A stretch of 64,000 nt of DNA, from contig CAYRHT010000002.1 of assembly GCA_964424195.1 (NCBI GenBank), positions 8,458-72,457 on the forward strand, read 5' to 3'. Positions 1 through 64,000 of the stretch are shown piece by piece. How positions within the stretch are numbered: the stretch's first letter is position 1; each line of letters begins with the position of its first letter. The position numbers and the translations under genes are program-made. The notes under the pieces are model-generated. The model ran no database searches, had not been told where the DNA came from, and saw only the letters and a program-made list of their open reading frames with translations. The stretch comes from an uncultured Gammaproteobacteria bacterium (lineage in GTDB: Bacteria > Patescibacteriota > Patescibacteriia > UBA1558 > S5-K13).

Positions 1-3000
1 GGTAATTCTAATTCTGGGGAAAATAGAGAATTAAGAGTTTATGGTTATTTAACTGCTGATACTGCTAGTCGCTATACCTCTTTAAAAGTAGATGATACTA
101 ATGATGAATTTTTAATTACTGTAGACCCTAGTATTTTAATGGGAGCAGCAATTCAATTAGCTGATGCAGCTGGAGCTACAGAATTTAGAGTTCGAGATAG
201 TGCTGGTACAGAAGTATTTTCTGTAGATAGTGATGGTGATGTTGAAGCTAATAAGGTTGGAATTAATGTTGCTCCTTCAGCTACTTTAGATATTCAAGGT
301 GATGCTGGTCAGACTAATGATTTATTTGCCATTGCTAGCTCCACTGGTCAAGAATATTTAGCAATGTCAAATTTAGGTAAAACTGTTATAACTGGCAAAG
401 TTGTTAATCCAAATCATGCTGGTGTGATTGAAGACGGTGATGGTGGAGCTGATTTGGAAGAGGCTTATACTGTGGCTGTTTCTGGAGATTATGCTTATGT
501 TGGCAATATGGGCGGTGAGTCTATTGAGATAGTTGATATATCAGATCCAACAAATCCAACCCATCTTTCTAATTTAGCTGACGGTGGTGTTTCTGCCCCT
601 TATTTTACTTCTACAGTATCTGTAGTTGTCTCCGGAGATTATTTGTATGTTTTGTCTTTAGATGGAAATGGAACTTTAAGTATTGTAGATATTTCTAATC
701 CGGCTAATCCTACTTTGAATGGATATATTAAAACTGGTAGTGGTGGAGCAAATTTTTTTAATTCTGATCAATTATATATTTACAAGAATTTTGCCTATAT
801 TACTTATAGTAGCGGATTAGCGATAATAAATGTTTCTGACCCTTATAATCCAACTTGGGCTGATAGTATTGACGATGGTGAGGGAGGAGCTCAATTAGAA
901 GGTGCTTACGGTCTCTATGTAACTAACGACTATGCTTATATAGGAGCTGATGATACTAATGCTTTCGAAATAGTTGATGTTTCTGATCCTTATAATCCAG
1001 TCCATGCTGGTTATTTAGCTGACGGTGGAGCTGGCGCTCCTTATATTGACAATACTTATTCAGTATATGTGTCTGGTAACTATGCTTATTTAGTAGATTA
1101 TACTAGCGGTGCTTTAGAAATAATAGACATTTCTGATCCAACTAGCCCTACTCATGTTGGTAGTTTATTAGATGGCGGAGGAAGTGCTCCTTATTTAAAT
1201 GGAGCGGCATCAATTAAAGTAGCTGGTAGTTATGCTTATATTTCTAGTGTTAGCGGTGCTTTAGAAATAATAGACATTTCTGATCCAGCTAATCCTACTC
1301 ATGTTGGTAGTTTATTAGATGGTGATGGAGGTGTTATGTTAGGGGGTTCTTATAATTTGGATATTTCTGGTAATTATGTTTATATGGTTGCCATGGATGA
1401 TAGTGCTTTAAATATTATAGATATTTCGGGAGTAGAAATATCAAATACAGAAATTGGTTCAGCTAAGATAGATTCATTACAAGTAATGAATAGAGCTCAA
1501 TTTAATCAAGAATTATATGTCAGAGATTCTTTAAGTGTTGGTGGCGGAGCTGGCTTTGGTGGGGCAGTAGTAATTAATATGACTACAACTTCTACAGAAA
1601 TGGGAATCTCTGCTTTGAGTGTCACAGCTACTACTTCTGATAGTTTAGTAAGTTTTAATCAAAAAGGAAGTGGAGATATATTTACTCTTCAAGATGCTGG
1701 AACAAATGTATTTACAGTCGCTGATGGTGGTAATGTTGATATTAGTGGCAATGTTGGTATTAGTACTTCAACACCTTGGGCTCATTTATCAGTAGAGAGT
1801 CAAGGTTCTTTGCCAGGCTTAGTTGTTTCAGATACTTCTAATAACACTGATTTTATTGTAGCTAGTGATGGTCGAGTCGGTATGGGAACTGCTAGTCTGG
1901 GGGAAAATAACTTATATGTTTATAATAGTGAAGCAAATGTAACATTTGGTGATGAGAATAATAGTATAAATTTTAATATCATAGATGAATGGCCTAAGAT
2001 AATTGGAGATTCTAGCTCTGTTGGAGATTGGGCACTTGGTGTTTATGATAGTCTCTCAGAAGAGCATGTGTCATTATCAACAACAAATGATTATGCACTT
2101 CTTTTTGGTACTAATGATAATGAAAGAATGCGTTTAGATACAAGTGGATATTTAGGAATAGCCACTACTACTCCTTGGGGGCAATTATCAGTAGAGGGAC
2201 AAGGTTCTTCACCTAGTTTTGTTATTTCAGACACTTCTAATAATACAGATTTGGTAGTTACTAATACAGGATTTGTAGGGATTGGAAAGTCCAATCCTTC
2301 TTATACTCTAGATGTCTATGCTGGCAGCGGAGTAAGATTTCATGATGATGCTCCTGATGATAGCTATTTAACCTTTGCTGAAGAATTAGGAGATCATTGG
2401 CCAAATATTAAAGGCTATTCAAATGGTAATGCTGATTGGATTTTAGGTGTTTATGAAGAATTTAGTGAAGAAATGAGTCTTTTAACTCATACTAATGATC
2501 CTTTACATTTGGGAACTAATAATACCCAGCGGTTGACAATTGAAGCTGGTGGCGATATTGGTATTGGTACTACTAATCCTCAATCCATGTTTGATGTTAA
2601 TAATCTTTTTCATGTTAGTTCTACTGGAGTAGTTTCAGCTTCAAGTACTTTAACAGCTTATGCCACTACAACTTTAGCTACAGATTTAAGAGTGGATACT
2701 GACACTTTAGTAGTTGATAGTTTTAATGATCGAGTTGGGATTGGCAATGCTAGTCCTTCTAGTGATTTACATATTGGTAGTTATGGTGTTGGAAATACTA
2801 CTTTTAGAATGGAGAGTAGTGGAAATGGATATTTTGGTATTTCGAATTATAGTGGAGAAACAAGATTCACTTCAGGAGCTGCTGCTACTAGTGATAATAT
2901 TATGACTTTTTATACTTCAGATGCTGGTTCAGAAGGTGAAGTTATGAGGATTGATCCTAGTGGTTATTTAGGTATTGGTACTTCATCTCCAACCATGCTT

Positions 3001-6000
3001 TTCCATGTTGGTTCATCTACACCTTCAAGTATAGCTTCAGCTAATTATTATAACTCTGCTTATGTAAGCGGAGATTTAGAAGTAGATGGAACTACTTATT
3101 TAGGAGGTTCTTTAAATATGGGTACTGGAGGTAATATAAATAATCTTCAAACTATAGCTTATAGTGAGGGTGATTCAACTGTATCACTTACTTCTGATTT
3201 TAATATTAAATTAGGTGATCCAGATGAAGCTAATAATGGAACTATTCTTTTTGTAGATGACGATAACGAAGAAGTATCAATAACAAAGAAATTAGTAGTA
3301 ACTGGTAATTTAGAGCTTGGTGGAAATGCAACTGTTACAGCTAGTACAGGAGATTTTACAACCGAAGGTAGATTATTAATTTCAGATGGTAGTGCAGCTT
3401 CTCCGTCTATAGCTTTTAAAGATGATTCTAATACTGGAATTTATCAATTATCAGATAATTCTATGGCTTTAGCCGTTAACGGATCAAGTGCGCTTTATTT
3501 AAATACAACTGCTATGCAAACTAAAGATCATTTACCATTTGTAAATAAATTTTATGATTTAGGCTCTTCTACTAGATATTGGCAAGAGTCTTATGCAGAG
3601 TTTTTATATCTTAATTCTGATTTAGATGCTAGTACTGCTAGTCCAGCCGTAGCTTTTGGTGATGGAGATACTGGTTTTTATGAAATAGCGGATGACCAAC
3701 TTTCTTTAGTAGCGGGAGCAAATGAATTAATAAGATTAGGTTATGATACTATTTCTTCTTCAACTCTAAGTGTGAATGAATTTTATATTAGTGGTTTAGT
3801 AGATTTAGATGTTTCTACAACTACTTATGCGATGAATATTTATAATACTTCTACTGATACTAGTGCTGGCGGATTATATGTTCAGAACGATGGTGGAGGA
3901 CTAGCTTTAGGAGTTTATGGAAATTCTGCTGAATCATTGTTTACTGTAGACTCTAATCAAACAAATATTTATAATCCAGTTAATTTTGAATCTACAGGTG
4001 ATGTTGGTATTGGTTCAGACTTAGTTTTCACAGGAACACCTGGTCACATTATTGGTGAAGGTTCCTTATATTTACAAACAGATTCTTCTTGGGAAGATTT
4101 AAATCTATATTTAAACGCATCTAATGATGGTCGAGTTTATGTTCAGGATATTTTAGAAGTTACTAGTACTACTTTAGCTATGACTGGAACTAGTACTTTT
4201 AGTGGAGGCAATGTTGGTATTGGTACTACTACTCCTTATGCTGCTTTATCCTTAGTTGATACCAACGCTGCAGTGAGTGATAATGTATTTGTAATTTCAA
4301 CTAGTACTAGTGGAGCTATATTCTCAGTTGACGGAGCTGGTAATTATTATTATGACGGTTCTGGTTCTACTCCAGCTGCTGATTATGCTGAGTACTATTA
4401 TACTAACGATACTGATTTAGAATCTGGTGAAGCAGTTTGTATTGATGTGACTCATAATAATGCAGTAGGTCGATGTATGAATGGAGCAGATGGAAATTTA
4501 ATGGGTATTGTTTCTACAGATCCTTCCATAGTTGGTAATGCTAAGCCTGGTTATGCTGAAGATGATCATTATGTAATTGTTGGTATGCTTGGACAAGTAC
4601 CAACTAGAGTTTCTAATGAAAATGGTGCAATTAGACCAGGTGATTCTTTAACTTCAGCTTCTTCAACTCCGGGATATGTAATGCGAGCTGATGCTGGAAA
4701 TCCAACTGTTGGTGTAGCTTTAGAAACATTAGAAGACGAAACTGGAGTTATTAATGTTTTAATTTCTCGAAGGAACAAGAGTTTAACTGTGGCTAAGGTA
4801 GAAGAAGTAATTATTGATCGAATAGCTCAGATGGAAATAGAGGATGAAGTAGCTATTTTAGTAGAACAGGCTGTTGGGGATTACAATTTTGCTTCAACTA
4901 CTGAGGCATTAATTGGAACAGAGATTGCTATCTTACAAGCCCAACTCGATGCTCAAGCTGAAGTTATTAATATATTACAAGGAGATGACTATACTAGTGA
5001 TGATCTTTGGGGTTTTGTAGGAGATGCTTTTGAAATTGGTGATTTTTATCAAGTAGATATTCAGGAAGCTAATTCCTATGCTATTGGTAATTTTAATGAT
5101 ATTTATGTAACCGGAGAAAATTCTGCTGGTTATGGAATTTATAATAAACTTTCTACTGCTAATGATGGTTTAGCTCAAACTGTATTTGGAAATTATAATC
5201 AATTACAGACTTCAAATCGAGAGGACACTGCTTTTGGTTCTTATATAGTCAGTTCAGTTGATACCTTAGATGGTATGCAAGTAGGACAGTATATTAATTT
5301 AGATAATTCTAATACTGAAAATTGGGCAATTATGGTTGATGCTGGTCAGACTTTCTTTGGTGATAATGTTTTAATAGGAGAACAAATGCCAGTGCTTTCT
5401 TGGTCAGATTTTAATTTAAATGGTGATGATTTATTTGTCCAAGGTGATGTAGGAATTGCTGGTAATTTATATATTGATGGTGAATTAAATGTTTTAGGAG
5501 ATGTTCAGTTCGTGGGAAATATTGAAGTAGGGGAGAATATTATTTTAGGTGGAATGCTTTTAAGCTCTAATTCTGGTTATGCAGAGATGTTAGATATTCT
5601 AGAAGATGATTATGAGTTTGGTGATCTAGTGGTAATGAATACTTCTTCGACTACTCGAGCTCGTTTAGCTGATCAAGCTAATAGTGAAATTATCTTAGGT
5701 GTCATTGCTCAAAACCCAGCTATTATAACTTCTAAAGATAAAGAGAATGGTCAGGCTGTAGTTATGTCGGGAACTACCTTGGTAAATGTTACAGCTGCTA
5801 ATGGCTTAATTAAAAAAGGTGATTATTTAACTACTGCTAATGAAATTGGTAAGGCTCAAAAAGTAACTAAAGACGGAGCTGGAATTTTAGGTATTGCTTT
5901 AGAAGACATGGAAGTGCCAACCTCTACTCCAAGTACCTTTGCTAATGATCAAATTTTAGTTCGAGTTCAATTAGGAAATTATTTTACTAGTGGAGCTAGA

Positions 6001-8682
6001 GTAGTAGAAGTTGCTAAATCTGGTGGAGATTTTTCTACTCTCACTGGTGCTTTAAGTTCAATTACTAATAACTCAGCCAAGAATAAATATATAGTTAAAG
6101 TTAAGGCTGGAGAATATGAAGATACTATTACTATGAAACCTTATGTTGATATTATTTGTGAGAATAAAGAAACAGTAAGTATTATTGCTGAAGATGCCCC
6201 AGTAGTAATTGGAGCTAATGATTCTCGAATTGAAGGATGTCATTTAATAGCTAGTGGTACTAATCTAACAGAACCAATTATAGTATCTATCAATAGTACT
6301 TCACCAATTATTTATAATAATATTTTAACTGCTTCAACTACCGAGTTAGCAATTGGTATTAATATTGAGAATACATTAGCTAGTTCTAAATTAGAACCTT
6401 TAATTTCTAATAATGAGTTTAGTTCTAATTTATATCAAGGAATTGTCAATTTTAGTGATGAAACAGAAGCTATTGTGATGAATAATAAATTAGATCAAGT
6501 GACTGGTCAGGCTTTGGCTAGTCTAGGTGGAATTATTAATTCTAATAATAATATATTTAGTGGACAATTGATTGATATTTATGTTAGCGAAGAGGCTAAA
6601 TTATATAGTCAAAATGATACTTATAATACTTTAGAAAATTCAGGAATATTTGTAGATGCTACTTTGAAGGGTGGAGTATTTAATAATTATATTGTTGATG
6701 GTTGGATAGTGTCTCAAGACCAAACAGAAGAAGATTCTTTTGCTATTAATATTAGTGCTGGTGAAGGATATTTAGATGGTATTCATGTGATGACTAGAGA
6801 ATTTAATGATATTCAATTATATGCTACTTCTACTAACTATATTTATATTAATGATGCCGGAGAGATAGAGATTAGTGTTAATAAAGAAGATACTCAGGGA
6901 ATATTATTAGCTGAAGCTCAAACAGATATAGAAAGTATTTTAGTTTTAAATAATGATCGGCAAAATGAAATTGTTGTTGCTAAACAAGGGGGAGACTTTA
7001 CTAGTATTAATGAAGCTTTAAATGCTATTAAATTGAATTCACCTAATAATAGATGGTTAATTACGGTGAAGCCTGGTATTTATAATGAACAAATTACTTT
7101 AAAACCTTATGTTGATTTAGTTGGTTCTGGTCAGAACAATACTAAAGTTACTCAAATCAATAATCCAGTTATTATTGGTGCTAGTCAGTCTTCAATTCAG
7201 AATATTGGTTTAGCATTATATGGTGATGAAATCGGTCAAGAAGTTGTTTCTTTAAATATTGTTAATGAGTTTGGTGAAGCTAATTCTATTGTTGACGGAA
7301 TTTATAAATTTGAAATTTCAGAAGTGTCAGTTGATTATAATAAATTAGAGAGTAGTGAAGTAGCTACTTCATCAGCTATTAAATTAGTGTCAGCTTTAGA
7401 TAATAATCAAGAGTTTGGAATAGCTTCTAGTACTGCTGAATTAGTAGATTTAAGATTAGATAGAGTTGAAATTAAGAATACTGATATTGGTTTAGATTGG
7501 AGTTTAATAGATGATAATTTTGTAGTTGCTACTGACAATTCAGCTACTAGTACAACAGAAATATTGATCAGCCAAGTAGATATTAGTAATTCAAGGTTTA
7601 ATACTAAATTATCAGATATTAGAACTCAAGCATTTATTTTAGAAGATTTTGAATTAAGTAATTATAGTGTAGCTTCTTCTACAACTTCTACTATTCAAGT
7701 TGATTACAATACTTTAATTACTTCTTCATATAATATGTATCTTGGTAGTGGAATAAGTTTTGATTTAGCTTTAGGTACTAAACTATCTACAAGTCATGAT
7801 AATTATGGTCAAGTTTTAGGCAATAATGCTTTAGTATTAGATGACTTTAATAGACAAATTGCTCAGTATGATGATTTATGGCTCTTACAAAATAATGATA
7901 AAGATGTAATTTCAGTTAATGGAGCTGGAAATATATTAATGAGTCCACAAAATGTAATGGTTGATAGTTTTGCTCTAAGTAATGATATTAGTTCTACTAC
8001 TTTGACTGTTTTAGCTATTGAAGATCACGAGGCTGCTCGTTTCTATGGTCCTTTAGTCATTGGTCCAGCTTTAACAGCAAGTTCTACAGCAACTAGTACC
8101 GGTCAAATAGCTGGTATTTCAGAATTAAGATTTTTAAGTGATGCTCAAATTTCTGCTACAGCAAGTTCCACTATTAAAGTCGGTCAAGCTGGTAATACTG
8201 TTGATTTAAATGTGGCCGGAGTAAACTATATTTTACCTGATTCAGCTATTAGAGATACAATTACAGCTTATGTTGATAGTCCTCGAAAAGGAGTTCATGT
8301 TTGGGGCAAGGGAACAAATTCTTGGCAACCTCCAGAAGATATTAAGATTTTGAAATTAAAAGCTCAGTATCATTGTGGTGAAGGTGGTAGTATCAACTTA
8401 AAATTAGAAGATGAGAATAACAGAGTTTTAGCTGAATTGAATGGTCAGAAATGTTCTAATAATTATATTAATATTGAGACAGATGATTTAGATATTAATT
8501 TGGATGAGAATGATGGAATGCATATTGTAATTTCTGAAGTTAAAGGTGGAAAACAAAAAGCTATTTATGGAAAAGAAGGTGAGGTTATTGGTAGAGGAGA
8601 GATTCAAGGAGCTCCTTCTCAATTAACTATGACCTTAGAGTATGTTTATAAAAGAGAATTAGAAAATGGAGGTATTAAATAA
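1..8682 (+). CDS. Giant secreted/cell-surface repeat protein, 5'-partial (more than 2,893 aa). It has LVIVD-type beta-propeller repeats, tail-fibre-like GIGTTxP repeats and two pectin-lyase-fold (pectinesterase-like) modules.
   Basis: Frame 1 is open from nt 1 through the annotated ATG at 139, so the gene begins upstream of the window. There are about 9 blades of the form 'YAYV...LEIVDISDPxNPT' in residues 100-450. There is a reiterated ~125-aa module with 'GNVGIGTTTPxxxLxV' in residues 500-1400. Residues ~1955-2010 ('AKSGGDFSTLTGAL..YIVKVKAGEYED') and ~2275-2330 ('AKQGGDFTSINEAL..WLITVKPGIYNE') resemble the start of pectinesterase/pectate-lyase beta-helices. Confidence 0.8.
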   Translation, partial: GNSNSGENRELRVYGYLTADTASRYTSLKVDDTNDEFLITVDPSILMGAAIQLADAAGATEFRVRDSAGTEVFSVDSDGDVEANKVGINVAPSATLDIQGDAGQTNDLFAIASSTGQEYLAMSNLGKTVITGKVVNPNHAGVIEDGDGGADLEEAYTVAVSGDYAYVGNMGGESIEIVDISDPTNPTHLSNLADGGVSAPYFTSTVSVVVSGDYLYVLSLDGNGTLSIVDISNPANPTLNGYIKTGSGGANFFNSDQLYIYKNFAYITYSSGLAIINVSDPYNPTWADSIDDGEGGAQLEGAYGLYVTNDYAYIGADDTNAFEIVDVSDPYNPVHAGYLADGGAGAPYIDNTYSVYVSGNYAYLVDYTSGALEIIDISDPTSPTHVGSLLDGGGSAPYLNGAASIKVAGSYAYISSVSGALEIIDISDPANPTHVGSLLDGDGGVMLGGSYNLDISGNYVYMVAMDDSALNIIDISGVEISNTEIGSAKIDSLQVMNRAQFNQELYVRDSLSVGGGAGFGGAVVINMTTTSTEMGISALSVTATTSDSLVSFNQKGSGDIFTLQDAGTNVFTVADGGNVDISGNVGISTSTPWAHLSVESQGSLPGLVVSDTSNNTDFIVASDGRVGMGTASLGENNLYVYNSEANVTFGDENNSINFNIIDEWPKIIGDSSSVGDWALGVYDSLSEEHVSLSTTNDYALLFGTNDNERMRLDTSGYLGIATTTPWGQLSVEGQGSSPSFVISDTSNNTDLVVTNTGFVGIGKSNPSYTLDVYAGSGVRFHDDAPDDSYLTFAEELGDHWPNIKGYSNGNADWILGVYEEFSEEMSLLTHTNDPLHLGTNNTQRLTIEAGGDIGIGTTNPQSMFDVNNLFHVSSTGVVSASSTLTAYATTTLATDLRVDTDTLVVDSFNDRVGIGNASPSSDLHIGSYGVGNTTFRMESSGNGYFGISNYSGETRFTSGAAATSDNIMTFYTSDAGSEGEVMRIDPSGYLGIGTSSPTMLFHVGSSTPSSIASANYYNSAYVSGDLEVDGTTYLGGSLNMGTGGNINNLQTIAYSEGDSTVSLTSDFNIKLGDPDEANNGTILFVDDDNEEVSITKKLVVTGNLELGGNATVTASTGDFTTEGRLLISDGSAASPSIAFKDDSNTGIYQLSDNSMALAVNGSSALYLNTTAMQTKDHLPFVNKFYDLGSSTRYWQESYAEFLYLNSDLDASTASPAVAFGDGDTGFYEIADDQLSLVAGANELIRLGYDTISSSTLSVNEFYISGLVDLDVSTTTYAMNIYNTSTDTSAGGLYVQNDGGGLALGVYGNSAESLFTVDSNQTNIYNPVNFESTGDVGIGSDLVFTGTPGHIIGEGSLYLQTDSSWEDLNLYLNASNDGRVYVQDILEVTSTTLAMTGTSTFSGGNVGIGTTTPYAALSLVDTNAAVSDNVFVISTSTSGAIFSVDGAGNYYYDGSGSTPAADYAEYYYTNDTDLESGEAVCIDVTHNNAVGRCMNGADGNLMGIVSTDPSIVGNAKPGYAEDDHYVIVGMLGQVPTRVSNENGAIRPGDSLTSASSTPGYVMRADAGNPTVGVALETLEDETGVINVLISRRNKSLTVAKVEEVIIDRIAQMEIEDEVAILVEQAVGDYNFASTTEALIGTEIAILQAQLDAQAEVINILQGDDYTSDDLWGFVGDAFEIGDFYQVDIQEANSYAIGNFNDIYVTGENSAGYGIYNKLSTANDGLAQTVFGNYNQLQTSNREDTAFGSYIVSSVDTLDGMQVGQYINLDNSNTENWAIMVDAGQTFFGDNVLIGEQMPVLSWSDFNLNGDDLFVQGDVGIAGNLYIDGELNVLGDVQFVGNIEVGENIILGGMLLSSNSGYAEMLDILEDDYEFGDLVVMNTSSTTRARLADQANSEIILGVIAQNPAIITSKDKENGQAVVMSGTTLVNVTAANGLIKKGDYLTTANEIGKAQKVTKDGAGILGIALEDMEVPTSTPSTFANDQILVRVQLGNYFTSGARVVEVAKSGGDFSTLTGALSSITNNSAKNKYIVKVKAGEYEDTITMKPYVDIICENKETVSIIAEDAPVVIGANDSRIEGCHLIASGTNLTEPIIVSINSTSPIIYNNILTASTTELAIGINIENTLASSKLEPLISNNEFSSNLYQGIVNFSDETEAIVMNNKLDQVTGQALASLGGIINSNNNIFSGQLIDIYVSEEAKLYSQNDTYNTLENSGIFVDATLKGGVFNNYIVDGWIVSQDQTEEDSFAINISAGEGYLDGIHVMTREFNDIQLYATSTNYIYINDAGEIEISVNKEDTQGILLAEAQTDIESILVLNNDRQNEIVVAKQGGDFTSINEALNAIKLNSPNNRWLITVKPGIYNEQITLKPYVDLVGSGQNNTKVTQINNPVIIGASQSSIQNIGLALYGDEIGQEVVSLNIVNEFGEANSIVDGIYKFEISEVSVDYNKLESSEVATSSAIKLVSALDNNQEFGIASSTAELVDLRLDRVEIKNTDIGLDWSLIDDNFVVATDNSATSTTEILISQVDISNSRFNTKLSDIRTQAFILEDFELSNYSVASSTTSTIQVDYNTLITSSYNMYLGSGISFDLALGTKLSTSHDNYGQVLGNNALVLDDFNRQIAQYDDLWLLQNNDKDVISVNGAGNILMSPQNVMVDSFALSNDISSTTLTVLAIEDHEAARFYGPLVIGPALTASSTATSTGQIAGISELRFLSDAQISATASSTIKVGQAGNTVDLNVAGVNYILPDSAIRDTITAYVDSPRKGVHVWGKGTNSWQPPEDIKILKLKAQYHCGEGGSINLKLEDENNRVLAELNGQKCSNNYINIETDDLDINLDENDGMHIVISEVKGGKQKAIYGKEGEVIGRGEIQGAPSQLTMTLEYVYKRELENGGIK
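1105..1323 (+). repeat. Two near-identical 72-nt copies, 147 nt apart, inside the giant gene (propeller-blade repeat).
   Basis: 'agcggtgctttagaaataatagacatttctgatcca..cctactcatgttggtagtttattagatgg' occurs at 1105-1176 and 1252-1323 with only about 5 mismatches. Confidence 0.8.
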
Positions 8683-8684
8683 TT

Positions 8685-11183
8685 ATGAATAGATTAAAAC
8701 AATTAAAATATAAATACTATATTGGTGTTATTATAGCTCTGACTATTGTTTTTAGTTCTATTAATTTTGTTCAAGCTGCTACTCCTACTTATGAAAATGC
8801 ACCAACAGCCTCTGAAGTTTTAATAGTTTATAATTCAGCTTATACTACTGATTCAGATACTGATGGTACTCAGGATAGTCAAGAAATAGCTGAATATTAT
8901 GTTACAAATAGACCAGGAGTTAATATTACTTCCATTTCTACTGTTACTAGTGAAACTATTTCTCGAACTAATTATAATTCTCAAATTAGAGATCCTTTAG
9001 AAGCTTATTTAACTGCTCAAGGTTTAACAGATTCTATTAAATTTATAGTTTTAGTCAAAGGTATTCCTTTAAAGATAGTTGCTACTAATGGTGGTTCTTA
9101 TGGTTCTACAGATTATTCTTCAGTAGATTCAGCAGTTTGTTTATTATACGAAGGAGATTATGTTATTAATTGGCGACACCCTAATCCTTATTATAACGCT
9201 GATCCTAGTTATACTAAGGCTTTCCGTTTTGATACTGATCACTTTACTAATGCTTCGGGAGTTACTTTAAATTATTTGGTAACTCGAATAGATGGATATT
9301 CAGTATCAAGTATGGAAGCGATAGTAGATAGAGGAGTGGGAGCTGATACTTCTGGAAATGGTTATTGGGTGATAGATGATAATTTAAAAACTTATGATCA
9401 AATGAGTACGGCTTATACTTATTTAAGTGATTTAAGTAGAAATGTTAATCCTGATCCTTGGTCAGACACTTCTTCTTATATTACAACTAATGCTAGTGGT
9501 TCTGTTATGGGTTACACTTCTCATGGAATTCATGCTTCTATGGGTGATGGTTATGTTTCTAATAGTCCAGTTAATGCTAACTATTTAGACTTTACATTAT
9601 TGAATGGAGCAGTATTCTCTACTTATGAATCATATAATGGATATGGTTTTACTGCTCCTACTCAATCAACTCACGGGCAAGTAGCAGAGTGGATAGAAAT
9701 TGGTGGTTCTGGTGGAGTTGGTAATGTTTATGAACCTTGGGCTTCTACTATCGCTCATGAAGAAATTTTTATGCCAGAATATACTATTGGTTATACTTGG
9801 GCAGAAGCAGCTTATATGTCTTTAGCTTATATGGATTTTGTTTCAGTGGTAATTGGTGATCCTTTAATGACTATTTCAGAAATTATTGCTCCAGCATCAG
9901 TAACAGCGACTAACGCCGTGAATGGAGATAATCAAGTAGCTTTTTCTTGGACTAATCCTGTTGACGCTGATTTTGTAGGAGTAAAAGTAGTTCGAAAGAC
10001 TGGATCTTATCCAGGACATAGTGCTGATGGAACTGTTATCTACAATGGAAGTAATGAATCATATATTGATACAGATGTTGTGAATAATACTACTTATTAT
10101 TACGCAATCTTTGCCTATGATGAAGTACCTAATTATTCTAGCTTAGGAGCTGGTTCCAAAGATAATGCTACACCATCTTCAGATACTACAGCACCAGATT
10201 CAGTAACTAGTATATTTGCTAATCCCGGAAATCATCAAGTAATTTTAACTTGGACTAATCCAACTAACGCTGATTTTGTGGGAGCGAGAGTAATGCGGAA
10301 AGAAGGTTCCTATTCTAGTACTTATGATGATGGAACTTTGGTTTATGATGGATCTAGTAATTCTTGTGTTAGTTCTGGTTTAACAAATGATGTAACTTAT
10401 TATTATACTATTTTTGCTTATGATGGAACTCCTAATTATGCTACTCCGGGAGCAGGAGCTAAGACAACATCTGCTCCTTATTTAACAGAATCAGGTGCAG
10501 AAATTGATGTTCAGCCTCCGGGATCTATTTACAGTTTTTCAGCAATTCCTGGGAATGCTCAAGTTTCTTTATCTTGGACAAATCCTGATGATAGCGACTT
10601 TTCTTTAGTTAAAGTCTTACGAAGAACAGATTATTATCCTCAAAGTTTTTCTAATGGTATTTTAATAACAAGTGTTAGTAGCACTACTACTTCATATACT
10701 GATACTGATGTAGTAAATGATACAACTTATTTCTATACTGCTTTTGCTTGTGATGTTTCTTTAAATTGTTCAGTGCTAACTTCTAATGCTCAAGATTATG
10801 CTACTCCTTGTGATGGTTCTTGTTCAGATACTAGTCCAGAAACAGCTCCTACTTATTCCCTATCTGAACCAGATATTTCTCCGCCAGTAGCTATTACAAA
10901 TTTTGACGCAGTTGCTGGTGATGAGAGTGCTAGTTTAACTTGGACAAATCCATTTGGAGATGATGATTGGGTTGGTACAATAGTAGTTAGAAAAACAGAT
11001 TCCTATCCTAATAGTTATACTGATGGTACTCAGATATATAACGGTCAAAATGGAGGATTTTATACTGATACAGGTTTAAGTAATGGAACTACTTATTATT
11101 ATGGAGCCTTTGCGTATGATACGGCTGGTAATTATACTGCTTCTAGTACTGACTCTAGTGATTTAGCAACACCAAGTGAATAA
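8685..11183 (+). CDS. Secreted protein with five fibronectin-type-III-like repeats and an N-terminal signal peptide.
   Basis: The leader 'MNRLKQLKYKYYIGVIIALTIVFSSINFVQA' ends in an AxA-like site. The unit 'W(T/S)NPxDxDFVGxxVxRKxGSYP...YxDTxxxNxTTYYYxxFAYD' is repeated five times. The start lies 2 nt after the stop of the giant gene. Confidence 0.75.
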   Translation: MNRLKQLKYKYYIGVIIALTIVFSSINFVQAATPTYENAPTASEVLIVYNSAYTTDSDTDGTQDSQEIAEYYVTNRPGVNITSISTVTSETISRTNYNSQIRDPLEAYLTAQGLTDSIKFIVLVKGIPLKIVATNGGSYGSTDYSSVDSAVCLLYEGDYVINWRHPNPYYNADPSYTKAFRFDTDHFTNASGVTLNYLVTRIDGYSVSSMEAIVDRGVGADTSGNGYWVIDDNLKTYDQMSTAYTYLSDLSRNVNPDPWSDTSSYITTNASGSVMGYTSHGIHASMGDGYVSNSPVNANYLDFTLLNGAVFSTYESYNGYGFTAPTQSTHGQVAEWIEIGGSGGVGNVYEPWASTIAHEEIFMPEYTIGYTWAEAAYMSLAYMDFVSVVIGDPLMTISEIIAPASVTATNAVNGDNQVAFSWTNPVDADFVGVKVVRKTGSYPGHSADGTVIYNGSNESYIDTDVVNNTTYYYAIFAYDEVPNYSSLGAGSKDNATPSSDTTAPDSVTSIFANPGNHQVILTWTNPTNADFVGARVMRKEGSYSSTYDDGTLVYDGSSNSCVSSGLTNDVTYYYTIFAYDGTPNYATPGAGAKTTSAPYLTESGAEIDVQPPGSIYSFSAIPGNAQVSLSWTNPDDSDFSLVKVLRRTDYYPQSFSNGILITSVSSTTTSYTDTDVVNDTTYFYTAFACDVSLNCSVLTSNAQDYATPCDGSCSDTSPETAPTYSLSEPDISPPVAITNFDAVAGDESASLTWTNPFGDDDWVGTIVVRKTDSYPNSYTDGTQIYNGQNGGFYTDTGLSNGTTYYYGAFAYDTAGNYTASSTDSSDLATPSE

Positions 11184-11185
11184 AT

Positions 11186-12163
11186 ATGAAATTAAACAAA
11201 CAAAAAATAGTTCTATTGATAATTTTAATGCTAATAGTAGTAATCTCTTTATTTTTTATATTCAAGAAAGAAAAATATTTTATACTATATATAGAAGGTT
11301 TAGATCAGGGAGTTTTAAAGCAATATTCAACAGAAGATTTACCAAATTTGAAGTCTTTGTTCAGTGCCGATTTAAATTCAGAAATTGCTTTAAACAAGGA
11401 GTCAAGTTTTTTAACAATTTTATCAGGGGAGTATAAATATGGATCTTTTGATCAGAAGGATCCAAATAAATATATTGTTAGTAAAAAAAAGGTAGATAAT
11501 TTAGGATTATTTTATCAAACAAATCTATATCAAAATGTTAGAGAAAATAATTTATCTTTTAGATTTTTAGAAAGAATAGAAAAAATTTTAAAGCTGGATA
11601 AATTTAAAGAGGATATAATTGTTTATTTAACTAATTTGGAAAATAATGATTTAAATTCTTATCAAGAGATTGATGGCTTAGTAGCTCAAATAGAAAAGAA
11701 AATCGGTTTTAACACTAGATTATTAATTATTACTCCTAATTATGAAGAAGAAAATAGTTTTAGAGAAATTAATGAAAACTTAATAGATAAAGGATTTTTA
11801 ACTTGTCCCGATAACTTTCAAGACTTGTCAGAATGTGATTTAGCTAATTCTTTTGCTTATAGTCCTGCTCCAGGTGAAGTATATATTAACAAAAAAGGTC
11901 GAGAAGAGTTGGGTCGAGTAGATTGGGATTATGAAGGAGTCATTGAAGATACAGCTTATGTTTTAACTTCTGAAATAGAAGAGAAAGATTTAAGGATGTA
12001 TAAGAGTAGAAATTATTTTCAACAAAAAGATGTACCAGAAATATTTGTTTTTGAAAAACAAAGGGAAGAAAAGGGTATAATGCTATCGAACAAAAAATTT
12101 ACTCAGGATAAATATGATTATTTAGAAATTTTAAACTTAATTAACTTAATTAAAAATGATTAA
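11186..12163 (+). CDS. Hypothetical membrane-anchored protein of the surface-protein operon.
   Basis: N-terminal 'MKLNKQK' followed by a hydrophobic helix. It is tightly coupled to its neighbours, lying 2 nt after the previous stop and overlapping the next gene by 8 nt. There is a weak, unverified resemblance to the N-terminal core of the alkaline-phosphatase superfamily. Confidence 0.5.
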   Translation: MKLNKQKIVLLIILMLIVVISLFFIFKKEKYFILYIEGLDQGVLKQYSTEDLPNLKSLFSADLNSEIALNKESSFLTILSGEYKYGSFDQKDPNKYIVSKKKVDNLGLFYQTNLYQNVRENNLSFRFLERIEKILKLDKFKEDIIVYLTNLENNDLNSYQEIDGLVAQIEKKIGFNTRLLIITPNYEEENSFREINENLIDKGFLTCPDNFQDLSECDLANSFAYSPAPGEVYINKKGREELGRVDWDYEGVIEDTAYVLTSEIEEKDLRMYKSRNYFQQKDVPEIFVFEKQREEKGIMLSNKKFTQDKYDYLEILNLINLIKND

Positions 12164-15100
12164 TAAATTAAAACAATTAGATTATCGTTATTATATTGGA
12201 ATAATAGTTATTGCTATTGCAATAGTTTTTGGTTTAATTTTTATTTTACGAGCTCCAAAGTCAGCTGAAGCTGAATGGTTTAATGATGGCTGGTATTATC
12301 GAAAATCTATTCCAGTCACTAATAATACTACAACAGAAATGAACGTTTATGTTTCTGTTACCATTGATACTTCAGATACTACTAAATTTCAAACAGATTG
12401 TGATGATGTGCGTTTTACTAATAGTGCTGGTAATAGATTTCCTTATTATCTTGTTTCAGGTTGTGGTACAGACACAACAGTAATTCATGTTTATTTTAAT
12501 AACCTTGATGCTGGTTTACAAAATATTTATTATTATTATGGTAATTCATCTGTAGAACAAGGTTCTGTTGGTTCAAATTTTTCTACGGTAGCTTCTGATT
12601 ATACAATTGGAACTATTACTAGTGAGGAACAATCTGAAGTACCAATAGCTTATTGGTCATTTGATGAAGGTTATGGAACTATTGCTCATGATAATACTTC
12701 TAGTAAAAATCATGGGACTTTAACAAATATGACCACCACTGGTATTTCTACAGCTTGGGTAGATGGTAAGTTCGGAAAAGGATTGAAGTTCGGTGATCAT
12801 AATTATGATAATTTAGCATTAGAAGAGGAGATAGGTTTTAGTGATGGAGATGAACATACTTTATCTTTTTGGATAAAGAATGATGGTACAAATACTTACA
12901 TCACTGTAGCTGGGAAAGAAACTGAGAATGGAAATTCAATTTATATTATTGATAATAGTGTAAATTATATATTTTATTTTCGAAGTGCAACTCAAAAACA
13001 ATTAGTGTCAGGAGTGGATACAACAGTTTTGTTTGATAAGAATTGGCATCAAGTTGTAATGACTGTGAATTCTAGTAAGCTATGTTCAGTTTATTTTGAT
13101 GGTAAATTACAGGGATCAGCAACTTTGACTACTTCAGATATGATTTATAGTTCTATTGGTTCAGGAATAAATGCTTTTCAAGTTGATGGCATAATGGACG
13201 AAGTTAAAATATATAATTATGTCTTATCAGCTTCGCAAGTTAAAAAATCTTATTCTTCTAGGTCTAAGAATTTTACAGCTATGAATTTATCTAAGTCAAA
13301 AAAAGATGCTCAGAATAAAAGAAATGTGGGTCTAGTTGGTTTCTGGAAAATGGATGAGGATTCTTGGGATAGTACAGCCAATGAAGTAATTGATTATTCA
13401 GGACTAGGAAATCATGGTACCAGTTATGCTGATGCTACTACAACTTCTAGTGCTAGATATAATAGAGCGGGAGAATTTGATGGAACGGGAGATTATATTA
13501 GTTGTGGTAGTGATAGTAGTTTAGATATGGGTGACGGCAGTTTAACTATTGGAACATGGATTAAAGCAGATAATGTGGATAATTATATGGGTATTATTAA
13601 TAAGAGTGCTTTGGGAGGTAGTCTTGGTTGGGGCATGGGAATAACTAATGGCAAAGTTAGATGTGAAATCCATGATGGAAGTAGAGCTTGGACTGAATAT
13701 GATACAACAATTGAAATCGATACTTGGTATTATATTATGGCTGTATTTGATAGAGGGGATGATAAAATAAAAGTTTATATTAACGGTAATAAAGAAAGTA
13801 CGGAGCTAGATATAACAGGTAAGGGATCAATAACTGGTTCTAACTGTTACATAGGTAGTCTTAATACTTCTGCTTGGATTTTCGATGGACAAGTTGATCA
13901 TGTTAAAGTTTGGAAACGAGCATTGACTACTAAAGAAATATCAGAAGAATATGTTACTGGACCAGCTCCAGTTGCTTATTGGTCCATGGATCAGATTGAC
14001 GGTACTACGGTTGTTGATCAGTCGGGAATGGGTAATGATTGTACTATGGATGGAGGAGTAACTAAAAATAATAATTGGAAGCCTGGGAAAGTAGGTCAGG
14101 CTTTATCATTTAAAGACGATGCTGATGCTCATCTTGATTGTGGTAATGATTCTAGTTTAGATATTACTGGAGCTATTACCATAGAATCTTGGGTTAAACC
14201 AGATTCATATGATTTTGCTTATCCTATGTTTCTTTCTAAGGCAGGATCATATTATAGAACTGGTTTAGCTGCTGCAGGTGATGGAAGAGTATTTTTTAGA
14301 GTGAGAGTTGGTGGTGCGTATAAAACAGCCTATTCCTCTTCAGACGTCCCTTTGAATGAATGGACTCATGTTATAGGAACTTATGATGGAGAATATATGA
14401 GAGTTTATGTAAATGGTATTTTAAATGGAACTCCCTTAGCTCTATCAGGTAATATTGAGACTAATGTTGCTTCATTAATAGTAGGTTCAGCTTCTTTTGA
14501 TGGAGATTTAGATGAAATTAAACTTTATAATTATGCTCTTACTCCATATCAAATAGCTCAAGCATATGGTAATGGAGCTCCACTTACTTATTGGTCATTT
14601 GATGAGGGACAAGGAACTACTGCTTATGATAGTTTAGGGAGTAAAAATCATGGAACTTTAACTAATATGACTACTACCGGAGTTTCTTCAGCTTGGGTAG
14701 ATGGAAAGTTTGGAAAGGGTTTGAGATTTGATGGTAGTGATGATTATATTGATGCAGGTGATTTTTTAGATAATGGTGAAACAACGGTTAGTTTATGGTT
14801 TAGAAGTAGTTATCAAGGAACACATAATGGTCTAATAGATTTTGCTGGATCTAGTGGTATTGGACATTTTGATTTTAATCATTCTGGAGACGATAGACCT
14901 ATTTTATATTTAGATTCTACTAATTTTCGTTATTTTGATGCTTCAGCCACAGATTATATGGATGGAGAATGGCATTATTTAGTACTATATATACCAGGGT
15001 CAGACATGGATGATGTTTCAAGTGCAACATTAAGTATTGATAATGTTAATATACCATCATCTAGCACATCTGCCGCCGGAACTCAGGATACTTGGAATGA

Positions 15101-17228
15101 TTTATATATTGGTAAAACTAATTATGGTTCTTTTAATGGTGATCTAGATGAAGTTAAAATATATAATTATCAACTTACTCCTTTTGATATTGAAAAAGAG
15201 TTTGTCTCTTCTAGAGGAAAGAAACAAACTGGGCTTAATTTATCTAAATCAGAACAAGATAATGAGAGTGCTCAAGTCGAAGGTTTAGTAGCTCATTGGA
15301 AAATGGATGAAGCTTCTTGGGATGGTACAGCTGATGAGGTAATAGATTATTCAGGCTTAGGAAATCATGGAGTGTCAGCAGATGATGCTCATACTACAAC
15401 TACTGCTAGGTATAATAGAGCGGGGGGATTTGATGGAACAGATGATAGGATTACGATTGCCAATGATGATTCTTTAAATCCATCATCGGCAATTACTATC
15501 TCAGCTTGGTTTTATGCTAATTCTTTTGATGGTGATAGTATTAGTGGCAATTGTATTTTATCAAAGGGTGCTAGTACTAATGGTTATTGGTTAGTTGTGG
15601 GTAGTGGAAAAGCTCATTTTAAATGGGGAAGTTATTTAACTAATGATCTTGATTCAGATACCTTTAATCCAACTACTGGAGAATGGCATCATATTTTAAT
15701 ATCTTATGATGGAAATCATGGTATTTTTTATTATGATGGAAATGAAGTTGGAGAAGGAGATATGACTAAGGGTGATAACAATACTAGTTCTATGTCTCTG
15801 GGTTATTATATTAGTCCAGTCCCAAATCATTTTGATGGAGCTTTAGATAATGTGAAGATTTGGAATCGTGCTTTGTCTCCTACAGAAGCAGTAAATGAAT
15901 ATCATAAAATATTATCTCCAGTTGGTTATTGGTCAATGGATAATATTGATGGAATTACAGTTACTGATGATTCAGGAATGGGAAATGATTGTACTATGGA
16001 TGGAGAATTAAACAAGGCTGATGATTGGAAGCCAGGAAAAGTAGGGCAATCTCTATTTTTTGAAAATTGTTATAATGGAGGTCAATGTGAAGGGCATCAC
16101 TTAGAATGTGGTAATGATTCTAGTTTAGATATCGAAGGGGCAATTACTGTTGAGCAATGGGTAAAACCAAACTCCTTTACTTATTATCCAATCTTTATGA
16201 GAAAACCAAGCGATCTTTATCGGATTGGTTTAAGAGGTACAAATCCTACAGAAAATTTAGGAGATGGTCGGGTATATTGGAGAATTAAGATTGGTGGAGT
16301 AGCTAAAGCTAAGAGTGGTGCTATTTATATTCCTTCAAATGAGTGGAGTCATGTAGTTGGGACTTATGATGGAGAATATATGAGGCTTTATATAAATGGT
16401 GTGTTAGACGGTGCACCTTATGCTGTGACTGGGGATATAGATGTTTCTACTTATGATTTGATAGTAGGCGCTTATAATCTTTCCGGTAATTATACTTTTG
16501 ATGGTGACATGGATGAAGTTAAACTTTATAATTATGCTCTTACTTCTCATCAAGTAGCTCAAGCATATAATAATGGTAAACCGATTGCTCATTGGACATT
16601 TAATGAAGGAGAAGGTGATGTAGTAAAAAATAAAATAAATAATACTTATCATGGAGATATAGTTAATGCTACTTATGTTTCTGGTAAATCTGATACTGCT
16701 TTAAATTTTGATGGAGATGGAGATTATATTGATTTTGATAATACTGAAGATGATACTTTTTATCCTACTACTACTTATGAATCAGTAACTATTGCTACTT
16801 GGATGAAATTAAATACAGCCAGTCAAGAATCAGCTGTGGTTGGAAGATTTGATTCAGTTGGATCTAATCATTGGTATAATTATGGTTCGGGTATAAAATA
16901 TGTTAATGGAGCTGTGAAAGTGATGGGAATGTCTAATGCAAATAATCCTTTATTAAGTTATGATTTAACAGATACAAGTTCTTGGCATCATGTTGTAGCT
17001 ATTGTGAATACAACAGATGGTAAGTTATATGTAGACGGTATTTTGAGAGATAGCGGAGATTTAAGTTCAAATGGCGGTTATGATTTTGCTATTGGAGCTC
17101 AAACTAATGCTGGAACTAGTTTTTACTTTGATGGGCAATTGGATGAAGTAAAAATATGGAATTATGGCTTAAGTCCATTAGATGTTCAAAATGATTATAA
17201 TCTAGGGAAAGGGGTGTTTTTTAAGTAG
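12156..17228 (+). CDS. Secreted giant protein made of seven concanavalin-A-like/LamG (Laminin_G_3-type) lectin domains.
   Basis: The leader 'MINKLKQLDYRYYIGIIVIAIAIVFGLIFILRAPKSAEA' is followed by repeated LamG signatures ('YWSFDEG', 'NHGTLTNMTTTG', 'WVDGKFGKGL', 'DGxLDEVK(I/L)YNYxLT'). A three-domain supermodule occurs twice. Confidence 0.75.
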   Translation: MINKLKQLDYRYYIGIIVIAIAIVFGLIFILRAPKSAEAEWFNDGWYYRKSIPVTNNTTTEMNVYVSVTIDTSDTTKFQTDCDDVRFTNSAGNRFPYYLVSGCGTDTTVIHVYFNNLDAGLQNIYYYYGNSSVEQGSVGSNFSTVASDYTIGTITSEEQSEVPIAYWSFDEGYGTIAHDNTSSKNHGTLTNMTTTGISTAWVDGKFGKGLKFGDHNYDNLALEEEIGFSDGDEHTLSFWIKNDGTNTYITVAGKETENGNSIYIIDNSVNYIFYFRSATQKQLVSGVDTTVLFDKNWHQVVMTVNSSKLCSVYFDGKLQGSATLTTSDMIYSSIGSGINAFQVDGIMDEVKIYNYVLSASQVKKSYSSRSKNFTAMNLSKSKKDAQNKRNVGLVGFWKMDEDSWDSTANEVIDYSGLGNHGTSYADATTTSSARYNRAGEFDGTGDYISCGSDSSLDMGDGSLTIGTWIKADNVDNYMGIINKSALGGSLGWGMGITNGKVRCEIHDGSRAWTEYDTTIEIDTWYYIMAVFDRGDDKIKVYINGNKESTELDITGKGSITGSNCYIGSLNTSAWIFDGQVDHVKVWKRALTTKEISEEYVTGPAPVAYWSMDQIDGTTVVDQSGMGNDCTMDGGVTKNNNWKPGKVGQALSFKDDADAHLDCGNDSSLDITGAITIESWVKPDSYDFAYPMFLSKAGSYYRTGLAAAGDGRVFFRVRVGGAYKTAYSSSDVPLNEWTHVIGTYDGEYMRVYVNGILNGTPLALSGNIETNVASLIVGSASFDGDLDEIKLYNYALTPYQIAQAYGNGAPLTYWSFDEGQGTTAYDSLGSKNHGTLTNMTTTGVSSAWVDGKFGKGLRFDGSDDYIDAGDFLDNGETTVSLWFRSSYQGTHNGLIDFAGSSGIGHFDFNHSGDDRPILYLDSTNFRYFDASATDYMDGEWHYLVLYIPGSDMDDVSSATLSIDNVNIPSSSTSAAGTQDTWNDLYIGKTNYGSFNGDLDEVKIYNYQLTPFDIEKEFVSSRGKKQTGLNLSKSEQDNESAQVEGLVAHWKMDEASWDGTADEVIDYSGLGNHGVSADDAHTTTTARYNRAGGFDGTDDRITIANDDSLNPSSAITISAWFYANSFDGDSISGNCILSKGASTNGYWLVVGSGKAHFKWGSYLTNDLDSDTFNPTTGEWHHILISYDGNHGIFYYDGNEVGEGDMTKGDNNTSSMSLGYYISPVPNHFDGALDNVKIWNRALSPTEAVNEYHKILSPVGYWSMDNIDGITVTDDSGMGNDCTMDGELNKADDWKPGKVGQSLFFENCYNGGQCEGHHLECGNDSSLDIEGAITVEQWVKPNSFTYYPIFMRKPSDLYRIGLRGTNPTENLGDGRVYWRIKIGGVAKAKSGAIYIPSNEWSHVVGTYDGEYMRLYINGVLDGAPYAVTGDIDVSTYDLIVGAYNLSGNYTFDGDMDEVKLYNYALTSHQVAQAYNNGKPIAHWTFNEGEGDVVKNKINNTYHGDIVNATYVSGKSDTALNFDGDGDYIDFDNTEDDTFYPTTTYESVTIATWMKLNTASQESAVVGRFDSVGSNHWYNYGSGIKYVNGAVKVMGMSNANNPLLSYDLTDTSSWHHVVAIVNTTDGKLYVDGILRDSGDLSSNGGYDFAIGAQTNAGTSFYFDGQLDEVKIWNYGLSPLDVQNDYNLGKGVFFK

Positions 17229-17331
17229 TATAGCTCTCTTTAAAAAAATAAAATTCTATGCTAATATAATAGTATATTTAAATAATTTACAATTAAATCC
17301 CTTATTTAAAGGGTAAAAGGAAGATAAAATT

Positions 17332-17808
17332 ATGGACAAAAAAATAACAGCAGATGTCAAAATTTCTGACTCTGGAAAGAAAAAAGGATTTTTTAGATGG
17401 TTAATTGTTTTAATCATTGTTCTTTTAATTATTCTTGCTGGTCTCTTTGTTGTTTCTAAAGTTACTGGTTGGGATATTTTAGGTTTTAATGAAAATGTTG
17501 ACGGAGAATGGCAAGCAGTATTCCTATCAAATGGCCAAGTCTATTTTGGACAAGCTAAGAATGAAAATTCAGATACGGTTAATTTAAAAGATATTTATTA
17601 TTTACAAGTTACTAAGGACTTGCAACCAGCAGAGGGTAATACTGAACAAAATGAATTATCTTTAGTTAAGTTAGGAAACGAATTACATGGACCGGAAGAT
17701 CAAATGAGAATCAATAGAGCTCATATTTTATTTATTGAAGATTTGAAACCAGAAGGTAAAGTAGTAAGGGCAATTCAAAAATATAAAGAAAATGAAGTAG
17801 TAGAGTAA
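17332..17808 (+). CDS. Hypothetical protein anchored by a single transmembrane helix.
   Basis: A basic N-terminus is followed by the hydrophobic helix 'WLIVLIIVLLIILAGLFVV'. A rho-independent terminator lies downstream. Confidence 0.45.
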   Translation: MDKKITADVKISDSGKKKGFFRWLIVLIIVLLIILAGLFVVSKVTGWDILGFNENVDGEWQAVFLSNGQVYFGQAKNENSDTVNLKDIYYLQVTKDLQPAEGNTEQNELSLVKLGNELHGPEDQMRINRAHILFIEDLKPEGKVVRAIQKYKENEVVE

Positions 17809-17825
17809 TCTATTTAAACTATATA

Positions 17826-17858
17826 AAACAGAGTCATTTATTTGACTCTGTTTTTTTA
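17826..17858 (+). terminator. Rho-independent terminator after the 17332 gene.
   Basis: 'aaacagagtcatttatttgactctgttttttt': a stem followed by a T-run. Confidence 0.7.
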
Positions 17859-17869
17859 TCTCTAACCAT

Positions 17870-17903
17870 AAAGTACAAAGTACTACTATATACTTTACAC
17901 TTT
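17870..17903 (+). promoter_or_regulatory. Imperfect 13-nt dyad, a candidate operator for the downstream MerR-like gene.
   Basis: 'AAAGTACAAAGTA' (17870-17882) and 'TACTTTACACTTT' (17891-17903) are reverse complements except for 2 positions. A TATAAT box follows at 17912-17917. Confidence 0.4.
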
Positions 17904-17965
17904 ATATATTTTATAATATAATTATAAACAGAGGAGAGGATAAATTTTTTATTTCTAATTTTCTA

Positions 17966-18193
17966 ATGCATTTATTAAAAATAGGACAATTAGCTCAAGA
18001 GATAGATAGATTACCATCAGCTATTCATTTCTATACTCAAGAAGGTTTGATTAAACCCAACTCATATACTAAAGGTGGGTATCGTTTGTATGAAAAAAAT
18101 CAGGCTATTAAAAGAATTAAATTAATAGAAAGGTTACAATTTCAAAAGAGATGGAGGATTGAAGAAATAAAAACTTACTTAAAAAATAAATAA
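17966..18193 (+). CDS. Small MerR-family HTH transcriptional regulator (75 aa).
   Basis: The N-terminal 'LKIGQLAQEIDRLPSAIHFYTQEGLIKP' fits the MerR HTH pattern. An imperfect 13-nt dyad lies upstream. Confidence 0.5.
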   Translation: MHLLKIGQLAQEIDRLPSAIHFYTQEGLIKPNSYTKGGYRLYEKNQAIKRIKLIERLQFQKRWRIEEIKTYLKNK

Positions 18194-18414
18194 TATAAGA
18201 ATATGAAAAAAAACTGTTATCAATGTGATAATTATGATTGGACTAAGCAAAAGATTAAAAATAGGACTACTATTGTTAGAAGTCATCGTTCTCAGAAGGC
18301 TAGTTTATTAGATCATATTAGGTCTTTGCTTTTCTAACTATTTATTTGCTTTATTGTTAATTTTGGTGTTAAATAAAGTAATTAATAGTAAATTTGTAAT
18401 ATAATATAATTTTT

Positions 18415-21285
18415 ATGAACGATGATAAACAAAATAAATCTTCAGACTTGTTTAAAAAAGAACAAGAGATTTTAAAATTTTGGGAAGATAATAAGATTTT
18501 TGAGAAATCTTTAGAAAAAGATAGTCCTCAAGGCGAGTATTCTTTTTATGATGGACCTCCCTTTGCTACTGGATTACCTCATTACGGACATATTGTAGCT
18601 TCTTTACTAAAAGATATTTTCCCACGATATAAAACTATGCAAGGTTATTCTGTGAAGAGAAAATGGGGCTGGGATTGTCATGGTTTACCAATAGAAAGTT
18701 TAGTTGAAAAAGATTTACAAATTAAATCTAAAGATGAAATTGAAGATAAAATTGGTGTTGATAAATTTAATGAATCTTGTCGATCTTGTGTGATGAAATA
18801 TGCTGATGAATGGAAGAAATTTATTCCAATGATTGGTCGATGGGTTGACATGGAAGATGATTACAAAACCATGGATCCTGAGTATATGGAATCTATTTGG
18901 TGGGTTTTTAAATCATTATGGGAAAAAGGTTTGATTTATGAAGGATATAAATCAATGCATATTTGTCCTCATTGTGAAACAACTCTTTCTAATTTTGAAG
19001 TAACTCAAGGGTATAAAGATATTAAAGACTTGTCAGTTATAGCTAAGTTTGAATTAGTCGATGAACCCGGAACTTTTATTTTAGCTTGGACAACTACTCC
19101 TTGGACTTTGCCAGGAAATGTAGCCTTAGCTGTTGGTAAAAAAATGGATTATGTAAAAGTAGAAGTAGATGGTTTAAAATATATTTTAGCTAAAGAATTA
19201 GTGGAACAAGTCTTTACTGAGAAAGAATATACTATAGTAGAGGAACTTAAGGGTAAAGATTTAGTCGGTAAAGCCTATCAGCCATTATTTGATTATTTTA
19301 AAGATGCTGAAAATAAAGAAAATGGTTGGAAAATATATGATGCTGATTTTGTAACTATTGAAGATGGTACTGGAATTGTGCATATTGCTCCAGCTTTTGG
19401 TGAAGATGATATGAATTTAGGTAAAGATAATAATTTACCATTTGTTCAGCATGTTCATGGTAATGGTAAGTTTATAGAAGATATGGGTGATTTTGCTGGA
19501 TTAGAAGTAAAGCCTAAAGAAGATACTCAGAAAACTGATGTAGAAATTATTAAATATTTAGCTACTAAAGACTTGTTATTTTCTAAATTAAAATATGAAC
19601 ATTCATATCCTCATTGTTGGCGTTGTGATGCTCCATTATTAAACTACGCTACTAAGTCTTGGTTTGTAAAAGTTACTGAAATTAAAGATAAAATTATTGC
19701 TAATAATAATAAAGTAAATTGGGTGCCAGCTAATTTTAAAGAAGGTCGAATGGGTAAGTGGCTAGAAGGAGCTCGGGATTGGTCTATTTCCCGACAAAGA
19801 TATTGGGGTTCAGTAATGCCTATTTGGAAATGTTCTTGTGGTGAAATGAAGGTAATTGGTTCTATTGAGGAATTAGAAAAACTCTCTGGAAAAAAAGTGG
19901 AGGATTTACATAAACATGTCGTGGATAAAATAACTATTAAATGTGAAAAGTGTGATCAGGAAATGAATAGAATTCCAGATGTATTAGATTGTTGGTTTGA
20001 ATCTGGTTCTATGCCCTATGCTTCAGTTCATTATCCTTTTGAAAACAAAGAGTGGTTTGAGAATAATTTTCCAGCTGAATTTATTGCCGAAGGACAAGAT
20101 CAAACCAGAGGATGGTTCTATACTTTATTAGTACTATCTACTGCTTTATTCGATCAGCCAGCATTTTCTAATGTAGTAGTGAATGGTATGGCTTTAGCTG
20201 AAGACGGTAAGAAAATGTCTAAGAGATTAAAAAATTATCCAGATCCTTCAGAAATGATTTATAAATACTCAGCTGATGCTTTACGATATTATTTGCTTTC
20301 TTCTCCAATTGTGAAAGCTGGTGATTTATGTTTTTCTGAAAAAGATTTATCAAGTATCTATTATCGATATATTTCTACTCTAATGAATGTGCTTTCTTTC
20401 TATAATATGTATGCTCAGGAAGATGATGCTAATTTTTTAGAGCCAGAGCATGTATTGGATAAGTGGATTTTAGCTAAGCTAAAAGAATTAAAAAAGAATA
20501 TTACTGATAACTTAGAGAAATATGAAGTAAAGAAATCTATGGATCCAATTGGAGAATTTATTCTAGAGTTATCTACTTGGTATTTAAGACGTTCTCGAGA
20601 TAGATTTAAAGAAGACGATGTTTTGGGAAGAAAAACTTTACATTATGTTATTTTAGAATTTAGTAAATTAATTTCTCCTTTTATGCCTTTCCTAGCAGAG
20701 GACCTATACAAACAGATGAAGGGCGAGAAAGAATCAGTTCATTTAGATTCGTGGCCAGAATTAGAGAAATTAAGTAAAGAAGAAGTTGCACTATTAGAAG
20801 ATATGGAAACTGCTCGAAAAGTAGTAGAGAAATCTCATAATTTAAGAGATCAGGCTGGAATGAAAGTTAGACAACCACTAGCTTCTATAAAATATCATTT
20901 TGATAAAAAAGCATTGAAATCAAAATTTGAACAAATCATTGCTGAAGAGGTTAATGTAAAAGTTGTAGAATTTTCTAAAGATGTAGCCGAAAATGAAGTG
21001 GATTTAGATACTAAGCTTACTCCAGAATTAAAAGATGAAGCTAATGTGCGAGAATTAGTGAGACAAATTAACTCTCTTCGAAAGAAAGCTAATTTAACTA
21101 TTAAAGACACGGTGAAAGTTTACTTCCAGAGTGATGATTTAGCTAAATTAATCTTAGAGAACAAAGAATTTCTACAAAAAAATACTTTAGCAGAAGATGT
21201 TATTAATGATAAAGTTAATGAAAGTTTGATAACTAAAGAGGTAGAAATTAACGAGTTTAAAGTAGAAATTAGTTTAGTTTCTTAA
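18415..21285 (+). CDS. ileS: Isoleucyl-tRNA synthetase, type 2 (archaeal/eukaryote-like).
   Basis: Motifs 'PPFATGLPHYGHI' (HIGH-type), 'GWDCHGLPIE' and KMSKS ('KMSKRLKNYPDP'). Confidence 0.9.
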   Translation: MNDDKQNKSSDLFKKEQEILKFWEDNKIFEKSLEKDSPQGEYSFYDGPPFATGLPHYGHIVASLLKDIFPRYKTMQGYSVKRKWGWDCHGLPIESLVEKDLQIKSKDEIEDKIGVDKFNESCRSCVMKYADEWKKFIPMIGRWVDMEDDYKTMDPEYMESIWWVFKSLWEKGLIYEGYKSMHICPHCETTLSNFEVTQGYKDIKDLSVIAKFELVDEPGTFILAWTTTPWTLPGNVALAVGKKMDYVKVEVDGLKYILAKELVEQVFTEKEYTIVEELKGKDLVGKAYQPLFDYFKDAENKENGWKIYDADFVTIEDGTGIVHIAPAFGEDDMNLGKDNNLPFVQHVHGNGKFIEDMGDFAGLEVKPKEDTQKTDVEIIKYLATKDLLFSKLKYEHSYPHCWRCDAPLLNYATKSWFVKVTEIKDKIIANNNKVNWVPANFKEGRMGKWLEGARDWSISRQRYWGSVMPIWKCSCGEMKVIGSIEELEKLSGKKVEDLHKHVVDKITIKCEKCDQEMNRIPDVLDCWFESGSMPYASVHYPFENKEWFENNFPAEFIAEGQDQTRGWFYTLLVLSTALFDQPAFSNVVVNGMALAEDGKKMSKRLKNYPDPSEMIYKYSADALRYYLLSSPIVKAGDLCFSEKDLSSIYYRYISTLMNVLSFYNMYAQEDDANFLEPEHVLDKWILAKLKELKKNITDNLEKYEVKKSMDPIGEFILELSTWYLRRSRDRFKEDDVLGRKTLHYVILEFSKLISPFMPFLAEDLYKQMKGEKESVHLDSWPELEKLSKEEVALLEDMETARKVVEKSHNLRDQAGMKVRQPLASIKYHFDKKALKSKFEQIIAEEVNVKVVEFSKDVAENEVDLDTKLTPELKDEANVRELVRQINSLRKKANLTIKDTVKVYFQSDDLAKLILENKEFLQKNTLAEDVINDKVNESLITKEVEINEFKVEISLVS

Positions 21286-21286
21286 T

Positions 21287-21928
21287 ATGGAATATATAGT
21301 TCACGGTATAATTCTTCGGGCTCAGGATTTTAAAGATGCAGACAGATTGTATTCTATTTTAACTTTAGAAAATGGCTTGATTAAAGCTAGCGCTAAGTCT
21401 GTAAAAAAAACAGAAAGTAAATTGTCAGGATTTCTTTTACCCTCTAATCAAGTAGTTTTAATGTTGGCTGGTGGAAAGTCAGGAATAAGTAGAATAGCTC
21501 AAGTAAAAGTGGAAGAAACATATTCTCAGATTGTAAAAGATCATGAGATTTTTTTATTATTTAGTCAGTCAGTAGAAGTTTTATTAAGTTCTTTTAAAGA
21601 AAATTCAGCAGAGCAAGATATTTATAGAATAACTTTATTATTTCTAAATGATTTGAATAGTGAAGATTTGAGTATAGAAAAGAAGAAAGTTCTACAACTA
21701 TCATATTTCTCTCAGCTTCTAAAAATGCTTGGTTTTCAAGCAATAAAATTTAACATTAAATCAAAAATACTGTCTAATTTCTTAGAATTAATGTTCAAAA
21801 ATGACTATTCAAAAAATAGGGATTTAATGCTAAAATTAAAGGTAAGAGAGAATGATTTCTCTGTTTTAAGAGAATGGTTTGTCGATTATTTGCAGAATAT
21901 TTTAGAAAGAAAATTAAATAGTTTTTAA
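21287..21928 (+). CDS. recO: DNA repair protein RecO.
   Basis: The N-terminal OB-fold pattern 'GIILRAQDFKDADRLYSILTLENGLI' is typical of RecO. Length is 213 aa. It lies directly after ileS. Confidence 0.6.
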   Translation: MEYIVHGIILRAQDFKDADRLYSILTLENGLIKASAKSVKKTESKLSGFLLPSNQVVLMLAGGKSGISRIAQVKVEETYSQIVKDHEIFLLFSQSVEVLLSSFKENSAEQDIYRITLLFLNDLNSEDLSIEKKKVLQLSYFSQLLKMLGFQAIKFNIKSKILSNFLELMFKNDYSKNRDLMLKLKVRENDFSVLREWFVDYLQNILERKLNSF

Positions 21929-21938
21929 TAATATAAAA

Positions 21939-24017
21939 ATGAAGAATAAGAAGAATATTTTAGATTTATCTAAGAGAAAAAAGAAATCTTTTTTTAGTTT
22001 AAAGTCAAAATCAGGAGTTGGTCCTAGACCTAATTTAAGTTTTGGAGTTAATGTTAAGAAAGTTAAGGGTGGTAAAAAAGTAAACAGTAGTATTAGACCA
22101 AGATTGTTAAATAAAAAGAAGATTAAAGGTATTAGAAAGAGAGGTTATGATACAGTAGATTCTTCTCATGAAATTGATGATATCTGGAAGAAGAATAAAA
22201 ATGTAGATAAATCAACTTTTGATCAAAGGCCAGCTGTTAAAAGTAAAACTATCCCAATTATTATTTTATTATTATCTCTCCTAGCTGTAACTAGTATAGC
22301 GGGTTGGTATTTTTTTGGTACTAGAGAGTTGAACGGAGAAGGAGTTGTCTTAGAAATTAAGGGAACAGAGAAGATAGTTTCTGGAGAGCAAGTTGAATTA
22401 GTAATTAAATACAAGAATAAAGAGAATGTTAAGGTAAAAAAGTTAGAATTAAGAATTAACTATCCCGAAGGTTTCCATTATATTTCTGCAGAACCTTATG
22501 CTAATACTTTATCATCTAATGTTTGGCAATTGGAAGATTTAAAAGCAGGAGAAACAGGAGAAGTTAAATTGATAGCTCAAGTTATTGGAGAGCTTGATCA
22601 AGAAATTGTTTTAGAACCAATTTTATTATATGAACCTTCTAACTTTAGCTCATCATTTGAATCAAAAACAACTAAAGTTTTTAAAGTTGAAGAATTGTTA
22701 ATGGATTTTAGAGTAGAAGCTCCAGAAGAAATAGGGAATAACAATAGAGTTACTTATAATATATTTTATAAAAATACATCTAATTTACCTTTAGATAACT
22801 TTAGATTAAGAATGGATTATCCGAGTAATTTTACTATTATTGAAACTGGAGGAGATGCTAAATTATTAACAGAAGATATTTGGCAGATTGATGAGATTAT
22901 GAAAGATGAAGAAAATGAAATTATAGTAACCGGGTTTTTTGATCTAGATCAGATTAGTTCTTCAACTATCAAAGCTATTTTAGAAATTAAATCAACTTTA
23001 GCAGAGATTCCTTTGATTGGGGAATCAAATCCTAATTGGTATCCATATTTAACAATTGAGAAAGATATTACTTTGTCTGAATTAGCTGCTAATTTAAAGA
23101 TGTCTGTGAATGGAGATAATAAAGATTCAGCTATTGATTGGGGTCAAGAATTAGAATATGTAATTAATTATAAGAATATTAGTGATTCAGACTTAGAAAA
23201 TGTTTCTATTGTTGCTATGTTAAATTCTGAGTATTTAGATTGGGATTCTTTAGATGATAATTTTAATGGTTTAGTTGATGAAGGAACAGGAATTATTACT
23301 TGGGATAAAAGAATTATTCCTTCTTTAGCAAAATTAGATATGGGACAAGAAGGTCGAATTAGTTTTAAGATTAAAGTAGTTGATTTTCAAGAAGAATTTT
23401 TAGAAGAAGAAAATCATACTATTAGTTCTAAAGCTCTTTTAGATTCTGATACTTTTGAAGCAATAGAAAGTGATGATGCTAGCGAAGAAACTAAAATAGT
23501 AGATTCTAATATTATTGTTAATAAGGTTAATAGTGTTGTTAATTTAACAACTAGAGCTAGATATTATGATGAAAGTGGTCAGGCTGTTGGTTCAGGACCA
23601 TTACCACCTTTTGTAGGGGAAACTACTAGTTATCAAATAGTTTGGGATCTAAAATCTTTAACTAGTGATTTGAAAGATGTGATAGTAAAGACAACTTTAC
23701 CTCCCGGAGTTGAGTGGGGACAAGGTATAGCTATTGAAGGACAAGATTTAATTTTTAATGATACAACTCGACAAGCAGTATGGAGAATAAGTGATTTAAC
23801 AAAGAATATTAATAATATAGCTAAGTTTAGTGTTCTAGTAACTCCAGATGAAAGCCAGATTGGTAAAATAATGACTTTAAATAATACTATAACATTAACA
23901 GCAGAAGATATTTATTCTAATGGAAGAATAAATTTAAGTAATAGTTATCTAACCACTGAATTAGAAGGTGATACTAAGGCAGCTGGTAATGAAAAAGTAG
24001 TTGATCTAGATTTATGA
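21939..24017 (+). CDS. Hypothetical membrane-anchored surface protein with a basic cytoplasmic tail and a long extracellular beta-rich region.
   Basis: A Lys/Arg-rich N-tail is followed by one transmembrane helix ('IPIIILLLSLLAVTSIAGWYFF') and then about 560 aa with repeated Ig-like/DUF11-like patterns. Confidence 0.45.
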   Translation: MKNKKNILDLSKRKKKSFFSLKSKSGVGPRPNLSFGVNVKKVKGGKKVNSSIRPRLLNKKKIKGIRKRGYDTVDSSHEIDDIWKKNKNVDKSTFDQRPAVKSKTIPIIILLLSLLAVTSIAGWYFFGTRELNGEGVVLEIKGTEKIVSGEQVELVIKYKNKENVKVKKLELRINYPEGFHYISAEPYANTLSSNVWQLEDLKAGETGEVKLIAQVIGELDQEIVLEPILLYEPSNFSSSFESKTTKVFKVEELLMDFRVEAPEEIGNNNRVTYNIFYKNTSNLPLDNFRLRMDYPSNFTIIETGGDAKLLTEDIWQIDEIMKDEENEIIVTGFFDLDQISSSTIKAILEIKSTLAEIPLIGESNPNWYPYLTIEKDITLSELAANLKMSVNGDNKDSAIDWGQELEYVINYKNISDSDLENVSIVAMLNSEYLDWDSLDDNFNGLVDEGTGIITWDKRIIPSLAKLDMGQEGRISFKIKVVDFQEEFLEEENHTISSKALLDSDTFEAIESDDASEETKIVDSNIIVNKVNSVVNLTTRARYYDESGQAVGSGPLPPFVGETTSYQIVWDLKSLTSDLKDVIVKTTLPPGVEWGQGIAIEGQDLIFNDTTRQAVWRISDLTKNINNIAKFSVLVTPDESQIGKIMTLNNTITLTAEDIYSNGRINLSNSYLTTELEGDTKAAGNEKVVDLDL

Positions 24018-25117
24018 TATTTAAAGTATTAAAGAAGTCCAAAAAATCACAAGCTCGTTTAGGTGTTTTAAATACCAAATCAGGTAAACTTAAAACGCCT
24101 TTTTTTATGCCGATTGCTACTAGAGGAGTGGTAAAGTCTTTGTCTTACCAAGATGTAGAAAGTTTAAATCCTCAAATTATCTTAGGAAATACTTACCATC
24201 TCTATCTTAAACCAGGATTGAAGATTATCAAGAAAGGCGGAGGAATATCTAAATTGATGAATAATAAGTTTCCTATTTTAACTGATTCTGGTGGTTTTCA
24301 AGTATTTTCTTTATCAAAGATTAGAAAATTATTAGATAATGGTGTTAAATTTCAATCTACTTATGATGGTTCTTGGCATTTATTTACTCCAGAGAAAGTA
24401 ATGAAAATTCAATCAGTTTTAGATTCAGATATTCAAATGGTTTTAGATGTTTGTTCAGATTCCAAATCAAGTGAGAAAAAAATACTAGAAGCTTTAAGGC
24501 TTACTACTAAATGGGCCCAGAAATGTAAGCAAGCTAAAAAGAAATTAGATCCTCAGAATAAGAATCTTTTATTCGGTATTATTCAGGGAGGACTGAATAA
24601 AGAATTAAGAATCAAGAGTTTGGAAGATTTAGAGAAGATAGGTTTTGATGGTTATGCTATTGGTGGATTAGCTGTTGGAGAAAGCAAAGAAGAAATGTAT
24701 CAAGTATTAGATTATCTTAGCCCATTTATGCCAGGAGATAAACCAAGATATTTAATGGGAGTTGGTTATCCAGAGAATATTATCGAAGCTGTAAAAAGAG
24801 GAGTAGACATGTTTGATTGTGTTATTCCTACTAGAGAAGCTCGACATGGACGACTTTACTTTAGAAAAGGAACTTCTTTAAAAGGTAATTTTTATGAGAC
24901 TATAAATATTATGAATTCTAAGTTTGCTCAGGATATGAAGTTGATAAATAAGAATTCTAAATTAGAAGTATTAAGAAAATACAATAAAGCCTATTTACAT
25001 CATTTATTTAAAATGCAAGATCCTTTAGCTTTGAAATTAGCTACTTTGAATAATATTGAATTCTATTTAAATTTAATGAATGATATTCGTAAGGGAATAG
25101 CTAACAATAGTTTTTAA
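24014..25117 (+). CDS. tgt: Queuine tRNA-ribosyltransferase.
   Basis: Motifs 'TPFFMPIATRGVVKS', 'ILGNTYHLYLKPG', 'FDGYAIGGLAVGE' and the zinc-site region. It overlaps the previous gene by 4 nt. Confidence 0.85.
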   Translation: MIFKVLKKSKKSQARLGVLNTKSGKLKTPFFMPIATRGVVKSLSYQDVESLNPQIILGNTYHLYLKPGLKIIKKGGGISKLMNNKFPILTDSGGFQVFSLSKIRKLLDNGVKFQSTYDGSWHLFTPEKVMKIQSVLDSDIQMVLDVCSDSKSSEKKILEALRLTTKWAQKCKQAKKKLDPQNKNLLFGIIQGGLNKELRIKSLEDLEKIGFDGYAIGGLAVGESKEEMYQVLDYLSPFMPGDKPRYLMGVGYPENIIEAVKRGVDMFDCVIPTREARHGRLYFRKGTSLKGNFYETINIMNSKFAQDMKLINKNSKLEVLRKYNKAYLHHLFKMQDPLALKLATLNNIEFYLNLMNDIRKGIANNSF

Positions 25118-25130
25118 GCTGATAAAACTA

Positions 25131-25159
25131 TTGACATGAAGAGAATATTGTTCTAGAAT
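25131..25159 (+). promoter_or_regulatory. Sigma70-like promoter for rplY: TTGACA, a 17-nt spacer, then TAGAAT.
   Basis: TTGACA at 25131-25136, a 17-nt spacer, TAGAAT at 25154-25159. This lies about 65 nt upstream of the rplY start. Confidence 0.55.
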
Positions 25160-25162
25160 AGT

Positions 25163-25189
25163 ATTAATCCTGTTTAAGACAGGATTAAT
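25163..25189 (+). promoter_or_regulatory. Perfect 11-bp stem-loop in the rplY 5' leader.
   Basis: 'attaatcctgt-ttaag-acaggattaat'. It sits downstream of the predicted promoter and is not followed by a T-tract. Confidence 0.45.
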
Positions 25190-25223
25190 TTAGTAAATTA
25201 TTCATTAATTCTATTATAATTAT

Positions 25224-25916
25224 ATGACAGAACTAACTTTAAAATCTGAGCCTAGATCAGAAATGAAGGGTGGAAATCCAAAGAGAATGCTTAAAGATGG
25301 TATTCTTCCAGCCGTTATTTATGGTCCAGATTCAAAAAATATCAATATCAAACTTAACTATCAAGAGTTCTTGAAAGTTTTTAAAATTGCCGGAGAATCA
25401 AAGGTAGTTAACTTAAGTGTTGGTGATAAAACAATCCAAGTTTTAACTCACAAAATACAGAAACATCCTGTTACTGACAACATCACTCATGTAGATTTTT
25501 ATCAGTTTAACAAGAACAAGAAATTTAGTGTTGAAGTTCCTATTAACTTTGTAGGTGAATCAAGAGCAGTTAAAGAAGAAAGTGGTATCTTAGTTACAAA
25601 TATTGATACTGTATTAGTAGAATGTCTTTATACTGATCTTATTTCAGAGATTAAAGTTGATTTATCAGCTTTAGAGAATTTAAATGATTCAATTTATGTT
25701 TCTGATTTAAAAGTCAGTGAAGGTGTAAACTTCTTAACAGGAGATGATCAAGTGATTATTAGTGTTAAGCCTATGAGAGTTCAGGAAGAAATAGTTGAAG
25801 AAACTCCAGAAGCAGAAGAAGGTGCTGAAGGAGAAGTTAAAGAAGAAGGTGCTGAAGGAGAAGTTAAAGAAGAAGGTGCTGAAGATAAACCTACTGAAGG
25901 AGAAAAGAAAGAATAA
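25224..25916 (+). CDS. rplY: 50S ribosomal protein L25 / general stress protein Ctc, with an acidic repetitive C-terminal tail.
   Basis: The N-terminal 'KGGNPKRMLKDGILPAVIYG' region. The C-terminus contains the tandem repeat 'EEGAEGEVK' (a 27-nt DNA repeat, 2.5 copies). Confidence 0.8.
   Translation: MTELTLKSEPRSEMKGGNPKRMLKDGILPAVIYGPDSKNINIKLNYQEFLKVFKIAGESKVVNLSVGDKTIQVLTHKIQKHPVTDNITHVDFYQFNKNKKFSVEVPINFVGESRAVKEESGILVTNIDTVLVECLYTDLISEIKVDLSALENLNDSIYVSDLKVSEGVNFLTGDDQVIISVKPMRVQEEIVEETPEAEEGAEGEVKEEGAEGEVKEEGAEDKPTEGEKKE
25818..25886 (+). repeat. 27-nt tandem repeat (2.5 copies) encoding the acidic 'EGAEGEVKE' tail of L25.
   Basis: 'gaaggtgctgaaggagaagttaaagaa' occurs twice exactly, followed by a partial third copy. 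Confidence 0.8.
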
Positions 25917-25935
25917 ATTATACTTTTATATATTA

Positions 25936-25965
25936 AACCCCACTTTTATAAAGTGGGGTTTTTTA
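25936..25965 (+). terminator. Rho-independent terminator after rplY.
   Basis: 'aaaccccacttttataaagtggggttttt': a GC-containing 8-bp stem followed by a T-run. Confidence 0.75.
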
Positions 25966-26010
25966 GTATAATAAATATAGAATGTTAAATTATTATTCCT
26001 TTTTAAACAA

Positions 26011-26508
26011 ATGAATCAAGAAAAAAACATAAATTCATTAATATCTATAATCTTTATTATAGTTATTATTATCTGTGGAATAATAGTTCTAGGTGTCTAT
26101 ATGAATGATCGATGGAAAAATATGAGAGATATTAGAAGGCAAGCAGATATTAAGAATACTATAAAAGCTGTTGATATATATTATTTAGACCATAGTAAGC
26201 TACCAGATAATGTTACCAATAATGAATGGGATTCTAGTTATGATTTAGCCAATAATAATCAAACTTTGTTTAAAGTATTGCGTGATAATAATCTTCTTTC
26301 TCAGATTTTTGATCCGAAGAATAATGAAGAATATCAGTATCGATATCATAAATTTAAAAGAGGGGAATATGGTTGTAGTAGGACATTTGCTATCTTTCAG
26401 GTAACTAAGTTTGAGACTGAAGTTGAAGATCATGGACAAGGAGAATGTTTAAGTAGAAATTTTGTTTTAGATGCTCCTAATGGATATACTTATATGTGGT
26501 TTGAATAG
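26011..26508 (+). CDS. Membrane-anchored protein with a pilin/pseudopilin-like globular region and no canonical prepilin signal.
   Basis: A transmembrane helix ('LISIIFIIVIIICGIIVLGVY') is followed by 'RDIRRQADIKNTIKAVDIYYLDHSKLP'. This matches the 'RDxQRxSD(I/L)xxIxxAxExYxxDxxxYP' pattern seen after the N-terminal helix of type IV pilin-like proteins, but the 'G-FTLIE' cleavage motif is absent. Confidence 0.4.
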   Translation: MNQEKNINSLISIIFIIVIIICGIIVLGVYMNDRWKNMRDIRRQADIKNTIKAVDIYYLDHSKLPDNVTNNEWDSSYDLANNNQTLFKVLRDNNLLSQIFDPKNNEEYQYRYHKFKRGEYGCSRTFAIFQVTKFETEVEDHGQGECLSRNFVLDAPNGYTYMWFE

Positions 26509-26527
26509 ATAGATATTATATATTATT

Positions 26528-26556
26528 AAAAATCTCCTTTGAAGGAGATTTTTTGT
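26528..26556 (+). terminator. Rho-independent terminator.
   Basis: 'aaaatctcctttgaaggagattttttg': a 10-bp stem followed by a T-run. Confidence 0.7.
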
Positions 26557-26658
26557 TTTAAGGCTTGACATAATTATGGTAGAGGAGTAAGTTAAAGATA
26601 GACGGCTGTCAATTAACCGACGGCTATAAAGGTAGTATCTTATTTATGAAATAAATAT

Positions 26659-27330
26659 ATGTGGATCAAGTTTTTAGTTTTAATGCTTGTCGCTGTGCTT
26701 AATATAGTTTTAGGTTTGATTATTTTAATGAAGAATAAAAATAGAGATAAATCTAAACTATATTTTTCATTAATGTATTTTAGTGCTGGATTATGGTCTG
26801 GTAGTATATCCTTATCTCTATTAATAATTAATGAAGATATTTTTTTATGGTTTGCAAAATTTTTCTTTATTTTTGCTACTATGATTTTTCTTTCTTTTTT
26901 ATTGTTTTGTATTGAATTTCCGTATAAAATGAAGAAATTGCCAGTTTTATTTAAGTACCTTATTATTTTAGCTACTATTTATATATTTTATATTAGCTTG
27001 TCTAATAGATTATTAATTGGTGTAGAAAGTTATAAATTTGGATTACGAGAAGTTGAAAATAGTTTTTATCATTTAATATATGGAATGTATTTTTTTATTT
27101 TATTGATCTATAGTTATTATTCATTATTTTATAAATATTTTAATAGTAGTGGAGTTAATAAATCAAGATTATTATGGATTATAGTAAGCACTTTGATTTC
27201 TTTTACATTGGGTATATTTTTTCGTTGGTATTTGCCTTATAAGGATGCATATGATTTTTATTGGTTAGCACCTATATTTATTATATTTATGAACTTTTCA
27301 ATAACTTATTTATTATTTAAGAAAGATTAA
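26659..27330 (+). CDS. Stand-alone 7TM sensor-type integral membrane protein (paralog A). It is homologous to the N-terminal membrane domain of the histidine kinase at 32392.
   Basis: Six to seven hydrophobic helices. The N-terminal 47 aa are nearly identical to the next gene. It shares 'LFLGLIIL-K-K-K', 'WS' and 'YW(L/I/V)GP(I/V)' with the histidine kinase N-terminus. Confidence 0.6.
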   Translation: MWIKFLVLMLVAVLNIVLGLIILMKNKNRDKSKLYFSLMYFSAGLWSGSISLSLLIINEDIFLWFAKFFFIFATMIFLSFLLFCIEFPYKMKKLPVLFKYLIILATIYIFYISLSNRLLIGVESYKFGLREVENSFYHLIYGMYFFILLIYSYYSLFYKYFNSSGVNKSRLLWIIVSTLISFTLGIFFRWYLPYKDAYDFYWLAPIFIIFMNFSITYLLFKKD

Positions 27331-27335
27331 AATAT

Positions 27336-28019
27336 ATGTGGATAAAATTTAGTATTTTAATATTCGTTGCTCTGTTTAATATTAGTTTAGGTTTGATTAT
27401 TTTGTTGAAGAATAAGAATAAAGATAAATCTAAGTTATATTTTTCTCTGATGTGTTTTAGTGCTGGATTATGGAGCTTTGTTTCTGCTTTAGTTCAGATT
27501 ACAACTAATATTCCTTATTATATTTGGATTGATAGATCTATTTATGTTTTTACAAGTTTTTCAGTTTTATTCTTTTTGTTTTTTAGCTATGAATTTCAAT
27601 ATAAAATTAGAAAGATACCTAATATATTAAAGTATTTTTTTATTATACTAACTTTTTTGATGATTTTATTAGTTTTGTCTAATAAATTTATTATTGGTGT
27701 TTATCATTATAATGAATTTTTGTATCAATTAGAAAATAAAGGTTTAAATTTAATTTATGGACTGTATTTTATGATGTTATTAATTTGTAGTTATTATTTA
27801 TTATTTTTTAAGTGTTTTAAATCTCAGGGAATTAATAAATCAGTATTAAAATATCTTATTTATTCTACTTTATTCCCTTTCATACTAGCTGTTTTATTTG
27901 CTTGGTATTTTCCTTATACAGGAAGACATTATTTATATTGGATTGGTCCAATTTTTACAATTATTATGAATTATTTAATATTTCGTTTATTTTTAGGAAA
28001 GACAAAATTAAATGAATAA
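27336..28019 (+). CDS. Stand-alone 7TM sensor-type integral membrane protein (paralog B).
   Basis: It starts 5 nt after paralog A with 'MWIKFSILIFVALFNISLGLIILLKNKNKDKSKLYFSLMCFSAGLWS'. The C-terminal half has diverged. Confidence 0.6.
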   Translation: MWIKFSILIFVALFNISLGLIILLKNKNKDKSKLYFSLMCFSAGLWSFVSALVQITTNIPYYIWIDRSIYVFTSFSVLFFLFFSYEFQYKIRKIPNILKYFFIILTFLMILLVLSNKFIIGVYHYNEFLYQLENKGLNLIYGLYFMMLLICSYYLLFFKCFKSQGINKSVLKYLIYSTLFPFILAVLFAWYFPYTGRHYLYWIGPIFTIIMNYLIFRLFLGKTKLNE

Positions 28020-28977
28020 AGTTTTATTAATCTTTTATGGAGGAACTAAACTTTCTAATAAGAAGGGAAGTTTTATTTTCGTAGAAAAGAAGTCTAATAT
28101 TGAAAGCTGGATGAAAGAGGTGCCAGAGATTTCATTAATGGCGGACGTAAAAACGCTCTTTATAGATAAAAATAGTAGAATCTTAGACAAAAATAATGTT
28201 CAAGAATTAATTCGTCAGATAGAGAATCATATGGATCAAGTTGATGGAGTAGTGATATTACATGATGTTGATACTATTCCTTTGTTAGCTAATCAATTAT
28301 TTTGGCAGATTCAAAACCCTTCTAAACCAATAGTAATTACTGGATCAAATGTAATTGAACAAGCTAATGAATATTTACCAGATTTATCATTTAAAGCTAA
28401 TATTATTAATGCTTTTCAAGTTGTAAATAGTAGTCTTCATGAGATTAGTGTTATTTATGGTAATAGAGTCATTTTAGCTTCTAAGATAGTTCGAACTAAA
28501 TTACATGATTTAAATATATTTAAGGCTATTGATAAAGAGTATTTAGCTAGAATTGATTTTGGATTGTCTATTAAATCTAAAAAGAAATACAAAGAGAAGG
28601 TTAAATATTATTATGATTTTAATTATGATTTTTTGTTTTTTAATTCTATTCCTAGTATAGAAATATTAGAAACATTATTAAGTAAAGATAGTGATTTAAA
28701 GGTTATTGTCTTTAAAGCTTTACCTAATCAGATTATAGAAAGAGAAAAATTAGTGAAAGTTTTTAACTTAGCTCAGAAAAATAAGAAATTAGTTATTTTT
28801 TATAATCAGATTGGTTTTTCTAAAGATTTCTTTAAAGATACAATTTTAACTGTTAGTAAAATTAGTCCAGAGTGTTTAAGTGCTAAGTTATCTTGGATTT
28901 TAGGGCAAACTAAGGATGAGGATAAGATTAGGAGTTTATTAAAGAAGGATATTCAAGGAGAGTTTTTGAATCTATAA
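28012..28977 (+). CDS. L-asparaginase/glutaminase-family protein with a divergent active site.
   Basis: It aligns with type I asparaginase: 'LLIFYGGT' ~ 'YTGGTIGM' and 'DGVVILHDVDTI...KPIVITGSNVI' ~ 'DGFVILHGTDTM...KPVIVTGSQIP'. The second catalytic Thr of the 'HGTDT' motif is replaced (HDVDT). It overlaps the upstream 7TM gene by 8 nt. Confidence 0.55.
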   Translation: MNKVLLIFYGGTKLSNKKGSFIFVEKKSNIESWMKEVPEISLMADVKTLFIDKNSRILDKNNVQELIRQIENHMDQVDGVVILHDVDTIPLLANQLFWQIQNPSKPIVITGSNVIEQANEYLPDLSFKANIINAFQVVNSSLHEISVIYGNRVILASKIVRTKLHDLNIFKAIDKEYLARIDFGLSIKSKKKYKEKVKYYYDFNYDFLFFNSIPSIEILETLLSKDSDLKVIVFKALPNQIIEREKLVKVFNLAQKNKKLVIFYNQIGFSKDFFKDTILTVSKISPECLSAKLSWILGQTKDEDKIRSLLKKDIQGEFLNL

Positions 28978-28981
28978 TTAT

Positions 28982-29593
28982 ATGAAACTATATTATTGTG
29001 CAAATTTAGACAAGATGAGTGATAAGAAGTGGGAGAAAAAGTATATTGCTATCCATAAGTTTTTAGTTAAGAGCGGAATTAGTCTAGTTTCAAATGTTGA
29101 AAAAAAGATGGTAAATGGTGAAAATGAAGCTCGGAAAAGTATTTCCTATGATCAAATTGAAGCAGTTATTATAGAAGGAACGCATATTGCTTCTGATACA
29201 GTATATATTATTGCTACAGCTTTGGCATATAAAAAGCCAGTTTTATATCTAATGGAAAAAGGTCATCAAATACCGGATCAATTATCATATATTAGAAAAG
29301 ATAAAAATCTAGGTAAGAATTTTTTTCTTAAATTTTACAAGTCAGAAGGAAAAGAGGCAGAAAAAATAATCTTTGATTTTTTAGGGTTATTAGAATCTGG
29401 TACTTTAGTAAGAGAAAAAGTTAATGTTAAATTTACTTTAAGAATATCTCCAAGAATAGAGAGATATTTAAATTGGAAAGCTACAAGAATAAAGAAACCT
29501 AAAGCTGAATATGTAAGGGATGTTTTGAATAAAACAGCTATAGAAGATAAGAGTTATAAGTCATTTTTAAAGAAAATAGAGCAAGATTTTTAA
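28982..29593 (+). CDS. Hypothetical protein with a possible C-terminal ribbon-helix-helix-like segment.
   Basis: The C-terminal 'RISPRIERYLNWKATRIKKPKAEYVRDVLNKTA' resembles RHH/CopG-type DNA-binding tails. I do not recognise the N-terminal alpha/beta domain. Confidence 0.3.
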   Translation: MKLYYCANLDKMSDKKWEKKYIAIHKFLVKSGISLVSNVEKKMVNGENEARKSISYDQIEAVIIEGTHIASDTVYIIATALAYKKPVLYLMEKGHQIPDQLSYIRKDKNLGKNFFLKFYKSEGKEAEKIIFDFLGLLESGTLVREKVNVKFTLRISPRIERYLNWKATRIKKPKAEYVRDVLNKTAIEDKSYKSFLKKIEQDF

Positions 29594-29658
29594 CTTTGGA
29601 AAGCCTTATTTTTGTGTTAGAATTAAGTATATAGTCTAATCTATGTACTTATTTTGTT

Positions 29659-31428
29659 ATGGAAAATAATGAGACAATTTATAGTCGTTTTCAAAAAAAT
29701 GTATTAAATAATGGAAAGAAAACGGCGCTAGCTTATGTTAATAATGAAGATTATGAGAAAATAAGTTACCAAGAATTAAATAATTTTGTATTACAGATTG
29801 TTAATTATTTTTTAAGTTTAAAATTGAAAAAGGGGGACAGAGTAATTATCTTAAGTGAGAATAGATGGGAATGGCCAGTGATAGATTTAGCAAGTAATTA
29901 TTTAGGTTTAATTTTAGTACCAATTCATACTACTTATGGCTATAAATACATTAATTATATTATTGAGAAGACTGATCCAAAATTAGTCTTTATTTCAAAT
30001 CAAAAGCTATTTGAAAACTTTAAAAAGATTGATAAGAATTTAATAGATAAATTTCAAGAAATAATTTTGTTAGATAATAATGTAAAGGATGATTTAACAT
30101 TAAAATATTGGTCAGATATTATTAGTAATTTTGATAGTAAAGTTAATATTGATCCGGTTTTAGATTTAGAAACAATCATGACTATTATTTATACATCTGG
30201 AACTACTGGAATGCCCAAGGGAGCTGTTTTAACTAATCATAATATTTTAGTTAATATTGATAATGTTTTGAAATATGTGCCAATATATTCTAATGATAGA
30301 TTTTTTTCTTTCTTACCATTATCACATGTTTTAGAAAGAGTTGCTGGTAATATAGTACCTTTGACATTAGGAGCTTCTATTTATTATAGTCGTAATCCAA
30401 AAACTTTAGTCGACGATATCAAAAAAGCTCAACCAACTATCATGGTCTCGGTTCCGAGAATTTTTGAAAAAATATTTGATAAAATTCATGATAAGTTAAG
30501 AGATGGTTCTAAATTTAAACATCAACTTTTTTATCATGCTTTAAAAGTTGTTAGTAAAATTAATGCTTCTAAAAGAAACAAAGAAAAACCTAATAAATTA
30601 ATATATTTACAATCTAAGGTTTTAGATAGTCTAGTCTTTAAGAAAATTAGGAGTATTTTTGGAGGTCATTTAAGATTGGCAATTTCTGGAGGTTCAAGTT
30701 TAGATAGAAAAATAGCTAGGTTTTTTGAAGACGTGGGAGTCCAAGTAATAGAGGGCTATGGTTTAACAGAAACTTCTCCAATTATTGCTGTGAATAAGAT
30801 AGATGATTATAAATTTGGTACTGTTGGTTCAGTTTTAGCAAATTTAGATTTAAAAATAAATGATGATAAAGAAATTTTGGTTAAAGGAAGCTCAGTGATG
30901 TCTGGTTATTGGCAAGACGAAGAGTCAACAAAGAATGCTCTTCAAGATGGATGGTTTTCTACTGGAGATCTTGGTTTCATGGATAAGGATGGTTTTTTAA
31001 ATATAATTGGTCGTAAGAAGGAAATGATAGTTTTATCAACTGGTAAGAATATTATTCCAGTGAATATTGAATTAGCTGTAAATTATGATCGGTTTATTAC
31101 TCAATCATTAGTTATTGGTTTAAATCGGAAATTTATTACGGCTTTGATTGTTCCCGATTTTGAAGAATTAAAAATATATTGTCAGCAGAATGATATTAAA
31201 TGTAGTGAAAATAAAGATTGTTTAGGAAATGAAAAAATACAGAAATTATATCAGAATCGGATTAATAAGTCTTTAAAAGGTTTTGCAGATTATGAACAGA
31301 TTAAAAGTTTTTATTTAGTAGATCGGGAATTTGATCAAGAACACGATGAATTAACGCCTACTTTGAAGTTGAAGAGGGAGAATATTAAGAGTAATTTCTT
31401 TCAAATAATTGATAAATTTTATGAGTAA
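29659..31428 (+). CDS. Long-chain acyl-CoA (or acyl-ACP) synthetase, AMP-dependent ligase family.
   Basis: AMP-binding signature 'IIYTSGTTGMPKGAVLTNHNIL', plus 'GYGLTETSP' and 'WFSTGDLGFMDKDGFLNIIGRKKEMI'. Confidence 0.85.
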   Translation: MENNETIYSRFQKNVLNNGKKTALAYVNNEDYEKISYQELNNFVLQIVNYFLSLKLKKGDRVIILSENRWEWPVIDLASNYLGLILVPIHTTYGYKYINYIIEKTDPKLVFISNQKLFENFKKIDKNLIDKFQEIILLDNNVKDDLTLKYWSDIISNFDSKVNIDPVLDLETIMTIIYTSGTTGMPKGAVLTNHNILVNIDNVLKYVPIYSNDRFFSFLPLSHVLERVAGNIVPLTLGASIYYSRNPKTLVDDIKKAQPTIMVSVPRIFEKIFDKIHDKLRDGSKFKHQLFYHALKVVSKINASKRNKEKPNKLIYLQSKVLDSLVFKKIRSIFGGHLRLAISGGSSLDRKIARFFEDVGVQVIEGYGLTETSPIIAVNKIDDYKFGTVGSVLANLDLKINDDKEILVKGSSVMSGYWQDEESTKNALQDGWFSTGDLGFMDKDGFLNIIGRKKEMIVLSTGKNIIPVNIELAVNYDRFITQSLVIGLNRKFITALIVPDFEELKIYCQQNDIKCSENKDCLGNEKIQKLYQNRINKSLKGFADYEQIKSFYLVDREFDQEHDELTPTLKLKRENIKSNFFQIIDKFYE

Positions 31429-32395
31429 TAAGTTTTTATTTACTACGCAATTAAGACATATAAACGATTTGGATATGAAATATTCATTTCTAAGATTCAT
31501 TCCAAGATGTATAAAATATTTTTTATTAAAAATATACCCTATTAAGTATAAAATATATCCTTTATTAGAAAAAGGGAATATTAAGGGATATTTATTAGTA
31601 TTTTTATACACATCAAAACAAATTATTTCTAATAAAAAATATTTTAGTACTTTATTTTTGAAGATTATTAAAAAAATTAAACGTAAAATGAATTTTTCTA
31701 TTGTTGGATTAGGTTCTTTTACTTCAGTTGTTTCTCATGGTGGTGTAGATTATCATAATTCTATAAAGGATGTGTCATTTACAAACGGTAATGCTTTGAC
31801 TACTTATGTTACTTTTAAGCATTTATTGCAAATACTTGATTTTTTAGATAAAAAAATAAGTATAGCTGTTATTGGCGCGAATGGTTCTATAGGATCAGCT
31901 ATCACAGCTTTAATATGTCAGTCTGGAATGTTTGGTGATGTAATGTGTATAGTTAGAAATAATACAAGTGTTTTAGATTCTTATAATTTAAATAATATTT
32001 TAATATCTTCTGATATTAATAAAATATCATCATATGATGTTATTGTTATGTGTACTTCAAGTAAAGAGGTTTTATTAGATAAAATAAATCTTAAACCTGG
32101 TGTGATTATTTATGATATTACTCAGCCGTCTAATATTTCTGATAATTTTAAACATAAAAAGAATGTTAAAGTTTTTACTGGGGGATTATTAAAATTAGGA
32201 TCAAACTTGAAATTGAATATTGATTTAGGATATGGTAAAGATATAATTTACGGTTGTTTAGGGGAAACAATTTTATTGTCAATGTTTAAATATGATCAAG
32301 ATTTTTCTTTAGGACATGTAACTATTGATAAAGTTGAACAAATAGGAAATATGTTAAATGAATCAGAAATAAAAGTAATAAAATTAAAATTATGA
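31409..32395 (+). CDS. NAD(P)-binding reductase homologous to cyanobacterial acyl-ACP reductase (AAR, fatty-aldehyde forming).
   Basis: It aligns with AAR: 'LGSFTSVV' ~ 'LGGFTSII', 'FTNGNALTTYVTF' ~ 'FTTGNTHTAYVIC', 'IAVIGANGSIGSAI' ~ 'VAVVGATGDIGSAV'. It overlaps the synthetase by 20 nt and the kinase by 4 nt. Confidence 0.55.
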   Translation: MINFMSNKFLFTTQLRHINDLDMKYSFLRFIPRCIKYFLLKIYPIKYKIYPLLEKGNIKGYLLVFLYTSKQIISNKKYFSTLFLKIIKKIKRKMNFSIVGLGSFTSVVSHGGVDYHNSIKDVSFTNGNALTTYVTFKHLLQILDFLDKKISIAVIGANGSIGSAITALICQSGMFGDVMCIVRNNTSVLDSYNLNNILISSDINKISSYDVIVMCTSSKEVLLDKINLKPGVIIYDITQPSNISDNFKHKKNVKVFTGGLLKLGSNLKLNIDLGYGKDIIYGCLGETILLSMFKYDQDFSLGHVTIDKVEQIGNMLNESEIKVIKLKL

Positions 32396-34590
32396 GATCC
32401 TTATTATTATTTTTAATAGCGTGTATAAATTTGTTTTTAGGATTGATTATTCTCACTAAAGGTAAAAGTAAAAAATATAATATTTATTATTTTTTAGTTG
32501 TTTTATCTTTGTCGTTTTGGTCGCTTGGAGTGGGGATGTTTTATTATAATACAGATATTAGTTTTTATGACGTTTTTTTTGTAAAAGTATTATATTTTTT
32601 TGGCTCACTTATATCTACTAGTTTTTTAGGATTTGTTTTATCTTTTCCTAAAGATAAGAAAATAAATTTAAAATGGAATGTATTACTATTTTCCCCTAAT
32701 TTTTTATTATTCTATTTAATCTTTATAACAAATAATGTTATAGATAGTGTATATATTGATACTTTTAAAAAAATAGCATATGGTAACTATTTATTTATTT
32801 TTAATATAGAATTTATACTTATATTATTGGTAGCATATCTAATTTTATTAAAAAAATATTTTTTAGTTAAAAATAAAAATTCTTTATTAAAAAAACAATT
32901 ACAGTATATTACTATAGGAACTTTGATTTCTGCAATGATTGGTTCTTTTTGTAATATTATATTACCGGCTTTAGGAAATTTTTCAGTATTTTGGGTTGGT
33001 CCAGTTTCTACAATATTTATGGTGGGTTTATTTACTTATGCTATTACGCGTTATCGTCTCATGGATATCCGTCTAGTGATATCTAAAAGTATTTTGTACG
33101 TAGCTTTGGTTGGTATTATTACTTTCTTGTTTACTACAGCCACTTTGTTAACTGGAGAAATCTTTGTTGATATACCAGGGGTATCAAAGACATTAATTAC
33201 TTTAGGTGTTTCTTTAATAATAGTTATAGGAATTGATCCTCTGAAAAGATTTTTAAATAATATTACTGATAAAGTATTCTATAGAGGTAAAATTGATTAT
33301 CAAGATGTTTTAAGAAAGTTAGGTGGAATCATTGCTAAAGAAATTGATCTAAAAAAACTACTTATTGATTTATCTCATAATATTGAAGAGTTATTAAAGT
33401 ATAAAGAGGTAGATTTTTTGTATAAGAGTAATAGTTCTGGAATTTACCGAGGAATTATTAATAATAATGAGGTGATCACAGATAAAGAAGAAATAGTTAA
33501 ATATTTAGAAGATTCACGGGAGATTATTCTTACTGAAGAATTAGAAATTAAAGCACGTGATAAGGGTGTAGAAGAAAAAAAATATCTTCTTTCTATAGCT
33601 AAACGTTTACGAACAATGAATATTGGATTAATAGCTCCAATAATATCAGAAAATAATATCATTGCTTTTTTGATTATTAATAAGAAGTTATCAGACGATG
33701 TTTTTTCTACTCCAGATTTAAATTTAATATCAGTAATGACTCCTCAAATTGCTAATGCTTTAGAAAAGGCTAAACTATATAGCGAAGTTCAAGAATTTAA
33801 TGTTAAATTACAAGAAAAGGTGGATAAAGCTACTGGAGAATTAAAACGTGCTAATATTGATTTAAAAGAAGCCAATGTTCATTTAAAGCAATTAGATGAG
33901 GCTAAATCAGAATTTTTATCAATTGCTTCTCATCAATTGAGAACTCCATTAACTGGAATAAAAGGATATTTATCTATGATTCTAGAGGGGGACTATGGAA
34001 AGATGGATAAAAAACAAGAAAAGATTATTCAAGATGTATTTAATGCTAGTGATCGAATGAGTAGATTAATTAATGTCTTCTTAAATGTTTCTCGAATTGA
34101 ATCTGGTCGTTTGAAATTAGACTATACAGATGTTAATTTAGGAAATCTAATTAATGAATGTATTAAAGACTTGCACTCAACTGCTCAAGAAAAAGGTTTA
34201 GAGTTGAATTTTAAGTATCAGAAGAATGAAATTCCGTTAGTAAGCGTTGATTCTGATAAAATGAAAGATGTAGTTTTAAATTTAATTGATAATGCTATTA
34301 AATATACCCATAAAGGTAGGATTGATATTAAATTATTAAAAGAAGGGGAGGATAAAATTTTAGTTCAAATTAAGGATACTGGTATAGGTTTAGATCAAGC
34401 TGGAATAGAAAAATTATTTAGTAAATTTTCTCGAGGGGATGGTATTTCTAAGATTAATACAGGCGGTTCTGGGTTAGGTCTTTATATCGTGAAAAGAATT
34501 ATTGAAGAACATGGTGGAAAAGCTTGGGTAGAGAGTGATGGAGTGGGTAAGGGAAGTACTTTTCAATTTACTCTACCGATTAATAAATAG
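32392..34590 (+). CDS. Sensor histidine kinase with an N-terminal 7TM sensor, a GAF-like region, HisKA and HATPase_c.
   Basis: H-box 'ASHQLRTPLTGIKGY'; N/G boxes 'LIDNAIKYT' and 'DTGIGL...GGSGLGLYIVKRIIEEHGG'. Seven N-terminal helices are paralogous to 26659 and 27336. No response regulator lies in the window. Confidence 0.85.
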   Translation: MRSLLLFLIACINLFLGLIILTKGKSKKYNIYYFLVVLSLSFWSLGVGMFYYNTDISFYDVFFVKVLYFFGSLISTSFLGFVLSFPKDKKINLKWNVLLFSPNFLLFYLIFITNNVIDSVYIDTFKKIAYGNYLFIFNIEFILILLVAYLILLKKYFLVKNKNSLLKKQLQYITIGTLISAMIGSFCNIILPALGNFSVFWVGPVSTIFMVGLFTYAITRYRLMDIRLVISKSILYVALVGIITFLFTTATLLTGEIFVDIPGVSKTLITLGVSLIIVIGIDPLKRFLNNITDKVFYRGKIDYQDVLRKLGGIIAKEIDLKKLLIDLSHNIEELLKYKEVDFLYKSNSSGIYRGIINNNEVITDKEEIVKYLEDSREIILTEELEIKARDKGVEEKKYLLSIAKRLRTMNIGLIAPIISENNIIAFLIINKKLSDDVFSTPDLNLISVMTPQIANALEKAKLYSEVQEFNVKLQEKVDKATGELKRANIDLKEANVHLKQLDEAKSEFLSIASHQLRTPLTGIKGYLSMILEGDYGKMDKKQEKIIQDVFNASDRMSRLINVFLNVSRIESGRLKLDYTDVNLGNLINECIKDLHSTAQEKGLELNFKYQKNEIPLVSVDSDKMKDVVLNLIDNAIKYTHKGRIDIKLLKEGEDKILVQIKDTGIGLDQAGIEKLFSKFSRGDGISKINTGGSGLGLYIVKRIIEEHGGKAWVESDGVGKGSTFQFTLPINK

Positions 34591-34607
34591 ATTGATTATT
34601 TTGAGAT

Positions 34608-35078
34608 ATGTATATTATTCATGAACAAAAACAAAGATCTAGTATTATAGTTATATTAATATATATTATTTCTTCTATAATTCTATTATTAGTTGTTATT
34701 AATCCAAGATTCTTAAGTTTACCGGAATTAACAAAAGTTTCTAGAATAGTTTTAATTATAGTTTTATTAATTGATATCTTTTTTTTAGAAAGTTTTTACG
34801 AATTGAAATTTAAAATAACTAATGAAGGTTTAGAATTTGGTTATGGTTTATTGAAGAATAAAATTAGTAAAAATAGTATTAAATCAATCTCAATTTATAG
34901 TTCTAAAGGCAATTTTTTTGGTTATGGTATTAGGTTTAATAAAAGTAAGGTAATGGGATTTATAGCTCAACATGGTGAAGGTTTAGAAATAACTCATAAA
35001 GACCAAAGGAAGTTTTTTATTACTATGAATAATCCACAAGAAGCCTTAGATATTATTAAAGAAAATAACTATGTATAA
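34608..35078 (+). CDS. Hypothetical membrane protein (bacterial PH-like?).
   Basis: An N-terminal hydrophobic helix followed by a small soluble domain. It overlaps pgk by 8 nt. Confidence 0.35.
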   Translation: MYIIHEQKQRSSIIVILIYIISSIILLLVVINPRFLSLPELTKVSRIVLIIVLLIDIFFLESFYELKFKITNEGLEFGYGLLKNKISKNSIKSISIYSSKGNFFGYGIRFNKSKVMGFIAQHGEGLEITHKDQRKFFITMNNPQEALDIIKENNYV

Positions 35079-36264
35079 ATTTAAGAGCATTAGAAAAATA
35101 GGGGATTTACAGGGCAAAAAAGTTTTGTTGAAGTTAGATTTGAATTTATCTTTAGATAAAACTGGAACAGTTAATGAAGATTCTGTATTAAGGATTGAAT
35201 CAGTATTGCCAACTATAAATTATTTAATGGATAAAGGATCTAGAATAATAATAATTTCCTATTTAGGTCGACCAGCTGGTAAATTTGTAGAAGAATTAAA
35301 GATGAATCCAGTAGCAGAGCTATTATCAAAATATGTAAATAAAGAAGTAAAGAAATTAGATTCTAGTATGGTTCAAAATACAAAGAAAGATATTGATAAT
35401 ATGGGAGATTCCGATATTATTTTGTTGGAAAATATTAGATTCTATAAAGAAGAAAAAGAAAATGATGAGAAAATGGCAGAATCCTTAGCTAAATTATTTG
35501 ATATTTATGTTAATGATTCATTTTCTAATGCTCATCGAAAACATATGTCATCCTGTGCAATTACGAACTTTTTACCTAGTTATATGGGATTTAAATTCCA
35601 AGAAGAAATAGAAAATTTAAATAATATTTTAGAAATGGATTGTTCTAATCGCTTATTAATTTTAGGAGGAGCTAAACTTAAAACTAAGTTAGTTTTAATT
35701 GAAAAATTGAAAGATAAGTTTGATAAGATATTATTAGGTGGAGTAATGGCTAATACTTTTTTAAAGGCTAGAGGAATGGATATTGGTAAATCTATTTTTG
35801 AAGAGGAGTGTTTAGAAAAAGCAAAAAATATTGATAGCGACAAAATTATTCTTCCAATAGATATTTTAGTTTCCAAAGAGATTAACAATGAGTCATCTAT
35901 TTTAACTAAAGACATAGAAGAGATAAATTCAGATGAATTAATTTTAGACATAGGTCCTAAAACAATTAAATTATTTTTAGATTATATTAAGAGTACTGAT
36001 TTAATACTTTGGAATGGTCCGATGGGATATTTTGAATTAAATCAATTTAAAAATGGAACTCAAGAATTAATTACAGCTATGGTTAGTTCTAAAGCAAAAA
36101 TATATACTGGAGGAGGGGAGACTATTACTGTTTTAAATGAAATGAAGATGAATCAAGATTTTAATTTTGTTTCTACTGGAGGAGGAGCAATGCTAGAATT
36201 TTTAGCTGGGAATGAACTACCAGCTTTACAAGCTTTAGAAGATAATGTTTTAAAATTTAAGTAA
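35071..36264 (+). CDS. pgk: Phosphoglycerate kinase.
   Basis: 'KKVLLKLDLN', 'ENIRFYKEEKEN', the 'GGGA' C-terminal hinge and 397 aa length. Confidence 0.9.
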   Translation: MYKFKSIRKIGDLQGKKVLLKLDLNLSLDKTGTVNEDSVLRIESVLPTINYLMDKGSRIIIISYLGRPAGKFVEELKMNPVAELLSKYVNKEVKKLDSSMVQNTKKDIDNMGDSDIILLENIRFYKEEKENDEKMAESLAKLFDIYVNDSFSNAHRKHMSSCAITNFLPSYMGFKFQEEIENLNNILEMDCSNRLLILGGAKLKTKLVLIEKLKDKFDKILLGGVMANTFLKARGMDIGKSIFEEECLEKAKNIDSDKIILPIDILVSKEINNESSILTKDIEEINSDELILDIGPKTIKLFLDYIKSTDLILWNGPMGYFELNQFKNGTQELITAMVSSKAKIYTGGGETITVLNEMKMNQDFNFVSTGGGAMLEFLAGNELPALQALEDNVLKFK

Positions 36265-36283
36265 ATAAATTAAATATAAAAAT

Positions 36284-37543
36284 ATGCCTAAAATTGAGAA
36301 AATAATTGCGCGAGAAATTCTAGATTCTCGAGGTAATCCAACTGTTAGTGCTACGGTATTTTTAACTGATGGTAAATATTATTTCGCTTCTGCTCCATCT
36401 GGAGCTTCTACTGGAAGTTCAGAAGCTTATGAACTAAGAGATCAAGATAATTCTCGATATCATGGTTTAGGAGTTTTAAAAGCAATAGAGAATATTAATA
36501 CTAAAATAAACGAAGAGTTGAAAGGTTTAGATATTAGTGATCCGAGGAGTTTAGATAAAAAGATGATTGATCTTGATGCTAGTGATAACAAGATGAATTT
36601 AGGAGCTAACGCTATAATTGCTGTTTCTTTAGCTATTAATAAAGCAGCAGCTGGTAGTAGTAATTTACCTTTGTATAAATTTATTAACGAATATTATGAT
36701 TTTGCATCTGACCCTAAATTACCAATACCTTTGGTAAACATTTTTAATGGCGGAAAGCATGCTAGTACTAATTTAGATTTTCAAGAATTATGGATAATTC
36801 CAGAGAAATTTAGTAATTTTCAAGAAAGACTAAGAGTAAGCTCAGAAATTTTTCATGAATTTGGCAAGGTTTTGTCTGAGAATGCTTATGATACAGATTT
36901 AGGCAATGAAGGTGGTTATGCTCCAGATTTGAAGGAAACTGATGATTCTTGGGAGATGATCCTCCAAGCTATCAAGAGAGCTGGTTATGAGGGTAAAATT
37001 AGCCTAGGATTAGATGCTGGAGCTACTACTTTCTATAATAAGCATTCTAAGAAATATAAGATAAAATTAGATAAAAAAGATTTGAATTCTACAGAAATGA
37101 TAAATTATTATATGAATTGGCTTAAGAAATATCCTATTAAATATATTGAAGACCCTTTAGATGAAGATGATTGGAATAATTGGAAAGAACTTAAAAAAAC
37201 TATGGATTTATCTCGGAAAGATATAATTATTATTGGAGATGATTTATTCACTACTAATGTAAAGAGATTACAAAGAGGAATAGATGAAAATAGTGCTAAT
37301 GGAATTATTATCAAACCAAACCAAATTGGAACTATTAGTGAAACTATTGATTGTATTAAATTAGCACAAGATAACAAGTTCTCAATAATTATTTCACATC
37401 GAAGCGGTGAAACTTGTGATGATTTTATTGCTGATTTAGCAGTTGGTTCTGGAGCTGAACATATTAAAACTGGCTCTATTTCTCGAGGAGAAAGAGTTTG
37501 TAAATATAATAGATTATTAGCAATTGAAGGAGAATTATTATGA
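36284..37543 (+). CDS. eno: Enolase.
   Basis: 'IIAREILDSRGNPTVSATV', 'SHRSGETCD' and 419 aa length. Confidence 0.92.
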   Translation: MPKIEKIIAREILDSRGNPTVSATVFLTDGKYYFASAPSGASTGSSEAYELRDQDNSRYHGLGVLKAIENINTKINEELKGLDISDPRSLDKKMIDLDASDNKMNLGANAIIAVSLAINKAAAGSSNLPLYKFINEYYDFASDPKLPIPLVNIFNGGKHASTNLDFQELWIIPEKFSNFQERLRVSSEIFHEFGKVLSENAYDTDLGNEGGYAPDLKETDDSWEMILQAIKRAGYEGKISLGLDAGATTFYNKHSKKYKIKLDKKDLNSTEMINYYMNWLKKYPIKYIEDPLDEDDWNNWKELKKTMDLSRKDIIIIGDDLFTTNVKRLQRGIDENSANGIIIKPNQIGTISETIDCIKLAQDNKFSIIISHRSGETCDDFIADLAVGSGAEHIKTGSISRGERVCKYNRLLAIEGELL

Positions 37544-39093
37544 AGAAAAAACAAGTAATTTTAGCTATCTTAGACGGTTGGGGTATAACAAAAGCTTCTA
37601 AGGGTAATGTTATAACATTAGCAAAGACTCCTACTTATGATTGTCTATTAAAACATTATCCTAATACAAAATTAGTTGCTAGTGGCGCTAAGGTTGGTTT
37701 ACCTAGTACTCAAGATGGTAATTCTGAAGCTGGTCATATGAATATTGGAGCAGGAAGAGTTATTAAGCAAGATGATATGTATATTACTAGTGCTATTAAA
37801 AATGGTACATTCTTAAAGAATCCAGCTTTTTTAGAAGCCATTCATCATGCCAAGGAAAATAAATCTAGTATTCATTTAATAGGTTTATTGACTGGGATTC
37901 AAAGTGCTCATGTTAATCCGGAACATTTAAATCAATTATTAGGTCTTTTAAAGAAAGAGAAAGTAGAGAAAGTTTATTTACATTTATTTAGTGATGGTCG
38001 AGATGCTCCTAAATATGAAAGTGTGAATTATCTCAAAAAATTAAAATCTAAATTTAGAAATGGAGAAAAAATAGCTAGCATTAGTGGTAGATTCTTTGCT
38101 ATGGATCGGAATAAGAAATGGGTAAATAGTGAGAAAGCATATAAAGCTATGGTGAATGGTAAGGGGCGAGAAGCAAAGTCTGCTGAGGAAGCTATAACTC
38201 AAGCTTATAATAGTGGTGAATCAGATGAGTTTATTACTCCAACGGTTATTGTGAATAATAAGAAACCAGTTGGGAAAATAGAGGATAATGATGCTATTAT
38301 TTTCTTTAATTTAAGATCAGATAGAGCCAGGCAATTGACCAAATTATTTGTTCAGAAGAATATTTGTGATCGGAATAAAACTTGTAGAATTAATCGAAAT
38401 AAATTAAAGAATATTAAATTTGTTTCCATGAGTGATTTTGGACCAGACCTAGATGATATTTTAACTGCTTTTCCATCGCGTGATTTATTAGAAACTTTAC
38501 CAATGCAGTTGAAGGAGTATCGACAACTATATATGGCTGAAAGTGAAAAATATGCTCATGTAACTTACTTTTTTAATGGTGGGTATAAAGATCCAGTAGC
38601 TGGAGAAGCTAGAGAAATGATTCCTTCACCAGATGTTGATTCTTATGATCAAAAACCAGAAATGAGTTCTCATAAGATTGTTAGGAAGTTAAAAAGTTAT
38701 ATTAAAAATGATAAGTATGATTTTTATGTTGTTAATTTTGCTAGTCCAGATATGGTAGCTCATACTGGTAATTTAGAAGCGGGAATTAAAGCAGTAGAAG
38801 ACGTTGATAGGTGTTTGAAAGAATTATGTGAAGTGGTTAAGAAGAAAAGGAATATGAGTATGATTATAACTTCAGATCATGGTAATGTGGAAGAGATGAT
38901 TAAGTTAGAAACTGGTGAAATTGATACTAAGCATTCTAGTAATCCAGTACCTTTTATTTTAGTTGATAGTCAATTAAAGAATAAGAAGTTACGCCAAGGT
39001 ATTTTAGGTGATATTGCTCCAACTATTTTAGATATTATGGGCATAACAAAACCTAAATTAATGTCTGGTAAAAGTTTATTAAAAAATAGATAA
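37540..39093 (+). CDS. gpmI: 2,3-bisphosphoglycerate-independent phosphoglycerate mutase.
   Basis: 'LAILDGWGI', 'GNSEAGHMNIGAGR', 'DMVAHTG' and 'SDHGN'. It overlaps eno by 4 nt. Confidence 0.9.
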   Translation: MKKKQVILAILDGWGITKASKGNVITLAKTPTYDCLLKHYPNTKLVASGAKVGLPSTQDGNSEAGHMNIGAGRVIKQDDMYITSAIKNGTFLKNPAFLEAIHHAKENKSSIHLIGLLTGIQSAHVNPEHLNQLLGLLKKEKVEKVYLHLFSDGRDAPKYESVNYLKKLKSKFRNGEKIASISGRFFAMDRNKKWVNSEKAYKAMVNGKGREAKSAEEAITQAYNSGESDEFITPTVIVNNKKPVGKIEDNDAIIFFNLRSDRARQLTKLFVQKNICDRNKTCRINRNKLKNIKFVSMSDFGPDLDDILTAFPSRDLLETLPMQLKEYRQLYMAESEKYAHVTYFFNGGYKDPVAGEAREMIPSPDVDSYDQKPEMSSHKIVRKLKSYIKNDKYDFYVVNFASPDMVAHTGNLEAGIKAVEDVDRCLKELCEVVKKKRNMSMIITSDHGNVEEMIKLETGEIDTKHSSNPVPFILVDSQLKNKKLRQGILGDIAPTILDIMGITKPKLMSGKSLLKNR

Positions 39094-39094
39094 T

Positions 39095-39883
39095 ATGAAT
39101 GAGTTTATAAGACCAAAACCTCTATGTTTAATTGTAATTAGTGGATTACATGTTAATCAGTTATTTGAAAGTAAAACTTCTAATATTAAAGCTCTAATTA
39201 ACAATTACCCCTTTTTAATTCTAAACTCAGATAAGAGAAATGTTGATAATTTTCAAGATTCTTATATTGAATTAGGTAGTGGGTCTAGTATTAGTGAAGA
39301 TAATAAGATTACTTTATCAAAAGTAATCAGTGATGCAGGATTAAGTCAATTACATTTAGCTGATACAGAATCTTATGCTTACAATACTTACTTTTTTAAT
39401 AATCAGAATAAAGTAAAGCATAAGAAGGAGGTTTGGCTTAAGAAATCTTTGTTAAAAGTTGATTCTCATTTAGAGCATATTGATGCAATGCATAGTAAAA
39501 TAACTAAAGATTTAATTAAAGAAATTAATAAACAAGACCATGATTTTATTGTTGTTAATTATAACGATCTCTTAGTCAATACGGACAAGGTTAAAACTAT
39601 TAATAATTTAGATAAGAATATAAAAGATATAATTGATATTGTGTTATCTTTTAATGGAGCAGTTTTAATAACATCAAACAGTAGTTTAAATAGTTTAGAT
39701 AATAGAGTACCTTTCTTTTTAATTGGTAAGCAGTGGCAGAATAAAAGTTATGTAGATTTTGATTTTAGAAAAAAAATTAATGAGCAAGATATTGGTGGTG
39801 ATATTACTCAAATTTCTCCTACAGTATTAAAAATACTTGGATTATCTAAACCTAGAGAAATGAAAACAAATTCTTTAATTTAA
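39095..39883 (+). CDS. Degenerate iPGM phosphatase-domain paralog: it lacks the transferase insertion and the metal and catalytic residues, so it is a probable pseudoenzyme.
   Basis: It aligns with both the N- and C-terminal segments of the adjacent gpmI: 'LIVISGLHV' ~ 'LAILDGWGI', 'YAYNTYFFN' ~ 'YAHVTYFFN', 'DHDFIVVNYNDLLVNTD' ~ 'KYDFYVVNFASPDMVAHTG', 'ITSNSS' ~ 'ITSDHGN', 'ISPTVLKILGLSKP' ~ 'IAPTILDIMGITKP'. The Asp/His metal ligands are replaced. Confidence 0.6.
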   Translation: MNEFIRPKPLCLIVISGLHVNQLFESKTSNIKALINNYPFLILNSDKRNVDNFQDSYIELGSGSSISEDNKITLSKVISDAGLSQLHLADTESYAYNTYFFNNQNKVKHKKEVWLKKSLLKVDSHLEHIDAMHSKITKDLIKEINKQDHDFIVVNYNDLLVNTDKVKTINNLDKNIKDIIDIVLSFNGAVLITSNSSLNSLDNRVPFFLIGKQWQNKSYVDFDFRKKINEQDIGGDITQISPTVLKILGLSKPREMKTNSLI

Positions 39884-39884
39884 A

Positions 39885-39910
39885 AAGTCCTGTTAATTAA
39901 CAGGACTTTA
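39885..39910. terminator. Bidirectional hairpin terminator between convergent genes.
   Basis: 'aaagtcctgttaattaacaggacttt': a perfect 10-bp stem flanked by A/T runs on both sides. Confidence 0.65.
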
Positions 39911-39926
39911 TTAGAATCAGATATAA

Positions 39927-40358
39927 TTATAATAGATAGAGTAGAAAGTAGGTTAAAATAAATCCAGTGATAACCCCAGTAATTACTTGAGTAACTGTAT
40001 GAGAAATTCTTTCATTTAAAGTTTTATATTTATATTCTAGTTCATCTGGAAGATCAATGATTAATTTATTTATAGCTCTACTGTGTTCTGTTAAATATCC
40101 TCTAAAACCAATAGCATCAGTTATAACAATAAGAGCAAAGAAGAAACTTACTGCAAAAGCTGAACTATTTAGACCTTCTTGAAAACCAATCACTGTAGCT
40201 AAAGAAGTAACTAGAGCACTATGAGCAGAAGGCATTCCACCATAGGCTAGTAAGTTCTTCCAAGAAAATTTACCTCTAATTGCTTCAATTAGTTGTTTGA
40301 TTACTAATTGAGTTAAAAGAGCTATTCCCAAAGGTATTAAAATGAATTGATAGAGCAT
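39927..40358 (-). CDS. Divergent-PAP2 family membrane protein (YuiD/DUF212-like).
   Basis: The 'GGMPSAHSA' motif and four transmembrane helices. Confidence 0.65.
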   Translation of the reverse strand: MLYQFILIPLGIALLTQLVIKQLIEAIRGKFSWKNLLAYGGMPSAHSALVTSLATVIGFQEGLNSSAFAVSFFFALIVITDAIGFRGYLTEHSRAINKLIIDLPDELEYKYKTLNERISHTVTQVITGVITGFILTYFLLYLL

Positions 40359-40418
40359 GGTATTAAATTAATATATAAAAGTATAGTATAATTATAGTAA
40401 GAAATTAACAACTATTCA

Positions 40419-41219
40419 ATGATTATTTATCTCAATACAATATTATTAGCATTAGTTCAGGCGATGACTGAATTTTTACCAGTTTCTAGCTCTGGGCATT
40501 TGATTTTATTTCATAATTTATTAGATTCAGATATTTTAAATACTTTAGCTTTTGATGTTGCTCTACATGGTGGTAGCTTATTAGCAATCATAATATTTTT
40601 CTATAAAAATATTAAGAAAGCAGTAGATAATTTTGTAATTAATTTAAAGAATAAAACATTAAAGAAAGATTTAGTATTAATTATTCTTATTTCTATTATT
40701 CCGGCTGGTTTGATAGGTTTATTTTTAGAAGATTTTATAGATAGTTTTTTAAGAAAACCTATTATTGTTGCTGGAGCATTAATATTTGGTTCAATATTAT
40801 TTATTCTTGTTGAAAAACTATATAAACCAAAAAAAGAGTTATCAAATGTAAGTATTTCTAATGGTATTTTTATTGGAATTATGCAGTGTTTAGCATTCAT
40901 TCCTGGTATGTCTAGAAGTGGTATTACTATTGTAGCTGGTATGAATAGAGGACTAACTAGAACTGATGCTGCTAGGTTCTCCTTTTTGTTAGCAATTCCT
41001 TTGTTATTAGGAGCTTTTATTAAAAAAACAGCCGATGTTTTAACATCCACTGCTCAATTCAATTTTTATTTTGTTTTAGGTTTTTTTATGGCATTTATTT
41101 TTAGCTTACTGGCTATTAGAATCTTAATGAAATTGTTAAGAGCTAAATCTGCTTTGTATGGTTTTGCAATCTATAGAATAATTCTAGCTTTAATTATAAT
41201 TTTCTTAGTTTTAAACTAA
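40419..41219 (+). CDS. uppP: Undecaprenyl-diphosphatase.
   Basis: 'MTEFLPVSSSGHLIL', 'PGMSRSGITI', eight transmembrane helices and 266 aa length. Confidence 0.88.
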   Translation: MIIYLNTILLALVQAMTEFLPVSSSGHLILFHNLLDSDILNTLAFDVALHGGSLLAIIIFFYKNIKKAVDNFVINLKNKTLKKDLVLIILISIIPAGLIGLFLEDFIDSFLRKPIIVAGALIFGSILFILVEKLYKPKKELSNVSISNGIFIGIMQCLAFIPGMSRSGITIVAGMNRGLTRTDAARFSFLLAIPLLLGAFIKKTADVLTSTAQFNFYFVLGFFMAFIFSLLAIRILMKLLRAKSALYGFAIYRIILALIIIFLVLN

Positions 41220-41819
41220 ATGATTTTGTTCAGAATGGATAATTAATCTATTATTCTCATTAGTATAGAGAATAAGATTTTCAGAAAGGTGATCTCCAAT
41301 AGTTTCTTTTAATGATAATGGTATAATCTCTGGTCTAGCAAATATTTGAACTACAATATTGTTATAAATAGCTATTCCAGTTTCAGTAAAATCATCATTT
41401 AAAATGTTTTCTCGATGTCCTGGTGATTTAAGCCAGGCTTTTATTATTGATTCATTGTCTGAAAAATCTTTAGCTAAATTTTCTCCAATAAGAGAATATT
41501 TATAGCCAGTTTCTTTAATCCAAGAAGAGAATTTTTTACCCTCTTTTGATTCATGACTGAAATAGTTATTTTCTGCTAAATCTTTTACTTTATTAATAGC
41601 AGCTTGAGTCAATTTATTATTTAAAGTTAGAGGAGTAATATTATCTTTAACTCTTCTTTCATTTACTAATTCAAATACTTGAGCTTCAGAAAGAGGAGAT
41701 ATAGCGATAACTGTTTCTATGCTAGTAAAAAAAACTAGTCCTGATGTAAGAAAGAGGATTGTTAGGAATTTAATAGATTTTTTAATTGTATTTTTCATAA
41801 TTGGTATATAAAAAAGCAC
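41211..41819 (-). CDS. Secreted CAP/SCP/PR-1 domain protein.
   Basis: A signal-like N-terminus, then 'NYFSHES' and 'GHRENILNDDFTETGIAI' (CAP motifs). Confidence 0.65.
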   Translation of the reverse strand: MLFYIPIMKNTIKKSIKFLTILFLTSGLVFFTSIETVIAISPLSEAQVFELVNERRVKDNITPLTLNNKLTQAAINKVKDLAENNYFSHESKEGKKFSSWIKETGYKYSLIGENLAKDFSDNESIIKAWLKSPGHRENILNDDFTETGIAIYNNIVVQIFARPEIIPLSLKETIGDHLSENLILYTNENNRLIIHSEQNHLV

Positions 41820-42036
41820 TTTATCAAAATCAAAGTACTTTATAACGAATAATCTAAAAAGTCAATATCTATCTTATGTTTTTGTTTACCTTGACCTTCA
41901 TCATAGGTATTTTGATTTTGTTTTTTTGTTTTTTTAAGCTATTTTTAGCCTATAACTTAAGTATAGCATGGATATTGACTCTTGTCAAGAGGGAGGAGGG
42001 TTTTAAACTTGATTAAGTAATCCAATTGTTTTAATA

Positions 42037-42045
42037 TGGTATAAT
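42037..42045 (+). promoter_or_regulatory. Extended -10 promoter element (TGgTATAAT) for the manC-like gene.
   Basis: TGn-TATAAT lies 27 nt upstream of the ATG at 42072, in a 250-nt divergent intergenic region. Confidence 0.45.
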
Positions 42046-42071
42046 ACTAATATATAAAATATTATAAATTT

Positions 42072-43145
42072 ATGAATATAGTTATCTTAGCAGGAGGTCA
42101 TGGTACTAGATTATGGCCAGTTTCTAGAAAAAATCAGCCTAAACAAGCGGAGTGTTTTTTTGATAATCAAACATTATTACAGTTAACTTACAAAAGAGTA
42201 TTGAAAGGTTTTAAAAAAGAAGACATATATATATCTTGTGGTCAGGATCAATTTAATCTTTTAAACAAACAAGTTAAAGTTAATAAAAGTAATTTTATAT
42301 TAGAACCAGAAGCTAAGGGTACAGCTATGGCTATTGGCTTGGCTTGTGTTAAATTATATCGGAAAGATAAAGATGCGGTTTTAGCTATGGCTAATTCAGA
42401 TCATTATATTAAAAATGAAAAGGAATATTTAAGAATATTAAAATTAGCTAATAAAGTTGTTCAGGAAAATCCAGACCATTTAACTTTAATTGGAATAAAA
42501 CCTGCTTATCCGGAAACAGGGTATGGATATATTGAATCTGGTAAATTATTTGAGAAGAGTGGTAAAGATGTGATTTATAAAATGAAACAATTCAAAGAAA
42601 AGCCAGATTTGAAAACAGCAGAGAAATATTTGAAGAGTGATAAATTTTTATGGAATCCGGCTTGGTTTGTTTTTAAAGCAGAGACTATGTTAAAGTTATT
42701 TCAGAAACATCTTCCTAAACATTATCAAGCTTTAAAAAATATTGAGCAAAAAATTGGTACAAGAGATGAAGTTAAGGTTTTAGCTACTGAATTCAAAAAA
42801 GTACCTCCAATTTCTATTGATTACGGTATTATGGAAAAGGCTTCTAAAATGTTAGTAATACCATCCAAGGTGGAATGGAAAGATATTGGTTCTTGGGATG
42901 CAGTGGGCGATGCTTTTGAGGATAAATTGAAAAAAACTTCAGACAATACTCTTGTTCTTAATTCAAAGAATAATTTAATTATTAACAAGAATAAAGAGAA
43001 ATTAATATCTATTCTAGGAGTTGATGATTTAATAGTTGTGGACACTAAAGATGCTTTAATGATTTGTCCTAAATCAAAATCACAAGAAGTTAAGAAAATT
43101 ACTGAAGAGCTAAAAAAGAATAAGAAATTAAATAAATACTTATAA
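42072..43145 (+). CDS. Mannose-1-phosphate guanylyltransferase / sugar-nucleotidyltransferase.
   Basis: 'IVILAGGHGTRLWPVSRKNQPKQ', 'YGYIE' and 357 aa length. Confidence 0.75.
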   Translation: MNIVILAGGHGTRLWPVSRKNQPKQAECFFDNQTLLQLTYKRVLKGFKKEDIYISCGQDQFNLLNKQVKVNKSNFILEPEAKGTAMAIGLACVKLYRKDKDAVLAMANSDHYIKNEKEYLRILKLANKVVQENPDHLTLIGIKPAYPETGYGYIESGKLFEKSGKDVIYKMKQFKEKPDLKTAEKYLKSDKFLWNPAWFVFKAETMLKLFQKHLPKHYQALKNIEQKIGTRDEVKVLATEFKKVPPISIDYGIMEKASKMLVIPSKVEWKDIGSWDAVGDAFEDKLKKTSDNTLVLNSKNNLIINKNKEKLISILGVDDLIVVDTKDALMICPKSKSQEVKKITEELKKNKKLNKYL

Positions 43146-44152
43146 TGAGAAAAATAAAGTTCATAATTATTGTTTTAATAGTATTGGGAATATTTTCCTT
43201 GTTTTTTTATTCCAATCAAATAAATTATCCTTTAGCTAAAGAGGGTGAAGAGATATCTTTTGTTATTGAAAGTGGCCAATCTCCTCAAGAAATAGCAGAA
43301 GCATTAGAAGAGCAAGGAATAATTAAAAGTAGTTTCTGGTTAAGATATCATTTAAAAACAAAGAAGTTAGCTAATAAAGTAATTGCGGGAACTTTTACTT
43401 TATCTCCAACAATGAGTATTAGTCAAATAGCTAAAGAAATAACTACTGTTAATTCAACTGGTGTAGAAGATGAGATTATTTTAATAGAAGGTTGGAATAG
43501 TACTGAAATTGGAGAGTATTTAGAGACTAAAGACTTTTGTAGTCAAAAAGAATGGTTAAATTTAGTAAATAAATATGAGAATAGTAATTATGATTTTTTA
43601 AAGGATAAACCTCGAGCAAATGATTTAGAAGGATATTTATTCCCAGATACTTATCGAATTTATAAAGATTCAAGTTGTGAAGATATTTTAGTAAAGTTAT
43701 TAAATAATTTTGATAGAAAACTTTCTAAAGAAATGAAGAAAGATATCAAGTCTCAAAATAAAAGTATTTTTGAAATAATTACTATGGCTTCCGTTATAGA
43801 GAAAGAAGTTACTAGTATTAAAGATATGAAAATAGTCTCTGGTTTATTTTGGGATAGAATAAAAAATAGACAAGCTTTAGAATCTTGTGCTACCTTAGCT
43901 TATATCCTTGGAGAGAATAAAGCTCAATACTCTTTAGAAGACACTCAGATAAGTTCACCCTATAACACCTATCGAAACAGAGGACTACCGCCGGGACCAA
44001 TTACTAATCCTGGACTAAATGCTATTCAAGCAGCTATTTATCCAACTCATACAGAATATAATTACTTTCTGTCTGATCCAAAAACAGGTAATACCATTTG
44101 GAGTAAAACTTTTGAAGAACATATTCAAAATAAGTGGAAGTATTTAAATTAG
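43145..44152 (+). CDS. mltG: Endolytic murein transglycosylase MltG (YceG family).
   Basis: An N-terminal transmembrane helix, then 'GYLFPDTY' and 'GLPPGPITNPGLNAIQAA'. Confidence 0.85.
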   Translation: MRKIKFIIIVLIVLGIFSLFFYSNQINYPLAKEGEEISFVIESGQSPQEIAEALEEQGIIKSSFWLRYHLKTKKLANKVIAGTFTLSPTMSISQIAKEITTVNSTGVEDEIILIEGWNSTEIGEYLETKDFCSQKEWLNLVNKYENSNYDFLKDKPRANDLEGYLFPDTYRIYKDSSCEDILVKLLNNFDRKLSKEMKKDIKSQNKSIFEIITMASVIEKEVTSIKDMKIVSGLFWDRIKNRQALESCATLAYILGENKAQYSLEDTQISSPYNTYRNRGLPPGPITNPGLNAIQAAIYPTHTEYNYFLSDPKTGNTIWSKTFEEHIQNKWKYLN

Positions 44153-45756
44153 TATTGTTTTACAAAATTATATCCAATATACTCAAAGACATCTTCATCG
44201 GAGATGTCTTTATAAAATATGGGTTCATCAATAAAATGATTAACATATTTAAAGTTGTAAATATCATAATTGTAATCGTCAGTAACTAACAAAACATTTT
44301 CAATTTCTTCATTAATAGGAATATATGATTGGTAAAGAAGTCGCATTTGATCTTGGTAATATGAATAGTATCTAGTTGGACCAGAGCGATCATTAAAAAT
44401 ATAGTAGATTTGATATTCTGGTAAATAATAATTTAAATGTCGTCCATTTTTAATAAAGTTTGTTCGAGTTTTAATATATGGACTATCACCCTCAGTAATT
44501 AAAATAGTCTTTTGAGGATCATACTCTTTAATTGTTTCTGTTATTTGTTCTAAACGCTGATCATTATTTTTTAAATTTACAGCATTAATAGTATAAGGGG
44601 AGACATTGATTAATAATTTACTATTTTTAACTAAACCTTCTGTGTTGAATAGAAAGCTAAGGCATTGAAAAATAATAATAATTGAGATGATTAGATATTT
44701 ATTTTTAATAGATTTCATTCTGTAAATAGCAGTAATTCCTAATATTAATATTAAAGGAACTATGGTCATAATATAGCCAGCTTTACCTAAATGAATAAAG
44801 GAATAGAAAAGAAAAGATGGTAAGAACCAAAACCATAAGATTGCTCTAATTTTTTTATGAAATTTAAGCTTTTTCTTTAAAAGAGAAAAGATTATAAATA
44901 TTGATAAGATCCCCCCAGAATAGAAAAATAATTTTAAAGTATTTCCAGTTTGTTTTAAGGCACTAGCTATTTTTGATAAAGAGAAGAATCCAGTAGCTAT
45001 GGTTGAGGTGAAATATTGGTTTTTAGTGATTATAAAGAATTCTTTAAATCCACCACTTAGAATAGAAGTAGGAATTAACCATAATAAAGTTGTAGAGATT
45101 AGGATTATGGAGTTAGATAATATATTCTGGAAATAATGTTTTTCTCTTTTTAAATAACAATAGGCTGTGAATAAATAAAGAGGAATAAAGAAAATTAATA
45201 AACTTTGTCGAAAACCAATTCCTAAAGCAAATAAAAAACTAAACTTGTAGAGCCAATCTTTTTTTTCTTTAATTATTGAATAACTTAAATAAAAATAAAC
45301 AAGAGCAAATAGTGAATCAATTATATAAATGTTTACAAATTCCCCATGAAACCAAATAAAAGGGTTAGTTATAAAAATTATAGCCGAAAGGATTGATAAC
45401 TTTTTATCTTTAAATATTCTTAAAGCAATGTTGTAAAATAATAAAGCTGCAATAATTGTAAAGAAAATATTAATAATTATTAAAGAATAGTTAGCATTGC
45501 CAATAAATTTATTTACAATTTTACCTAAATAAACATAAAAGAAATATCCTGGAGGATGAGGTTGATGTTGAAGAACATTAAAATTCCTCATACCGAGAGC
45601 TAATTGGACAGAGTCCCATTCAAATAGATATTTAGTGGTAAATAATATTCTAGTAAAGATAGTAGTAACAATTAGAATAAAATAAGTTAGATTCTTATTA
45701 TCACTATCATCTTTATAAAATAGGTTTTTAGTATAGTTTAAGCTTTTTTTAATCAT
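44149..45756 (-). CDS. Polytopic membrane glycosyltransferase, GT39/ArnT/PMT-like (GT-C fold).
   Basis: About 12 transmembrane helices in the N-terminal 350 aa and a soluble C-terminal domain; the overall layout resembles dolichyl/undecaprenyl-phosphate-sugar-dependent transferases. I could not verify the catalytic DE motif. Confidence 0.4.
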   Translation of the reverse strand: MIKKSLNYTKNLFYKDDSDNKNLTYFILIVTTIFTRILFTTKYLFEWDSVQLALGMRNFNVLQHQPHPPGYFFYVYLGKIVNKFIGNANYSLIIINIFFTIIAALLFYNIALRIFKDKKLSILSAIIFITNPFIWFHGEFVNIYIIDSLFALVYFYLSYSIIKEKKDWLYKFSFLFALGIGFRQSLLIFFIPLYLFTAYCYLKREKHYFQNILSNSIILISTTLLWLIPTSILSGGFKEFFIITKNQYFTSTIATGFFSLSKIASALKQTGNTLKLFFYSGGILSIFIIFSLLKKKLKFHKKIRAILWFWFLPSFLFYSFIHLGKAGYIMTIVPLILILGITAIYRMKSIKNKYLIISIIIIFQCLSFLFNTEGLVKNSKLLINVSPYTINAVNLKNNDQRLEQITETIKEYDPQKTILITEGDSPYIKTRTNFIKNGRHLNYYLPEYQIYYIFNDRSGPTRYYSYYQDQMRLLYQSYIPINEEIENVLLVTDDYNYDIYNFKYVNHFIDEPIFYKDISDEDVFEYIGYNFVKQY

Positions 45757-45850
45757 TTTTTTATTATAATCCTATTGATTTTTTACTTAAAAGTAAGTAG
45801 TATGATGTTAGAGTGTTTTTGATACTTAATATATATATTTTACACTTTTT

Positions 45851-47371
45851 ATGCTAATAAAGCTATTAAAATTTCTAAGAGTTCCTGAGAGTTCTTTAGA
45901 CAGAACAGAACTAAGAATATATGAAATGATACCTGGATTATTAATTTGGGTAACTTTTATTTTAGCGATAGTTTTATCAATATTTAGATCTCTGTGGGTT
46001 ATTTATTTTGTGATAGTTTTAGATGTGTACTGGGTTATTAGAATCTGGTACTTATTTTTTTATTTAATGGTTTCTTGGTTTAGATACATTAGATCTACTA
46101 GAGTTGATTGGCAAAAAAAAGTTAGGGAATTTTCTAATTGGCAAGAGTATATTCATTTGATAACTTTACCAACCTATAAGGAGCCCTATGAGGTAGTCCG
46201 AGATACTTTTGATAAATTATTGGAGTCAGATTATCCTAAGGATAAAATGGTAATAGTTTTGGGTGGAGAAGAGATGGATCAAGAAAATTTTCTAGAAATA
46301 GCTAATAGAATAAAGCTAGAATATGGTAATAAATTCCAAGATTTATTAATAACCGTGCATCCTAAAGATTTACCAGATGAAATTCCAGGTAAGGGATCTA
46401 ATATGCATTGGATCGGTGTGAAAGCAGCTGAATATTTTAAAGAAAAAGGAGTTGATTATTCTCAAGTGATTATTTCTATGTTTGATATTGAAACTTGGCC
46501 AGATCCTCATTATTTTAATGCTTTGACTTATTATTATTTATCTAATGATCGACCAGAGCATTTTTCTTATCAACCCTTAGTTTTATTTAATAATAATATT
46601 TGGAAATCAAATATTTTAGTAAGAGTTGTGGCAAATTCAACAACTTTTTGGTTATTAACTGATATGTCTAGGTCTGAAAGACTATTTACATTTTCTTCTC
46701 ATAGCATGAGTTTTAATACTTTGGTTAACGTTGGTTTTCATCCTAAAGATATCGTGACCGAAGATACTAGAATATTTTTACATTGCCTAGATCATTTTGA
46801 CGGTGATTATCGAGCTCAACCAATCTTTGTACCAGTTTCAATGCAAACAGTAGATATTGGTAACTTATGGGATTCTTTTAAGAATCAATATACTCAGATA
46901 AGAAGATGGGGTTGGGGAGTAGAGCATTTTCCTTGGATGATGTTAAATTTAGTGAAGAACAAGAAGGTGTCTTGGAAAAGAAAGATTCAATATCTTTGGA
47001 ATCAAGCAGAAGGAGTTTATACTTGGGCAACTTTACCAATATTAATATTACTTCTAGGTTATTTCCCAGTTTGGATTGCTGATATAACTATTCATTATAA
47101 TGTTTTAATTCATAATACACCACAAATCCTAGAAAGAATAATGAATTTTGGTTTAGCAGGTATTATGTTCATCTCTCTTTTGAATATAGGATTTTTACCA
47201 CCTAAACCCAAAGATGTGCATTGGATTAAATATCCCTTGATGATTTTACAATGGGTACTGTTTCCAATCACAATGATTTTGTTTGGTTCAATACCATCTA
47301 TAGAAGCTCAAACTAGATTAATGCTTGGTGGTAAATATAGATTAGGATTTCAAGTAACTAAAAAGAAATAA
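45851..47371 (+). CDS. Processive family-2 glycosyltransferase (cellulose/chitin-synthase-like), membrane-embedded.
   Basis: Two N-terminal transmembrane helices, a GT-A domain with D-containing motifs ('VLGGEEMDQ', 'FDIETWPD'), a 'TEDTRIF' motif (TED), 'QIRRWGWG' (QxxRW), and C-terminal transmembrane helices. Confidence 0.6.
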   Translation: MLIKLLKFLRVPESSLDRTELRIYEMIPGLLIWVTFILAIVLSIFRSLWVIYFVIVLDVYWVIRIWYLFFYLMVSWFRYIRSTRVDWQKKVREFSNWQEYIHLITLPTYKEPYEVVRDTFDKLLESDYPKDKMVIVLGGEEMDQENFLEIANRIKLEYGNKFQDLLITVHPKDLPDEIPGKGSNMHWIGVKAAEYFKEKGVDYSQVIISMFDIETWPDPHYFNALTYYYLSNDRPEHFSYQPLVLFNNNIWKSNILVRVVANSTTFWLLTDMSRSERLFTFSSHSMSFNTLVNVGFHPKDIVTEDTRIFLHCLDHFDGDYRAQPIFVPVSMQTVDIGNLWDSFKNQYTQIRRWGWGVEHFPWMMLNLVKNKKVSWKRKIQYLWNQAEGVYTWATLPILILLLGYFPVWIADITIHYNVLIHNTPQILERIMNFGLAGIMFISLLNIGFLPPKPKDVHWIKYPLMILQWVLFPITMILFGSIPSIEAQTRLMLGGKYRLGFQVTKKK

Positions 47372-47372
47372 T

Positions 47373-47942
47373 ATGGAAGAGATAGAAGTAAAATTTTTAG
47401 ATATTGATTCCAAAGTTCTAATTAAAAAGTTAGAGAGTTTAGGAGCTAAAAGAATTTTCGAGAGATTATATCGAAGAAGAGTTTTTGATTATTCAGATTT
47501 AAGATTAAATCAAAATAATTCTTGGGTTAGATTAAGGGATGAAGGTGATCAAATAACTTTAGCTTTCAAACAAAGAATTAAGCCTGGAGCAGAGGGTGAG
47601 AATGATCAGGGTATGCAAGAGAACGAGATTGTAGTTAGTGATTTTGATCAAACTACAAATATTTTATTTAAAATGGGTTTAATTGAAAAAGGTTATCAAG
47701 AAAATAAAAGGATTCGCTATATTTTAAATGATGTTGAATTTGATATTGATTCTTGGCCAAAGATTCCAACCTATTTAGAAATTGAGGCAGATTCTTGGGA
47801 GAAGGTTGAACGAGCTACTGAATTATTAGAATTAAATTATGATGATAAAAAAATATTCTCAACGACCCAAGTCTATGAGAATTATGGAATTGATTTAGCT
47901 ACCTATAAGAAAGCTACTTTTGAGGAGATGGTTTTAAAATAG
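47373..47942 (+). CDS. CYTH-domain protein (CyaB/thiamine-triphosphatase-like).
   Basis: N-terminal 'EIEVKFL' and 'WVRLRDEGDQITLAFKQR' followed by acidic motifs. It starts 1 nt after the GT2 stop. Confidence 0.55.
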   Translation: MEEIEVKFLDIDSKVLIKKLESLGAKRIFERLYRRRVFDYSDLRLNQNNSWVRLRDEGDQITLAFKQRIKPGAEGENDQGMQENEIVVSDFDQTTNILFKMGLIEKGYQENKRIRYILNDVEFDIDSWPKIPTYLEIEADSWEKVERATELLELNYDDKKIFSTTQVYENYGIDLATYKKATFEEMVLK

Positions 47943-48864
47943 TTCCTATAAAATCTTTGTAGCCATTAATAAATGGATTGATATCCATTTTTTGTTTTCC
48001 TTCAATTTGAACTACTAGAGGACAGAGGAGTCCTTTTTTAGTTTGAATAGCTATTTTGTCATCTTCTAAAAATATTTCACCAAGTTGATGATCAGTATTT
48101 CCTTCTTTAATTTCAGCTTTAATTATTTTTAGTAATTTGTCATTGAAATGAGTATAAGCTCCAGGCCAGTTATAGAAAGCTCTAATTTTATTATTTATTT
48201 TTTCAGCTGAATCTTCCCAATTTATCAAACCATCTTCTTTTTTTATCATTTCTGCGTAAGTAGCTTGGTTATTATCTTGAGAATGAGTTTCAATTTCTTT
48301 ATCAATATACTTTTGGAGATTATCTAATAGTAATTTATTACCTAGAGAAAATAATTTATTATTTAAAGTTTCATGATTATCTTCTAATTCTACTTTGATT
48401 TTTTCTTGAGCAATTATCGGTCCAGCATCCATTTCTTTAACTAAAAGCATGATACTTACTCCAGCTTCTTGATCTCCATTTAACAGAGTTGTTTGGACTG
48501 GAGAAGGTCCTCGATATTTAGGTAAAAGAGAAGGATGAATATTAATAATTCCTAATGGGAAAGAATCTAATATCTCTTGAGGAATCATTGTTCCATAAGA
48601 GAGGAGGATAGCTAAATTAGCTTCAGTGTTTTTAAGGATCTCAATTGATTCTGGATCATTAAGTCTGTCTTTCTCTGCTATTTTAATATTACTTTGCTCA
48701 GCTACTTTTTTAACTGGATTTTGTTTTTGAGAACGACCAGTTTTTTTACTAGTTTTAGTAACTACTAATTCAATATTGTATTCAGCTTGAATTAACTCAG
48801 CTAGTAACTTAGCTGAGTTTTCATCTGATCCAAAAAATACTATTTTATTATTATTTTTCATCAT
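47914..48864 (-). CDS. fmt: Methionyl-tRNA formyltransferase.
   Basis: 'KIVFFGSDENSAKLLAEL', 'GIINIHPSLLPKYRGPSP' and 316 aa length. Confidence 0.88.
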   Translation of the reverse strand: MMKNNNKIVFFGSDENSAKLLAELIQAEYNIELVVTKTSKKTGRSQKQNPVKKVAEQSNIKIAEKDRLNDPESIEILKNTEANLAILLSYGTMIPQEILDSFPLGIINIHPSLLPKYRGPSPVQTTLLNGDQEAGVSIMLLVKEMDAGPIIAQEKIKVELEDNHETLNNKLFSLGNKLLLDNLQKYIDKEIETHSQDNNQATYAEMIKKEDGLINWEDSAEKINNKIRAFYNWPGAYTHFNDKLLKIIKAEIKEGNTDHQLGEIFLEDDKIAIQTKKGLLCPLVVQIEGKQKMDINPFINGYKDFIGTILKPSPQK

Positions 48865-49354
48865 TTTTAGCTTGTTTCTTTAATTCTTTAAATTTATCTT
48901 CACCAGCAGTAAATTTTTTAATTTTATCTGTAAAAATAATACCATTAATATGATCTAATTCGTGTTGGAAAACTGTAGCCATCAAATTTTTAGCTTCTAT
49001 CTTTTTTTTATTTCCATTTTCATCTTGATATTCTAAAGTTACTTTTTTAGGACGAGAGACCCAACCAGTAATTTCTGGAAAAGAAAGACAACCTTCATCA
49101 AATTTTTGTTTAAGAAGTGATTTTCTTTTTATACAAGGGTTAATAAAAATCTGAGGACCTTTTTCAGTATTAATAACAATAAGTCTCATATTTAAACCAG
49201 CCTGATTAGCAGCTAAACCAACACCATCATACTTAAACATTAAACGAGTCATTTCTTTGATAATTTTAGGTAATTGGGGATCGTTAAAATTATCAACTTT
49301 TTTCAACTTGGTTCTTAATAGCTTATTAGGATAAGTTACAATGTTTAATTTCAT
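48851..49354 (-). CDS. def: Peptide deformylase.
   Basis: 'EGCLSFPE' and 'HELDHINGI' (metal-binding motifs). Confidence 0.9.
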   Translation of the reverse strand: MKLNIVTYPNKLLRTKLKKVDNFNDPQLPKIIKEMTRLMFKYDGVGLAANQAGLNMRLIVINTEKGPQIFINPCIKRKSLLKQKFDEGCLSFPEITGWVSRPKKVTLEYQDENGNKKKIEAKNLMATVFQHELDHINGIIFTDKIKKFTAGEDKFKELKKQAKNDEK

Positions 49355-51201
49355 AATTTAAAGTAATTTTTATCAATTATATCTATTTTATCTAATAATG
49401 CTTCTAGTGATTTTAAATCATTAGCTTGTTCATATTTTAACATTATATATTTTAAATAAAAAGAGAAGGTTTTATTAATTTTTGGTTCAATGATTGGCAT
49501 TAATTCAACTTGTTCTGATTTATTCTTTTCAATTTCAGAATAGAGTTCATTTGTTTTTTGATCTAAGATCTTCTGATCCTTATCTTTCACTGTAATTTTT
49601 AACATATTGTAGAAAGGAGGATATTTAAAAAGTTTTCTAAATTCTAATTCATCCTTAATCATCTGGTGATATTTCTGATTTCTAACATGGTCGTATATTT
49701 TTGATTCATTTAATACTTGGAGGATTAACTTTCTAGGTTTTAGGGATATTAAACGAGAAGTGAATTGATAGAATTTTTCATTAGAATTAAAGTTGCTATT
49801 TAGGAATTGATGAGTTAAAGGAAGAATTATTAAATCAAATTCTTCTTCCTGGAGATGATCAAGAATAACTTTAGTAGCAATAATTATCTGGTTTTCTTTA
49901 ACTAGATTCAAGTTATTTTCATGTTCTTTATCAATCATAATACTAGAATATTTAGGAAAGCTTTCTTTCATCTTAGAATGTAATTGAGTAATTCCAATAC
50001 CTCTGGTTTTAAGGTTAGAATTGGCACATTTTGGACATTTAAGAGGTATTTCTATCTCTTTCTGACAAGTATGGCAATAGAGCTTATTTTCTTCTCTGAA
50101 GCCTGGAATTCCACTACAATCGGGACATTTGAAAACTAGTTTACAATCAGGACATATTAAACTTTTACTATATCCTTTCTTGTTTACTAAAAACAGAATT
50201 TTACCTTTATTTTCTAAAGTTTTGTTAATATCTTCTTCGGTATTAAAATGAATCTGATTTTCAAAATACTTTACATTCATTTCGGGAATTGTAATTTCAG
50301 TAGTGAATTTAGTTTTAGATTCTAAAAGTTTTATTTTTTTCTCTTGAGCTAGATGATAGAGGTTAGAGGGAGGAGTATAGGAAGTTAAAATTAATTGGCA
50401 ATCATTAATTTTAGAAAGTTCTAAGATATTTGGTAGGAATTCAAAACGAGGATTGATATCAGTTTGATTATGATTCTCATTCTCTATCTCATCAATTATT
50501 ATACTATTAACGTTCTGAGTAGGATAGAAAATACTAACCTTAGTTCCTAAAATTATTTTAACTTTATTATCTTGAATATCATGCCAAACTTTATTATGTT
50601 TAGTCTTATTTAAGTGAGTATAGCCAGTAATAATGGCTATTTCTTCTTTTTTGTAGAAGTTTAGTAAATGAGAATATATTTTTTCTAAATGTAGTTTAGT
50701 GGGAGAGATTATTAAAGTTTGTTTTTTGTTTTGATCAATAGTTTTTTTAATTAAAGATATTTTTTCAGAGAAGTGAGTATGTTTGAAAATAAATTGTCTG
50801 TTTTTAAGAATTGAGTCAGGAATGTTCTTTAATTTCCAATCAATTTTGTTCACATTTATCTTTTCTTCTTTACTTTGGGTTTTTCTTTTGAGGGGTAGAG
50901 GAGTGATATTGTTTAAAAAGTTTAGTGAACTAAAATTGTGTTTAATAAAGAAGTTATAAAATTCTATTTGTTGAGGAGAAAAAAGAAGAGTAGGAGTAAT
51001 AATTTCACTAACTGGTTTTAGAATATGTTTTGGTTGGTTAGTAGTTTTTTTAATATCAAAAACCACTCCGTAGATATTACGGTTTCGAAAAGGGATTTCT
51101 ACTAATTGCCCAGGTTTAACTTTTAAGTTATTAGGCACAATGTAGTCGAGGAGATTAAGCTCCTTTTTAAGCTTGATTAATGGTTTTATATTAGCGTACA
51201 T
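49351..51201 (-). CDS. priA: Primosomal protein N' (PriA) homolog with degenerate ATPase motifs.
   Basis: Zinc-binding CxxC pairs 'CPDCKLVFKCPDCSG...CHTCQ...CPKCAN'. The helicase-core alignment gives 'HTHFSEKIS' where the Walker A 'GVTGSGKT' is expected, and 'DEIE' where 'DEEH' is expected. Confidence 0.65.
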   Translation of the reverse strand: MYANIKPLIKLKKELNLLDYIVPNNLKVKPGQLVEIPFRNRNIYGVVFDIKKTTNQPKHILKPVSEIITPTLLFSPQQIEFYNFFIKHNFSSLNFLNNITPLPLKRKTQSKEEKINVNKIDWKLKNIPDSILKNRQFIFKHTHFSEKISLIKKTIDQNKKQTLIISPTKLHLEKIYSHLLNFYKKEEIAIITGYTHLNKTKHNKVWHDIQDNKVKIILGTKVSIFYPTQNVNSIIIDEIENENHNQTDINPRFEFLPNILELSKINDCQLILTSYTPPSNLYHLAQEKKIKLLESKTKFTTEITIPEMNVKYFENQIHFNTEEDINKTLENKGKILFLVNKKGYSKSLICPDCKLVFKCPDCSGIPGFREENKLYCHTCQKEIEIPLKCPKCANSNLKTRGIGITQLHSKMKESFPKYSSIMIDKEHENNLNLVKENQIIIATKVILDHLQEEEFDLIILPLTHQFLNSNFNSNEKFYQFTSRLISLKPRKLILQVLNESKIYDHVRNQKYHQMIKDELEFRKLFKYPPFYNMLKITVKDKDQKILDQKTNELYSEIEKNKSEQVELMPIIEPKINKTFSFYLKYIMLKYEQANDLKSLEALLDKIDIIDKNYFKL

Positions 51202-51258
51202 ATTAATAGTATAGTAGATAAAGGGAAAAGTATAAAGGGGGTTTTAGGAAAAAATAAA

Positions 51259-51288
51259 ATGCAGAGTCCAAATGAGGATTCTGCATTG
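51259..51288 (-). terminator. Rho-independent terminator for the small minus-strand gene.
   Basis: The hairpin 'aatgcagagtcc..ggattctgcatt' is followed on the minus strand by a T-run (the A-run 51250-51258 on the + strand). Confidence 0.5.
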
Positions 51289-51291
51289 TGT

Positions 51292-51567
51292 TTAATATTC
51301 TCCGATGAAACTGGTGTTTACTTTGTAAATATTAAATTTTTGTTCTTGTTTTGATTGTTTTTCCCAAACATCTTCATAATTATGATCTTCTATTGCTTTC
51401 TTAAATAATCGCAACTGTTCTTTTTTTAATTCTTTAATTTTCTTTTCTAAGTCATAAGATGAGTCTGACTTTATTAAACCTATTTTTGGAAAATATGATA
51501 ATATGGTGAAAAAGATTAAATTCACAATTATCATAAATCCAACGAAATAATTTAAAAAATTTTCCAT
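51292..51567 (-). CDS. Small hypothetical membrane protein (91 aa).
   Basis: An N-terminal transmembrane helix ('FVGFMIIVNLIFFTILSYF') and a charged C-terminus. It has its own terminator. Confidence 0.35.
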   Translation of the reverse strand: MENFLNYFVGFMIIVNLIFFTILSYFPKIGLIKSDSSYDLEKKIKELKKEQLRLFKKAIEDHNYEDVWEKQSKQEQKFNIYKVNTSFIGEY

Positions 51568-51640
51568 TTTTCCTCCCTTTATTTTTTTATATCTTAGTAC
51601 TTTTGATTTATTTTGTCAATCTTTAAAATATATTTAGAAA

Positions 51641-51649
51641 TGATATAAT
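51641..51649 (+). promoter_or_regulatory. Extended -10 element (TGaTATAAT) upstream of lysS.
   Basis: TGnTATAAT lies about 60 nt upstream of the lysS ATG, in the divergent intergenic region. Confidence 0.4.
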
Positions 51650-51708
51650 TATAGTAATAAAAGTGCATATAAATGCATATATTTTTAGATTAATTTTAAT
51701 AAAATATT

Positions 51709-53196
51709 ATGACTGAAAAACAAGCAATAAATCCTAGTGATGAATACAAAATTAGAATAGAGCGTTTAAAGAAGATTAGGGAAAAAGGAATCGATCCTTA
51801 TCCAGCGGTTTCTAAAAGAACTCATATGATTAATGAGGTTTTAGGTGATTTTAAAGCTTTAGAAAAATCTGCTAAGGATATTTTTTTATGCGGGCGTTTA
51901 AGAACTATTCGTTCTCATGGGAATTTAAGCTTTACTCAATTACAAGATGATTCAGGAATGATGCAATTAGCCTTTTCTAAAAAAGAAATGGACCCAGAAC
52001 ATTACAAAGAGTTTGTGAAGTTAATTGATATTGGAGACTTTCTTCAAGTAAACGGAGTTCCTTTTGTTACTCACAAAGGAGAGGAGAGTTTAATGGTTAA
52101 AGATTGGAAATTATTAACTAAAACTCTAAGGCCTTTACCAGAAAAATATCATGGACTTCAAGATGAAGAAGAAAAGTTTAGAAAAAGATACTTAGATATT
52201 TTAACTAATCTAGAGGTTAAAGAGATGTTTATTAAAAAAGGGAAGTTTTGGAATTCTATTAGAAACTTTTTAACTGAGAAGAGTTTTATAGAAGTTCAAA
52301 CTCCAGCCTTAGAAGTTAGTGCTGGTGGGGCTGATGCTCGTCCTTTTATAACTCATCATAATGCCTTAGATATGGATGTATATTTAAGAATATCAACAGG
52401 TGAATTATGGCAAAAGAAACTAATGGTTGCTGGTTTTGAGAAAACTTTTGAAATTGGTCGTCAATTTAGAAATGAAGGTATGGATGCTGAGCATCTTCAA
52501 GACTATACTCAAATGGAATTCTATTGGGCTTATGCTGATTACAGAAAGGGAATGGAGCTAGTAGAAGAGATGTACAAGTATGTAGCTCAAGAAACTTTTG
52601 GAACTACTAAATTTAAGATTAAAGAATTTGATATAGATTTAGATAAAAAATGGGAAGTTTATGATTATGTTGAGATTATTAAAAAAAGAACTAAGATTAA
52701 TATTTTAGATACTGATATTAAAGAAATGGAAAGTAAACTACAAGAGTTGAAAATTCAGTATGATAAAAAAGGATTTAATATTACTAGAGCTATTGATAAT
52801 TTATGGAAATATTGTCGGAAGCAAATTGGTGGTCCAGGATTTTTAATTAATGTTCCGGTCACTATGGAACCTTTAGCTAAAAGGGATGACAAGAATAAAG
52901 ATATAGTACAACGTTTTCAAATTATTTTAGCTGGATCAGAAATGGGGAAAGGCTATAGTGAGTTGAATGATCCAATTGATCAGGCTGATAGATTTGAAAA
53001 GCAAGAAAAATTAAGATTGGCTGGTGATGAAGAGGCTCAAATGAATGATAAAGATTTTGTGGAAGCTTTAGAACATGGTATGCCACCAACTTGTGGTTTT
53101 GGTCTAAGTGAAAGACTATTTAGTTTTTTAATGAATAAACCAGCGAGAGAGTGTCAAATATTTCCTTTGATGAGACCTAAGGATGAAAATAAATAA
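51709..53196 (+). CDS. lysS: Lysyl-tRNA synthetase (class II).
   Basis: An N-terminal OB domain, then class II motifs 'FEIGRQFRNEG' and 'GFGLSERL'. Confidence 0.9.
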   Translation: MTEKQAINPSDEYKIRIERLKKIREKGIDPYPAVSKRTHMINEVLGDFKALEKSAKDIFLCGRLRTIRSHGNLSFTQLQDDSGMMQLAFSKKEMDPEHYKEFVKLIDIGDFLQVNGVPFVTHKGEESLMVKDWKLLTKTLRPLPEKYHGLQDEEEKFRKRYLDILTNLEVKEMFIKKGKFWNSIRNFLTEKSFIEVQTPALEVSAGGADARPFITHHNALDMDVYLRISTGELWQKKLMVAGFEKTFEIGRQFRNEGMDAEHLQDYTQMEFYWAYADYRKGMELVEEMYKYVAQETFGTTKFKIKEFDIDLDKKWEVYDYVEIIKKRTKINILDTDIKEMESKLQELKIQYDKKGFNITRAIDNLWKYCRKQIGGPGFLINVPVTMEPLAKRDDKNKDIVQRFQIILAGSEMGKGYSELNDPIDQADRFEKQEKLRLAGDEEAQMNDKDFVEALEHGMPPTCGFGLSERLFSFLMNKPARECQIFPLMRPKDENK

Positions 53197-53213
53197 TAAT
53201 TAAGATATATATT

Positions 53214-53864
53214 ATGAAAAAAGTATTACTTTTATGTGGAATTATTCTATTATTAACAGCTTGTGTTAATAGTACGGTTCAGAATGAAGAAAGTGCTCCA
53301 GGAGATTCTATTTCTCTAGAAGAAAAAGAAGAATCTATTCCTGAAGAGGAAGAAGATATAAATAATAAAGAAGAAAATATGTTGGTAACTATTAAAACTA
53401 ATAAGGGAGATATTGAATTAGAGCTTTATGAAAAAGCAGCTCCAATTACAGTAGCTAACTTTTTAAAATTAATTAAAGAAGATTATTATAATGATATTAA
53501 ATTTCATCGAGTTATTGGTGATTTCATGATTCAAACTGGAGATCCTCAAAGCAAAGGAAAAGTGGATGTTGATTTTGTTTATGATGCTTACAATAATCCT
53601 AAGAATCTTCCAATTGCTGGAACTGGTGGACCAGGTTATAATTTTGAAGATGAATTTAATAATGGTTATGTATTCGATAAAGCTGGTATTTTAGCAATGG
53701 CTAACGCTGGTCCAAATACTAATGGTTCTCAAATTTTTATTACTCATCTTCCTACTCCTCATTTAAATAATAAACATACTATCTTTGGTCAAGTTGTTAA
53801 TGGAATGGATATTGTGAATGCTATTGAACAAGGTGATGTTATTAGTGAGATTATAGTTAAATAA
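53214..53864 (+). CDS. Cyclophilin-type peptidyl-prolyl cis-trans isomerase, probable lipoprotein.
   Basis: Lipobox 'LLTAC', then 'FHRVIGDFMIQTGDP' and 'GILAMANAGPNTNGSQFFI'. Confidence 0.85.
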   Translation: MKKVLLLCGIILLLTACVNSTVQNEESAPGDSISLEEKEESIPEEEEDINNKEENMLVTIKTNKGDIELELYEKAAPITVANFLKLIKEDYYNDIKFHRVIGDFMIQTGDPQSKGKVDVDFVYDAYNNPKNLPIAGTGGPGYNFEDEFNNGYVFDKAGILAMANAGPNTNGSQIFITHLPTPHLNNKHTIFGQVVNGMDIVNAIEQGDVISEIIVK

Positions 53865-53887
53865 TTTATATATAATCTTTAAAATAT

Positions 53888-55132
53888 ATGTTGGATATAA
53901 ATAAAATTAGAGAGAATAAGGAAGAGATTAAAAAGGCTCTCTTGAAAAGAGTTCCAGATGTTAATCTAGATGAGATTTTAGAATTAGATGAACAAAGAAA
54001 AAAGTTGATTACTAAAGTTGATGAATTGAAAGCAGAGCGAAACAAACATTCTAAAACCAAACCATCTCCAGAAATTATTGAGCAAATGAAAAAGCTTGGT
54101 GGTGATATCAAGGATGCAGAAGAAGAATCTAATAAGATTCAGAGTTTATACAATGATAAATTATCAAGTCTACCAAATATTCCTGCAGAAGATGTAAAAG
54201 CTGGAAATAAAGAGAATAATGAGGTTATTAGTACTTATGGAAAGAAGCCAGAGTTTAAATCTAAAGCTAAGGACCATGTAGAATTAGCAACTTCTTTAGG
54301 TTTAATTGATTATGAACGAGCTACTAAAATGTCTGGTGCTGGTTTTTGGGCTTATACTAATGAAGGAGCTTTATTAGAGTGGGCTTTATTAAATTATTTT
54401 AAAGATTTTCATCAAAAGAATAAATATACTTTCTTATTATTACCTTATTTATTAAATCAAGACTCAGCTTATGCTTCCGGACACCTTCCAAAGTTTAAAG
54501 AAGATTTGTTTTGGACTAATGATGAAAAACTTTGTTTGAATGCTACTAGTGAAATGATGTTATTAAATTATCATCGGAAAGAGACTTTAGATATAAAAGA
54601 TTTACCTTTAAAATATTATGCTTTCTCAACTTGTTTTAGAAAAGAGGCAGGAGCATATCGAACTGAAGAAAGAGGAATGATTAGAGGTCATCAATTTAAC
54701 AAGATTGAAATGTTCCAATTCACAAAACCAGAGGAGTCTTGGACTATTTTTGAAGAAATGGTTAAGAATGTTGAGGAGCTAGTTAAAGGATTGGGATTAC
54801 ATTTTCAAACTGTAAAATTAGCAGCTCAAGATGCTAGTGCAGCGATGGCTAAAACTATTGATATAGAAGTTTGGTTACCGAGCATGAATTCCTATAAAGA
54901 AGTATCTAGTGCTTCTAATGCTTTAGATTATCAAGCCCGGAGAGCTAATATTAAATTTAAAGATAAGGATGGTAAATCAGAGTTTGTTCATACTTTGAAT
55001 GCTTCTGGTTTAGCAACTTCTCGAATATTACCAGCAATACTAGAGCAAAATCAACAAGCCGATGGTTCAGTTAAAGTACCAAAAGCATTACGAAAGTATT
55101 TACCATTTAAAGTAATTAAAGCTAAAAAATAA
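53888..55132 (+). CDS. serS: Seryl-tRNA synthetase.
   Basis: An N-terminal coiled coil, then class II core motifs 'FRKEAGAYRTEERGMIRGHQFNKIEMF' and 'LNASGLATSR'. Confidence 0.9.
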   Translation: MLDINKIRENKEEIKKALLKRVPDVNLDEILELDEQRKKLITKVDELKAERNKHSKTKPSPEIIEQMKKLGGDIKDAEEESNKIQSLYNDKLSSLPNIPAEDVKAGNKENNEVISTYGKKPEFKSKAKDHVELATSLGLIDYERATKMSGAGFWAYTNEGALLEWALLNYFKDFHQKNKYTFLLLPYLLNQDSAYASGHLPKFKEDLFWTNDEKLCLNATSEMMLLNYHRKETLDIKDLPLKYYAFSTCFRKEAGAYRTEERGMIRGHQFNKIEMFQFTKPEESWTIFEEMVKNVEELVKGLGLHFQTVKLAAQDASAAMAKTIDIEVWLPSMNSYKEVSSASNALDYQARRANIKFKDKDGKSEFVHTLNASGLATSRILPAILEQNQQADGSVKVPKALRKYLPFKVIKAKK

Positions 55133-56295
55133 TGTTTCATCATTCATGGATTGAAATTTCTAAAGAGAATTTGATTCATAATATTAAAGCGCACTATAAA
55201 TTTTTAGACAAAGGAGTAAAACTTAGTCCGGTTGTCAAAAGTAACGCCTATGGACATGGGATGATTTTAGTTTCTAAAGTTCTGGATAAAATGAAAGAGA
55301 TTGGTTTTCTTTCAGTAGTTAATTTAGAAGAAGCAATAATTTTAAGAAAGAATAAAATAAAGAAAGCAATTTTAGTTTTAAGTTATTATGGAGTAGGGGG
55401 GAGCGAGAAAGAATTTATAGAACAAATTAAATTTGCTATTCAAAATAATATTTCTTTAATGGTCTATGATTTAACTCAGATTAAATTATTAAATGAAATT
55501 GCTGGTAAATTAAAGAAAAATATTAAAATACATATTAAGGTAGAAACTGGAATGGCTCGAGTAGGAGTTCCTTATGAACAAGCTTTAGATTTTATACAAA
55601 AGATTAATAAATTAGATAATGTAATGATAGAAGGATTAGCTTCTCATTTTGCAACAACAGAGGAGAGTAATCAATATTTTGCTAAATTTCAATTGAATAA
55701 TTTTAAAGAGCTTATTAAGAAATTAGATGAATTAAATATTAATATTCCCATAAAACATATGGCTGCTAGTGCAGCAATTACATTGTCAAAAGAGAATCAT
55801 TTTAATGCAGTTCGATTAGGAATTGCTATGTATGGTTTGTGGCCTTCAAAAGAGAATAAAAAAGTTATTAATAAAAAATATCCGCAGTTTAATTTAAAAC
55901 CAGTTCTATCTTGGAAAACTAAATTATTTCAAATTAAAAAGTTAAAAGCAAATATGCCAGTTGGTTATGGTTGTACTTATCGAACTACAAAGAGTATTAC
56001 TATGGGTTTAATTCCTGTAGGTTATTTCGAAGGCTTAGATCGTAAATTCTCTAATAAAGGTTATGCTTTAATTAAAGGTCAAAAATGCCCAATTATTGGG
56101 GCAATTTGTATGAATATTGCTATGCTTGATATTTCTAAAGTAAAAGGTGCTAAAGTGGGGGAGGATGTAACTTTAATTGGTAAGTCTGGAAAGAAAGAAA
56201 TAAAAGCTGATGATTTAGCTCTAGAAATCAATACAATTAATTATGAATTAGTAACTAGATTAAATCCAGAAATTCAAAGAAAATTAATAAGATAA
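55132..56295 (+). CDS. alr: Alanine racemase.
   Basis: PLP-lysine motif 'VVKSNAYGHG', a C-terminal beta domain and 387 aa length. Confidence 0.85.
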   Translation: MFHHSWIEISKENLIHNIKAHYKFLDKGVKLSPVVKSNAYGHGMILVSKVLDKMKEIGFLSVVNLEEAIILRKNKIKKAILVLSYYGVGGSEKEFIEQIKFAIQNNISLMVYDLTQIKLLNEIAGKLKKNIKIHIKVETGMARVGVPYEQALDFIQKINKLDNVMIEGLASHFATTEESNQYFAKFQLNNFKELIKKLDELNINIPIKHMAASAAITLSKENHFNAVRLGIAMYGLWPSKENKKVINKKYPQFNLKPVLSWKTKLFQIKKLKANMPVGYGCTYRTTKSITMGLIPVGYFEGLDRKFSNKGYALIKGQKCPIIGAICMNIAMLDISKVKGAKVGEDVTLIGKSGKKEIKADDLALEINTINYELVTRLNPEIQRKLIR

Positions 56296-56304
56296 TAGAG
56301 GAGT

Positions 56305-57372
56305 ATGAGAACAAAGTATCCAATGAGGTCAAAAAATAAATATCAGAAGATTCGTCGTTCAGCTATGAGGAAGAGACATTTTAATAGAGGAAATATTAAT
56401 GAATATTTTCATAAGAAAAAGAGTGCTAATACTTGGCAGAGTAGAGTAGTCTTTTTATTTCTAGCATTCATTGTAGTCTATATTATTTTCTTTTTCTTCT
56501 TTTCTACTCATTTCAAGATTAATCAAATTATTATTGATGGTAATGAAGAAATTACCAATTCAGAAATAAAAGATAAAGTTAATGAGTTATTAAATAAGCG
56601 TAAGCTTTTATTTATAAAAAATAATAATTACTTTTTGTTCAATGTTAACGATGTAGCGGAAAGATTATCTCAAGATTATCTTTTTGAAAAATTAGAAGTA
56701 GAAAAAAAGTATTTTTCAACTATATTTATAACTCTAGAAGAAAAACCTCATAAGTTATTTTATGTAATTGATGATAGCAGCTTTTTAATAGATGAGAAGG
56801 GGATAGTTATTTCTCGTTTTGATTATCAAGAACTTGATTTAAATAGTTCAACAGAGAGTAGTGATGAAATTATAGTTAAAGAAACACCTAAGCAAGTAGT
56901 TATTAATCAAGAAGAGGTTGATGAACAGAATAAAAAGATTGTTAAAGATCATGAACTATATGAATCTACTAATAGTACTTCTACTGTATTCATTTGGGAA
57001 AATAGTAGTGAAGGTATGATAGTTAAAGAAGTTGATGTTATTGAAGCGATAATAGAAGATGTTTATCCAGATAATCCAGAAATAGGTTCTAAGATTTTTT
57101 CTGGAGATGTGGTTAGAAAAATACTGTATTTAGATAGTGATTATAATCATAAATTTGGTGATCAGAGAGAATATTATGAATTAGAATGTGAAGATGGAGA
57201 ATTTTTAAATATGAAAACAAAAGATGATTTTAAAATATATTTTAAATTAAATGAATCTGTTGATAGTCAATTATCAAATCTATACAGATATTTAATAGAG
57301 GAGAATAATGGTAAATTAGATAATATTGAATATATAGATCTAAGACAAGATAATCAAATTATTATTAAATAA
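56305..57372 (+). CDS. FtsQ/DivIB-like cell-division protein with a POTRA domain.
   Basis: A basic cytoplasmic tail, one transmembrane helix, then 'FKINQIIIDGNEEITNSEIKDKVNELL...FITLEEKPHKLFYVIDDSSFLIDEKGIVI' (POTRA-like). Confidence 0.5.
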   Translation: MRTKYPMRSKNKYQKIRRSAMRKRHFNRGNINEYFHKKKSANTWQSRVVFLFLAFIVVYIIFFFFFSTHFKINQIIIDGNEEITNSEIKDKVNELLNKRKLLFIKNNNYFLFNVNDVAERLSQDYLFEKLEVEKKYFSTIFITLEEKPHKLFYVIDDSSFLIDEKGIVISRFDYQELDLNSSTESSDEIIVKETPKQVVINQEEVDEQNKKIVKDHELYESTNSTSTVFIWENSSEGMIVKEVDVIEAIIEDVYPDNPEIGSKIFSGDVVRKILYLDSDYNHKFGDQREYYELECEDGEFLNMKTKDDFKIYFKLNESVDSQLSNLYRYLIEENNGKLDNIEYIDLRQDNQIIIK

Positions 57373-57383
57373 AAATAAAGAAT

Positions 57384-58157
57384 ATGAAAAAGAAAATTGG
57401 AATTATGGGTTTTGGAGAAATTGGTCAATCAGTTGCTAGATTATATCCAAAATCAAAGTATCAAATTTTATCTAAAGATTTAAAACATGATTCTCTAAAA
57501 GAGGAGAGGGTTGATGTTTTGCATATAGCTATCCCATATAGCAGTGATTTTATTAAAGACGTTGTAAAACAAGTTAAATTAAATCAACCAGAATTTGTAA
57601 TTATAGAATCAACTACTAATGTAGGAGTTACTAGTAAGATTAATAGTAAATTAAAAAAGAAAATAGTAGTTCATAGTCCAGTTCGAGGAATGCATCCTAA
57701 CTTGACAAAAAGCTTAAAATGTTTCATAAAGTATATTGGAGCAGATAATAAGAATATTGGGGAGAGAGCAGTGAGGCATTATCAAGCTATTGGAGTTAAA
57801 TCTAAACTTTTTATGCCATCTGAGTCAACTGAACTAAATAAAATATTATCAACTTCTTATTATGGAATTTGTATTGCTTGGGCTGCAGAAATTAAAAGAT
57901 TATGTGATCAGCACGGTGTAGATTATAAATCATTTGAAGATTTTAATAATTCTTATAATGAAGGTTACCTTAAGATGGGATTAAAAAATGTAGTTCGTCC
58001 GACTCTATATCCACCAAAAAATGGTATTGGAGGTCATTGTGTATGGGAAAATGCAACTATGTTTAATCCCCGAGCTAAATCAAAGTTTTTAGATTTAATA
58101 TTAGATGCTGGTAAAGATAAATCTGCTAAAACATTAAAGTTAAAAAAGAAAAGTTAA
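57384..58157 (+). CDS. NAD(P)-binding Rossmann-fold oxidoreductase (short UDP-glucose/GDP-mannose dehydrogenase-like?).
   Basis: N-terminal 'KIGIMGFGEIGQSVA' (GxGxxG) and 'GIGGHCV'. The family assignment is uncertain. Confidence 0.35.
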   Translation: MKKKIGIMGFGEIGQSVARLYPKSKYQILSKDLKHDSLKEERVDVLHIAIPYSSDFIKDVVKQVKLNQPEFVIIESTTNVGVTSKINSKLKKKIVVHSPVRGMHPNLTKSLKCFIKYIGADNKNIGERAVRHYQAIGVKSKLFMPSESTELNKILSTSYYGICIAWAAEIKRLCDQHGVDYKSFEDFNNSYNEGYLKMGLKNVVRPTLYPPKNGIGGHCVWENATMFNPRAKSKFLDLILDAGKDKSAKTLKLKKKS

Positions 58158-58221
58158 TTTGTTTGGTTCTATTTAGTATGATATACTCTTAATAGAGTAT
58201 CCTTTTATGGATAATGATAAG

Positions 58222-58249
58222 AGTTCGCATAATATAGGTTAATCGAACT
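58222..58249. promoter_or_regulatory. 28-bp dif-like palindromic site immediately upstream of the Xer recombinase gene.
   Basis: 'AGTTCGCATAA-TATAGG-TTAATCGAACT': the outer 6-nt arms are perfect inverted repeats, and the left arm matches the XerC-arm consensus 'TGCGCATAA'. It lies 30 nt upstream of the xer ATG. Confidence 0.4.
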
Positions 58250-58278
58250 AACATATAACAATTCATCTAAAACAAGCT

Positions 58279-59235
58279 ATGAAGTCTAATTTGCCTATCC
58301 TCCACCATTTAAATGATTTTTTAGATTATTTAGATATTGAAAAAGGTTTAGCTAATAATTCTCAGAAGAATTATAATCTTTTTTTAAATAAGTTTTTTAA
58401 TTGGTTAAAGGAAAATGATAAATCTAAGTTAAAACCTCATGAATTAACTTATAAGCATGTTTGGGATTATAAGTTATATTTATCTCGTTCTCAGTCTTTG
58501 ACAACTCATAAGAATTTAAAAAGAAAAACTCAAAATTATTATTTAATAGCTTTAAGATCGTTGTTAGATTTTTTTGCAGATCGAGATATAGACACTCTCC
58601 CCTCTTCGAAGATAAAACTACCCAAAGTAAGTAAGGATAAAGTTCCTAATTTTTTAACAATAGAAGATGTAGAAAAATTATTATCAGAACCAGATGTTGA
58701 TAATAAGATAGGTTTAAGAGATAAATCTATTTTAGAAGCTTTTTTTTCTACAGGTATGAGAATAGCAGAATTAACTTCTTTAAATAGAGATCAGTTTAAT
58801 CATTTAAAAATGGAAGAAGGTTTGGAAATGACTATTATTGGTAAAGGTGATAAGCCGAGAACTGTTTATTTTTCAAAAAGGTCATTAAAATGGTTAAAAG
58901 AATATTTAGATACTAGAACAGATTTAGATAAATCTTTATTTATTCGTTATTCAGGAAATAAATCTGATTCCAGAAGACTTTCAATTAGATCAATAGAGAA
59001 ATTAGTAAAAAAATACGCTAAATTAGCTGGATTACCAATAGATATAACTCCTCATACTCTGAGACATTCTTATGCTACTGATCTTTTAACTCAAGGAGTT
59101 GATTTAAGGACTGTGCAGGAATTCTTGGGACATAGCAATATTTTAACAACTCAAATATATACTCATGTTACTAATAAGAGGTTGAGAGATGTTCATAAAA
59201 AATATCATAGTGGTAATCGTTTAAAAGATAATTAA
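58279..59235 (+). CDS. xerC: Tyrosine site-specific recombinase XerC/XerD family.
   Basis: 'HTLRHSYATDLL' and 'LGHSNILTTQIYTHV' (R-H-R-Y catalytic motif region), 318 aa. Confidence 0.85.
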   Translation: MKSNLPILHHLNDFLDYLDIEKGLANNSQKNYNLFLNKFFNWLKENDKSKLKPHELTYKHVWDYKLYLSRSQSLTTHKNLKRKTQNYYLIALRSLLDFFADRDIDTLPSSKIKLPKVSKDKVPNFLTIEDVEKLLSEPDVDNKIGLRDKSILEAFFSTGMRIAELTSLNRDQFNHLKMEEGLEMTIIGKGDKPRTVYFSKRSLKWLKEYLDTRTDLDKSLFIRYSGNKSDSRRLSIRSIEKLVKKYAKLAGLPIDITPHTLRHSYATDLLTQGVDLRTVQEFLGHSNILTTQIYTHVTNKRLRDVHKKYHSGNRLKDN

Positions 59236-59261
59236 AACAATTGTACCTATGAATTTTGTAT

Positions 59262-60479
59262 TTAATTTCCTAAGTAATTTAAAGGATTAGTGGGAGTTCC
59301 ATTTATTCTAACTTCAAAATGTAAATGAGGTGCGGTTGTTAAACGACCAGCACCTTTTGTGCCTGGCATACCACCAGATTTACCAATAATATCTCCTTGA
59401 AGAACAAAATCTCCGGGAGATACATTCATTTGAGAAACATGTCCGTAAACAGTAGATAATCCATTATTATGCACTAGCATGATATAGCTATAACCATAAC
59501 CATTATCTTTAGCTACGGCTACATATCCAGAACCAGCAGCTTTAAGAGGTGTTCCTTGTCCAGCCCTAATATCTATAGCTGGATGTTCAAATATTCTTCG
59601 AAAAGGATAGTCAGGATCATGGAAATAGGCAGTGACATGTTTTGATGGAACTGGCCAGATTAAAACACCATCATCATCCGGAATTCTACCACTTTGTTCA
59701 GCTAATAATCTTCGAGCTTGATTTTCATATTGAGTAATTAAGTTGTTAGCTTCTTCTTGTTCAGCTCTTAATTCTGCTAAGAGGTTATAGAATTGAGCTT
59801 CATCATGTTCAGTCCGAGCTAGGAACATAAATTTAACATCTTGTTCTTCTTTTAGTTTATATTGGTCAATTGTTAATTTCTTATACAAACTTTCTAATTC
59901 AGCTTTTGATTTTACTAAACTAGAATTCTTTTGTTCTAACCATTCTTTAAGTTGATTTAAACTATCTGTTTTTTTCTTCAAATCTGATTGAATAGATTTA
60001 AACTTATTAATCTCATCAAAAAAATCACTTAAATTATCATAGAGTAATAATACTTTTAAATATCCACCTTTTTCTTCTTCTCGGTATAGATTTTGAAGAG
60101 AATTTTTAATTCTTTCCTTATTGATCTCAATTTCGTTTTCTTTTCTTTCAATTTCTAAATTTACAGATTTAATCTCTAGATTCATATTTTCAACCTGTAA
60201 ATTTGTTGATTCAATCCCTAGAGTTCGGGAAGCTATTTTACTGTTTAATATGGAAATTTCATTACTAAGACTAGCAGATTCTTGTTGTTTTTGCTTTATT
60301 TTCTGTTGATATACTTTTTGTTGATTATTTAATTCACTAATGATCTTTTGTTTATCAGAAATCATACCTTTTAAATCAGAAATATTCTCGGAATGAGAAT
60401 TATTGAATGGTAAAAAAATATTAGCAATTACAAAAATTCCAATTAAAGTTTTTGTTATCTTTTTATTTTTGTTTAACAT
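59262..60479 (-). CDS. M23-family metallopeptidase with a long N-terminal coiled coil (EnvC-like).
   Basis: A signal peptide, about 250 aa of coiled coil, and C-terminal 'HLHFEVRINGTPTNPLNYL' (M23 HxH). Confidence 0.8.
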   Translation of the reverse strand: MLNKNKKITKTLIGIFVIANIFLPFNNSHSENISDLKGMISDKQKIISELNNQQKVYQQKIKQKQQESASLSNEISILNSKIASRTLGIESTNLQVENMNLEIKSVNLEIERKENEIEINKERIKNSLQNLYREEEKGGYLKVLLLYDNLSDFFDEINKFKSIQSDLKKKTDSLNQLKEWLEQKNSSLVKSKAELESLYKKLTIDQYKLKEEQDVKFMFLARTEHDEAQFYNLLAELRAEQEEANNLITQYENQARRLLAEQSGRIPDDDGVLIWPVPSKHVTAYFHDPDYPFRRIFEHPAIDIRAGQGTPLKAAGSGYVAVAKDNGYGYSYIMLVHNNGLSTVYGHVSQMNVSPGDFVLQGDIIGKSGGMPGTKGAGRLTTAPHLHFEVRINGTPTNPLNYLGN

Positions 60480-60498
60480 GTATTAATTATATCACGAA

Positions 60499-61923
60499 TT
60501 AAGAGTTTAATTTTTCCAAGGCTTTATCGATTCTACTTAAACTTTCTTCTTTCTCTAGAATCCATAGTATTTCAGCTGGACTAGGGCTTTTATCTAATCC
60601 AGATAAAGCGAATCGTAATGGCCAAAATACATCTCCAGGATTTAATTCACTTCCATTAACTATTTCTTTTAGTAAATTATCTAATTCTTCTAAACTCCAT
60701 TTACTAAAGTCATTTAATTTTTCTTTAACAAGTTTTAATCCTTTAATTGTTTTTTCTTGATCACTTTTTTTGAATATTAACATTTTAGAATCATAATCAG
60801 GTAATTCAAAAATAAACTTACTAGGCTCCTCTAGTTCAGATAGATAATTTAATCTACTTGACAAAACTATGAATATGTTTTCTAATTTATTTTTATCTAA
60901 ATCTTGAGGAAAATACTTTTTAATTTCTTCTAATAATTTTTGATATCTTTTACCTTTTTCTTTAACTATCTGACGAACATATTCAGCATTAAACCAATTA
61001 AGTTTTTCAACATTAAATATAGCTCCCGCTTTATTTATCTTAGCAACATCAAAGTCTTTGATTAACTCCTCTACTGAGTAGATTTCTTTAGTAGTTTTAG
61101 GATTCCAGCCTAAGAAAGCTATGTAGTTTAAGATAGCTTCTGGGAGATAACCTTTCTTTAAGAAGTCCTCTGCTGCTACATCTCCTTGTCGCTTAGATAA
61201 TTTAGATTTATCTGGGTTTAATAACAAAGGTAAGTGAATAAATTCTGGAGCTTTCCAGTTAAACATTTTGTAAAGTAAAATATGCTTAGGAGTTGATGGT
61301 AACCACTCTTCGCCTCTGATAATATGAGTAACGTCCATTTCATGATCATCTACTACAACAGCTAAGTGATAGGTTGGATAACCATCAGATTTTAATAAAA
61401 CCTGATCATCCATGTCATTAGTATTAATCTTAACTTCACCATAAACACCATCTTTAAAGATAATATCTTGATTGTCTGGGAGTCTTAATCTGATTACATA
61501 AGATTCTTTATTCTCTAGTTTTTTGCTTATTTCTTCTTTAGATAGATTTAGACAATGACGATCATATTTAGGAATTCTTTTTTCAGCTTGCTGTGCTGTT
61601 CTCATTTCATCAAGTCTCTCTTTAGTACAAAAACAATAATATGCTTTATCTTCTTTAATTAATTGTTCAACATACTTCTTATATATATCTAATCTTTTTG
61701 ATTGATAAAAAGGTCCTTCATCAAAATCAATTCCAAAAGTTTTTAGAGTTTCAATAATTTGTTGGTCAGCTTTTTCTACATATCTACTTTGATCAGTATC
61801 TTCTATTCGTAACAAGAATTTAGCTTTATTATTTTTAGCAAATAGATAGTTGTATAGTGCGGTTCTTAATCCGCCGATATGCAGGTATCCAGTTGGTGAT
61901 GGTGCAAATCTTACTTTATTCAT
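60499..61923 (-). CDS. gltX: Glutamyl-tRNA synthetase.
   Basis: 'VRFAPSPTGYLHIGGLRTAL' and 'KLSKRQG' (KMSKS). Confidence 0.9.
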   Translation of the reverse strand: MNKVRFAPSPTGYLHIGGLRTALYNYLFAKNNKAKFLLRIEDTDQSRYVEKADQQIIETLKTFGIDFDEGPFYQSKRLDIYKKYVEQLIKEDKAYYCFCTKERLDEMRTAQQAEKRIPKYDRHCLNLSKEEISKKLENKESYVIRLRLPDNQDIIFKDGVYGEVKINTNDMDDQVLLKSDGYPTYHLAVVVDDHEMDVTHIIRGEEWLPSTPKHILLYKMFNWKAPEFIHLPLLLNPDKSKLSKRQGDVAAEDFLKKGYLPEAILNYIAFLGWNPKTTKEIYSVEELIKDFDVAKINKAGAIFNVEKLNWFNAEYVRQIVKEKGKRYQKLLEEIKKYFPQDLDKNKLENIFIVLSSRLNYLSELEEPSKFIFELPDYDSKMLIFKKSDQEKTIKGLKLVKEKLNDFSKWSLEELDNLLKEIVNGSELNPGDVFWPLRFALSGLDKSPSPAEILWILEKEESLSRIDKALEKLNS

Positions 61924-61924
61924 A

Positions 61925-63157
61925 TTATTTAATATATTTATTAATTTCTTTTAACATTATATTTAATGACTGATGTCGGATGATGTGGATATGATCTTTT
62001 AATTCTTCTTTTTTAACCCACTTGTGATTTTGAAGTTCTTCTTGAGGATTTGGTTCTTCATTTTCAGTTTGTTTTAGAATAAATATTCTTTGATTCTGAC
62101 CAGCAGTTTTGTAATAATGAGGCATTCGTTCAGATTTAGGCTTAATCATTTCCGGCATAAAATAGTATTTATGCAATTCATCTAATTTTTTGATTATTTT
62201 AACTTTTTTTAATCCAGTTTCTTCATAGACTTCTTTTAAAATTGCCTCTTCTTCGCTTTCATCTTTTTCTACACCACCTTGAGGAAATTGCCAATGATTA
62301 GGATCGTCTTTTCTATTTAAAACTAGAAATTCATTATTTTGATTCAATATTACTCCTAAGACGTTTTTTCTAAAAGATTTTTGAATATGAATAGACCATA
62401 ATATTAAATACCAAGAGTATTTAAGAGTGGCATTTAGAATTCTATTAATTCTGCTTGGTTCTATAAATAATCGCCATAACCATTCTATTCCTACTTTTCT
62501 GAATGCTTGAGGAGCTCGGAGTATTTTTCCAGATATGAAATCAAATGTTCCTCCAACTCCCATAGCTATTTTAATATTAGGTATTTTTGATATGTTTTCC
62601 CAAATCCATTTTTCTTGCCAAGGAGCTCCATAGGCTACTAATAATATCTGAGCTTGGCTATCTTTAATCTTTTCAATAATTCTATTATTCTCTTCAGGAG
62701 TTATTTTTTGAATATTTGAAAAGCCCTCCTCTGCTCCAACTATATTTAATCCTTTGTACTTTAATTCTAATTTAGTTTTTGATGTCTCTGCTGACCCTTC
62801 TCTCCCGCCTAAGAGAAATACTTTATATCCTTTATGAGCTGCTAATTCATTAATTTTGTAAGTTAAATCTATTCCAGTTACTCGATGATAGAGAGGGTCT
62901 CCCAAAAACCAAGAACCTAAGATTAATCCAAATCCATCTGCTAGAGATAGACTAGCATTATTTAATATTCCTCGGTAATAGATATCTCGACTAGCTTTGA
63001 GTATTATTTCTGGATTGGGAGTCACTATATAATGTTGTTTTTGATCAGCAACAAACTCCTCTATTTTTAATAGAGTTTCTTGATAGTTTATTTTATTTAT
63101 TTCTGTTCCAAGAATGTTAACTTTAACCATGATTTTAACATTAAAATTACACATCAA
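61925..63157 (-). CDS. Fusion protein: N-terminal WecB/TagA/CpsF-family glycosyltransferase (GT26) and C-terminal Nudix hydrolase.
   Basis: The N-terminal ~250 aa ('VNILGTEINKINYQETL...ADGFGLIL...VFLLGG') are GT26-like. The C-terminus carries a Nudix box 'GGVEKDESEEEAILKEVYEETGL' (Gx5Ex7KEVxEExGL). Confidence 0.6.
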   Translation of the reverse strand: MMCNFNVKIMVKVNILGTEINKINYQETLLKIEEFVADQKQHYIVTPNPEIILKASRDIYYRGILNNASLSLADGFGLILGSWFLGDPLYHRVTGIDLTYKINELAAHKGYKVFLLGGREGSAETSKTKLELKYKGLNIVGAEEGFSNIQKITPEENNRIIEKIKDSQAQILLVAYGAPWQEKWIWENISKIPNIKIAMGVGGTFDFISGKILRAPQAFRKVGIEWLWRLFIEPSRINRILNATLKYSWYLILWSIHIQKSFRKNVLGVILNQNNEFLVLNRKDDPNHWQFPQGGVEKDESEEEAILKEVYEETGLKKVKIIKKLDELHKYYFMPEMIKPKSERMPHYYKTAGQNQRIFILKQTENEEPNPQEELQNHKWVKKEELKDHIHIIRHQSLNIMLKEINKYIK

Positions 63158-63187
63158 AGTGTGTTTATATCTTTATTTTAGCATATA

Positions 63188-63213
63188 AAAACAGGCTCAG
63201 AAAGAGCCTGTTT
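63188..63213 (-). terminator. Hairpin terminator downstream of ahcY (minus strand).
   Basis: 'aaacaggctcagaaagagcctgttt': a 10-bp GC-containing stem with A/T flanks. Confidence 0.6.
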
Positions 63214-63236
63214 AACAATTTAAACTAAATAATAAT

Positions 63237-64000
<764 letters not shown>

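What the first reader, a model, noticed from the sequence alone, without database searches (positions are those of the whole stretch)
1..17228. 17-kb operon of giant repetitive surface proteins with a propeller, tail-fibre-like, pectin-lyase-fold, Fn3 and 7xLamG layout; a candidate host-attachment apparatus
Four consecutive + strand genes are packed with 2-nt gaps or an 8-nt overlap, which implies one transcript. Gene 1 is more than 2,893 aa. Gene 2 is 832 aa with five Fn3-like repeats. Gene 3 is 325 aa. Gene 4 is 1,690 aa with seven LamG domains. Gene 1 combines three module types.
- LVIVD-type blades ('LEIVDISDPxNPT', about 9 copies).
- A reiterated ~125-aa 'GNVGIGTTTPxxxLxV...DWxLGVY' module reminiscent of phage tail-fibre repeats.
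- Two parallel beta-helix modules whose starts resemble pectinesterase ('A(K)xGGDF(S/T)xIxxAL...V(K)xGxYxE').
This combination of carbohydrate-binding and carbohydrate-cleaving folds on megadalton secreted proteins, in an otherwise minimal housekeeping genome, is the kind of machinery an episymbiont would use to bind or digest a host envelope. To my knowledge the specific combination is not a described system.
Basis: partly seen in the sequence, partly recalled or inferred. Interest (0 to 1): 0.75.

Follow-up and report, generated by a model that had tools for sequence, protein, structure and literature searches.

The report
Giant surface fibre operon in Patescibacteria
A tiny-genome (about 0.95 Mb) Patescibacteria bacterium spends about 2.5% of its DNA on a five-gene operon for a half-megadalton, membrane-anchored fibre built like a phage tail fibre, plus lectin-rich partner proteins; it most likely makes contact with other cells, but it is one lineage's version of a common kind of protein.

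Summary
Four tightly packed + strand genes carry LVIVD, pectinesterase-like, Fn3-like and 7x LamG modules. Corrections:
- Gene 1 is cut by the window edge. Its full length is 4,629-4,830 aa.
- There are 7 LVIVD blades, not 9, and 4 Fn3-like repeats, not 5.
- A fifth gene (17332-17808) and a terminator-like hairpin (17825-17854) close the unit.

New findings:
- Gene 1 is a membrane-anchored fibre. It has a collagen-like run, 11-12 'VGIGTxxPxxxL' motifs that align to the trimeric beta-helix fibres of Bdellovibrio (MAT fibres), two seven-bladed propellers (FG-GAP and LVIVD), and a pair of phage-tailspike autochaperone (Peptidase G2) domains.
- The pectinesterase match covers only the first 70 profile positions, and the catalytic motifs are absent. 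'Carbohydrate-cleaving' is therefore unsupported.
- Gene 3 is a degenerate alkaline-phosphatase-superfamily protein.

The gene order recurs in three close relatives only. Giant LVIVD/autochaperone fibre genes are common in Patescibacteria. The adhesion role is inferred, not shown. Verdict: a new variant of a known kind, of moderate interest.

The parts
1..8682 (+). Gene 1, C-terminal 2,893 aa of a 4,629-4,830 aa fibre protein (509 kDa, pI 4.05 for the 4,830-aa form). The part upstream of the window holds a weak HTH_17-like cytoplasmic domain, one transmembrane segment, a collagen-like GXY run, fibre repeats and FG-GAP repeats.
1..405 (+). Fibre segment before the LVIVD propeller (gene 1 aa 1-135). 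It contains one capping-loop-like motif, VGINVAPSATL, at aa 86.
406..1470 (+). LVIVD beta-propeller with seven ~49-aa blades (gene 1 aa 136-490).
   Evidence: Pfam PF08309 E 1.7e-41; self-similarity; seven '[LFI]xI[IV][DN][IV]S' motifs; DNA repeat family D1
1678..3105 (+). Fibre modules carrying the 'VGIGTxxPxxxL' motif (gene 1 aa 560-1035). The ~133-aa repeats lie at aa 578-731 and 711-866, with a partial copy at 961-1035. A last motif lies at aa 1405 (nt 4213-4248).
   Evidence: self-similarity; phmmer to Bdellovibrio MAT fibres Bd1334 (8OML, E 2.8e-5) and Bd3182 (8OJN, E 4.6e-3); motif count; PMC10769870
4339..4800 (+). Autochaperone (Peptidase G2 / IMC-like) domain, copy 1 (gene 1 aa ~1447-1600). 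The motif AA|DYAEYY lies at aa 1459-1466 (nt 4375-4398), and D1461/E1464 are both present.
5548..5955 (+). Autochaperone-like domain, copy 2 (gene 1 aa ~1850-1985). The motif is SGYAEML: the Asp is replaced by Gly and the Glu is kept.
6010..6720 (+). Pectinesterase-like module 1 (gene 1 aa 2004-~2240). Only the N-terminal cap and first rungs match. It has Asn-rich rung-like repeats and no pectinesterase catalytic motifs.
6976..8100 (+). Pectinesterase-like module 2 (gene 1 aa 2326-~2700). It has no pectinesterase catalytic motifs.
8098..8679 (+). C-terminal ~190-aa domain of gene 1 with no family or structure match. It is a candidate distal tip. The C-terminal ~800-1,500 aa of gene 1 are 71-84% identical in the three relatives.
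8685..11183 (+). Gene 2 (832 aa, 89.7 kDa) with an N-terminal signal-like segment.
8766..9899 (+). TIGR03790 domain of gene 2 (aa 28-405) with a gingipain (peptidase C25) fold. The family-invariant residues in gene 2 numbering are G126, P128, D231, S316, E350 and P351. There is no invariant Cys or His.
9876..11180 (+). Four Fn3-like repeats of gene 2, starting at about aa 398, 499, 608 and 730.
11186..12163 (+). Gene 3 (325 aa). It is membrane-anchored and a remote, degenerate member of the alkaline-phosphatase / type I phosphodiesterase superfamily that has lost its metal ligands.
12156..17228 (+). Gene 4 (1,690 aa, 185.5 kDa). It has a signal-like leader, DUF2341 (aa 81-140, nt 12396-12575) and seven Laminin_G_3 domains. 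The LamG array contains a duplicated three-domain block (DNA repeats ~1,950 nt apart).
17332..17808 (+). Gene 5 (158 aa), a single-pass membrane protein with no family. It is 82-83% identical and in the same position in relatives.
17825..17854 (+). Terminator-like hairpin (12-bp stem followed by a T run) that closes the unit. A promoter-like site for the next gene follows at 17894-17922 (11 of 12 matches).

Best explanation
The locus is a five-gene operon of a Patescibacteria (probably Paceibacteria/Parcubacteria-type) bacterium. It encodes a cell-surface fibre and its secreted or anchored partner proteins.

Gene 1 most likely works as follows (inferred):
- It is inserted in the cytoplasmic membrane by one N-terminal transmembrane segment, with a short HTH-like domain inside the cell.
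- It trimerises outside the cell. The evidence is the collagen-like GXY run, the intertwined beta-helix shaft marked by 11-12 'VGIGTxxPxxxL' motifs, and the phage-tailspike-type autochaperone domains.
- It displays binding modules along and at the end of the shaft: a seven-bladed FG-GAP propeller, a seven-bladed LVIVD propeller, two non-catalytic pectinesterase-like modules and an unknown C-terminal domain.

The partner proteins are:
- Gene 4 presents seven lectin-type LamG domains.
- Gene 2 holds a gingipain-fold domain on a stalk of four Fn3-like repeats.
- Genes 3 and 5 are small membrane-anchored proteins. Gene 3 is a dead alkaline-phosphatase-fold protein. Both probably serve assembly or anchoring.

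The most likely job is adhesion to and recognition of surface glycans or proteins of another cell (a host) or of a substrate. This parallels phage tail fibres and the Bdellovibrio MAT fibres.

Shown: the domain content, the membrane/secretion signals, the operon layout and the synteny in three relatives.
Inferred: trimer formation, surface display, ligand type and host contact.
For: - Layout: 2-nt gaps and one 8-nt overlap. There is no terminator-like site until 17825-17854.
- Every product has one N-terminal hydrophobic segment.
- Gene 1 has a collagen-like run at aa 409-453 of the full protein.
- Gene 1 matches the solved trimeric fibres Bd1334 and Bd3182 through the capping-loop motif (PMC10769870). 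There are 11 such motifs.
- A profile of the paired domain hits a tailspike chaperone domain (28nb, E 2.8e-7) and the phi29 preneck appendage C-terminal fragment (3gqh, E 2e-5). 'DYAEY' aligns to residue 1 of that fragment.
- The FG-GAP count is 7 in the longest assembly, and there are 7 LVIVD blades.
- Gene 4 has 7 LamG domains plus DUF2341.
- Synteny: the giant gene, the TIGR03790/Fn3 gene, the gene 3 homologue, LamG genes and the small membrane protein recur in L004, L005 and L007.
- Single giant Patescibacteria proteins fuse LVIVD, DUF2341, LamG and Fn3 (P0066 and P0076).
- The operon takes 23.5 kb, or 2.5%, of a 952-kb contig.
- The literature reads giant Patescibacteria surface proteins as host-contact candidates (PMC8080830, PMC11809585).
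Against: - No experiment or expression data bear on function.
- No host is known for this organism.
- The collagen match is below Pfam's cutoff (18.7 vs 27.2 bits), and trimerisation was not modelled.
- The beta-helix fold of the two C-terminal modules was not verified by structure prediction.
- Gene 3 and gene 5 have no assignable role.
- The cluster is absent next to ileS in 37 other Patescibacteria-type genomes. TIGR03790 homologues elsewhere stand alone. The conserved synteny may therefore reflect shared ancestry in one narrow lineage more than functional coupling.
- If autochaperone copy 1 self-cleaves, the C-terminal 1,433 aa would not stay covalently attached to the fibre.
Confidence: 0.6

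Rival explanations
1. The proteins are a general envelope or matrix structure. They would be a constitutive surface coat, S-layer-associated fibrils or biofilm/particle adhesins that bind abiotic or polymeric substrates, not a device for recognising a host cell.
For: - The locus is embedded among housekeeping genes (smpB, infC, ileS, recO, tgt) with no mobile or variable features.
- Gene 2's product has exactly the same sequence on contigs read from 24 of the 37 indexed blocks of the collection.
- LamG, Fn3, FG-GAP and LVIVD are generic binding modules.
- No diversity-generating repeat pair lies in the region.
Against: - The architecture (membrane anchor, trimeric shaft, autochaperone, distal modules) is that of receptor-binding fibres.
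- Gene 4 (37-46% identity) and gene 3 (47-60%) diverge fast between relatives, while the gene 1 C-terminus and gene 5 stay at 71-84%. This fits ligand-facing proteins under diversifying pressure.
Confidence: 0.2
2. The proteins form an extracellular polymer-degrading or nutrient-scavenging complex. LamG domains would act as carbohydrate-binding modules, and a hydrolase would cleave polysaccharide or protein.
For: - The TIGR03790 domain of gene 2 has a protease fold.
- It has an invariant Ser, Asp and Glu.
- In other bacteria it is fused to dockerin, T9SS sorting domains and PEP-CTERM, as secreted enzymes often are.
- Gene 1 has pectinesterase-like module starts.
Against: - Pectinesterase catalytic motifs are absent from both modules.
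- The gingipain Cys-His dyad is not conserved in the TIGR03790 family.
- Gene 3 has lost the metal ligands of its enzyme superfamily.
- No glycoside hydrolase, lyase or recognised peptidase family was detected in any of the five proteins.
Confidence: 0.12
3. The locus is a remnant of a prophage or tailocin whose tail fibre genes were left in the chromosome.
For: Gene 1 shares fibre motifs and an autochaperone domain with phage tailspikes. PHROG families hit the LVIVD and LamG regions.
Against: - No other phage genes lie nearby.
- Gene 1 has a membrane anchor and is 4,830 aa long.
- No relative of the autochaperone domain was found in viral contigs or phage genomes at single-sequence sensitivity.
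- Homologous giant genes are widespread chromosomal genes of Patescibacteria.
Confidence: 0.03

Closest known systems
Bdellovibrio bacteriovorus mosaic adhesive trimer (MAT) fibres (Bd1334, Bd3182; PDB 8OML, 8OJN; PMC10769870)
   Same: Both share a reiterated capping-loop motif of an intertwined trimeric beta-helix shaft ('VGIGTxxPxxxL'), with direct sequence alignment. Both are mosaic, with varied binding domains carried on a fibre. Both occur in a bacterium that lives at the expense of other bacteria. Both carry a phage-type intramolecular chaperone.
   Different: MAT proteins are about 600-1,150 aa, have a cleaved signal peptide, and end either in an S74 chaperone or in a tip domain. Gene 1 is 4,830 aa with an N-terminal transmembrane anchor, a collagen-like run and two beta-propellers. 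Its chaperone is of the G2 type, not S74, is duplicated and internal, and is followed by ~900 aa of further modules. No S74 domain was detected.
Phage tailspike / preneck appendage proteins with a C-terminal autochaperone (phi29 gp12, PDB 3GQH; tailspike Dpo31 domain D4, PDB 28nb; MEROPS family G2, Pfam PF11962)
   Same: The paired ~140-aa domain is homologous (profile E 2e-5 and 2.8e-7). The 'D-x-x-E' motif of copy 1 aligns to the first residue of the released phi29 fragment. The domain follows a fibre region.
   Different: In phages the domain is terminal and single. Here it is internal and duplicated, and copy 2 lacks the Asp. Cleavage is untested. PF11962 itself does not score on gene 1; the link goes through homologues P0051 and P0062.
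Giant LVIVD 'beta-propeller fold lactonase family' proteins of Patescibacteria (e.g. P0027, P0041, P0050, P0051)
   Same: They share LVIVD propellers, fibre repeats and the same paired autochaperone domain near the C-terminus. They are 2,000-5,000 aa long. They are encoded in operons next to a secreted Fn3-repeat protein.
   Different: Their partner genes differ: they have TPR and CarboxypepD_reg proteins and lack TIGR03790, DUF2341/LamG and gene 3 homologues. The ~900-aa C-terminal extension of gene 1 (two pectinesterase-like modules plus a tip) has no counterpart among the 120 best hits.
Gingipains RgpB/Kgp and PorU (peptidase family C25, clan CD)
   Different: There is no sequence-level match to solved structures. 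The Cys-His dyad is not conserved; instead there is an invariant Ser, Asp and Glu. Activity is unknown.
Giant surface proteins of cultured or described Patescibacteria (Vampirococcus lugosii, Patescibacterium danicum)
   Same: They are proteins of >4,000 aa with adhesion-type domains, including DUF2341, in a reduced genome, and are read as host-contact proteins (PMC8080830, PMC11809585).
   Different: Those papers list other domain sets (WD40, PKD, DUF11, FhaB). No shared operon or fibre/autochaperone anatomy was described there.

Membership tests
LVIVD repeat beta-propeller (PF08309) | Score above Pfam's gathering threshold, and enough repeats to close a propeller | tested here: met
   139.7 bits vs cutoff 20.2; seven blades by self-similarity and motif count
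FG-GAP (integrin-alpha type) propeller | FG-GAP repeats, seven of them for a closed propeller | tested here: met
   This feature lies outside the window. Precomputed PF01839 hits. Assemblies of 4,420/4,629/4,696/4,830 aa carry 1/4/5/7 'DVNGDGYDD' units; the longest has seven.
MAT / S74-type trimeric beta-helix fibre | Capping-loop motif of the trimeric beta-helix | tested here: met
   phmmer alignments to 8OML (E 2.8e-5) and 8OJN (E 4.6e-3) across the motif; 11 motifs in the full protein
MAT / S74-type trimeric beta-helix fibre | S74 chaperone-protease domain with the SDxxxK motif (S74 subgroup) | tested here: not met
   No PF13884 hit at E<=1 on any segment. One isolated 'SDFNIK' string exists without domain support.
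MAT / S74-type trimeric beta-helix fibre | Conserved ~130-aa beta-rich domain directly after a signal peptide; trimer shown experimentally | not tested
   Gene 1 instead starts with an HTH-like domain and a transmembrane anchor. No multimer modelling was available.
Peptidase G2 / intramolecular chaperone (PF11962) | Homologous domain | tested here: met
   A profile of 23 copies hits 3gqh (E 2e-5) and 28nb (E 2.8e-7). PF11962 scores on the same domain in homologues P0051 and P0062. It does not score directly on gene 1.
Peptidase G2 / intramolecular chaperone (PF11962) | Asp and Glu of the 'D-x-x-E' self-cleavage site. Their role in phi29 gp12 is recalled from the literature, not checked here. 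| tested here: inconclusive
   Copy 1 has AADYAEYY (both residues). Copy 2 has SGYAEML (Asp lost). Glu is invariant and Asp nearly invariant in the family alignment.
Peptidase G2 / intramolecular chaperone (PF11962) | C-terminal position and actual autocleavage | tested here: not met
   On position: both copies are internal, and 1,433 aa follow the putative site. Cleavage itself cannot be tested with these tools.
Pectinesterase (PF01095, CE8) | Full-length match and the catalytic Gln/Asp/Asp/Arg motifs (QDT, DFIFG, RxW) | tested here: not met
   Only profile positions 2-70 of 298 match. None of the motifs occurs in either module.
Right-handed parallel beta-helix (pectin lyase fold) | Predicted or solved beta-helix structure | not tested
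Beta_helix/NosD families do not score. The only evidence is the pectinesterase-type N-terminal cap and Asn-rich rung-like repeats in module 1.
TIGR03790 family | Score above the NCBIfam cutoff | tested here: met
   125.4 bits vs cutoff 67, gene 2 aa 62-382
Peptidase C25 (gingipain), clan CD | Fold | tested here: met
Peptidase C25 (gingipain), clan CD | Catalytic His-Cys dyad | tested here: not met
   No invariant Cys or His in 62 family members. His of 'GYTSHG' is present in 23 of 62. An invariant Ser sits in 'YES(F/Y)N'. The equivalence of that Ser to the gingipain Cys rests on my recollection of the RgpB sequence and was not checked by superposition.
Type I phosphodiesterase / alkaline phosphatase superfamily (PF01663) | Homology to the family | tested here: met
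   A profile of gene 3 and its 3 homologues finds 46 proteins (E 1e-57 to 8e-4). All ten scanned carry PF01663. PF01663 does not score on gene 3 itself.
Type I phosphodiesterase / alkaline phosphatase superfamily (PF01663) | Metal-binding Asp/His residues | tested here: not met
   In the alignment with canonical members, 'DG' becomes 'EG', the 'ETDRxxH' block is deleted, 'SDHG' becomes 'TPNY' or similar, and the C-terminal 'GDH' is deleted.
Laminin_G_3 / DUF2341 proteins | Scores above Pfam cutoffs | tested here: met
   Laminin_G_3 493 bits in 7 stretches; DUF2341 34.2 bits vs cutoff 23.4
TafC fimbrial tip protein (NF052521) | Score above the NCBIfam cutoff, and the pilin-like N-domain | tested here: not met
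   210 bits vs cutoff 410. Only the LamG part of the profile (149-361 of 373) matches (PMC11821415).
Collagen triple helix (PF01391) | GXY repeats scoring above cutoff | tested here: inconclusive
   The uninterrupted G-x-x run covers aa 409-453 of the full protein and scores 18.7 bits vs cutoff 27.2.

The most novel reading that the evidence does not exclude
The fibre is a self-processing device derived from phage tailspikes. Autocleavage at AA|DYAE (window nt 4381; D3398 of the 4,830-aa form) would release or arm a 1,433-aa C-terminal 'head' made of the second chaperone copy, two beta-helix-like modules and a tip. This head would be delivered to or left on the partner cell. The membrane stub, with its cytoplasmic HTH-like domain, would act as a contact sensor in the manner of the eukaryotic membrane-bound transcription factor MyRF. 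Gene 2 would be a serine variant of the clan CD (gingipain) fold that processes the fibre or the partner's envelope.
Probability: 0.1. Interest if true: 0.8.

Novelty: new variant of a known kind. Interest (0 to 1): 0.45.

Why it matters
How ultrasmall Patescibacteria find and hold other cells is largely unknown beyond type IV pili in Saccharibacteria. This locus gives a concrete, testable anatomy for one of their giant surface proteins: a membrane-anchored fibre that is probably trimeric and shares its shaft motif and folding chaperone with phage tail fibres and the prey-recognition fibres of Bdellovibrio. The same core (LVIVD propeller, shaft, paired chaperone domain) recurs in many Patescibacteria giants. 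What is learnt here would therefore transfer to a large class of unannotated proteins that NCBI currently names 'beta-propeller fold lactonase family'. Separately, the uncharacterised TIGR03790 family turns out to have a gingipain fold without the Cys-His dyad. That gives a starting point for a family found in many phyla.

Tried and rejected
- **Structure of gene 3.** With its 4-sequence alignment the model was unusable (pLDDT 46). Its family was assigned by profile search instead.
- **Gene 2 vs solved structures.** The TIGR03790 profile and gene 2 itself gave nothing useful at sequence level. Only fold comparison worked.
- **Pfam on nine segments of full-length gene 1 at E<=1.** This left most of the shaft, both chaperone copies and the C-terminus unannotated.
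- **HTH-like N-terminus.** It stayed weak: HTH_17 E 0.051, no match to solved structures, and no real similarity to the MerR-like gene downstream. I do not rely on it.
- **ileS-anchored synteny test.** None of 37 genomes carried homologues of genes 2-5 within 10 kb. The operon could not be shown to be widespread.
- **Context of the two nearest TIGR03790 homologues outside the lineage.** Both are stand-alone genes.
- **Phage links.** The single-sequence scan and tblastn against 50,697 phage genomes found nothing.
- **Diversity-generating repeats.** None was found; there were only intragenic domain repeats.
- **tRNA/tmRNA and Rfam search of the long region upstream of gene 1.** This found only the tmRNA next to smpB.
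- **TafC fimbrial membership.** Rejected: the score is below cutoff and only the LamG domain matches.
- **A functional pectinesterase.** Rejected.
Full report
**1. What is in the sequence**

The region holds + strand ORFs at 139..8682, 8685-11183, 11186-12163 and 12156-17228. The first ORF's frame is open from base 1. Translation from base 1 shows no stop, so gene 1 is cut by the window edge.

An exact look-up of gene 2 places the window on a 952-kb JGI contig and a 295-kb ENA contig. There gene 1 is called at 4,830 and 4,629 aa. The ENA locus (L003) supplies the missing 5' part. It shows divergent smpB, infC, rpmI and rplT upstream of a 1.15-kb non-coding stretch.

Downstream of gene 4 lies a fifth small gene (17332-17808). 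No terminator-like site occurs on the + strand before it. A 12-bp hairpin plus T run follows at 17825-17854, and then a near-consensus promoter-like site at 17894-17922. The unit is therefore most likely five genes and ends beyond the stated coordinate 17228.

The rest of the window is housekeeping: ileS, recO, tgt, L25, pgk, eno, iPGM and priA. IleS is 52-65% identical to those of Paceibacterota, Parcubacteria, Campbellbacteria and 'Patescibacteria group' genomes. The Patescibacteria assignment is thus supported, although the species itself is not among the representatives.

**2.

- Pfam gives LVIVD at E 1.7e-41.
- Pectinesterase matches at E 8.7e-11, but only profile positions 2-70 of 298.
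- Gene 4 has Laminin_G_3 at E 1.6e-149 in seven stretches, plus DUF2341.
- Gene 2 has weak Fn3-type families.
- Self-comparison gives seven ~49-aa LVIVD blades (aa 136-490).
- It also gives a ~133-aa repeat at aa 578-731 and 711-866, with a partial copy at 961-1035.
- A repeated ~120-aa domain lies at aa 1462-1578 and 1860-1971.
- Two homologous module starts lie at aa 2004 and 2326.
- Motif counts confirm seven LVIVD blades, not nine.
- Gene 2 has four Fn3-like repeats, not five.

Neither pectinesterase-like module contains the QDT, DFIFG or RxW motifs of active pectinesterases. Only the N-terminal cap and first rungs are shared. The 'carbohydrate-cleaving' reading is not supported.

**3. Gene 1 is a membrane-anchored fibre related to phage tail fibres**

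The full protein starts with a weak HTH_17-like segment (E 0.051). It has a single hydrophobic segment at aa 147-175. An uninterrupted GXY run follows at aa 409-453, below the Pfam cutoff.

A search of all solved structures finds only two families of hits, both from Bdellovibrio: Bd1334 (8OML, E 2.8e-5) and Bd3182 (8OJN, E 4.6e-3). The alignment runs across '...ERMRI...G.VGIGT..P...L.V'. The paper that solved them describes these proteins as mosaic adhesive trimers. They are intertwined trimeric beta-helix fibres on the predator surface with varied tips, and the motif forms their capping loops (PMC10769870). The full gene 1 protein has 11 clean copies of the motif.

The repeated ~140-aa domain occurs as a pair, about 270-400 aa apart, near the C-terminus of dozens of other giant LVIVD proteins of Patescibacteria. 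In two of them Pfam calls it Peptidase_G2, the autochaperone of phage tailspikes. A profile of 23 copies hits the chaperone domain of tailspike Dpo31 (28nb, E 2.8e-7). It also hits the C-terminal fragment of the phi29 preneck appendage (3gqh, E 2e-5). The family's 'DYAEY' aligns to residue 1 of that released fragment.

Copy 1 of gene 1 reads AA|DYAEYY (aa 1459-1466 of the window part). Copy 2 reads SGYAEML and has lost the Asp. From memory of the phi29 work, the Asp and Glu of D-x-x-E are the self-cleavage residues; I did not verify this here. Whether gene 1 cleaves itself is open. If it does, the last 1,433 aa would be a separate chain.

**4. Two propellers, and an assembly caveat**

The seven members of gene 1's 90% cluster differ only in the number of 67-71-aa FG-GAP units. 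The 4,420-, 4,629-, 4,696- and 4,830-aa forms have 1, 4, 5 and 7 units. Three further calls start inside the repeats. Seven units make a complete integrin-type propeller. The shorter forms are most simply explained by repeat collapse in short-read assemblies, though true variation is not excluded. The protein then has two seven-bladed propellers. At 4,830 aa it weighs 509 kDa with a pI of 4.05.

**5. Gene 2**

The family has no invariant Cys or His. Its invariant residues are Gly, Pro, Asp, Ser, Glu and Pro. The Ser sits in '(T/S)(Y/W)ES(F/Y)N', and in the gene 2 subfamily a mostly conserved His sits in 'GY.SHG'. By my recollection of the RgpB sequence these two blocks correspond to the His and Cys blocks of gingipain; no superposition was possible.

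Homologues elsewhere are fused to T9SS sorting domains, dockerin, PKD or PEP-CTERM. The domain is therefore a widespread extracellular module. No paper in the searched library mentions TIGR03790.

**6. Genes 3, 4 and 5**

*Gene 3* has only three non-identical homologues among 5.8 billion proteins. A profile search reaches 46 proteins, and all ten scanned carry the type I phosphodiesterase family. In the alignment the gene 3 group has replaced or deleted every metal-ligand block. It is a membrane-anchored pseudoenzyme. Its structure prediction failed.

*Gene 4* is DUF2341 plus seven LamG domains. A three-domain block is duplicated, with DNA repeats about 1,950 nt apart. Its hit to the haloarchaeal fimbrial tip protein TafC is below cutoff and limited to the LamG domain.

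*Gene 5* is a 158-aa single-pass membrane protein without a family.

**7. Conservation**

All three gene 3 homologues lie in the same arrangement: giant gene, TIGR03790/Fn3 gene, gene 3 homologue, one or two LamG genes, then the small membrane protein, a MerR-like gene and a 44-aa ORF. One locus has an extra DUF2341/LamG gene, and another has fragmented LamG genes.

| Gene | Identity in the relatives |
|---|---|
| Gene 1 C-terminal part | 71-84% |
| Gene 2 | 69-79% |
| Gene 5 | 82-83% |
| Gene 3 | 47-60% |
| Gene 4 | 37-46% |

None of 37 ileS-anchored loci from other Patescibacteria-type genomes has any of genes 2-5 within 10 kb. The nearest outside TIGR03790 genes stand alone. In another Patescibacteria lineage the homologous giant gene sits in a different conserved cluster. 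That cluster has three ~300-350-aa unknown proteins, an Fn3/CarboxypepD_reg protein that matches gene 2 (E ~1e-21, probably through the Fn3-like repeats) and a TPR protein. Two giant Patescibacteria proteins fuse LVIVD, DUF2341, LamG and Fn3 in one chain.

The core fibre is thus a common kind in the phylum. The partner set is lineage-specific.

**8. Interpretation**

The best-supported reading is a surface fibre with accessory lectin-type and Fn3-stalked proteins, used for adhesion and recognition. I put this at 0.6.

The analogy to MAT fibres and phage tail fibres, together with the literature on giant Patescibacteria proteins (PMC8080830, PMC11809585), makes contact with another cell the most likely purpose. 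No result here tests that.

A general coat or matrix role (0.2) and an enzymatic scavenging role centred on gene 2 (0.12) remain open. A prophage remnant is unlikely (0.03).

No paper in the searched library combines Patescibacteria with intramolecular chaperones, tailspikes or MAT fibres. The fibre/autochaperone anatomy of these giants therefore seems undescribed there. That says nothing about papers outside the library.

**9. Verdict**

The locus is a new variant of a known kind (giant modular surface proteins of Patescibacteria; trimeric autochaperone-bearing fibres). It has two useful by-products: the gingipain fold of TIGR03790, and the phage-type chaperone pair shared by many Patescibacteria giants. 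Interest 0.45.

Noticed in passing
window 8673-8725 and 12147-12199: The translation-start regions and leader peptides of gene 2 and gene 4 share a 53-nt stretch at 77% identity ('N(R/K)LKQLxY(K/R)YYIG...'). Orthologues of gene 2 in relatives have a different leader, whereas DUF2341 genes there keep this one. The gene 2 leader therefore looks copied from a DUF2341 gene.
   Followed up: partly
window 12635-16615: Gene 4 contains a duplicated block of three LamG domains. Six pairs of DNA repeats lie 1,938-2,001 nt apart at 72-83% identity.
   Followed up: partly
L003 13800-14700 (outside the window; FG-GAP region of gene 1): Assemblies of the same protein differ only in FG-GAP unit number (1, 4, 5 or 7), and three gene calls start inside the repeats. 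This is probably repeat collapse in short-read assemblies, and possibly real copy-number variation.
   Followed up: partly
L003 8844-9988 (upstream of gene 1, outside the window): This is a 1.15-kb stretch without a called gene or Rfam match, which is unusually long for so compact a genome. The tmRNA gene lies further upstream at L003 7899-8286 (- strand), next to smpB.
   Followed up: partly
window 21939-24017: A 692-aa DUF11-repeat protein sits between recO and tgt. It is another likely surface protein in the same neighbourhood.
   Followed up: no
window 17966-18193 and 18203-18337: A 75-aa MerR-type gene and a 44-aa ORF follow the operon. They are found in the same place in two relatives (L004, L007). 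Whether they regulate the operon is unknown.
   Followed up: no
window 1-18000 vs 26000-50000: G+C is 0.31-0.355 over most of the operon (one 2-kb window falls to 0.284), against 0.23-0.30 in most of the rest of the window. This may reflect the Gly/Ala/Thr/Ser-rich proteins rather than foreign origin.
   Followed up: no
L048, L049, L050 (loci of P0027, P0041, P0050): In another Patescibacteria lineage the giant LVIVD/autochaperone gene lies in a different conserved cluster. That cluster has three unknown ~300-350-aa secreted proteins, a ~1,100-aa Fn3/CarboxypepD_reg protein and an ~820-aa TPR protein, with T4SS_pilin genes a few kb downstream.
   Followed up: partly
L005 5232-8420 and L007 8570-9688: In one relative the gene 2 orthologue carries an inserted LVIVD segment (1,062 aa). 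In another the gene 4 orthologue is split into 201- and 140-aa pieces, either through decay or through assembly error.
   Followed up: no
L008-L040 (record titles): Several genomes whose IleS is 53-61% identical to this Patescibacteria-type IleS are titled 'uncultured Gammaproteobacteria', 'Bdellovibrionales' or 'Nanoarchaeia'. These are probably mislabelled metagenome bins.
   Followed up: no

What the first reader, a model, noticed from the sequence alone, without database searches (positions are those of the whole stretch)
8685..8777. Conserved unusual N-terminal leader 'M-x-x-LKQL-x-Y-x-YYIG-(I/V)I' shared by two giant surface proteins
The 832-aa protein begins 'MNRLKQLKYKYYIGVIIALTIVFSSINFVQA'. 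The 1,690-aa protein (12156-12272) begins 'MINKLKQLDYRYYIGIIVIAIAIVFGLIFILRAPKSAEA'. Ordinary Sec n-regions are only loosely basic. A conserved 12-residue motif ahead of the hydrophobic core suggests either a dedicated sorting or secretion tag or a recent common origin of the two leaders. Gene 3 also starts 'MKLNKQK'.
Basis: seen in the sequence. Interest (0 to 1): 0.55.

Follow-up and report, generated by a model that had tools for sequence, protein, structure and literature searches.

The report
Conserved leader of giant surface proteins
The shared N-terminal motif is real: it is the conserved export leader of one family of giant DUF2341/LamG surface proteins in a small-genome uncultured bacterium. 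The 832-aa protein most likely picked it up second-hand through a gene-fusion event, so it is not shown to be a general sorting tag.

Summary
Window 8685-8777 and 12156-12272 encode leaders sharing LKQLxY[KR]YYIG[VI]I. The back-translated pattern hits only these two sites (0 expected). The mature proteins are unrelated: TIGR03790+FN3 versus DUF2341+7 LamG.

A profile search of 1.84 billion representative proteins found 17 hits. Fifteen are DUF2341/LamG giants or fragments, one is an unrelated 711-aa protein, and one is spurious. Every DUF2341 gene examined in related contigs (about 17) carries the leader.

Conservation falls along the protein: motif 78% identity, next 23 residues 60%, first 120 mature residues 44%, remainder about 34%. 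Motif-to-AxA spacing is fixed. Synonymous sites vary freely, so selection acts on the peptide.

The 832-aa copy is secondary. None of 120 TIGR03790 homologues has it. The syntenic orthologue (79% identity) has an ordinary signal peptide and sits just downstream of a leader-bearing DUF2341/LamG gene that the window lacks. A deletion-fusion is the simplest account. The 711-aa protein also has a homologue without the leader.

No sortase, signal peptidase or pilus gene lies in the window. No Pfam or NCBIfam signal model matches.

Verdict: a lineage-specific, selectively maintained Sec-type leader tied to one family. A dedicated sorting role is possible but unshown.

The parts
8685..8777 (+). Leader (predicted signal peptide) of the 832-aa protein. 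It has a basic n-region, the motif, a short h-region IGVIIALTIVF, and a c-region SSINFVQA with a predicted signal peptidase I site VQA|A.
   Evidence: Translation. The mature N-terminus A[AT]TPTYE is conserved in orthologues directly after their own AxA sites. The leader is only 59% identical at nucleotide level to the orthologue's signal peptide, against 84% for the adjacent mature region.
8694..8729 (+). Motif LKQLKYKYYIGV in the 832-aa protein
8778..11183 (+). Mature part of the 832-aa protein: TIGR03790 domain (aa 62-382) followed by four FN3-like repeats
   Evidence: NCBIfam TIGR03790 scores 125 bits against a cut-off of 67. Pfam gives DUF4959 and NDNF FN3-like hits.
11186..12163 (+). 325-aa membrane-anchored protein of unknown family. 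It sits between the TIGR03790 gene and the DUF2341/LamG gene in conserved synteny, and its stop overlaps the start of the next gene by 8 nt.
   Evidence: No Pfam or NCBIfam family. Orthologues at the same position are L016 7638-8870 (32% identity) and L035 5930-6913 (53% identity). It lacks the motif.
12156..12272 (+). Leader of the 1690-aa DUF2341/LamG protein: n-region, motif, an 18-residue h-region, then RAPKSAEA with a predicted signal peptidase I site AEA|EW
   Evidence: Translation. Motif-to-AEA spacing is fixed at 23 residues in 16 family members. AlphaFold2 predicts a helix at residues 10-32, a disordered linker at 34-42, and a beta-sandwich from residue 46.
12168..12203 (+). Motif LKQLDYRYYIGI in the 1690-aa protein (the family consensus form)
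12273..17228 (+). Mature part of the 1690-aa protein: DUF2341 N-domain plus seven Laminin_G_3 (LamG) domains. The C-terminus is ...GKGVFFK.
   Evidence: Pfam Laminin_G_3 E=1.6e-149 with 7 stretches; DUF2341 at aa 81-140. C-terminal tail.
1..8682 (+). 3' part of the giant upstream gene (FG-GAP, LVIVD and pectinesterase-like domains). Its stop lies 2 nt before the 832-aa gene. Its N-terminus is outside the window.
   Evidence: Frame 1 is open from base 1. Pfam hits. Gene lengths of 3294-4830 aa in different assemblies. The 3' end aligns at 70% nucleotide identity with the giant gene of the relative L037.
17332..17808 (+). 158-aa single-pass membrane protein conserved directly downstream of the DUF2341/LamG gene(s) in relatives
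   Evidence: 82% identity to L035 15866-16378; also found in L029, L033 and L039.

Best explanation
The two segments encode Sec-type N-terminal export leaders that carry a lineage-specific, strongly conserved element at the junction of the n-region and the h-region. The consensus is [LF]-K-[QK]-[LI]-D-Y-[KR]-Y-Y-I-G-I.

This leader is the hallmark N-terminus of a multi-copy, fast-evolving family of 1650-1950-aa surface proteins (DUF2341 N-domain plus LamG repeats). The genes often lie in tandem. The hosts are a narrow clade of low-GC bacteria whose longest assembled contigs are about 0.44-0.95 Mb. They are probably Patescibacteria (CPR), but that is an inference.

How it is inferred to work:
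- The Lys/Arg residues stay on the cytoplasmic side.
- The Tyr-rich segment and the invariant Gly form the cytoplasmic start of the membrane helix.
- An 18-residue hydrophobic core spans the membrane.
- A Pro-containing c-region presents a conserved A/T/V-E-A site exactly 23 residues after the motif, for signal peptidase I.

The motif is kept by selection on the peptide, more strongly than on the mature protein. It therefore probably does something beyond generic Sec targeting, such as setting the targeting route, the export kinetics or the placement of a very large cargo. That extra role is not shown.

The copy on the 832-aa TIGR03790/FN3 protein is secondary. A leader-bearing DUF2341/LamG gene that sits between the giant ORF1-type gene and the TIGR03790 gene in a close relative is missing from the window. 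Its leader now replaces the ordinary signal peptide of the TIGR03790 gene up to about the cleavage site. This is leader capture by deletion-fusion.
For: Shown by tool results:
- The motif occurs at exactly two N-termini in the window, with 0 expected by chance.
- The mature parts are unrelated.
- A metagenome scan with the degenerate pattern gave 14 loci, 10 of them true leader-bearing loci. Every complete gene hit by that pattern continues ...ILRAPKSAEAEW[FW]ND.W.YR, the start of DUF2341.
- An exhaustive profile search of 1.84e9 representatives gave 17 hits at E<=1e-3. Fifteen are DUF2341/LamG giants or fragments, one is an unrelated 711-aa protein, and one is spurious.
- Paralogues found by adjacency rather than by motif also carry the leader: L029 3964, L029 16525, L032 4294 and L036 6965. 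A LamG-only neighbour without DUF2341 (L035 6906-9911) does not.
- Identity falls along the protein: 78% for the motif, 60% for the next 23 aa, 44% for the first 120 mature aa, and about 34% for the rest. The spacing is fixed.
- Synonymous codons vary freely at invariant residues: Tyr TAT/TAC 10:3, 8:5 and 7:6; Gly GGT/GGA/GGC/GGG 3:7:2:1.
- AlphaFold2 predicts a helix at residues 10-32, a flexible linker at 34-42 and a beta-sandwich from residue 46.
- None of 120 TIGR03790 homologues has the motif; all have ordinary signal peptides.
- The relative L035/L037 (IleRS 89% aa identity, same gene order) has the order giant, then P0029 (leader + DUF2341/LamG), then an 841-aa orthologue of the 832-aa protein. 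That orthologue is 79% identical and has the ordinary signal peptide MNNKFKLQRKIFRLSLIMLGFLLFGNILKTQA|ATPTYE.
- Nucleotide identity between the window gene and that orthologue is 84% in the mature part and 59% in the leader. The window's ORF1 3' end aligns with the relative's giant gene right up to the leader start.

Inferred: the membrane topology, cleavage at AxA, the deletion-fusion as the mechanism of capture, and any role beyond Sec targeting.
Against: - The family set was largely found through the leader itself, so the conservation figures are biased upward. Only four paralogues were found independently of the motif.
- No signal-peptide predictor was available, so cleavage is inferred from the -3/-1 rule only.
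- The crossover point of the proposed fusion cannot be placed precisely.
- The 832-aa leader is only 53% identical at nucleotide level to the relative's P0029 leader, so the donor was a diverged or different paralogue, or the leader changed after fusion.
- The direction of change (deletion in the window's lineage versus insertion in the relative) rests on parsimony: 120 of 120 other TIGR03790 proteins have ordinary signal peptides.
- The taxonomic placement was not tested.
Confidence: 0.7

Rival explanations
1. Dedicated sorting tag. The LDYRYYIG element is recognised by a specific factor or route (a chaperone, a specialised translocon partner, or a site-specific secretion zone). It can be moved between cargoes, like YSIRK/GXXS or KxYKxGKxW in Gram-positive bacteria.
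For: The motif is more conserved than the h-region and the mature protein, with free synonymous change. It is retained with all invariant residues (K, Y, Y, Y, G) on two unrelated cargoes. It tolerates a 10-21-residue in-frame insertion between the motif and the h-region in intact genes, which suggests a separable module. Two leader-bearing families also share a C-terminal ...x-F-K end.
Against: The leader is found on only three cargo families. Two of these look like accidental captures, because homologues of both cargoes have ordinary N-termini. There is no candidate partner gene in the window, and no consistently co-located gene in relatives other than selfish endonuclease or toxin-antitoxin genes. 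Only 17 clusters were found among 1.84e9 representatives.
Confidence: 0.15
2. Uncleaved signal-anchor. The leader stays attached as an N-terminal transmembrane helix that tethers the giant protein to the cell membrane. The motif and the conserved helix residues serve membrane positioning or helix-helix contacts.
For: The h-region is long (18-20 residues) and unusually conserved for a cleaved peptide: 60% identity, fixed length, conserved mid-helix Gly. The giants have no C-terminal membrane anchor or LPXTG. The 711-aa protein P0026 has no AxA site after its helix (...FIFLLNKPEPE). AlphaFold2 predicts a 23-residue helix.
Against: The [ATV]-E-A site with Pro at -6 is conserved 23 residues after the motif in all 16 aligned family members. 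In the 832-aa protein the leader ends in a canonical VQA|A site, at exactly the position where its orthologues' signal peptides end and conservation of the mature protein begins. One orphan leader ORF stops exactly after AEA (P0015).
Confidence: 0.3
3. Class III (prepilin-like) signal. A PilD-type peptidase cuts after the invariant Gly. The hydrophobic segment becomes the N-terminal helix of a pilin-like module, making the DUF2341/LamG giants tip adhesins of type IV pili.
For: An invariant Gly lies immediately before the hydrophobic stretch, preceded by a short, basic, conserved leader. The literature links DUF2341 proteins to type IV pilus-like loci as putative tip adhesins (PMC4858521; PMC11809585).
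Against: There is no Glu at +5 and no F/M at +1. The Pfam and NCBIfam libraries, which from memory hold prepilin N-terminal models (N_methyl PF07963, TIGR02532), gave no match to the leaders. A Pro and a disordered linker follow the helix after about 20 residues, and the beta-sandwich starts at residue 46, so there is no pilin-type long helix packed on a head domain. No pilus genes lie in the window. No canonical G-F-T-L-I-E prepilin was seen in about 400 kb of related loci, but that is uninformative.
Confidence: 0.07
4. Recent duplication or gene conversion between the two neighbouring genes of the window, with no functional meaning.
For: The two genes lie 3.5 kb apart in one cluster. Their leaders align over 31 residues at 58% aa identity.
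Against: The two leaders are only 70% identical at nucleotide level and differ at synonymous sites (TAC/TAT, GGT/GGA, ATT/ATA). The same motif is kept in more than 20 diverged genes from other genomes. The position of the 832-aa gene's leader matches that of a separate DUF2341/LamG gene (P0029) in the relative, not the 1690-aa gene.
Confidence: 0.04
5. Nucleotide-level element (a regulatory RNA, a translation-initiation signal, or a recombination or homing site) that only appears as a conserved peptide.
For: Orphan leader fragments occur next to GIY-YIG, DUF559 and AbiEii genes and GC-rich hairpins in relatives. The leader region is therefore a recurrent rearrangement breakpoint.
Against: Third-codon positions vary freely while the amino acids are invariant. 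Leader nucleotide identity is far lower than peptide identity.
Confidence: 0.02

Closest known systems
YSIRK/GXXS signal peptides of Gram-positive surface proteins (e.g. staphylococcal protein A; PMC5962339, PMC7644249)
   Same: A conserved aromatic/basic motif with a conserved Gly sits at the n-region/h-region boundary of a Sec signal peptide. It occurs on large surface proteins and is more conserved than a generic signal peptide needs to be.
   Different: The motif sequence is different. The Pfam and NCBIfam scans gave no match; from memory those libraries hold YSIRK signal models. There is no LPXTG anchor. No septal-secretion data exist. The motif here is confined to essentially one protein family in one narrow lineage.
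KxYKxGKxW signal peptides of serine-rich repeat adhesins, and the ESPR extension of autotransporters (recalled from memory; no match in the Pfam and NCBIfam scans, which from memory hold both models)
   Same: These are extended or specially patterned N-terminal leaders on very large adhesins. Some family members here also have a 20-34-residue basic extension ahead of the motif.
   Different: There was no match in the library scans. No accessory Sec genes or autotransporter beta-domain are seen. The motif here abuts the h-region directly.
Multigene surface-protein families with a conserved leader and a hypervariable mature part (Mycoplasma Vsp/Vlp/Vsa lipoproteins, from memory), and tandem giant genes with signal peptides in small genomes (Apilactobacillus kunkeei Giant1-5, PMC12863079)
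   Same: Both show tandem arrays of very large secreted proteins in a reduced genome. The mature regions diverge fast: the 1690-aa protein is 37% identical to its positional counterpart P0022, while flanking genes are 79-89% identical. The leader stays constant, and leader remnants mark rearrangements.
   Different: These are not lipoproteins (no lipobox Cys). No evidence of phase-variable switching was found. The A. kunkeei proteins are reported with ordinary Sec/SPI peptides.
Large DUF2341 proteins linked to type IV pilus-like loci, and giant Patescibacteria proteins with DUF2341 (PMC4858521, PMC11809585)
   Same: The cargo is the same: an N-terminal DUF2341 domain on very large extracellular proteins of small-genome organisms.
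   Different: Those papers, as far as they were read, do not describe a conserved leader. No pilus genes lie in this window.

Membership tests
General Sec / signal peptidase I signal peptide | Positively charged n-region, hydrophobic h-region, and a c-region with small residues at -3 and -1 | tested here: met
   The 832-aa leader has K/R in the n-region, the h-region IGVIIALTIVF, and VQA|A. The family leader has K/K/R in the n-region, an 18-residue h-region, Pro at -6, and [ATV]-E-A in all 16 aligned members. This was read from the sequence only.
General Sec / signal peptidase I signal peptide | Positive call and cleavage-site prediction by a trained predictor (SignalP, DeepTMHMM), or an experimentally determined N-terminus | not testable with these tools
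   No predictor was available. AlphaFold2 gives only a helix at residues 10-32 followed by a flexible linker.
YSIRK/GXXS signal peptide (recalled accessions PF04650, TIGR01168) | [YF]SIRKxxxGxxS motif matching the family model | tested here: not met
   The Pfam and NCBIfam scans of the leader peptides returned no signal-motif family at E<=10 and E<=1 respectively. That these libraries contain the model is recalled from memory, and HMMER filters can drop weak short hits.
YSIRK/GXXS signal peptide (recalled accessions PF04650, TIGR01168) | Cargo carries a C-terminal LPXTG sortase anchor | tested here: not met
   The C-termini are ...GKGVFFK and ...GGLIRFK for the giants and ...DLATPSE for the 832-aa protein. 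None has LPXTG or a terminal membrane segment.
KxYKxGKxW signal peptide (recalled accessions PF19258, TIGR03715) | KxYKxGKxW motif matching the family model | tested here: not met
   No signal-motif family was returned. Library content is recalled from memory.
ESPR extended signal peptide (recalled accession PF13018) | Match to the ESPR model, with an autotransporter or two-partner-secretion cargo | tested here: not met
   No signal-motif family was returned. The cargo has no beta-barrel domain.
Class III / prepilin signal (recalled accessions N_methyl PF07963, TIGR02532) | Gly at -1 directly before the hydrophobic segment | tested here: met
   Gly is invariant in 13 of 13 aligned leaders.
Class III / prepilin signal (recalled accessions N_methyl PF07963, TIGR02532) | Glu at +5 (bacterial pilins) and a match to the N_methyl model | tested here: not met
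   Position +5 is A, I or G. No signal-motif family was returned.
Class III / prepilin signal (recalled accessions N_methyl PF07963, TIGR02532) | Long N-terminal helix continuing into a pilin head domain | tested here: not met
   The helix ends at residue 32 (before Pro34), a disordered linker follows at 34-42, and the DUF2341 beta-sandwich starts at residue 46 (pLDDT 65-80 in this part).
Tat signal and lipoprotein signal | Twin-arginine motif, or a lipobox with Cys at +1 | tested here: not met
   Neither window leader has RR or a Cys.
DUF2341 + LamG surface protein family (1690-aa protein) | Pfam DUF2341 and Laminin_G_3 hits above the gathering scores | tested here: met
   DUF2341 scores 34.2 bits against a cut-off of 23.4. 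Laminin_G_3 scores 493 bits over 7 stretches.
TIGR03790 family (832-aa protein) | NCBIfam TIGR03790 hit above the curated cut-off | tested here: met
   125.4 bits against a cut-off of 67, covering aa 62-382.

The most novel reading that the evidence does not exclude
The LDYRYYIG element is a previously undescribed class of specialised signal-peptide motif in ultra-small (probably CPR/Patescibacteria) bacteria. On this reading it is a transferable N-terminal address, possibly working with the shared C-terminal ...x-F-K end. It would route or hold giant adhesin-like proteins at a particular export or attachment site. The captures onto TIGR03790 and P0026-type cargo would have been kept because they place those proteins with the DUF2341/LamG giants.
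Probability: 0.15. Interest if true: 0.6.

Novelty: new variant of a known kind. Interest (0 to 1): 0.3.

Why it matters
If the motif has a role beyond generic Sec targeting, it would be the first conserved signal-peptide address described for the giant surface proteins of ultra-small bacteria. How those organisms export and display proteins of 1,700-5,000 residues is not known. It would also give a simple sequence handle for listing their adhesin repertoire in metagenomes.

As it stands, the value is more modest. The work yields a clean profile for one fast-evolving surface-protein family. It also gives a well-documented natural case in which an ordinary signal peptide was replaced by a neighbour's leader at about the cleavage site. 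Together these show that leaders behave as exchangeable modules in these gene clusters.

Tried and rejected
- the same search with 40-45-aa leaders gave only 4 word-index candidates and 1 hit (P0001). The index is too coarse for a 12-residue motif.
- the scan of 185,579 GTDB species representatives with the degenerate pattern gave 6 hits. None is an N-terminal leader (they are internal, interrupted by stops, or lack a start), so I count them as chance. The source genome itself is not among those representatives.
- this search was wasted. I queried with the FG-GAP part of ORF1 to recover its full-length N-terminus and got 7361 generic FG-GAP proteins and no orthologue. Whether the 4830-aa ORF1 has the leader remains unknown. 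No protein over 2000 aa appeared in the leader profile search, which argues weakly that it does not.
- a 10-kb flank is too short to reach the ORF1 start.
- no canonical GFTLIE prepilins were found in the loci held. This is uninformative.
- the window contains none of the GC-rich hairpin islands seen in relatives.
- Gene 3's 'MKLNKQK' was considered as a degenerate leader and rejected.
- The 6-residue match LKQLDY on the minus strand near window 21940 (E=1.4) is treated as chance.
Full report
OBSERVATION

The window is a low-GC (26-35%) stretch of bacterial chromosome. Window 8685-8777 opens an 832-aa ORF with MNRLKQLKYKYYIGVIIALTIVFSSINFVQA. Window 12156-12272 opens a 1690-aa ORF with MINKLKQLDYRYYIGIIVIAIAIVFGLIFILRAPKSAEA. 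Both ATG starts have an in-frame stop three codons upstream.

The motif occurs nowhere else in the six reading frames. A degenerate back-translation of K-[QK]-L-x-Y-[KR]-Y-Y-I-G-[VI] hits only these two sites, and none of 100 shuffles gave a hit. BLASTP of the two proteins aligns only residues 1-12.

The 832-aa protein has a TIGR03790 domain (125 bits against a cut-off of 67) followed by FN3-like repeats. The 1690-aa protein has DUF2341 followed by seven Laminin_G_3 domains.

The two genes belong to a surface-protein cluster. ORF1 is an FG-GAP/LVIVD/pectinesterase-like giant that runs off the left end and is 3294-4830 aa in different assemblies. It is followed by the 832-aa gene, a 325-aa membrane protein, the 1690-aa gene and a 158-aa membrane protein. 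The rest of the window is housekeeping: IleRS, RecO, TGT, L25, PGK, enolase, iPGM, BacA, Def/Fmt, PriA, several tRNA synthetases, Alr and FtsQ. It contains no signal peptidase, sortase or pilus gene.

The 832-aa protein occurs, identical in sequence, on single contigs of about 953 kb in several metagenome assemblies. Together with the gene content this suggests a Patescibacteria/CPR-type organism, but I could not test that.

DISTRIBUTION

No Pfam or NCBIfam model matches the leader peptides. From memory, those libraries include the YSIRK, KxYKxGKxW, ESPR and prepilin N-terminal models.

The degenerate DNA pattern gave only chance-like hits in 185,579 GTDB species representatives. In JGI metagenomes it hit 14 loci. 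Ten of these carry genuine N-terminal leaders, and every complete gene hit by that pattern continues ...ILRAPKSAEAEW[FW]ND.W.YR, which is the start of a DUF2341 domain.

A leader profile was searched exhaustively against 1.84 billion representative proteins and found 17 proteins at E<=1e-3. Fifteen are DUF2341/LamG giants of 1650-1920 aa or fragments of them. One is an unrelated 711-aa repeat protein (P0026). One is spurious.

Fetching the contigs showed tandem arrays of up to three such giants. Paralogues found by adjacency rather than by motif also carry the leader. A LamG-only neighbour without DUF2341 does not. Across all loci held, about 17 distinct DUF2341 genes were examined and all have the leader. 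The leader is thus coupled to the DUF2341 N-domain.

SELECTION

In 16 family members the 12-residue motif is 78% identical on average. The next 23 residues (h-region and c-region) are 60% identical, the first 120 mature residues 44%, and the remainder about 34%. The distance from the motif to the A/T/V-E-A site is always 23 residues.

K2, Y6, Y8, Y9 and G11 of the motif are invariant in 13 leaders whose DNA is held, yet their codons vary. Tyr is TAT/TAC at 10:3, 8:5 and 7:6. Gly is GGT/GGA/GGC/GGG at 3:7:2:1. Leu, Ile, Asp and Arg codons are also mixed.

Conservation therefore acts on the peptide. It is not due to a DNA element and not due to recent gene conversion. One caveat applies: most members were found through the leader, so the gradient is biased upward.

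AlphaFold2 on residues 1-240 with 7 homologues gives a helix at 10-32 (pLDDT about 78-80), a disordered linker at 34-42 and a beta-sandwich from residue 46. This fits a signal peptide or anchor followed directly by DUF2341. It does not fit a pilin-like module.

THE 832-AA COPY IS SECONDARY

None of 120 TIGR03790 homologues (23-62% identity) has the motif. All have ordinary signal peptides, and the nearest ones share the mature N-terminus A(A/T)TPTYE immediately after their AxA site.

A 65%-identical orthologue (L016/L038) starts MLTKLHNFTNLQTKILIICGVFICLFFYNQAQA|TTPTYE.

The decisive comparison is a close relative, contig Ga0675942_0000136 (loci L035/L037). It is 89% identical in IleRS and has the same gene order out to TGT and the histidine-kinase genes. 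Its order is:
- giant (5521 aa)
- P0029 (leader + DUF2341/LamG, 1656 aa)
- 841-aa orthologue of the 832-aa protein
- 327-aa orthologue of the 325-aa protein
- 1001-aa LamG protein
- P0022 (leader + DUF2341/LamG)
- 170-aa protein, then MerR, then IleRS.

The 841-aa orthologue is 79% identical to the window's 832-aa protein but starts MNNKFKLQRKIFRLSLIMLGFLLFGNILKTQA|ATPTYE. Nucleotide identity between the two genes is 84% over the first 300 nt of the mature part. It drops to 59%, close to background for this composition, in the leader.

The window's ORF1 3' end aligns with the relative's giant gene (70% nucleotide identity) right up to the start of the leader-bearing gene.

The simplest reading is a deletion in the window's lineage. 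It removed the body of a P0029-type gene together with the original TIGR03790 signal peptide. That fused the DUF2341-type leader in frame to the mature TIGR03790 protein at about the cleavage site.

The same applies to P0026. A 48%-identical homologue (L038 895-3426) has an ordinary N-terminus, MKKILKNFNNLQTKIIAIGGVLVL....

These two cases therefore do not show a tag that is widely shared among secreted proteins.

MECHANISM

Shown:
- a basic n-region
- an invariant Tyr-rich segment and Gly at the start of a predicted helix
- a hydrophobic core
- a Pro-containing c-region with a conserved -3/-1 site.

Inferred:
- Sec-dependent insertion with the Lys/Arg and Tyr cluster at the cytoplasmic interface
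- cleavage by signal peptidase I at VQA|A and AEA|E
- an additional, unknown function of the motif that explains why it is conserved more strongly than the mature protein.

By analogy with YSIRK/GXXS (PMC5962339), KxYKxGKxW and ESPR, that function could concern the targeting route, export kinetics or placement of very large cargo.

It is also possible that in the giants the leader is not cleaved and acts as a membrane anchor. The core is long and conserved, there is no other anchor, and P0026 has no AxA site. I give this about 0.3.

A prepilin-like reading is suggested by the invariant Gly and by literature linking DUF2341 to pilus-tip adhesins (PMC4858521, PMC11809585). It is disfavoured by the missing Glu at +5, the absence of any model match, and the predicted fold.

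VERDICT

The feature is real and is not described in the libraries searched. It belongs to a known kind: signal peptides with a conserved motif on large surface proteins. It is confined to a narrow lineage and essentially one protein family.

The 'common origin' idea is right for the 832-aa protein, through leader capture rather than recent duplication of the neighbouring gene's leader.

Interest is modest (0.3).

Noticed in passing
L007 1554-1595; L011 about 1900-1690 (minus strand); L032 4063-4182 (= P0015); L029 about 2090-2380; L018 about 120-340; L036 about 6826-6960; L039 1112-1315: Relatives carry orphan leader fragments: a start codon plus part or all of the LDYRYYIG leader, then a stop or unrelated sequence. 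Several break right after YYIG or right after AEA(EW). They sit just upstream of intact leader-bearing giants, often with GIY-YIG, DUF559 or AbiEii genes or GC-rich hairpins in between. The leader region is a recurrent rearrangement breakpoint. None is present in the window.
   Followed up: partly
L018 1628-1693 (within gene 1547-6820); L029 gene 16525-21744; P0025; P0001; L011 about 1775-1710 (minus strand): Short GC-rich palindromic inserts (GGCC...GGCC-type hairpins of about 30-66 nt) lie in frame inside leaders of otherwise intact genes. Examples are YYIG-LRPKGPLGPV-GIV... and AEAEW-PPALRADPPELRSVRSGARLGE-FNDS. They occupy the same two positions: after YYIG and after AEAEW. No such GC-rich islands exist in the window.
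   Followed up: partly
window 17208-17225 (C-terminus of the 1690-aa protein); C-termini of P0016-P0029; L013 3742-3756; L038 3412-3426: All DUF2341/LamG giants end in G-[LIV]-x-[FRYH]-F-K (one ends in F-E). The unrelated P0026-family proteins end in ...IFKxNVIFK. Of 202 ORFs of at least 150 aa in the sequences held, 26 end in FK, and 25 of those belong to these two families. This may be a shared C-terminal element, or it may be coincidence.
   Followed up: partly
L038 895-3426 and L038 5136-7988: In one relative, the P0026-type protein and the TIGR03790 orthologue share a different N-terminal pattern (MKKILKNFNNLQTKIIAIGG... and MLTKLHNFTNLQTKILIICG...). Sharing of leaders between unrelated neighbouring surface-protein genes may therefore be a general habit of this gene cluster.
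   Followed up: no
window 12156-17228 versus L035 10001-15682: The positional counterparts among the DUF2341/LamG giants are only 37% identical. Flanking genes are far more similar: 79% for the TIGR03790 protein, 82% for the 158-aa protein, and 89% for IleRS. The giants evolve, or are replaced, much faster than their neighbours.
   Followed up: partly
window 1-8682 and upstream (L027 1-9998): The upstream giant gene is called at 3294, 3311, 3521, 4629 or 4830 aa in different assemblies that carry an identical 832-aa protein. This points either to repeat-number variation or to assembly collapse in its FG-GAP/LVIVD repeats.
   Followed up: no
window 11186-12163: The 325-aa membrane protein between the two leader genes has no family match. 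It has a segment, FILYIEGLDQGVLKQYSTEDLPNLKSLF, that resembles (from memory) the N-terminal metal-site region of alkaline-phosphatase-superfamily enzymes. It is conserved in synteny in relatives.
   Followed up: no
window 26659-28019 and 32392-34590: Two short ORFs encoding HisKA_7TM-only proteins (223 and 227 aa) lie a few kb upstream of a full 7TM histidine kinase (732 aa).
   Followed up: no

What the first reader, a model, noticed from the sequence alone, without database searches (positions are those of the whole stretch)
26659..28019. Tandem pair of stand-alone 7TM sensor domains that are paralogs of the membrane sensor of a nearby histidine kinase
Two adjacent genes (223 and 227 aa) have N-terminal 47-aa segments that are almost identical ('MWIKF..NI(V/S)LGLIIL(M/L)KNKN(R/K)DKSKLYFSLM(Y/C)FSAGLWS'). 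They share helix layout and motifs ('LFLGLIIL.KGK.K', 'YWVGPV') with the first ~200 aa of the histidine kinase at 32392, which looks like a HisKA_7TM-type sensor. Here the sensor module exists twice without any kinase or output domain. The two copies might heterodimerise with the kinase to modulate it, or act as independent receptors or decoys. The near-identity of the N-termini against diverged C-termini suggests gene conversion.
Basis: partly seen in the sequence, partly recalled or inferred. Interest (0 to 1): 0.55.

Follow-up and report, generated by a model that had tools for sequence, protein, structure and literature searches.

The report
Kinase-less 7TM receptors in regulatory operon
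Two adjacent genes in a small-genome (Patescibacteria-type) bacterium encode bare seven-helix membrane receptors of a kind normally fused to a histidine kinase, and they sit in a conserved operon with a catalytically dead asparaginase-like protein and a putative DNA-binding regulator, which suggests a signalling route that does not use a kinase.

Summary
Genes A (26659-27330) and B (27336-28019) are 49% identical, and both pass the curated Pfam HisKA_7TM cut-off, as does the kinase at 32392. The gene-conversion idea fails: synonymous divergence is equal in the N-terminal block and the rest, A's N-terminus is no closer to its own genome's B than to B genes elsewhere, and A-type proteins from other genomes carry the same block.

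Bare HisKA_7TM proteins are common: 76 of the 150 best cluster representatives. A and B lie in an all-stand-alone clade, not next to the neighbouring kinase's domain.

Best reading: kinase-independent membrane receptors feeding a cytoplasmic regulator pair. The signalling mechanism is inferred, and a link to the kinase is not excluded.

The parts
26528..26553 (+). Terminator-like hairpin ending the upstream 165-aa gene. It marks the 5' boundary of the operon.
   Evidence: 11-bp stem followed by a T run. The sequence was read.
26565..26593 (+). Conserved promoter-like element: TTGACA (26565-26570), a 17-nt spacer, then TAAGTT (26588-26593).
   Evidence: Coordinates were counted by hand from the sequence printed. 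The same TTGACA-N17-(G)TAAGTT/TAAATT/TAGGTT layout lies upstream of the hexamer pair in 11 of 11 aligned loci. The generic promoter scan did not list it because its -10 box is a weak match.
26601..26624 (.). Operator-like element: GACGGC, 12 nt, GACGGC. The consensus is G[C/A]CG[T/G]C-N12-G[C/A]CG[T/G]C, and each half-site is pseudo-palindromic.
   Evidence: It is the only exact site in the 64-kb window, which holds only 4 such hexamers. A site with at most 1 mismatch lies within -800 to +30 nt of the first operon gene in 35 of 63 loci (28 exact), typically at -27 to -77. No Rfam family matches there.
26659..27330 (+). Gene A: stand-alone HisKA_7TM protein, 223 aa. It is the fast-evolving paralog.
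   Evidence: PF16927 scores 43.6 bits against a cut-off of 28.6. Comparison with its L001 ortholog gives 51% aa identity, dN 0.36 and omega 0.40.
27336..28019 (+). Gene B: stand-alone HisKA_7TM protein, 227 aa. It is the conserved, ancestral-type paralog.
   Evidence: PF16927 scores 51.3 bits. Comparison with its L001 ortholog gives 82% identity, dN 0.09 and omega 0.15. Single-copy genomes carry B-like sequences. The AF2 model (pLDDT 90.6) has 7 TM helices and a beta-hairpin at residues 119-133.
28012..28977 (+). Pseudo-asparaginase (ASPL), 321 aa. Its start codon overlaps B's stop codon by 8 nt.
   Evidence: Pfam Asparaginase scores 80.3 bits. It aligns end to end with archaeal type I asparaginase 1WLS. 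NCBIfam asnASE_I scores 82.9 against a cut-off of 260.5. HGTDT reads HDVDT. Only 1 of 69 family members keeps T12, T89 and D90 together.
28982..29593 (+). P203: 203-aa protein with an N-terminal nucleoside-2-deoxyribosyltransferase/Rcl/MilB-like domain and a C-terminal beta-alpha-alpha tail that looks like a ribbon-helix-helix (RHH) motif. It is the putative regulator.
32392..34590 (+). Histidine kinase (HisKA_7TM, weak GAF, HisKA, HATPase_c), 732 aa. It is a family-level paralog of A and B and lies outside the operon.
   Evidence: Domains from Pfam. No hexamer pair lies upstream of it, only a single hexamer at 32125. Pfam scans of the ORFs of at least 100 aa between 8.7 and 64 kb found no response regulator; the two giant ORFs at 139-8682 and 12156-17228 were not scanned.

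Best explanation
A and B are complete, functional membrane receptors of the HisKA_7TM family that never had a kinase domain in this lineage. They are the first two genes of a four-gene operon: promoter, GNCGNC-N12-GNCGNC element, 7TM-A, 7TM-B, pseudo-asparaginase (ASPL), P203. The core of the operon is the ASPL-P203 pair, which is conserved across a wide range of Patescibacteria. P203 has a non-catalytic nucleoside-deoxyribosyltransferase-like domain, likely ligand-binding, and an RHH-like tail. It probably binds the paired hexamers overlapping the transcription start and so autoregulates the operon. Kinase-less HisKA_7TM proteins have been attached to this pair at least twice: as bare 7TM genes upstream (1-7 copies) and as 7TM-GAF genes downstream. 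The likely mechanism is as follows. Each 7TM protein senses a membrane or extracellular cue in its GPCR-like helix bundle. It passes the signal by protein contact from its cytoplasmic face to the soluble pseudo-asparaginase and/or P203, which changes P203's DNA binding. B is the conserved receptor. A is an old duplicate that diverges four times faster, mostly on the outer half, consistent with a second specificity. Shown: family membership, fold, topology, operon layout, conservation of the linkage and of the cis element, loss of catalytic residues, and the selection regime. Inferred: the protein contacts, P203 binding to the hexamers, the direction of signal flow, and the ligand.
Against: No interaction, DNA-binding or expression data exist. 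The RHH assignment rests on a secondary-structure pattern, an invariant KFTLR strand and sub-threshold HicB hits. The C-terminal segment alone finds nothing in the PDB, and the strand has low confidence in the monomer model. Twenty of 42 fully testable loci have no adjacent 7TM gene, so the pair works without one. The inner/outer conservation difference is modest: 0.35 against 0.29 over all pairs. An 18-bp half-site spacing is not a whole number of helical turns. A stand-alone 7TM protein from another clade (L019) has different neighbours, so the link cannot be generalised to all bare HisKA_7TM proteins.
Confidence: 0.55

Rival explanations
1. A and B are accessory sensor subunits of the 7TM histidine kinase at 32392. 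They would form mixed oligomers with its membrane domain and tune or block it, and operon membership with ASPL-P203 would be secondary.
For: They share a domain family and N-terminal motifs with the kinase. The kinase has no response regulator among the ORFs scanned in the window. A 7TM kinase lies 2.8-6.5 kb downstream of P203 in 9 of 26 loci with enough sequence, including loci where P203 is only about 30% identical (L084, L085, L095). In L048, two bare 7TM genes sit directly upstream of a 750-aa 7TM kinase.
Against: Ten of 13 loci with the upstream bare-7TM arrangement have no kinase within at least 6 kb. A and B are in an all-stand-alone clade, and the window kinase's nearest neighbour is another long protein at distance 0.64. 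No hexamer pair precedes the kinase gene. Three unrelated genes separate the operon from the kinase. The kinase could still be encoded elsewhere in the genomes that lack it nearby, so this rival is weakened but not excluded. It could also coexist with the main model.
Confidence: 0.2
2. A and B are not sensors. They are membrane anchors, scaffolds or transporter-like partners that place ASPL-P203 at the membrane for a metabolic or envelope-related task, for example handling amides or scavenged nucleosides.
For: Translational coupling of B with ASPL. The neighbourhood contains metabolic genes: a FadD-like ligase and a reductase-like gene. Nothing about the ligand is known.
Against: The enzyme-derived partners lack catalytic residues. 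In its other architectures the family is a sensor input to kinases, GAF and PAS domains: 51 of 71 long relatives have HATPase_c. The fold is receptor-like, not transporter-like. P203 carries a probable DNA-binding tail, and a conserved cis element accompanies the operon.
Confidence: 0.12
3. The adjacency is only inherited gene order in slowly rearranging small genomes, with no functional link between the 7TM genes and ASPL-P203.
For: Close relatives share long synteny from TGT and L25 through PGK.
Against: The flanks are completely different in L008, L012, L016, L018 and L010, yet the module is intact. The association recurs in a second arrangement, with 7TM-GAF genes downstream. Start and stop codons overlap, and a single conserved promoter/operator-like element precedes the first 7TM gene.
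Confidence: 0.05
4. A and B are decaying remnants of truncated histidine kinases, and their similar N-termini come from recent gene conversion.
For: They lack output domains, and the N-terminus is 79% identical against 41% for the rest.
Against: Both ORFs are intact, with omega 0.40 and 0.15. Orthologs exist in many genomes. Seventy-six of the 150 best cluster representatives are also 200-262 aa, and 97 of 107 stand-alone domains have a stand-alone nearest neighbour. dS is equal along the gene. A shows no excess similarity to B within the same genome. The N-terminal block is present in A-types of other genomes.
Confidence: 0.02

Closest known systems
HisKA_7TM (Pfam PF16927) sensor domains of histidine kinases, for example in haloarchaeal kinases (Galperin et al. 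2018, PMC5847659)
   Same: Same sequence family, above the curated cut-off, with the same seven-helix N-out/C-in layout. The kinase at 32392 is a standard member.
   Different: A and B end right after helix 7 and have no HisKA, HATPase_c, GAF or PAS domain. The two papers found that mention the domain treat it only as a kinase sensor. The operon partners are not two-component proteins.
7TMR-DISM receptors (Anantharaman and Aravind 2003, cited from my own knowledge; RgsP, PMC6107284) and LytS-type 7TM kinases such as BtsS (PMC10653868)
   Same: These are bacterial seven-helix membrane sensor modules that feed cytoplasmic signalling domains. A and B give weak sub-threshold hits to 7TMR-DISM_7TM.
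   Different: 7TMR-DISM_7TM scores are below its cut-off: 15.7 and 21.1 against 29. Those receptors are fused to their outputs, whereas here the output must be a separate protein.
Eukaryotic G-protein-coupled receptors
   Different: Sequence identity is 6-16% and there is no evidence of common descent. There are no G proteins. The proposed partner is a pseudo-asparaginase and a DNA-binding protein.
Sensory rhodopsin II with its separate transducer HtrII (my own knowledge)
   Same: A prokaryotic seven-helix receptor without an output domain that signals through a separately encoded partner from the same operon.
   Different: The fold family differs (microbial rhodopsin with retinal), the partner is a membrane transducer feeding CheA, and there is no sequence relation.
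RHH autorepressors that bind repeated short boxes, such as MetJ, Arc, CopG and omega of pSM19035, which accepts direct or inverted heptads (my own knowledge)
   Same: A small beta-alpha-alpha DNA-binding tail and an operator of two short pseudo-palindromic boxes overlapping the transcription start. The box orientation flips between lineages.
   Different: The RHH assignment is not proven here. The 18-bp spacing and the fusion to a deoxyribosyltransferase-like domain are unusual.
Type I L-asparaginases (1WLS, E. coli AnsA) and Rcl/DNPH1/MilB N-glycosidases
   Same: ASPL shares the asparaginase fold and family. The N-terminal domain of P203 shares the Rcl/MilB fold.
   Different: The catalytic Thr, Thr-Asp and Lys are not conserved in ASPL. 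The catalytic Glu is replaced by Ile or Leu in P203. Both are probably non-enzymatic.

Membership tests
HisKA_7TM (PF16927) | Match to the family HMM above the curated gathering score of 28.6 bits | tested here: met
   A scores 43.6 bits, B 51.3 bits and the kinase 52.4 bits.
HisKA_7TM (PF16927) | Seven transmembrane helices with the C-terminus in the cytoplasm | tested here: met
   The AF2 model of B has pLDDT 90.6 and 7 helices. Loop charges are 12 K+R on the inside and 3 on the outside.
HisKA_7TM (PF16927) | Located at the N-terminus of a histidine kinase, the architecture that names the family | tested here: not met
   A and B end 3-7 residues after helix 7, and the next gene is asparaginase-like. 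The feature is met for the 732-aa protein at 32392. Seventy-six of the 150 best relatives also lack any extension.
Two-component sensor histidine kinase | HisKA (or equivalent) phospho-acceptor domain plus HATPase_c | tested here: not met
   Both are absent from A and B and present in the 32392 protein.
7TMR-DISM_7TM (PF07695) | Match above the gathering score of 29 bits | tested here: not met
   A scores 15.7 bits and B 21.1 bits.
G-protein-coupled receptors | GPCR-type seven-helix fold | tested here: met
G-protein-coupled receptors | Sequence homology to a GPCR class, and coupling to G proteins or arrestins | tested here: not met
   Identity is 6-16%, and no GPCR family appears in the Pfam scan. 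Coupling is not testable here. This is a fold resemblance only, not membership.
L-asparaginase type I (for the downstream partner ASPL) | Family HMM match | tested here: inconclusive
   Pfam Asparaginase N-terminal domain scores 80.3 bits against 22.5 (met). NCBIfam asnASE_I scores 82.9 against 260.5 (not met).
L-asparaginase type I (for the downstream partner ASPL) | Catalytic residues: nucleophile Thr in GGT, Thr-Asp in HGTDT, and Lys (E. coli AnsB T12, T89, D90, K162; my own knowledge) | tested here: not met
   The window protein reads GGT but HDVDT, with Arg at the Lys position. Of 69 family members, only 1 keeps T12, T89 and D90 together, and the T89 position is V, L or I in 47.
Nucleoside 2-deoxyribosyltransferase / Rcl (DNPH1) / MilB (for P203) | Fold of the family | tested here: met
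Nucleoside 2-deoxyribosyltransferase / Rcl (DNPH1) / MilB (for P203) | Catalytic Glu (GYELG in Rcl) and a family HMM match | tested here: not met
   The Glu aligns with Ile or Leu, and the profile E-value to DNPH1 is only about 0.05. Pfam Nuc_deoxyrib_tr is sub-threshold, in 2 of 27 members.
Ribbon-helix-helix DNA-binding proteins (for P203) | N-terminal beta-strand followed by two helices that forms a dimeric DNA-binding ribbon, plus a family HMM match | tested here: inconclusive
   A strand-helix-helix pattern at residues 145-188 with an invariant KFTLR. There are weak HicB hits in 11 of 27 members, best E=0.0018. The C-terminal segment finds no PDB sequence hit. Dimer formation and DNA binding are not testable here.
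Known anti-phage defence systems (PADLOC) | Match of any operon protein to a PADLOC model | tested here: not met
   No hits at E<=0.1 for A, B, ASPL or P203.

The most novel reading that the evidence does not exclude
Patescibacteria possess a previously undescribed, kinase-independent transmembrane signalling pathway. Arrays of GPCR-fold receptors (bare HisKA_7TM or 7TM-GAF, 1-7 per operon) would signal by direct contact through a pseudo-asparaginase adaptor to a transcription factor built from a dead nucleoside-hydrolase fold and an RHH tail, which controls its own operon through the GNCGNC-N12-GNCGNC operator. Receptor number and the outward-facing surfaces would diversify to recognise different cues, possibly host-derived cues in these episymbionts.
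Probability: 0.3. Interest if true: 0.85.

Novelty: new variant of a known kind. Interest (0 to 1): 0.62.

Why it matters
HisKA_7TM is a large sensor family: 5585 cluster representatives match the profile at E<=0.001. I found no paper reporting a ligand for it or discussing its kinase-less forms, and only two papers in the library mention it. Three results stand out:

- About half of the closest relatives are bare receptors.
- One clade of them is locked into an operon with two enzyme-derived, apparently non-catalytic proteins.
- A conserved cis element accompanies that operon.

Together these give a concrete, testable route by which a seven-helix bacterial receptor could signal without phosphotransfer. 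They also define a widely conserved, uncharacterised regulator pair (ASPL-P203) and its probable operator in Patescibacteria. These organisms have few recognisable signalling proteins, and their sensing of hosts is poorly understood. If the protein contacts are confirmed, it would be a prokaryotic system that works like receptor plus soluble transducer, as GPCRs do, on a GPCR-like fold.

Tried and rejected
- **Gene conversion.** I rejected it on three independent tests: equal dS along the gene, no within-genome excess similarity, and the N-terminal block also present in A-types of other genomes. I briefly reconsidered it because window A is closer to B-types in its N-terminus but closer to A-types elsewhere. 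One search showed that the P0002/P0003 lineage is the deviant one.
- **N-terminal block as a family-wide hot spot of conservation.** This is not supported. Across 29 operon-linked bare 7TM proteins it scores 0.33 against 0.28 for the rest. The strong constraint is specific to this sub-clade.
- **Truncated-kinase pseudogenes.** Rejected.
- **Known RNA element in the 5' region.** None was found in Rfam at gathering or permissive thresholds. The two hexamers are direct repeats in most loci and cannot pair with each other.
- **Known defence system.** There are no PADLOC hits.
- **Early conclusion that the kinase is irrelevant.** I softened this after the wider census showed a 7TM kinase downstream in 9 of 26 loci.
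- **Technical dead ends.** The afdb50 fold library was unavailable. The sequence search of P203's C-terminus against the PDB found nothing.
- **Unreliable link.** A jackhmmer link between the 165-aa gene upstream of the operon and the 156-aa gene after the kinase is probably driven by hydrophobic segments, so I did not use it.
- **Literature.** Five searches found no description of stand-alone HisKA_7TM proteins or of this operon. The library does not cover most subscription journals.
Full report
**1. The observation.**
The window has about 23-35% G+C, and nearly all genes lie on the + strand.
- A and B align without gaps at 49% identity, E=3e-63.
- A matches the N-terminal ~210 residues of the 732-aa protein at 32392-34590 at 31% identity (E=2e-18), and B at 29% (E=1e-10).
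- All three exceed the curated Pfam cut-off for HisKA_7TM (43.6, 51.3 and 52.4 bits against 28.6). Only the 732-aa protein also has HisKA and HATPase_c.
- The first 47 residues are 37/47 identical, against 72/176 for the rest (Fisher p=5.6e-6).

"Almost identical" is somewhat overstated.

**2. Gene conversion is not the explanation.**
- Nei-Gojobori estimates give dS 0.83 for codons 1-47 and 0.75 for codons 48-223. Only dN differs, at 0.14 against 0.48.
- A's N-terminal DNA is 80% identical to B in the same genome. It is 78%, 75% and 84% identical to B genes of three other genomes, so there is no within-genome homogenisation.
- A-type proteins from other genomes (P0011, P0013, P0015, P0017) carry the same `...LYFSLMCFSAGLWS` block, and only the P0002/P0003 lineage has drifted.

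The block is ancestral and kept by purifying selection. In the model it corresponds to TM1, the lysine-rich first cytoplasmic loop and the inner half of TM2. It is not a family-wide hot spot: over 29 operon-linked bare 7TM proteins it scores 0.33 against 0.28.

**3. Two paralogs with different tempos.**
A diverged relative (L001) has the same tandem pair. Closer examination of other relatives shows a single B-like gene.
- Between the window and L001, B is 82% identical (dN 0.09, omega 0.15).
- A is only 51% identical (dN 0.36, omega 0.40).
- ASPL and P203 have omega values of 0.11 and 0.10.

A is therefore an old, retained and faster-evolving duplicate, not a pseudogene. A and B are 58% identical on the predicted cytoplasmic half and 41% on the outer half. 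That trend is modest.

**4. Fold and topology.**

**5. Stand-alone forms are common and old.**
An exhaustive profile search found 5585 cluster representatives at E<=0.001 and 84 at E<=1e-30. Of the best 150, 76 are 200-262 aa long. Of the 71 longer ones, 51 have HATPase_c, 49 have HisKA, about 30 have GAF and about 11 have PAS. Some carry two to four 7TM modules in one chain. In a neighbour-joining tree of 197 domains:
- 97 of 107 stand-alone domains have a stand-alone nearest neighbour.
- A and B lie in a pure stand-alone clade of 29.
- The window kinase's nearest neighbour is another long protein, at distance 0.64.

The paralogy with the neighbouring kinase is therefore at the family level and is not a recent derivation. 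Only two papers in the library mention the domain, both as a kinase sensor.

**6. The conserved operon.**
B's stop codon overlaps the start of a 321-aa asparaginase-family gene (28012-28977) by 8 nt. A 203-aa gene (28982-29593) follows 4 nt later. The order 7TM(n), ASPL, P203 holds in every fetched locus of this clade, including loci whose other neighbours are entirely different (L008, L012, L016, L018, L010). Look-ups starting from P203 homologs returned the same order in 3 of 3 cases. The 7TM copy number is 1, 2, 5 or 7. In L010, five paralogs share only 19-42% identity, and a 99-100% identical duplication of a two-gene unit is present in L010 but missing from the otherwise matching L011.

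**7. The partner proteins.**
- **ASPL.** It aligns end to end with archaeal type I asparaginase 1WLS (E=2e-14) but reads `HDVDT` where the enzymes have `HGTDT`. Arg aligns with the catalytic Lys. NCBIfam asnASE_I scores 82.9 against a cut-off of 260.5. Among 69 full-length family members, only one keeps T12, T89 and D90 together. The T89 position is V, L or I in 47. The roles of these residues are established enzymology, cited from my own knowledge. ASPL is best described as a pseudo-asparaginase.

**8. A cis element that travels with the operon.**
Upstream of A lie, in order:
- a terminator-like hairpin (26528-26553);
- `TTGACA` (26565-26570), 17 nt, `TAAGTT` (26588-26593);
- `GACGGC`-N12-`GACGGC` (26601-26624).

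The window contains only four such hexamers in 64 kb, and this is its only pair. The promoter and hexamer-pair layout is conserved in 11 of 11 aligned loci. Half-site orientation flips between lineages, consistent with the pseudo-palindromic consensus G[C/A]CG[T/G]C. Across 63 loci, a site with at most one mismatch lies within -800 to +30 nt of the first operon gene in 35 (28 exact), typically at -27 to -77. In about 16 distant loci, a second exact site lies just after P203. In L006, L013 and L020, an extra gene has been inserted between this element and the 7TM gene. No Rfam family matches. P203 is the only candidate DNA-binding protein in the operon, so I infer that it binds this element.

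**9. Wider census.**
A metagenome scan seeded with P203 gave 79 more loci.

| Test | Result |
|---|---|
| ASPL directly upstream of P203 (at least 1.1 kb of upstream sequence) | 65 of 65 |
| Bare 7TM gene(s) directly upstream of ASPL | 19 of 58 (14 single, 3 double, one with 5, one with 7) |
| Kinase-less 7TM protein of 453-489 aa directly downstream of P203 | 8 of 55, plus L084 and L085 with 4-nt overlaps |
| Adjacent 7TM gene on either side (loci testable on both sides) | 22 of 42 |
| 7TM kinase further downstream (at least 7.5 kb of downstream sequence) | 9 of 26 |
| Loci with the upstream bare-7TM arrangement that lack a kinase within at least 6 kb | 10 of 13 |

Eight of the nine downstream 7TM proteins scanned pass the HisKA_7TM cut-off, some with weak GAF hits, and they often occur in tandem. 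The kinase-less 7TM family is therefore linked to the ASPL-P203 pair in two different gene orders, which argues for function over inherited synteny. A bare 7TM from another clade (L019) has different neighbours.

**10. Mechanism proposed.**
- **Shown:** family membership, fold, topology, operon layout, conservation of the linkage and of the cis element, loss of catalytic residues, and the selection regime.
- **Inferred:** the 7TM proteins sense a membrane or external cue and pass it by contact from their cytoplasmic face to ASPL and/or P203. P203, possibly also responding to a nucleoside-like ligand, binds the paired hexamers at the transcription start and autoregulates the operon. A and B provide two input specificities.

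I put about 0.55 on this overall. Operon membership and the functional linkage are much firmer than the direction and nature of signal flow.

**11. Rivals.**
Modulation of the nearby kinase is the main one (0.2). It is supported by recurrent but non-universal proximity, and by the absence of a response regulator among the window ORFs scanned. It could coexist with the main model. The others are a non-signalling scaffold or transport role (0.12), synteny without function (0.05), and kinase remnants with gene conversion (0.02).

**12. Comparison with what is known, and novelty.**
A and B are members of HisKA_7TM by sequence and fold, but they lack the kinase context that names the family. They are not members of 7TMR-DISM_7TM (below cut-off) and not GPCRs (fold only). 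The system works most like a receptor with a separate soluble transducer, as in GPCRs or sensory rhodopsin II with HtrII (my own knowledge), but with unrelated partners. No PADLOC defence model matches, and five literature searches found no description. I rate it a new variant of a known kind. The receptor family is known and bare forms are already in databases. The operon, its pseudoenzyme partners and its operator-like element appear to be undescribed.

**13. Organism.**
Close homologs come from records named Candidatus Komeilibacteria and "Patescibacteria group bacterium". L002 and L003 are identical to the window across this region, and gene B's product occurs on a 953-kb contig.

Noticed in passing
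window 29659-32395: A FadD-like acyl-AMP ligase (589 aa) and a 328-aa NAD-binding protein lie between the operon and the kinase. The second resembles acyl-ACP reductase and the PigE N-terminal region. Homologs of the ligase occur near the ASPL-P203 pair, upstream or downstream, in 25 ORFs across the fetched loci.
   Followed up: partly
L029, L030, L033, L036, L040-L045, L049, L050, L055, L063, L072, L082 (about +1.6 to +2.1 kb from the ASPL start): A second exact GNCGNC-N12-GNCGNC site lies just downstream of P203 in many distant loci, ahead of small unannotated ORFs of 60-160 aa. This suggests a second regulated unit that is absent from the window.
   Followed up: partly
L006, L013, L020 (for example L006 7419-7793 and 9661-9936): In these close relatives a 124-aa 23S_rRNA_IVP-family gene is inserted between the conserved promoter/operator-like element and the 7TM gene. 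In L006 a GIY-YIG gene lies between ASPL and P203, and a similar gap of 454-484 nt is present in L013 and L020.
   Followed up: partly
L010 3888-8675 against L011 2442-5863: Two contigs that carry the same protein (P0021) and the same flanking genes hold 7 and 5 tandem 7TM genes. The difference is a 99-100% identical duplication of a two-gene unit, so copy number changes on short time scales.
   Followed up: yes
L048, +4.3 to +7.1 kb from the P203 start: Two bare 7TM genes (227 and 220 aa) sit directly upstream of a 750-aa 7TM histidine kinase.
   Followed up: no
P0060 (1495 aa) and the ~1090-aa relatives P0037, P0041 and P0061: Some relatives carry two to four HisKA_7TM modules in one polypeptide, a fused counterpart of the tandem gene arrays.
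   Followed up: no
window ~58000-60000: Cumulative GC skew peaks near 58 kb, and gene orientation switches from + to - at about 59 kb, next to a tyrosine recombinase gene (58279-59235). This looks like a replication terminus with a Xer-type recombinase.
   Followed up: no
window 139-8682 and 12156-17228: Two giant ORFs of 2847 and 1690 aa. The L001 gene upstream of the shared syntenic block carries DUF2341 and laminin-G-like domains, so these are probably surface proteins.
   Followed up: no
window 32392-34590: The 7TM histidine kinase has no response regulator among the window ORFs scanned. In relatives it is 924 aa with clearer GAF hits, against 732 aa and only a weak GAF hit here.
   Followed up: partly
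window 26011-26508 and 34608-35078: The 165-aa pilin-like membrane protein just upstream of the operon and the 156-aa protein just after the kinase were linked by iterative jackhmmer (E about 1e-25 after iteration). The link may be an artefact of hydrophobic segments.
   Followed up: no
window 27336-28019, residues 86-89 and 119-133 of B: An invariant E-F-x-Y motif sits at the cytoplasmic end of helix 3, and a beta-hairpin lies between helices 4 and 5. These are the positions of the DRY motif and the ECL2 hairpin in class A GPCRs (the GPCR comparison is from my own knowledge).
   Followed up: no
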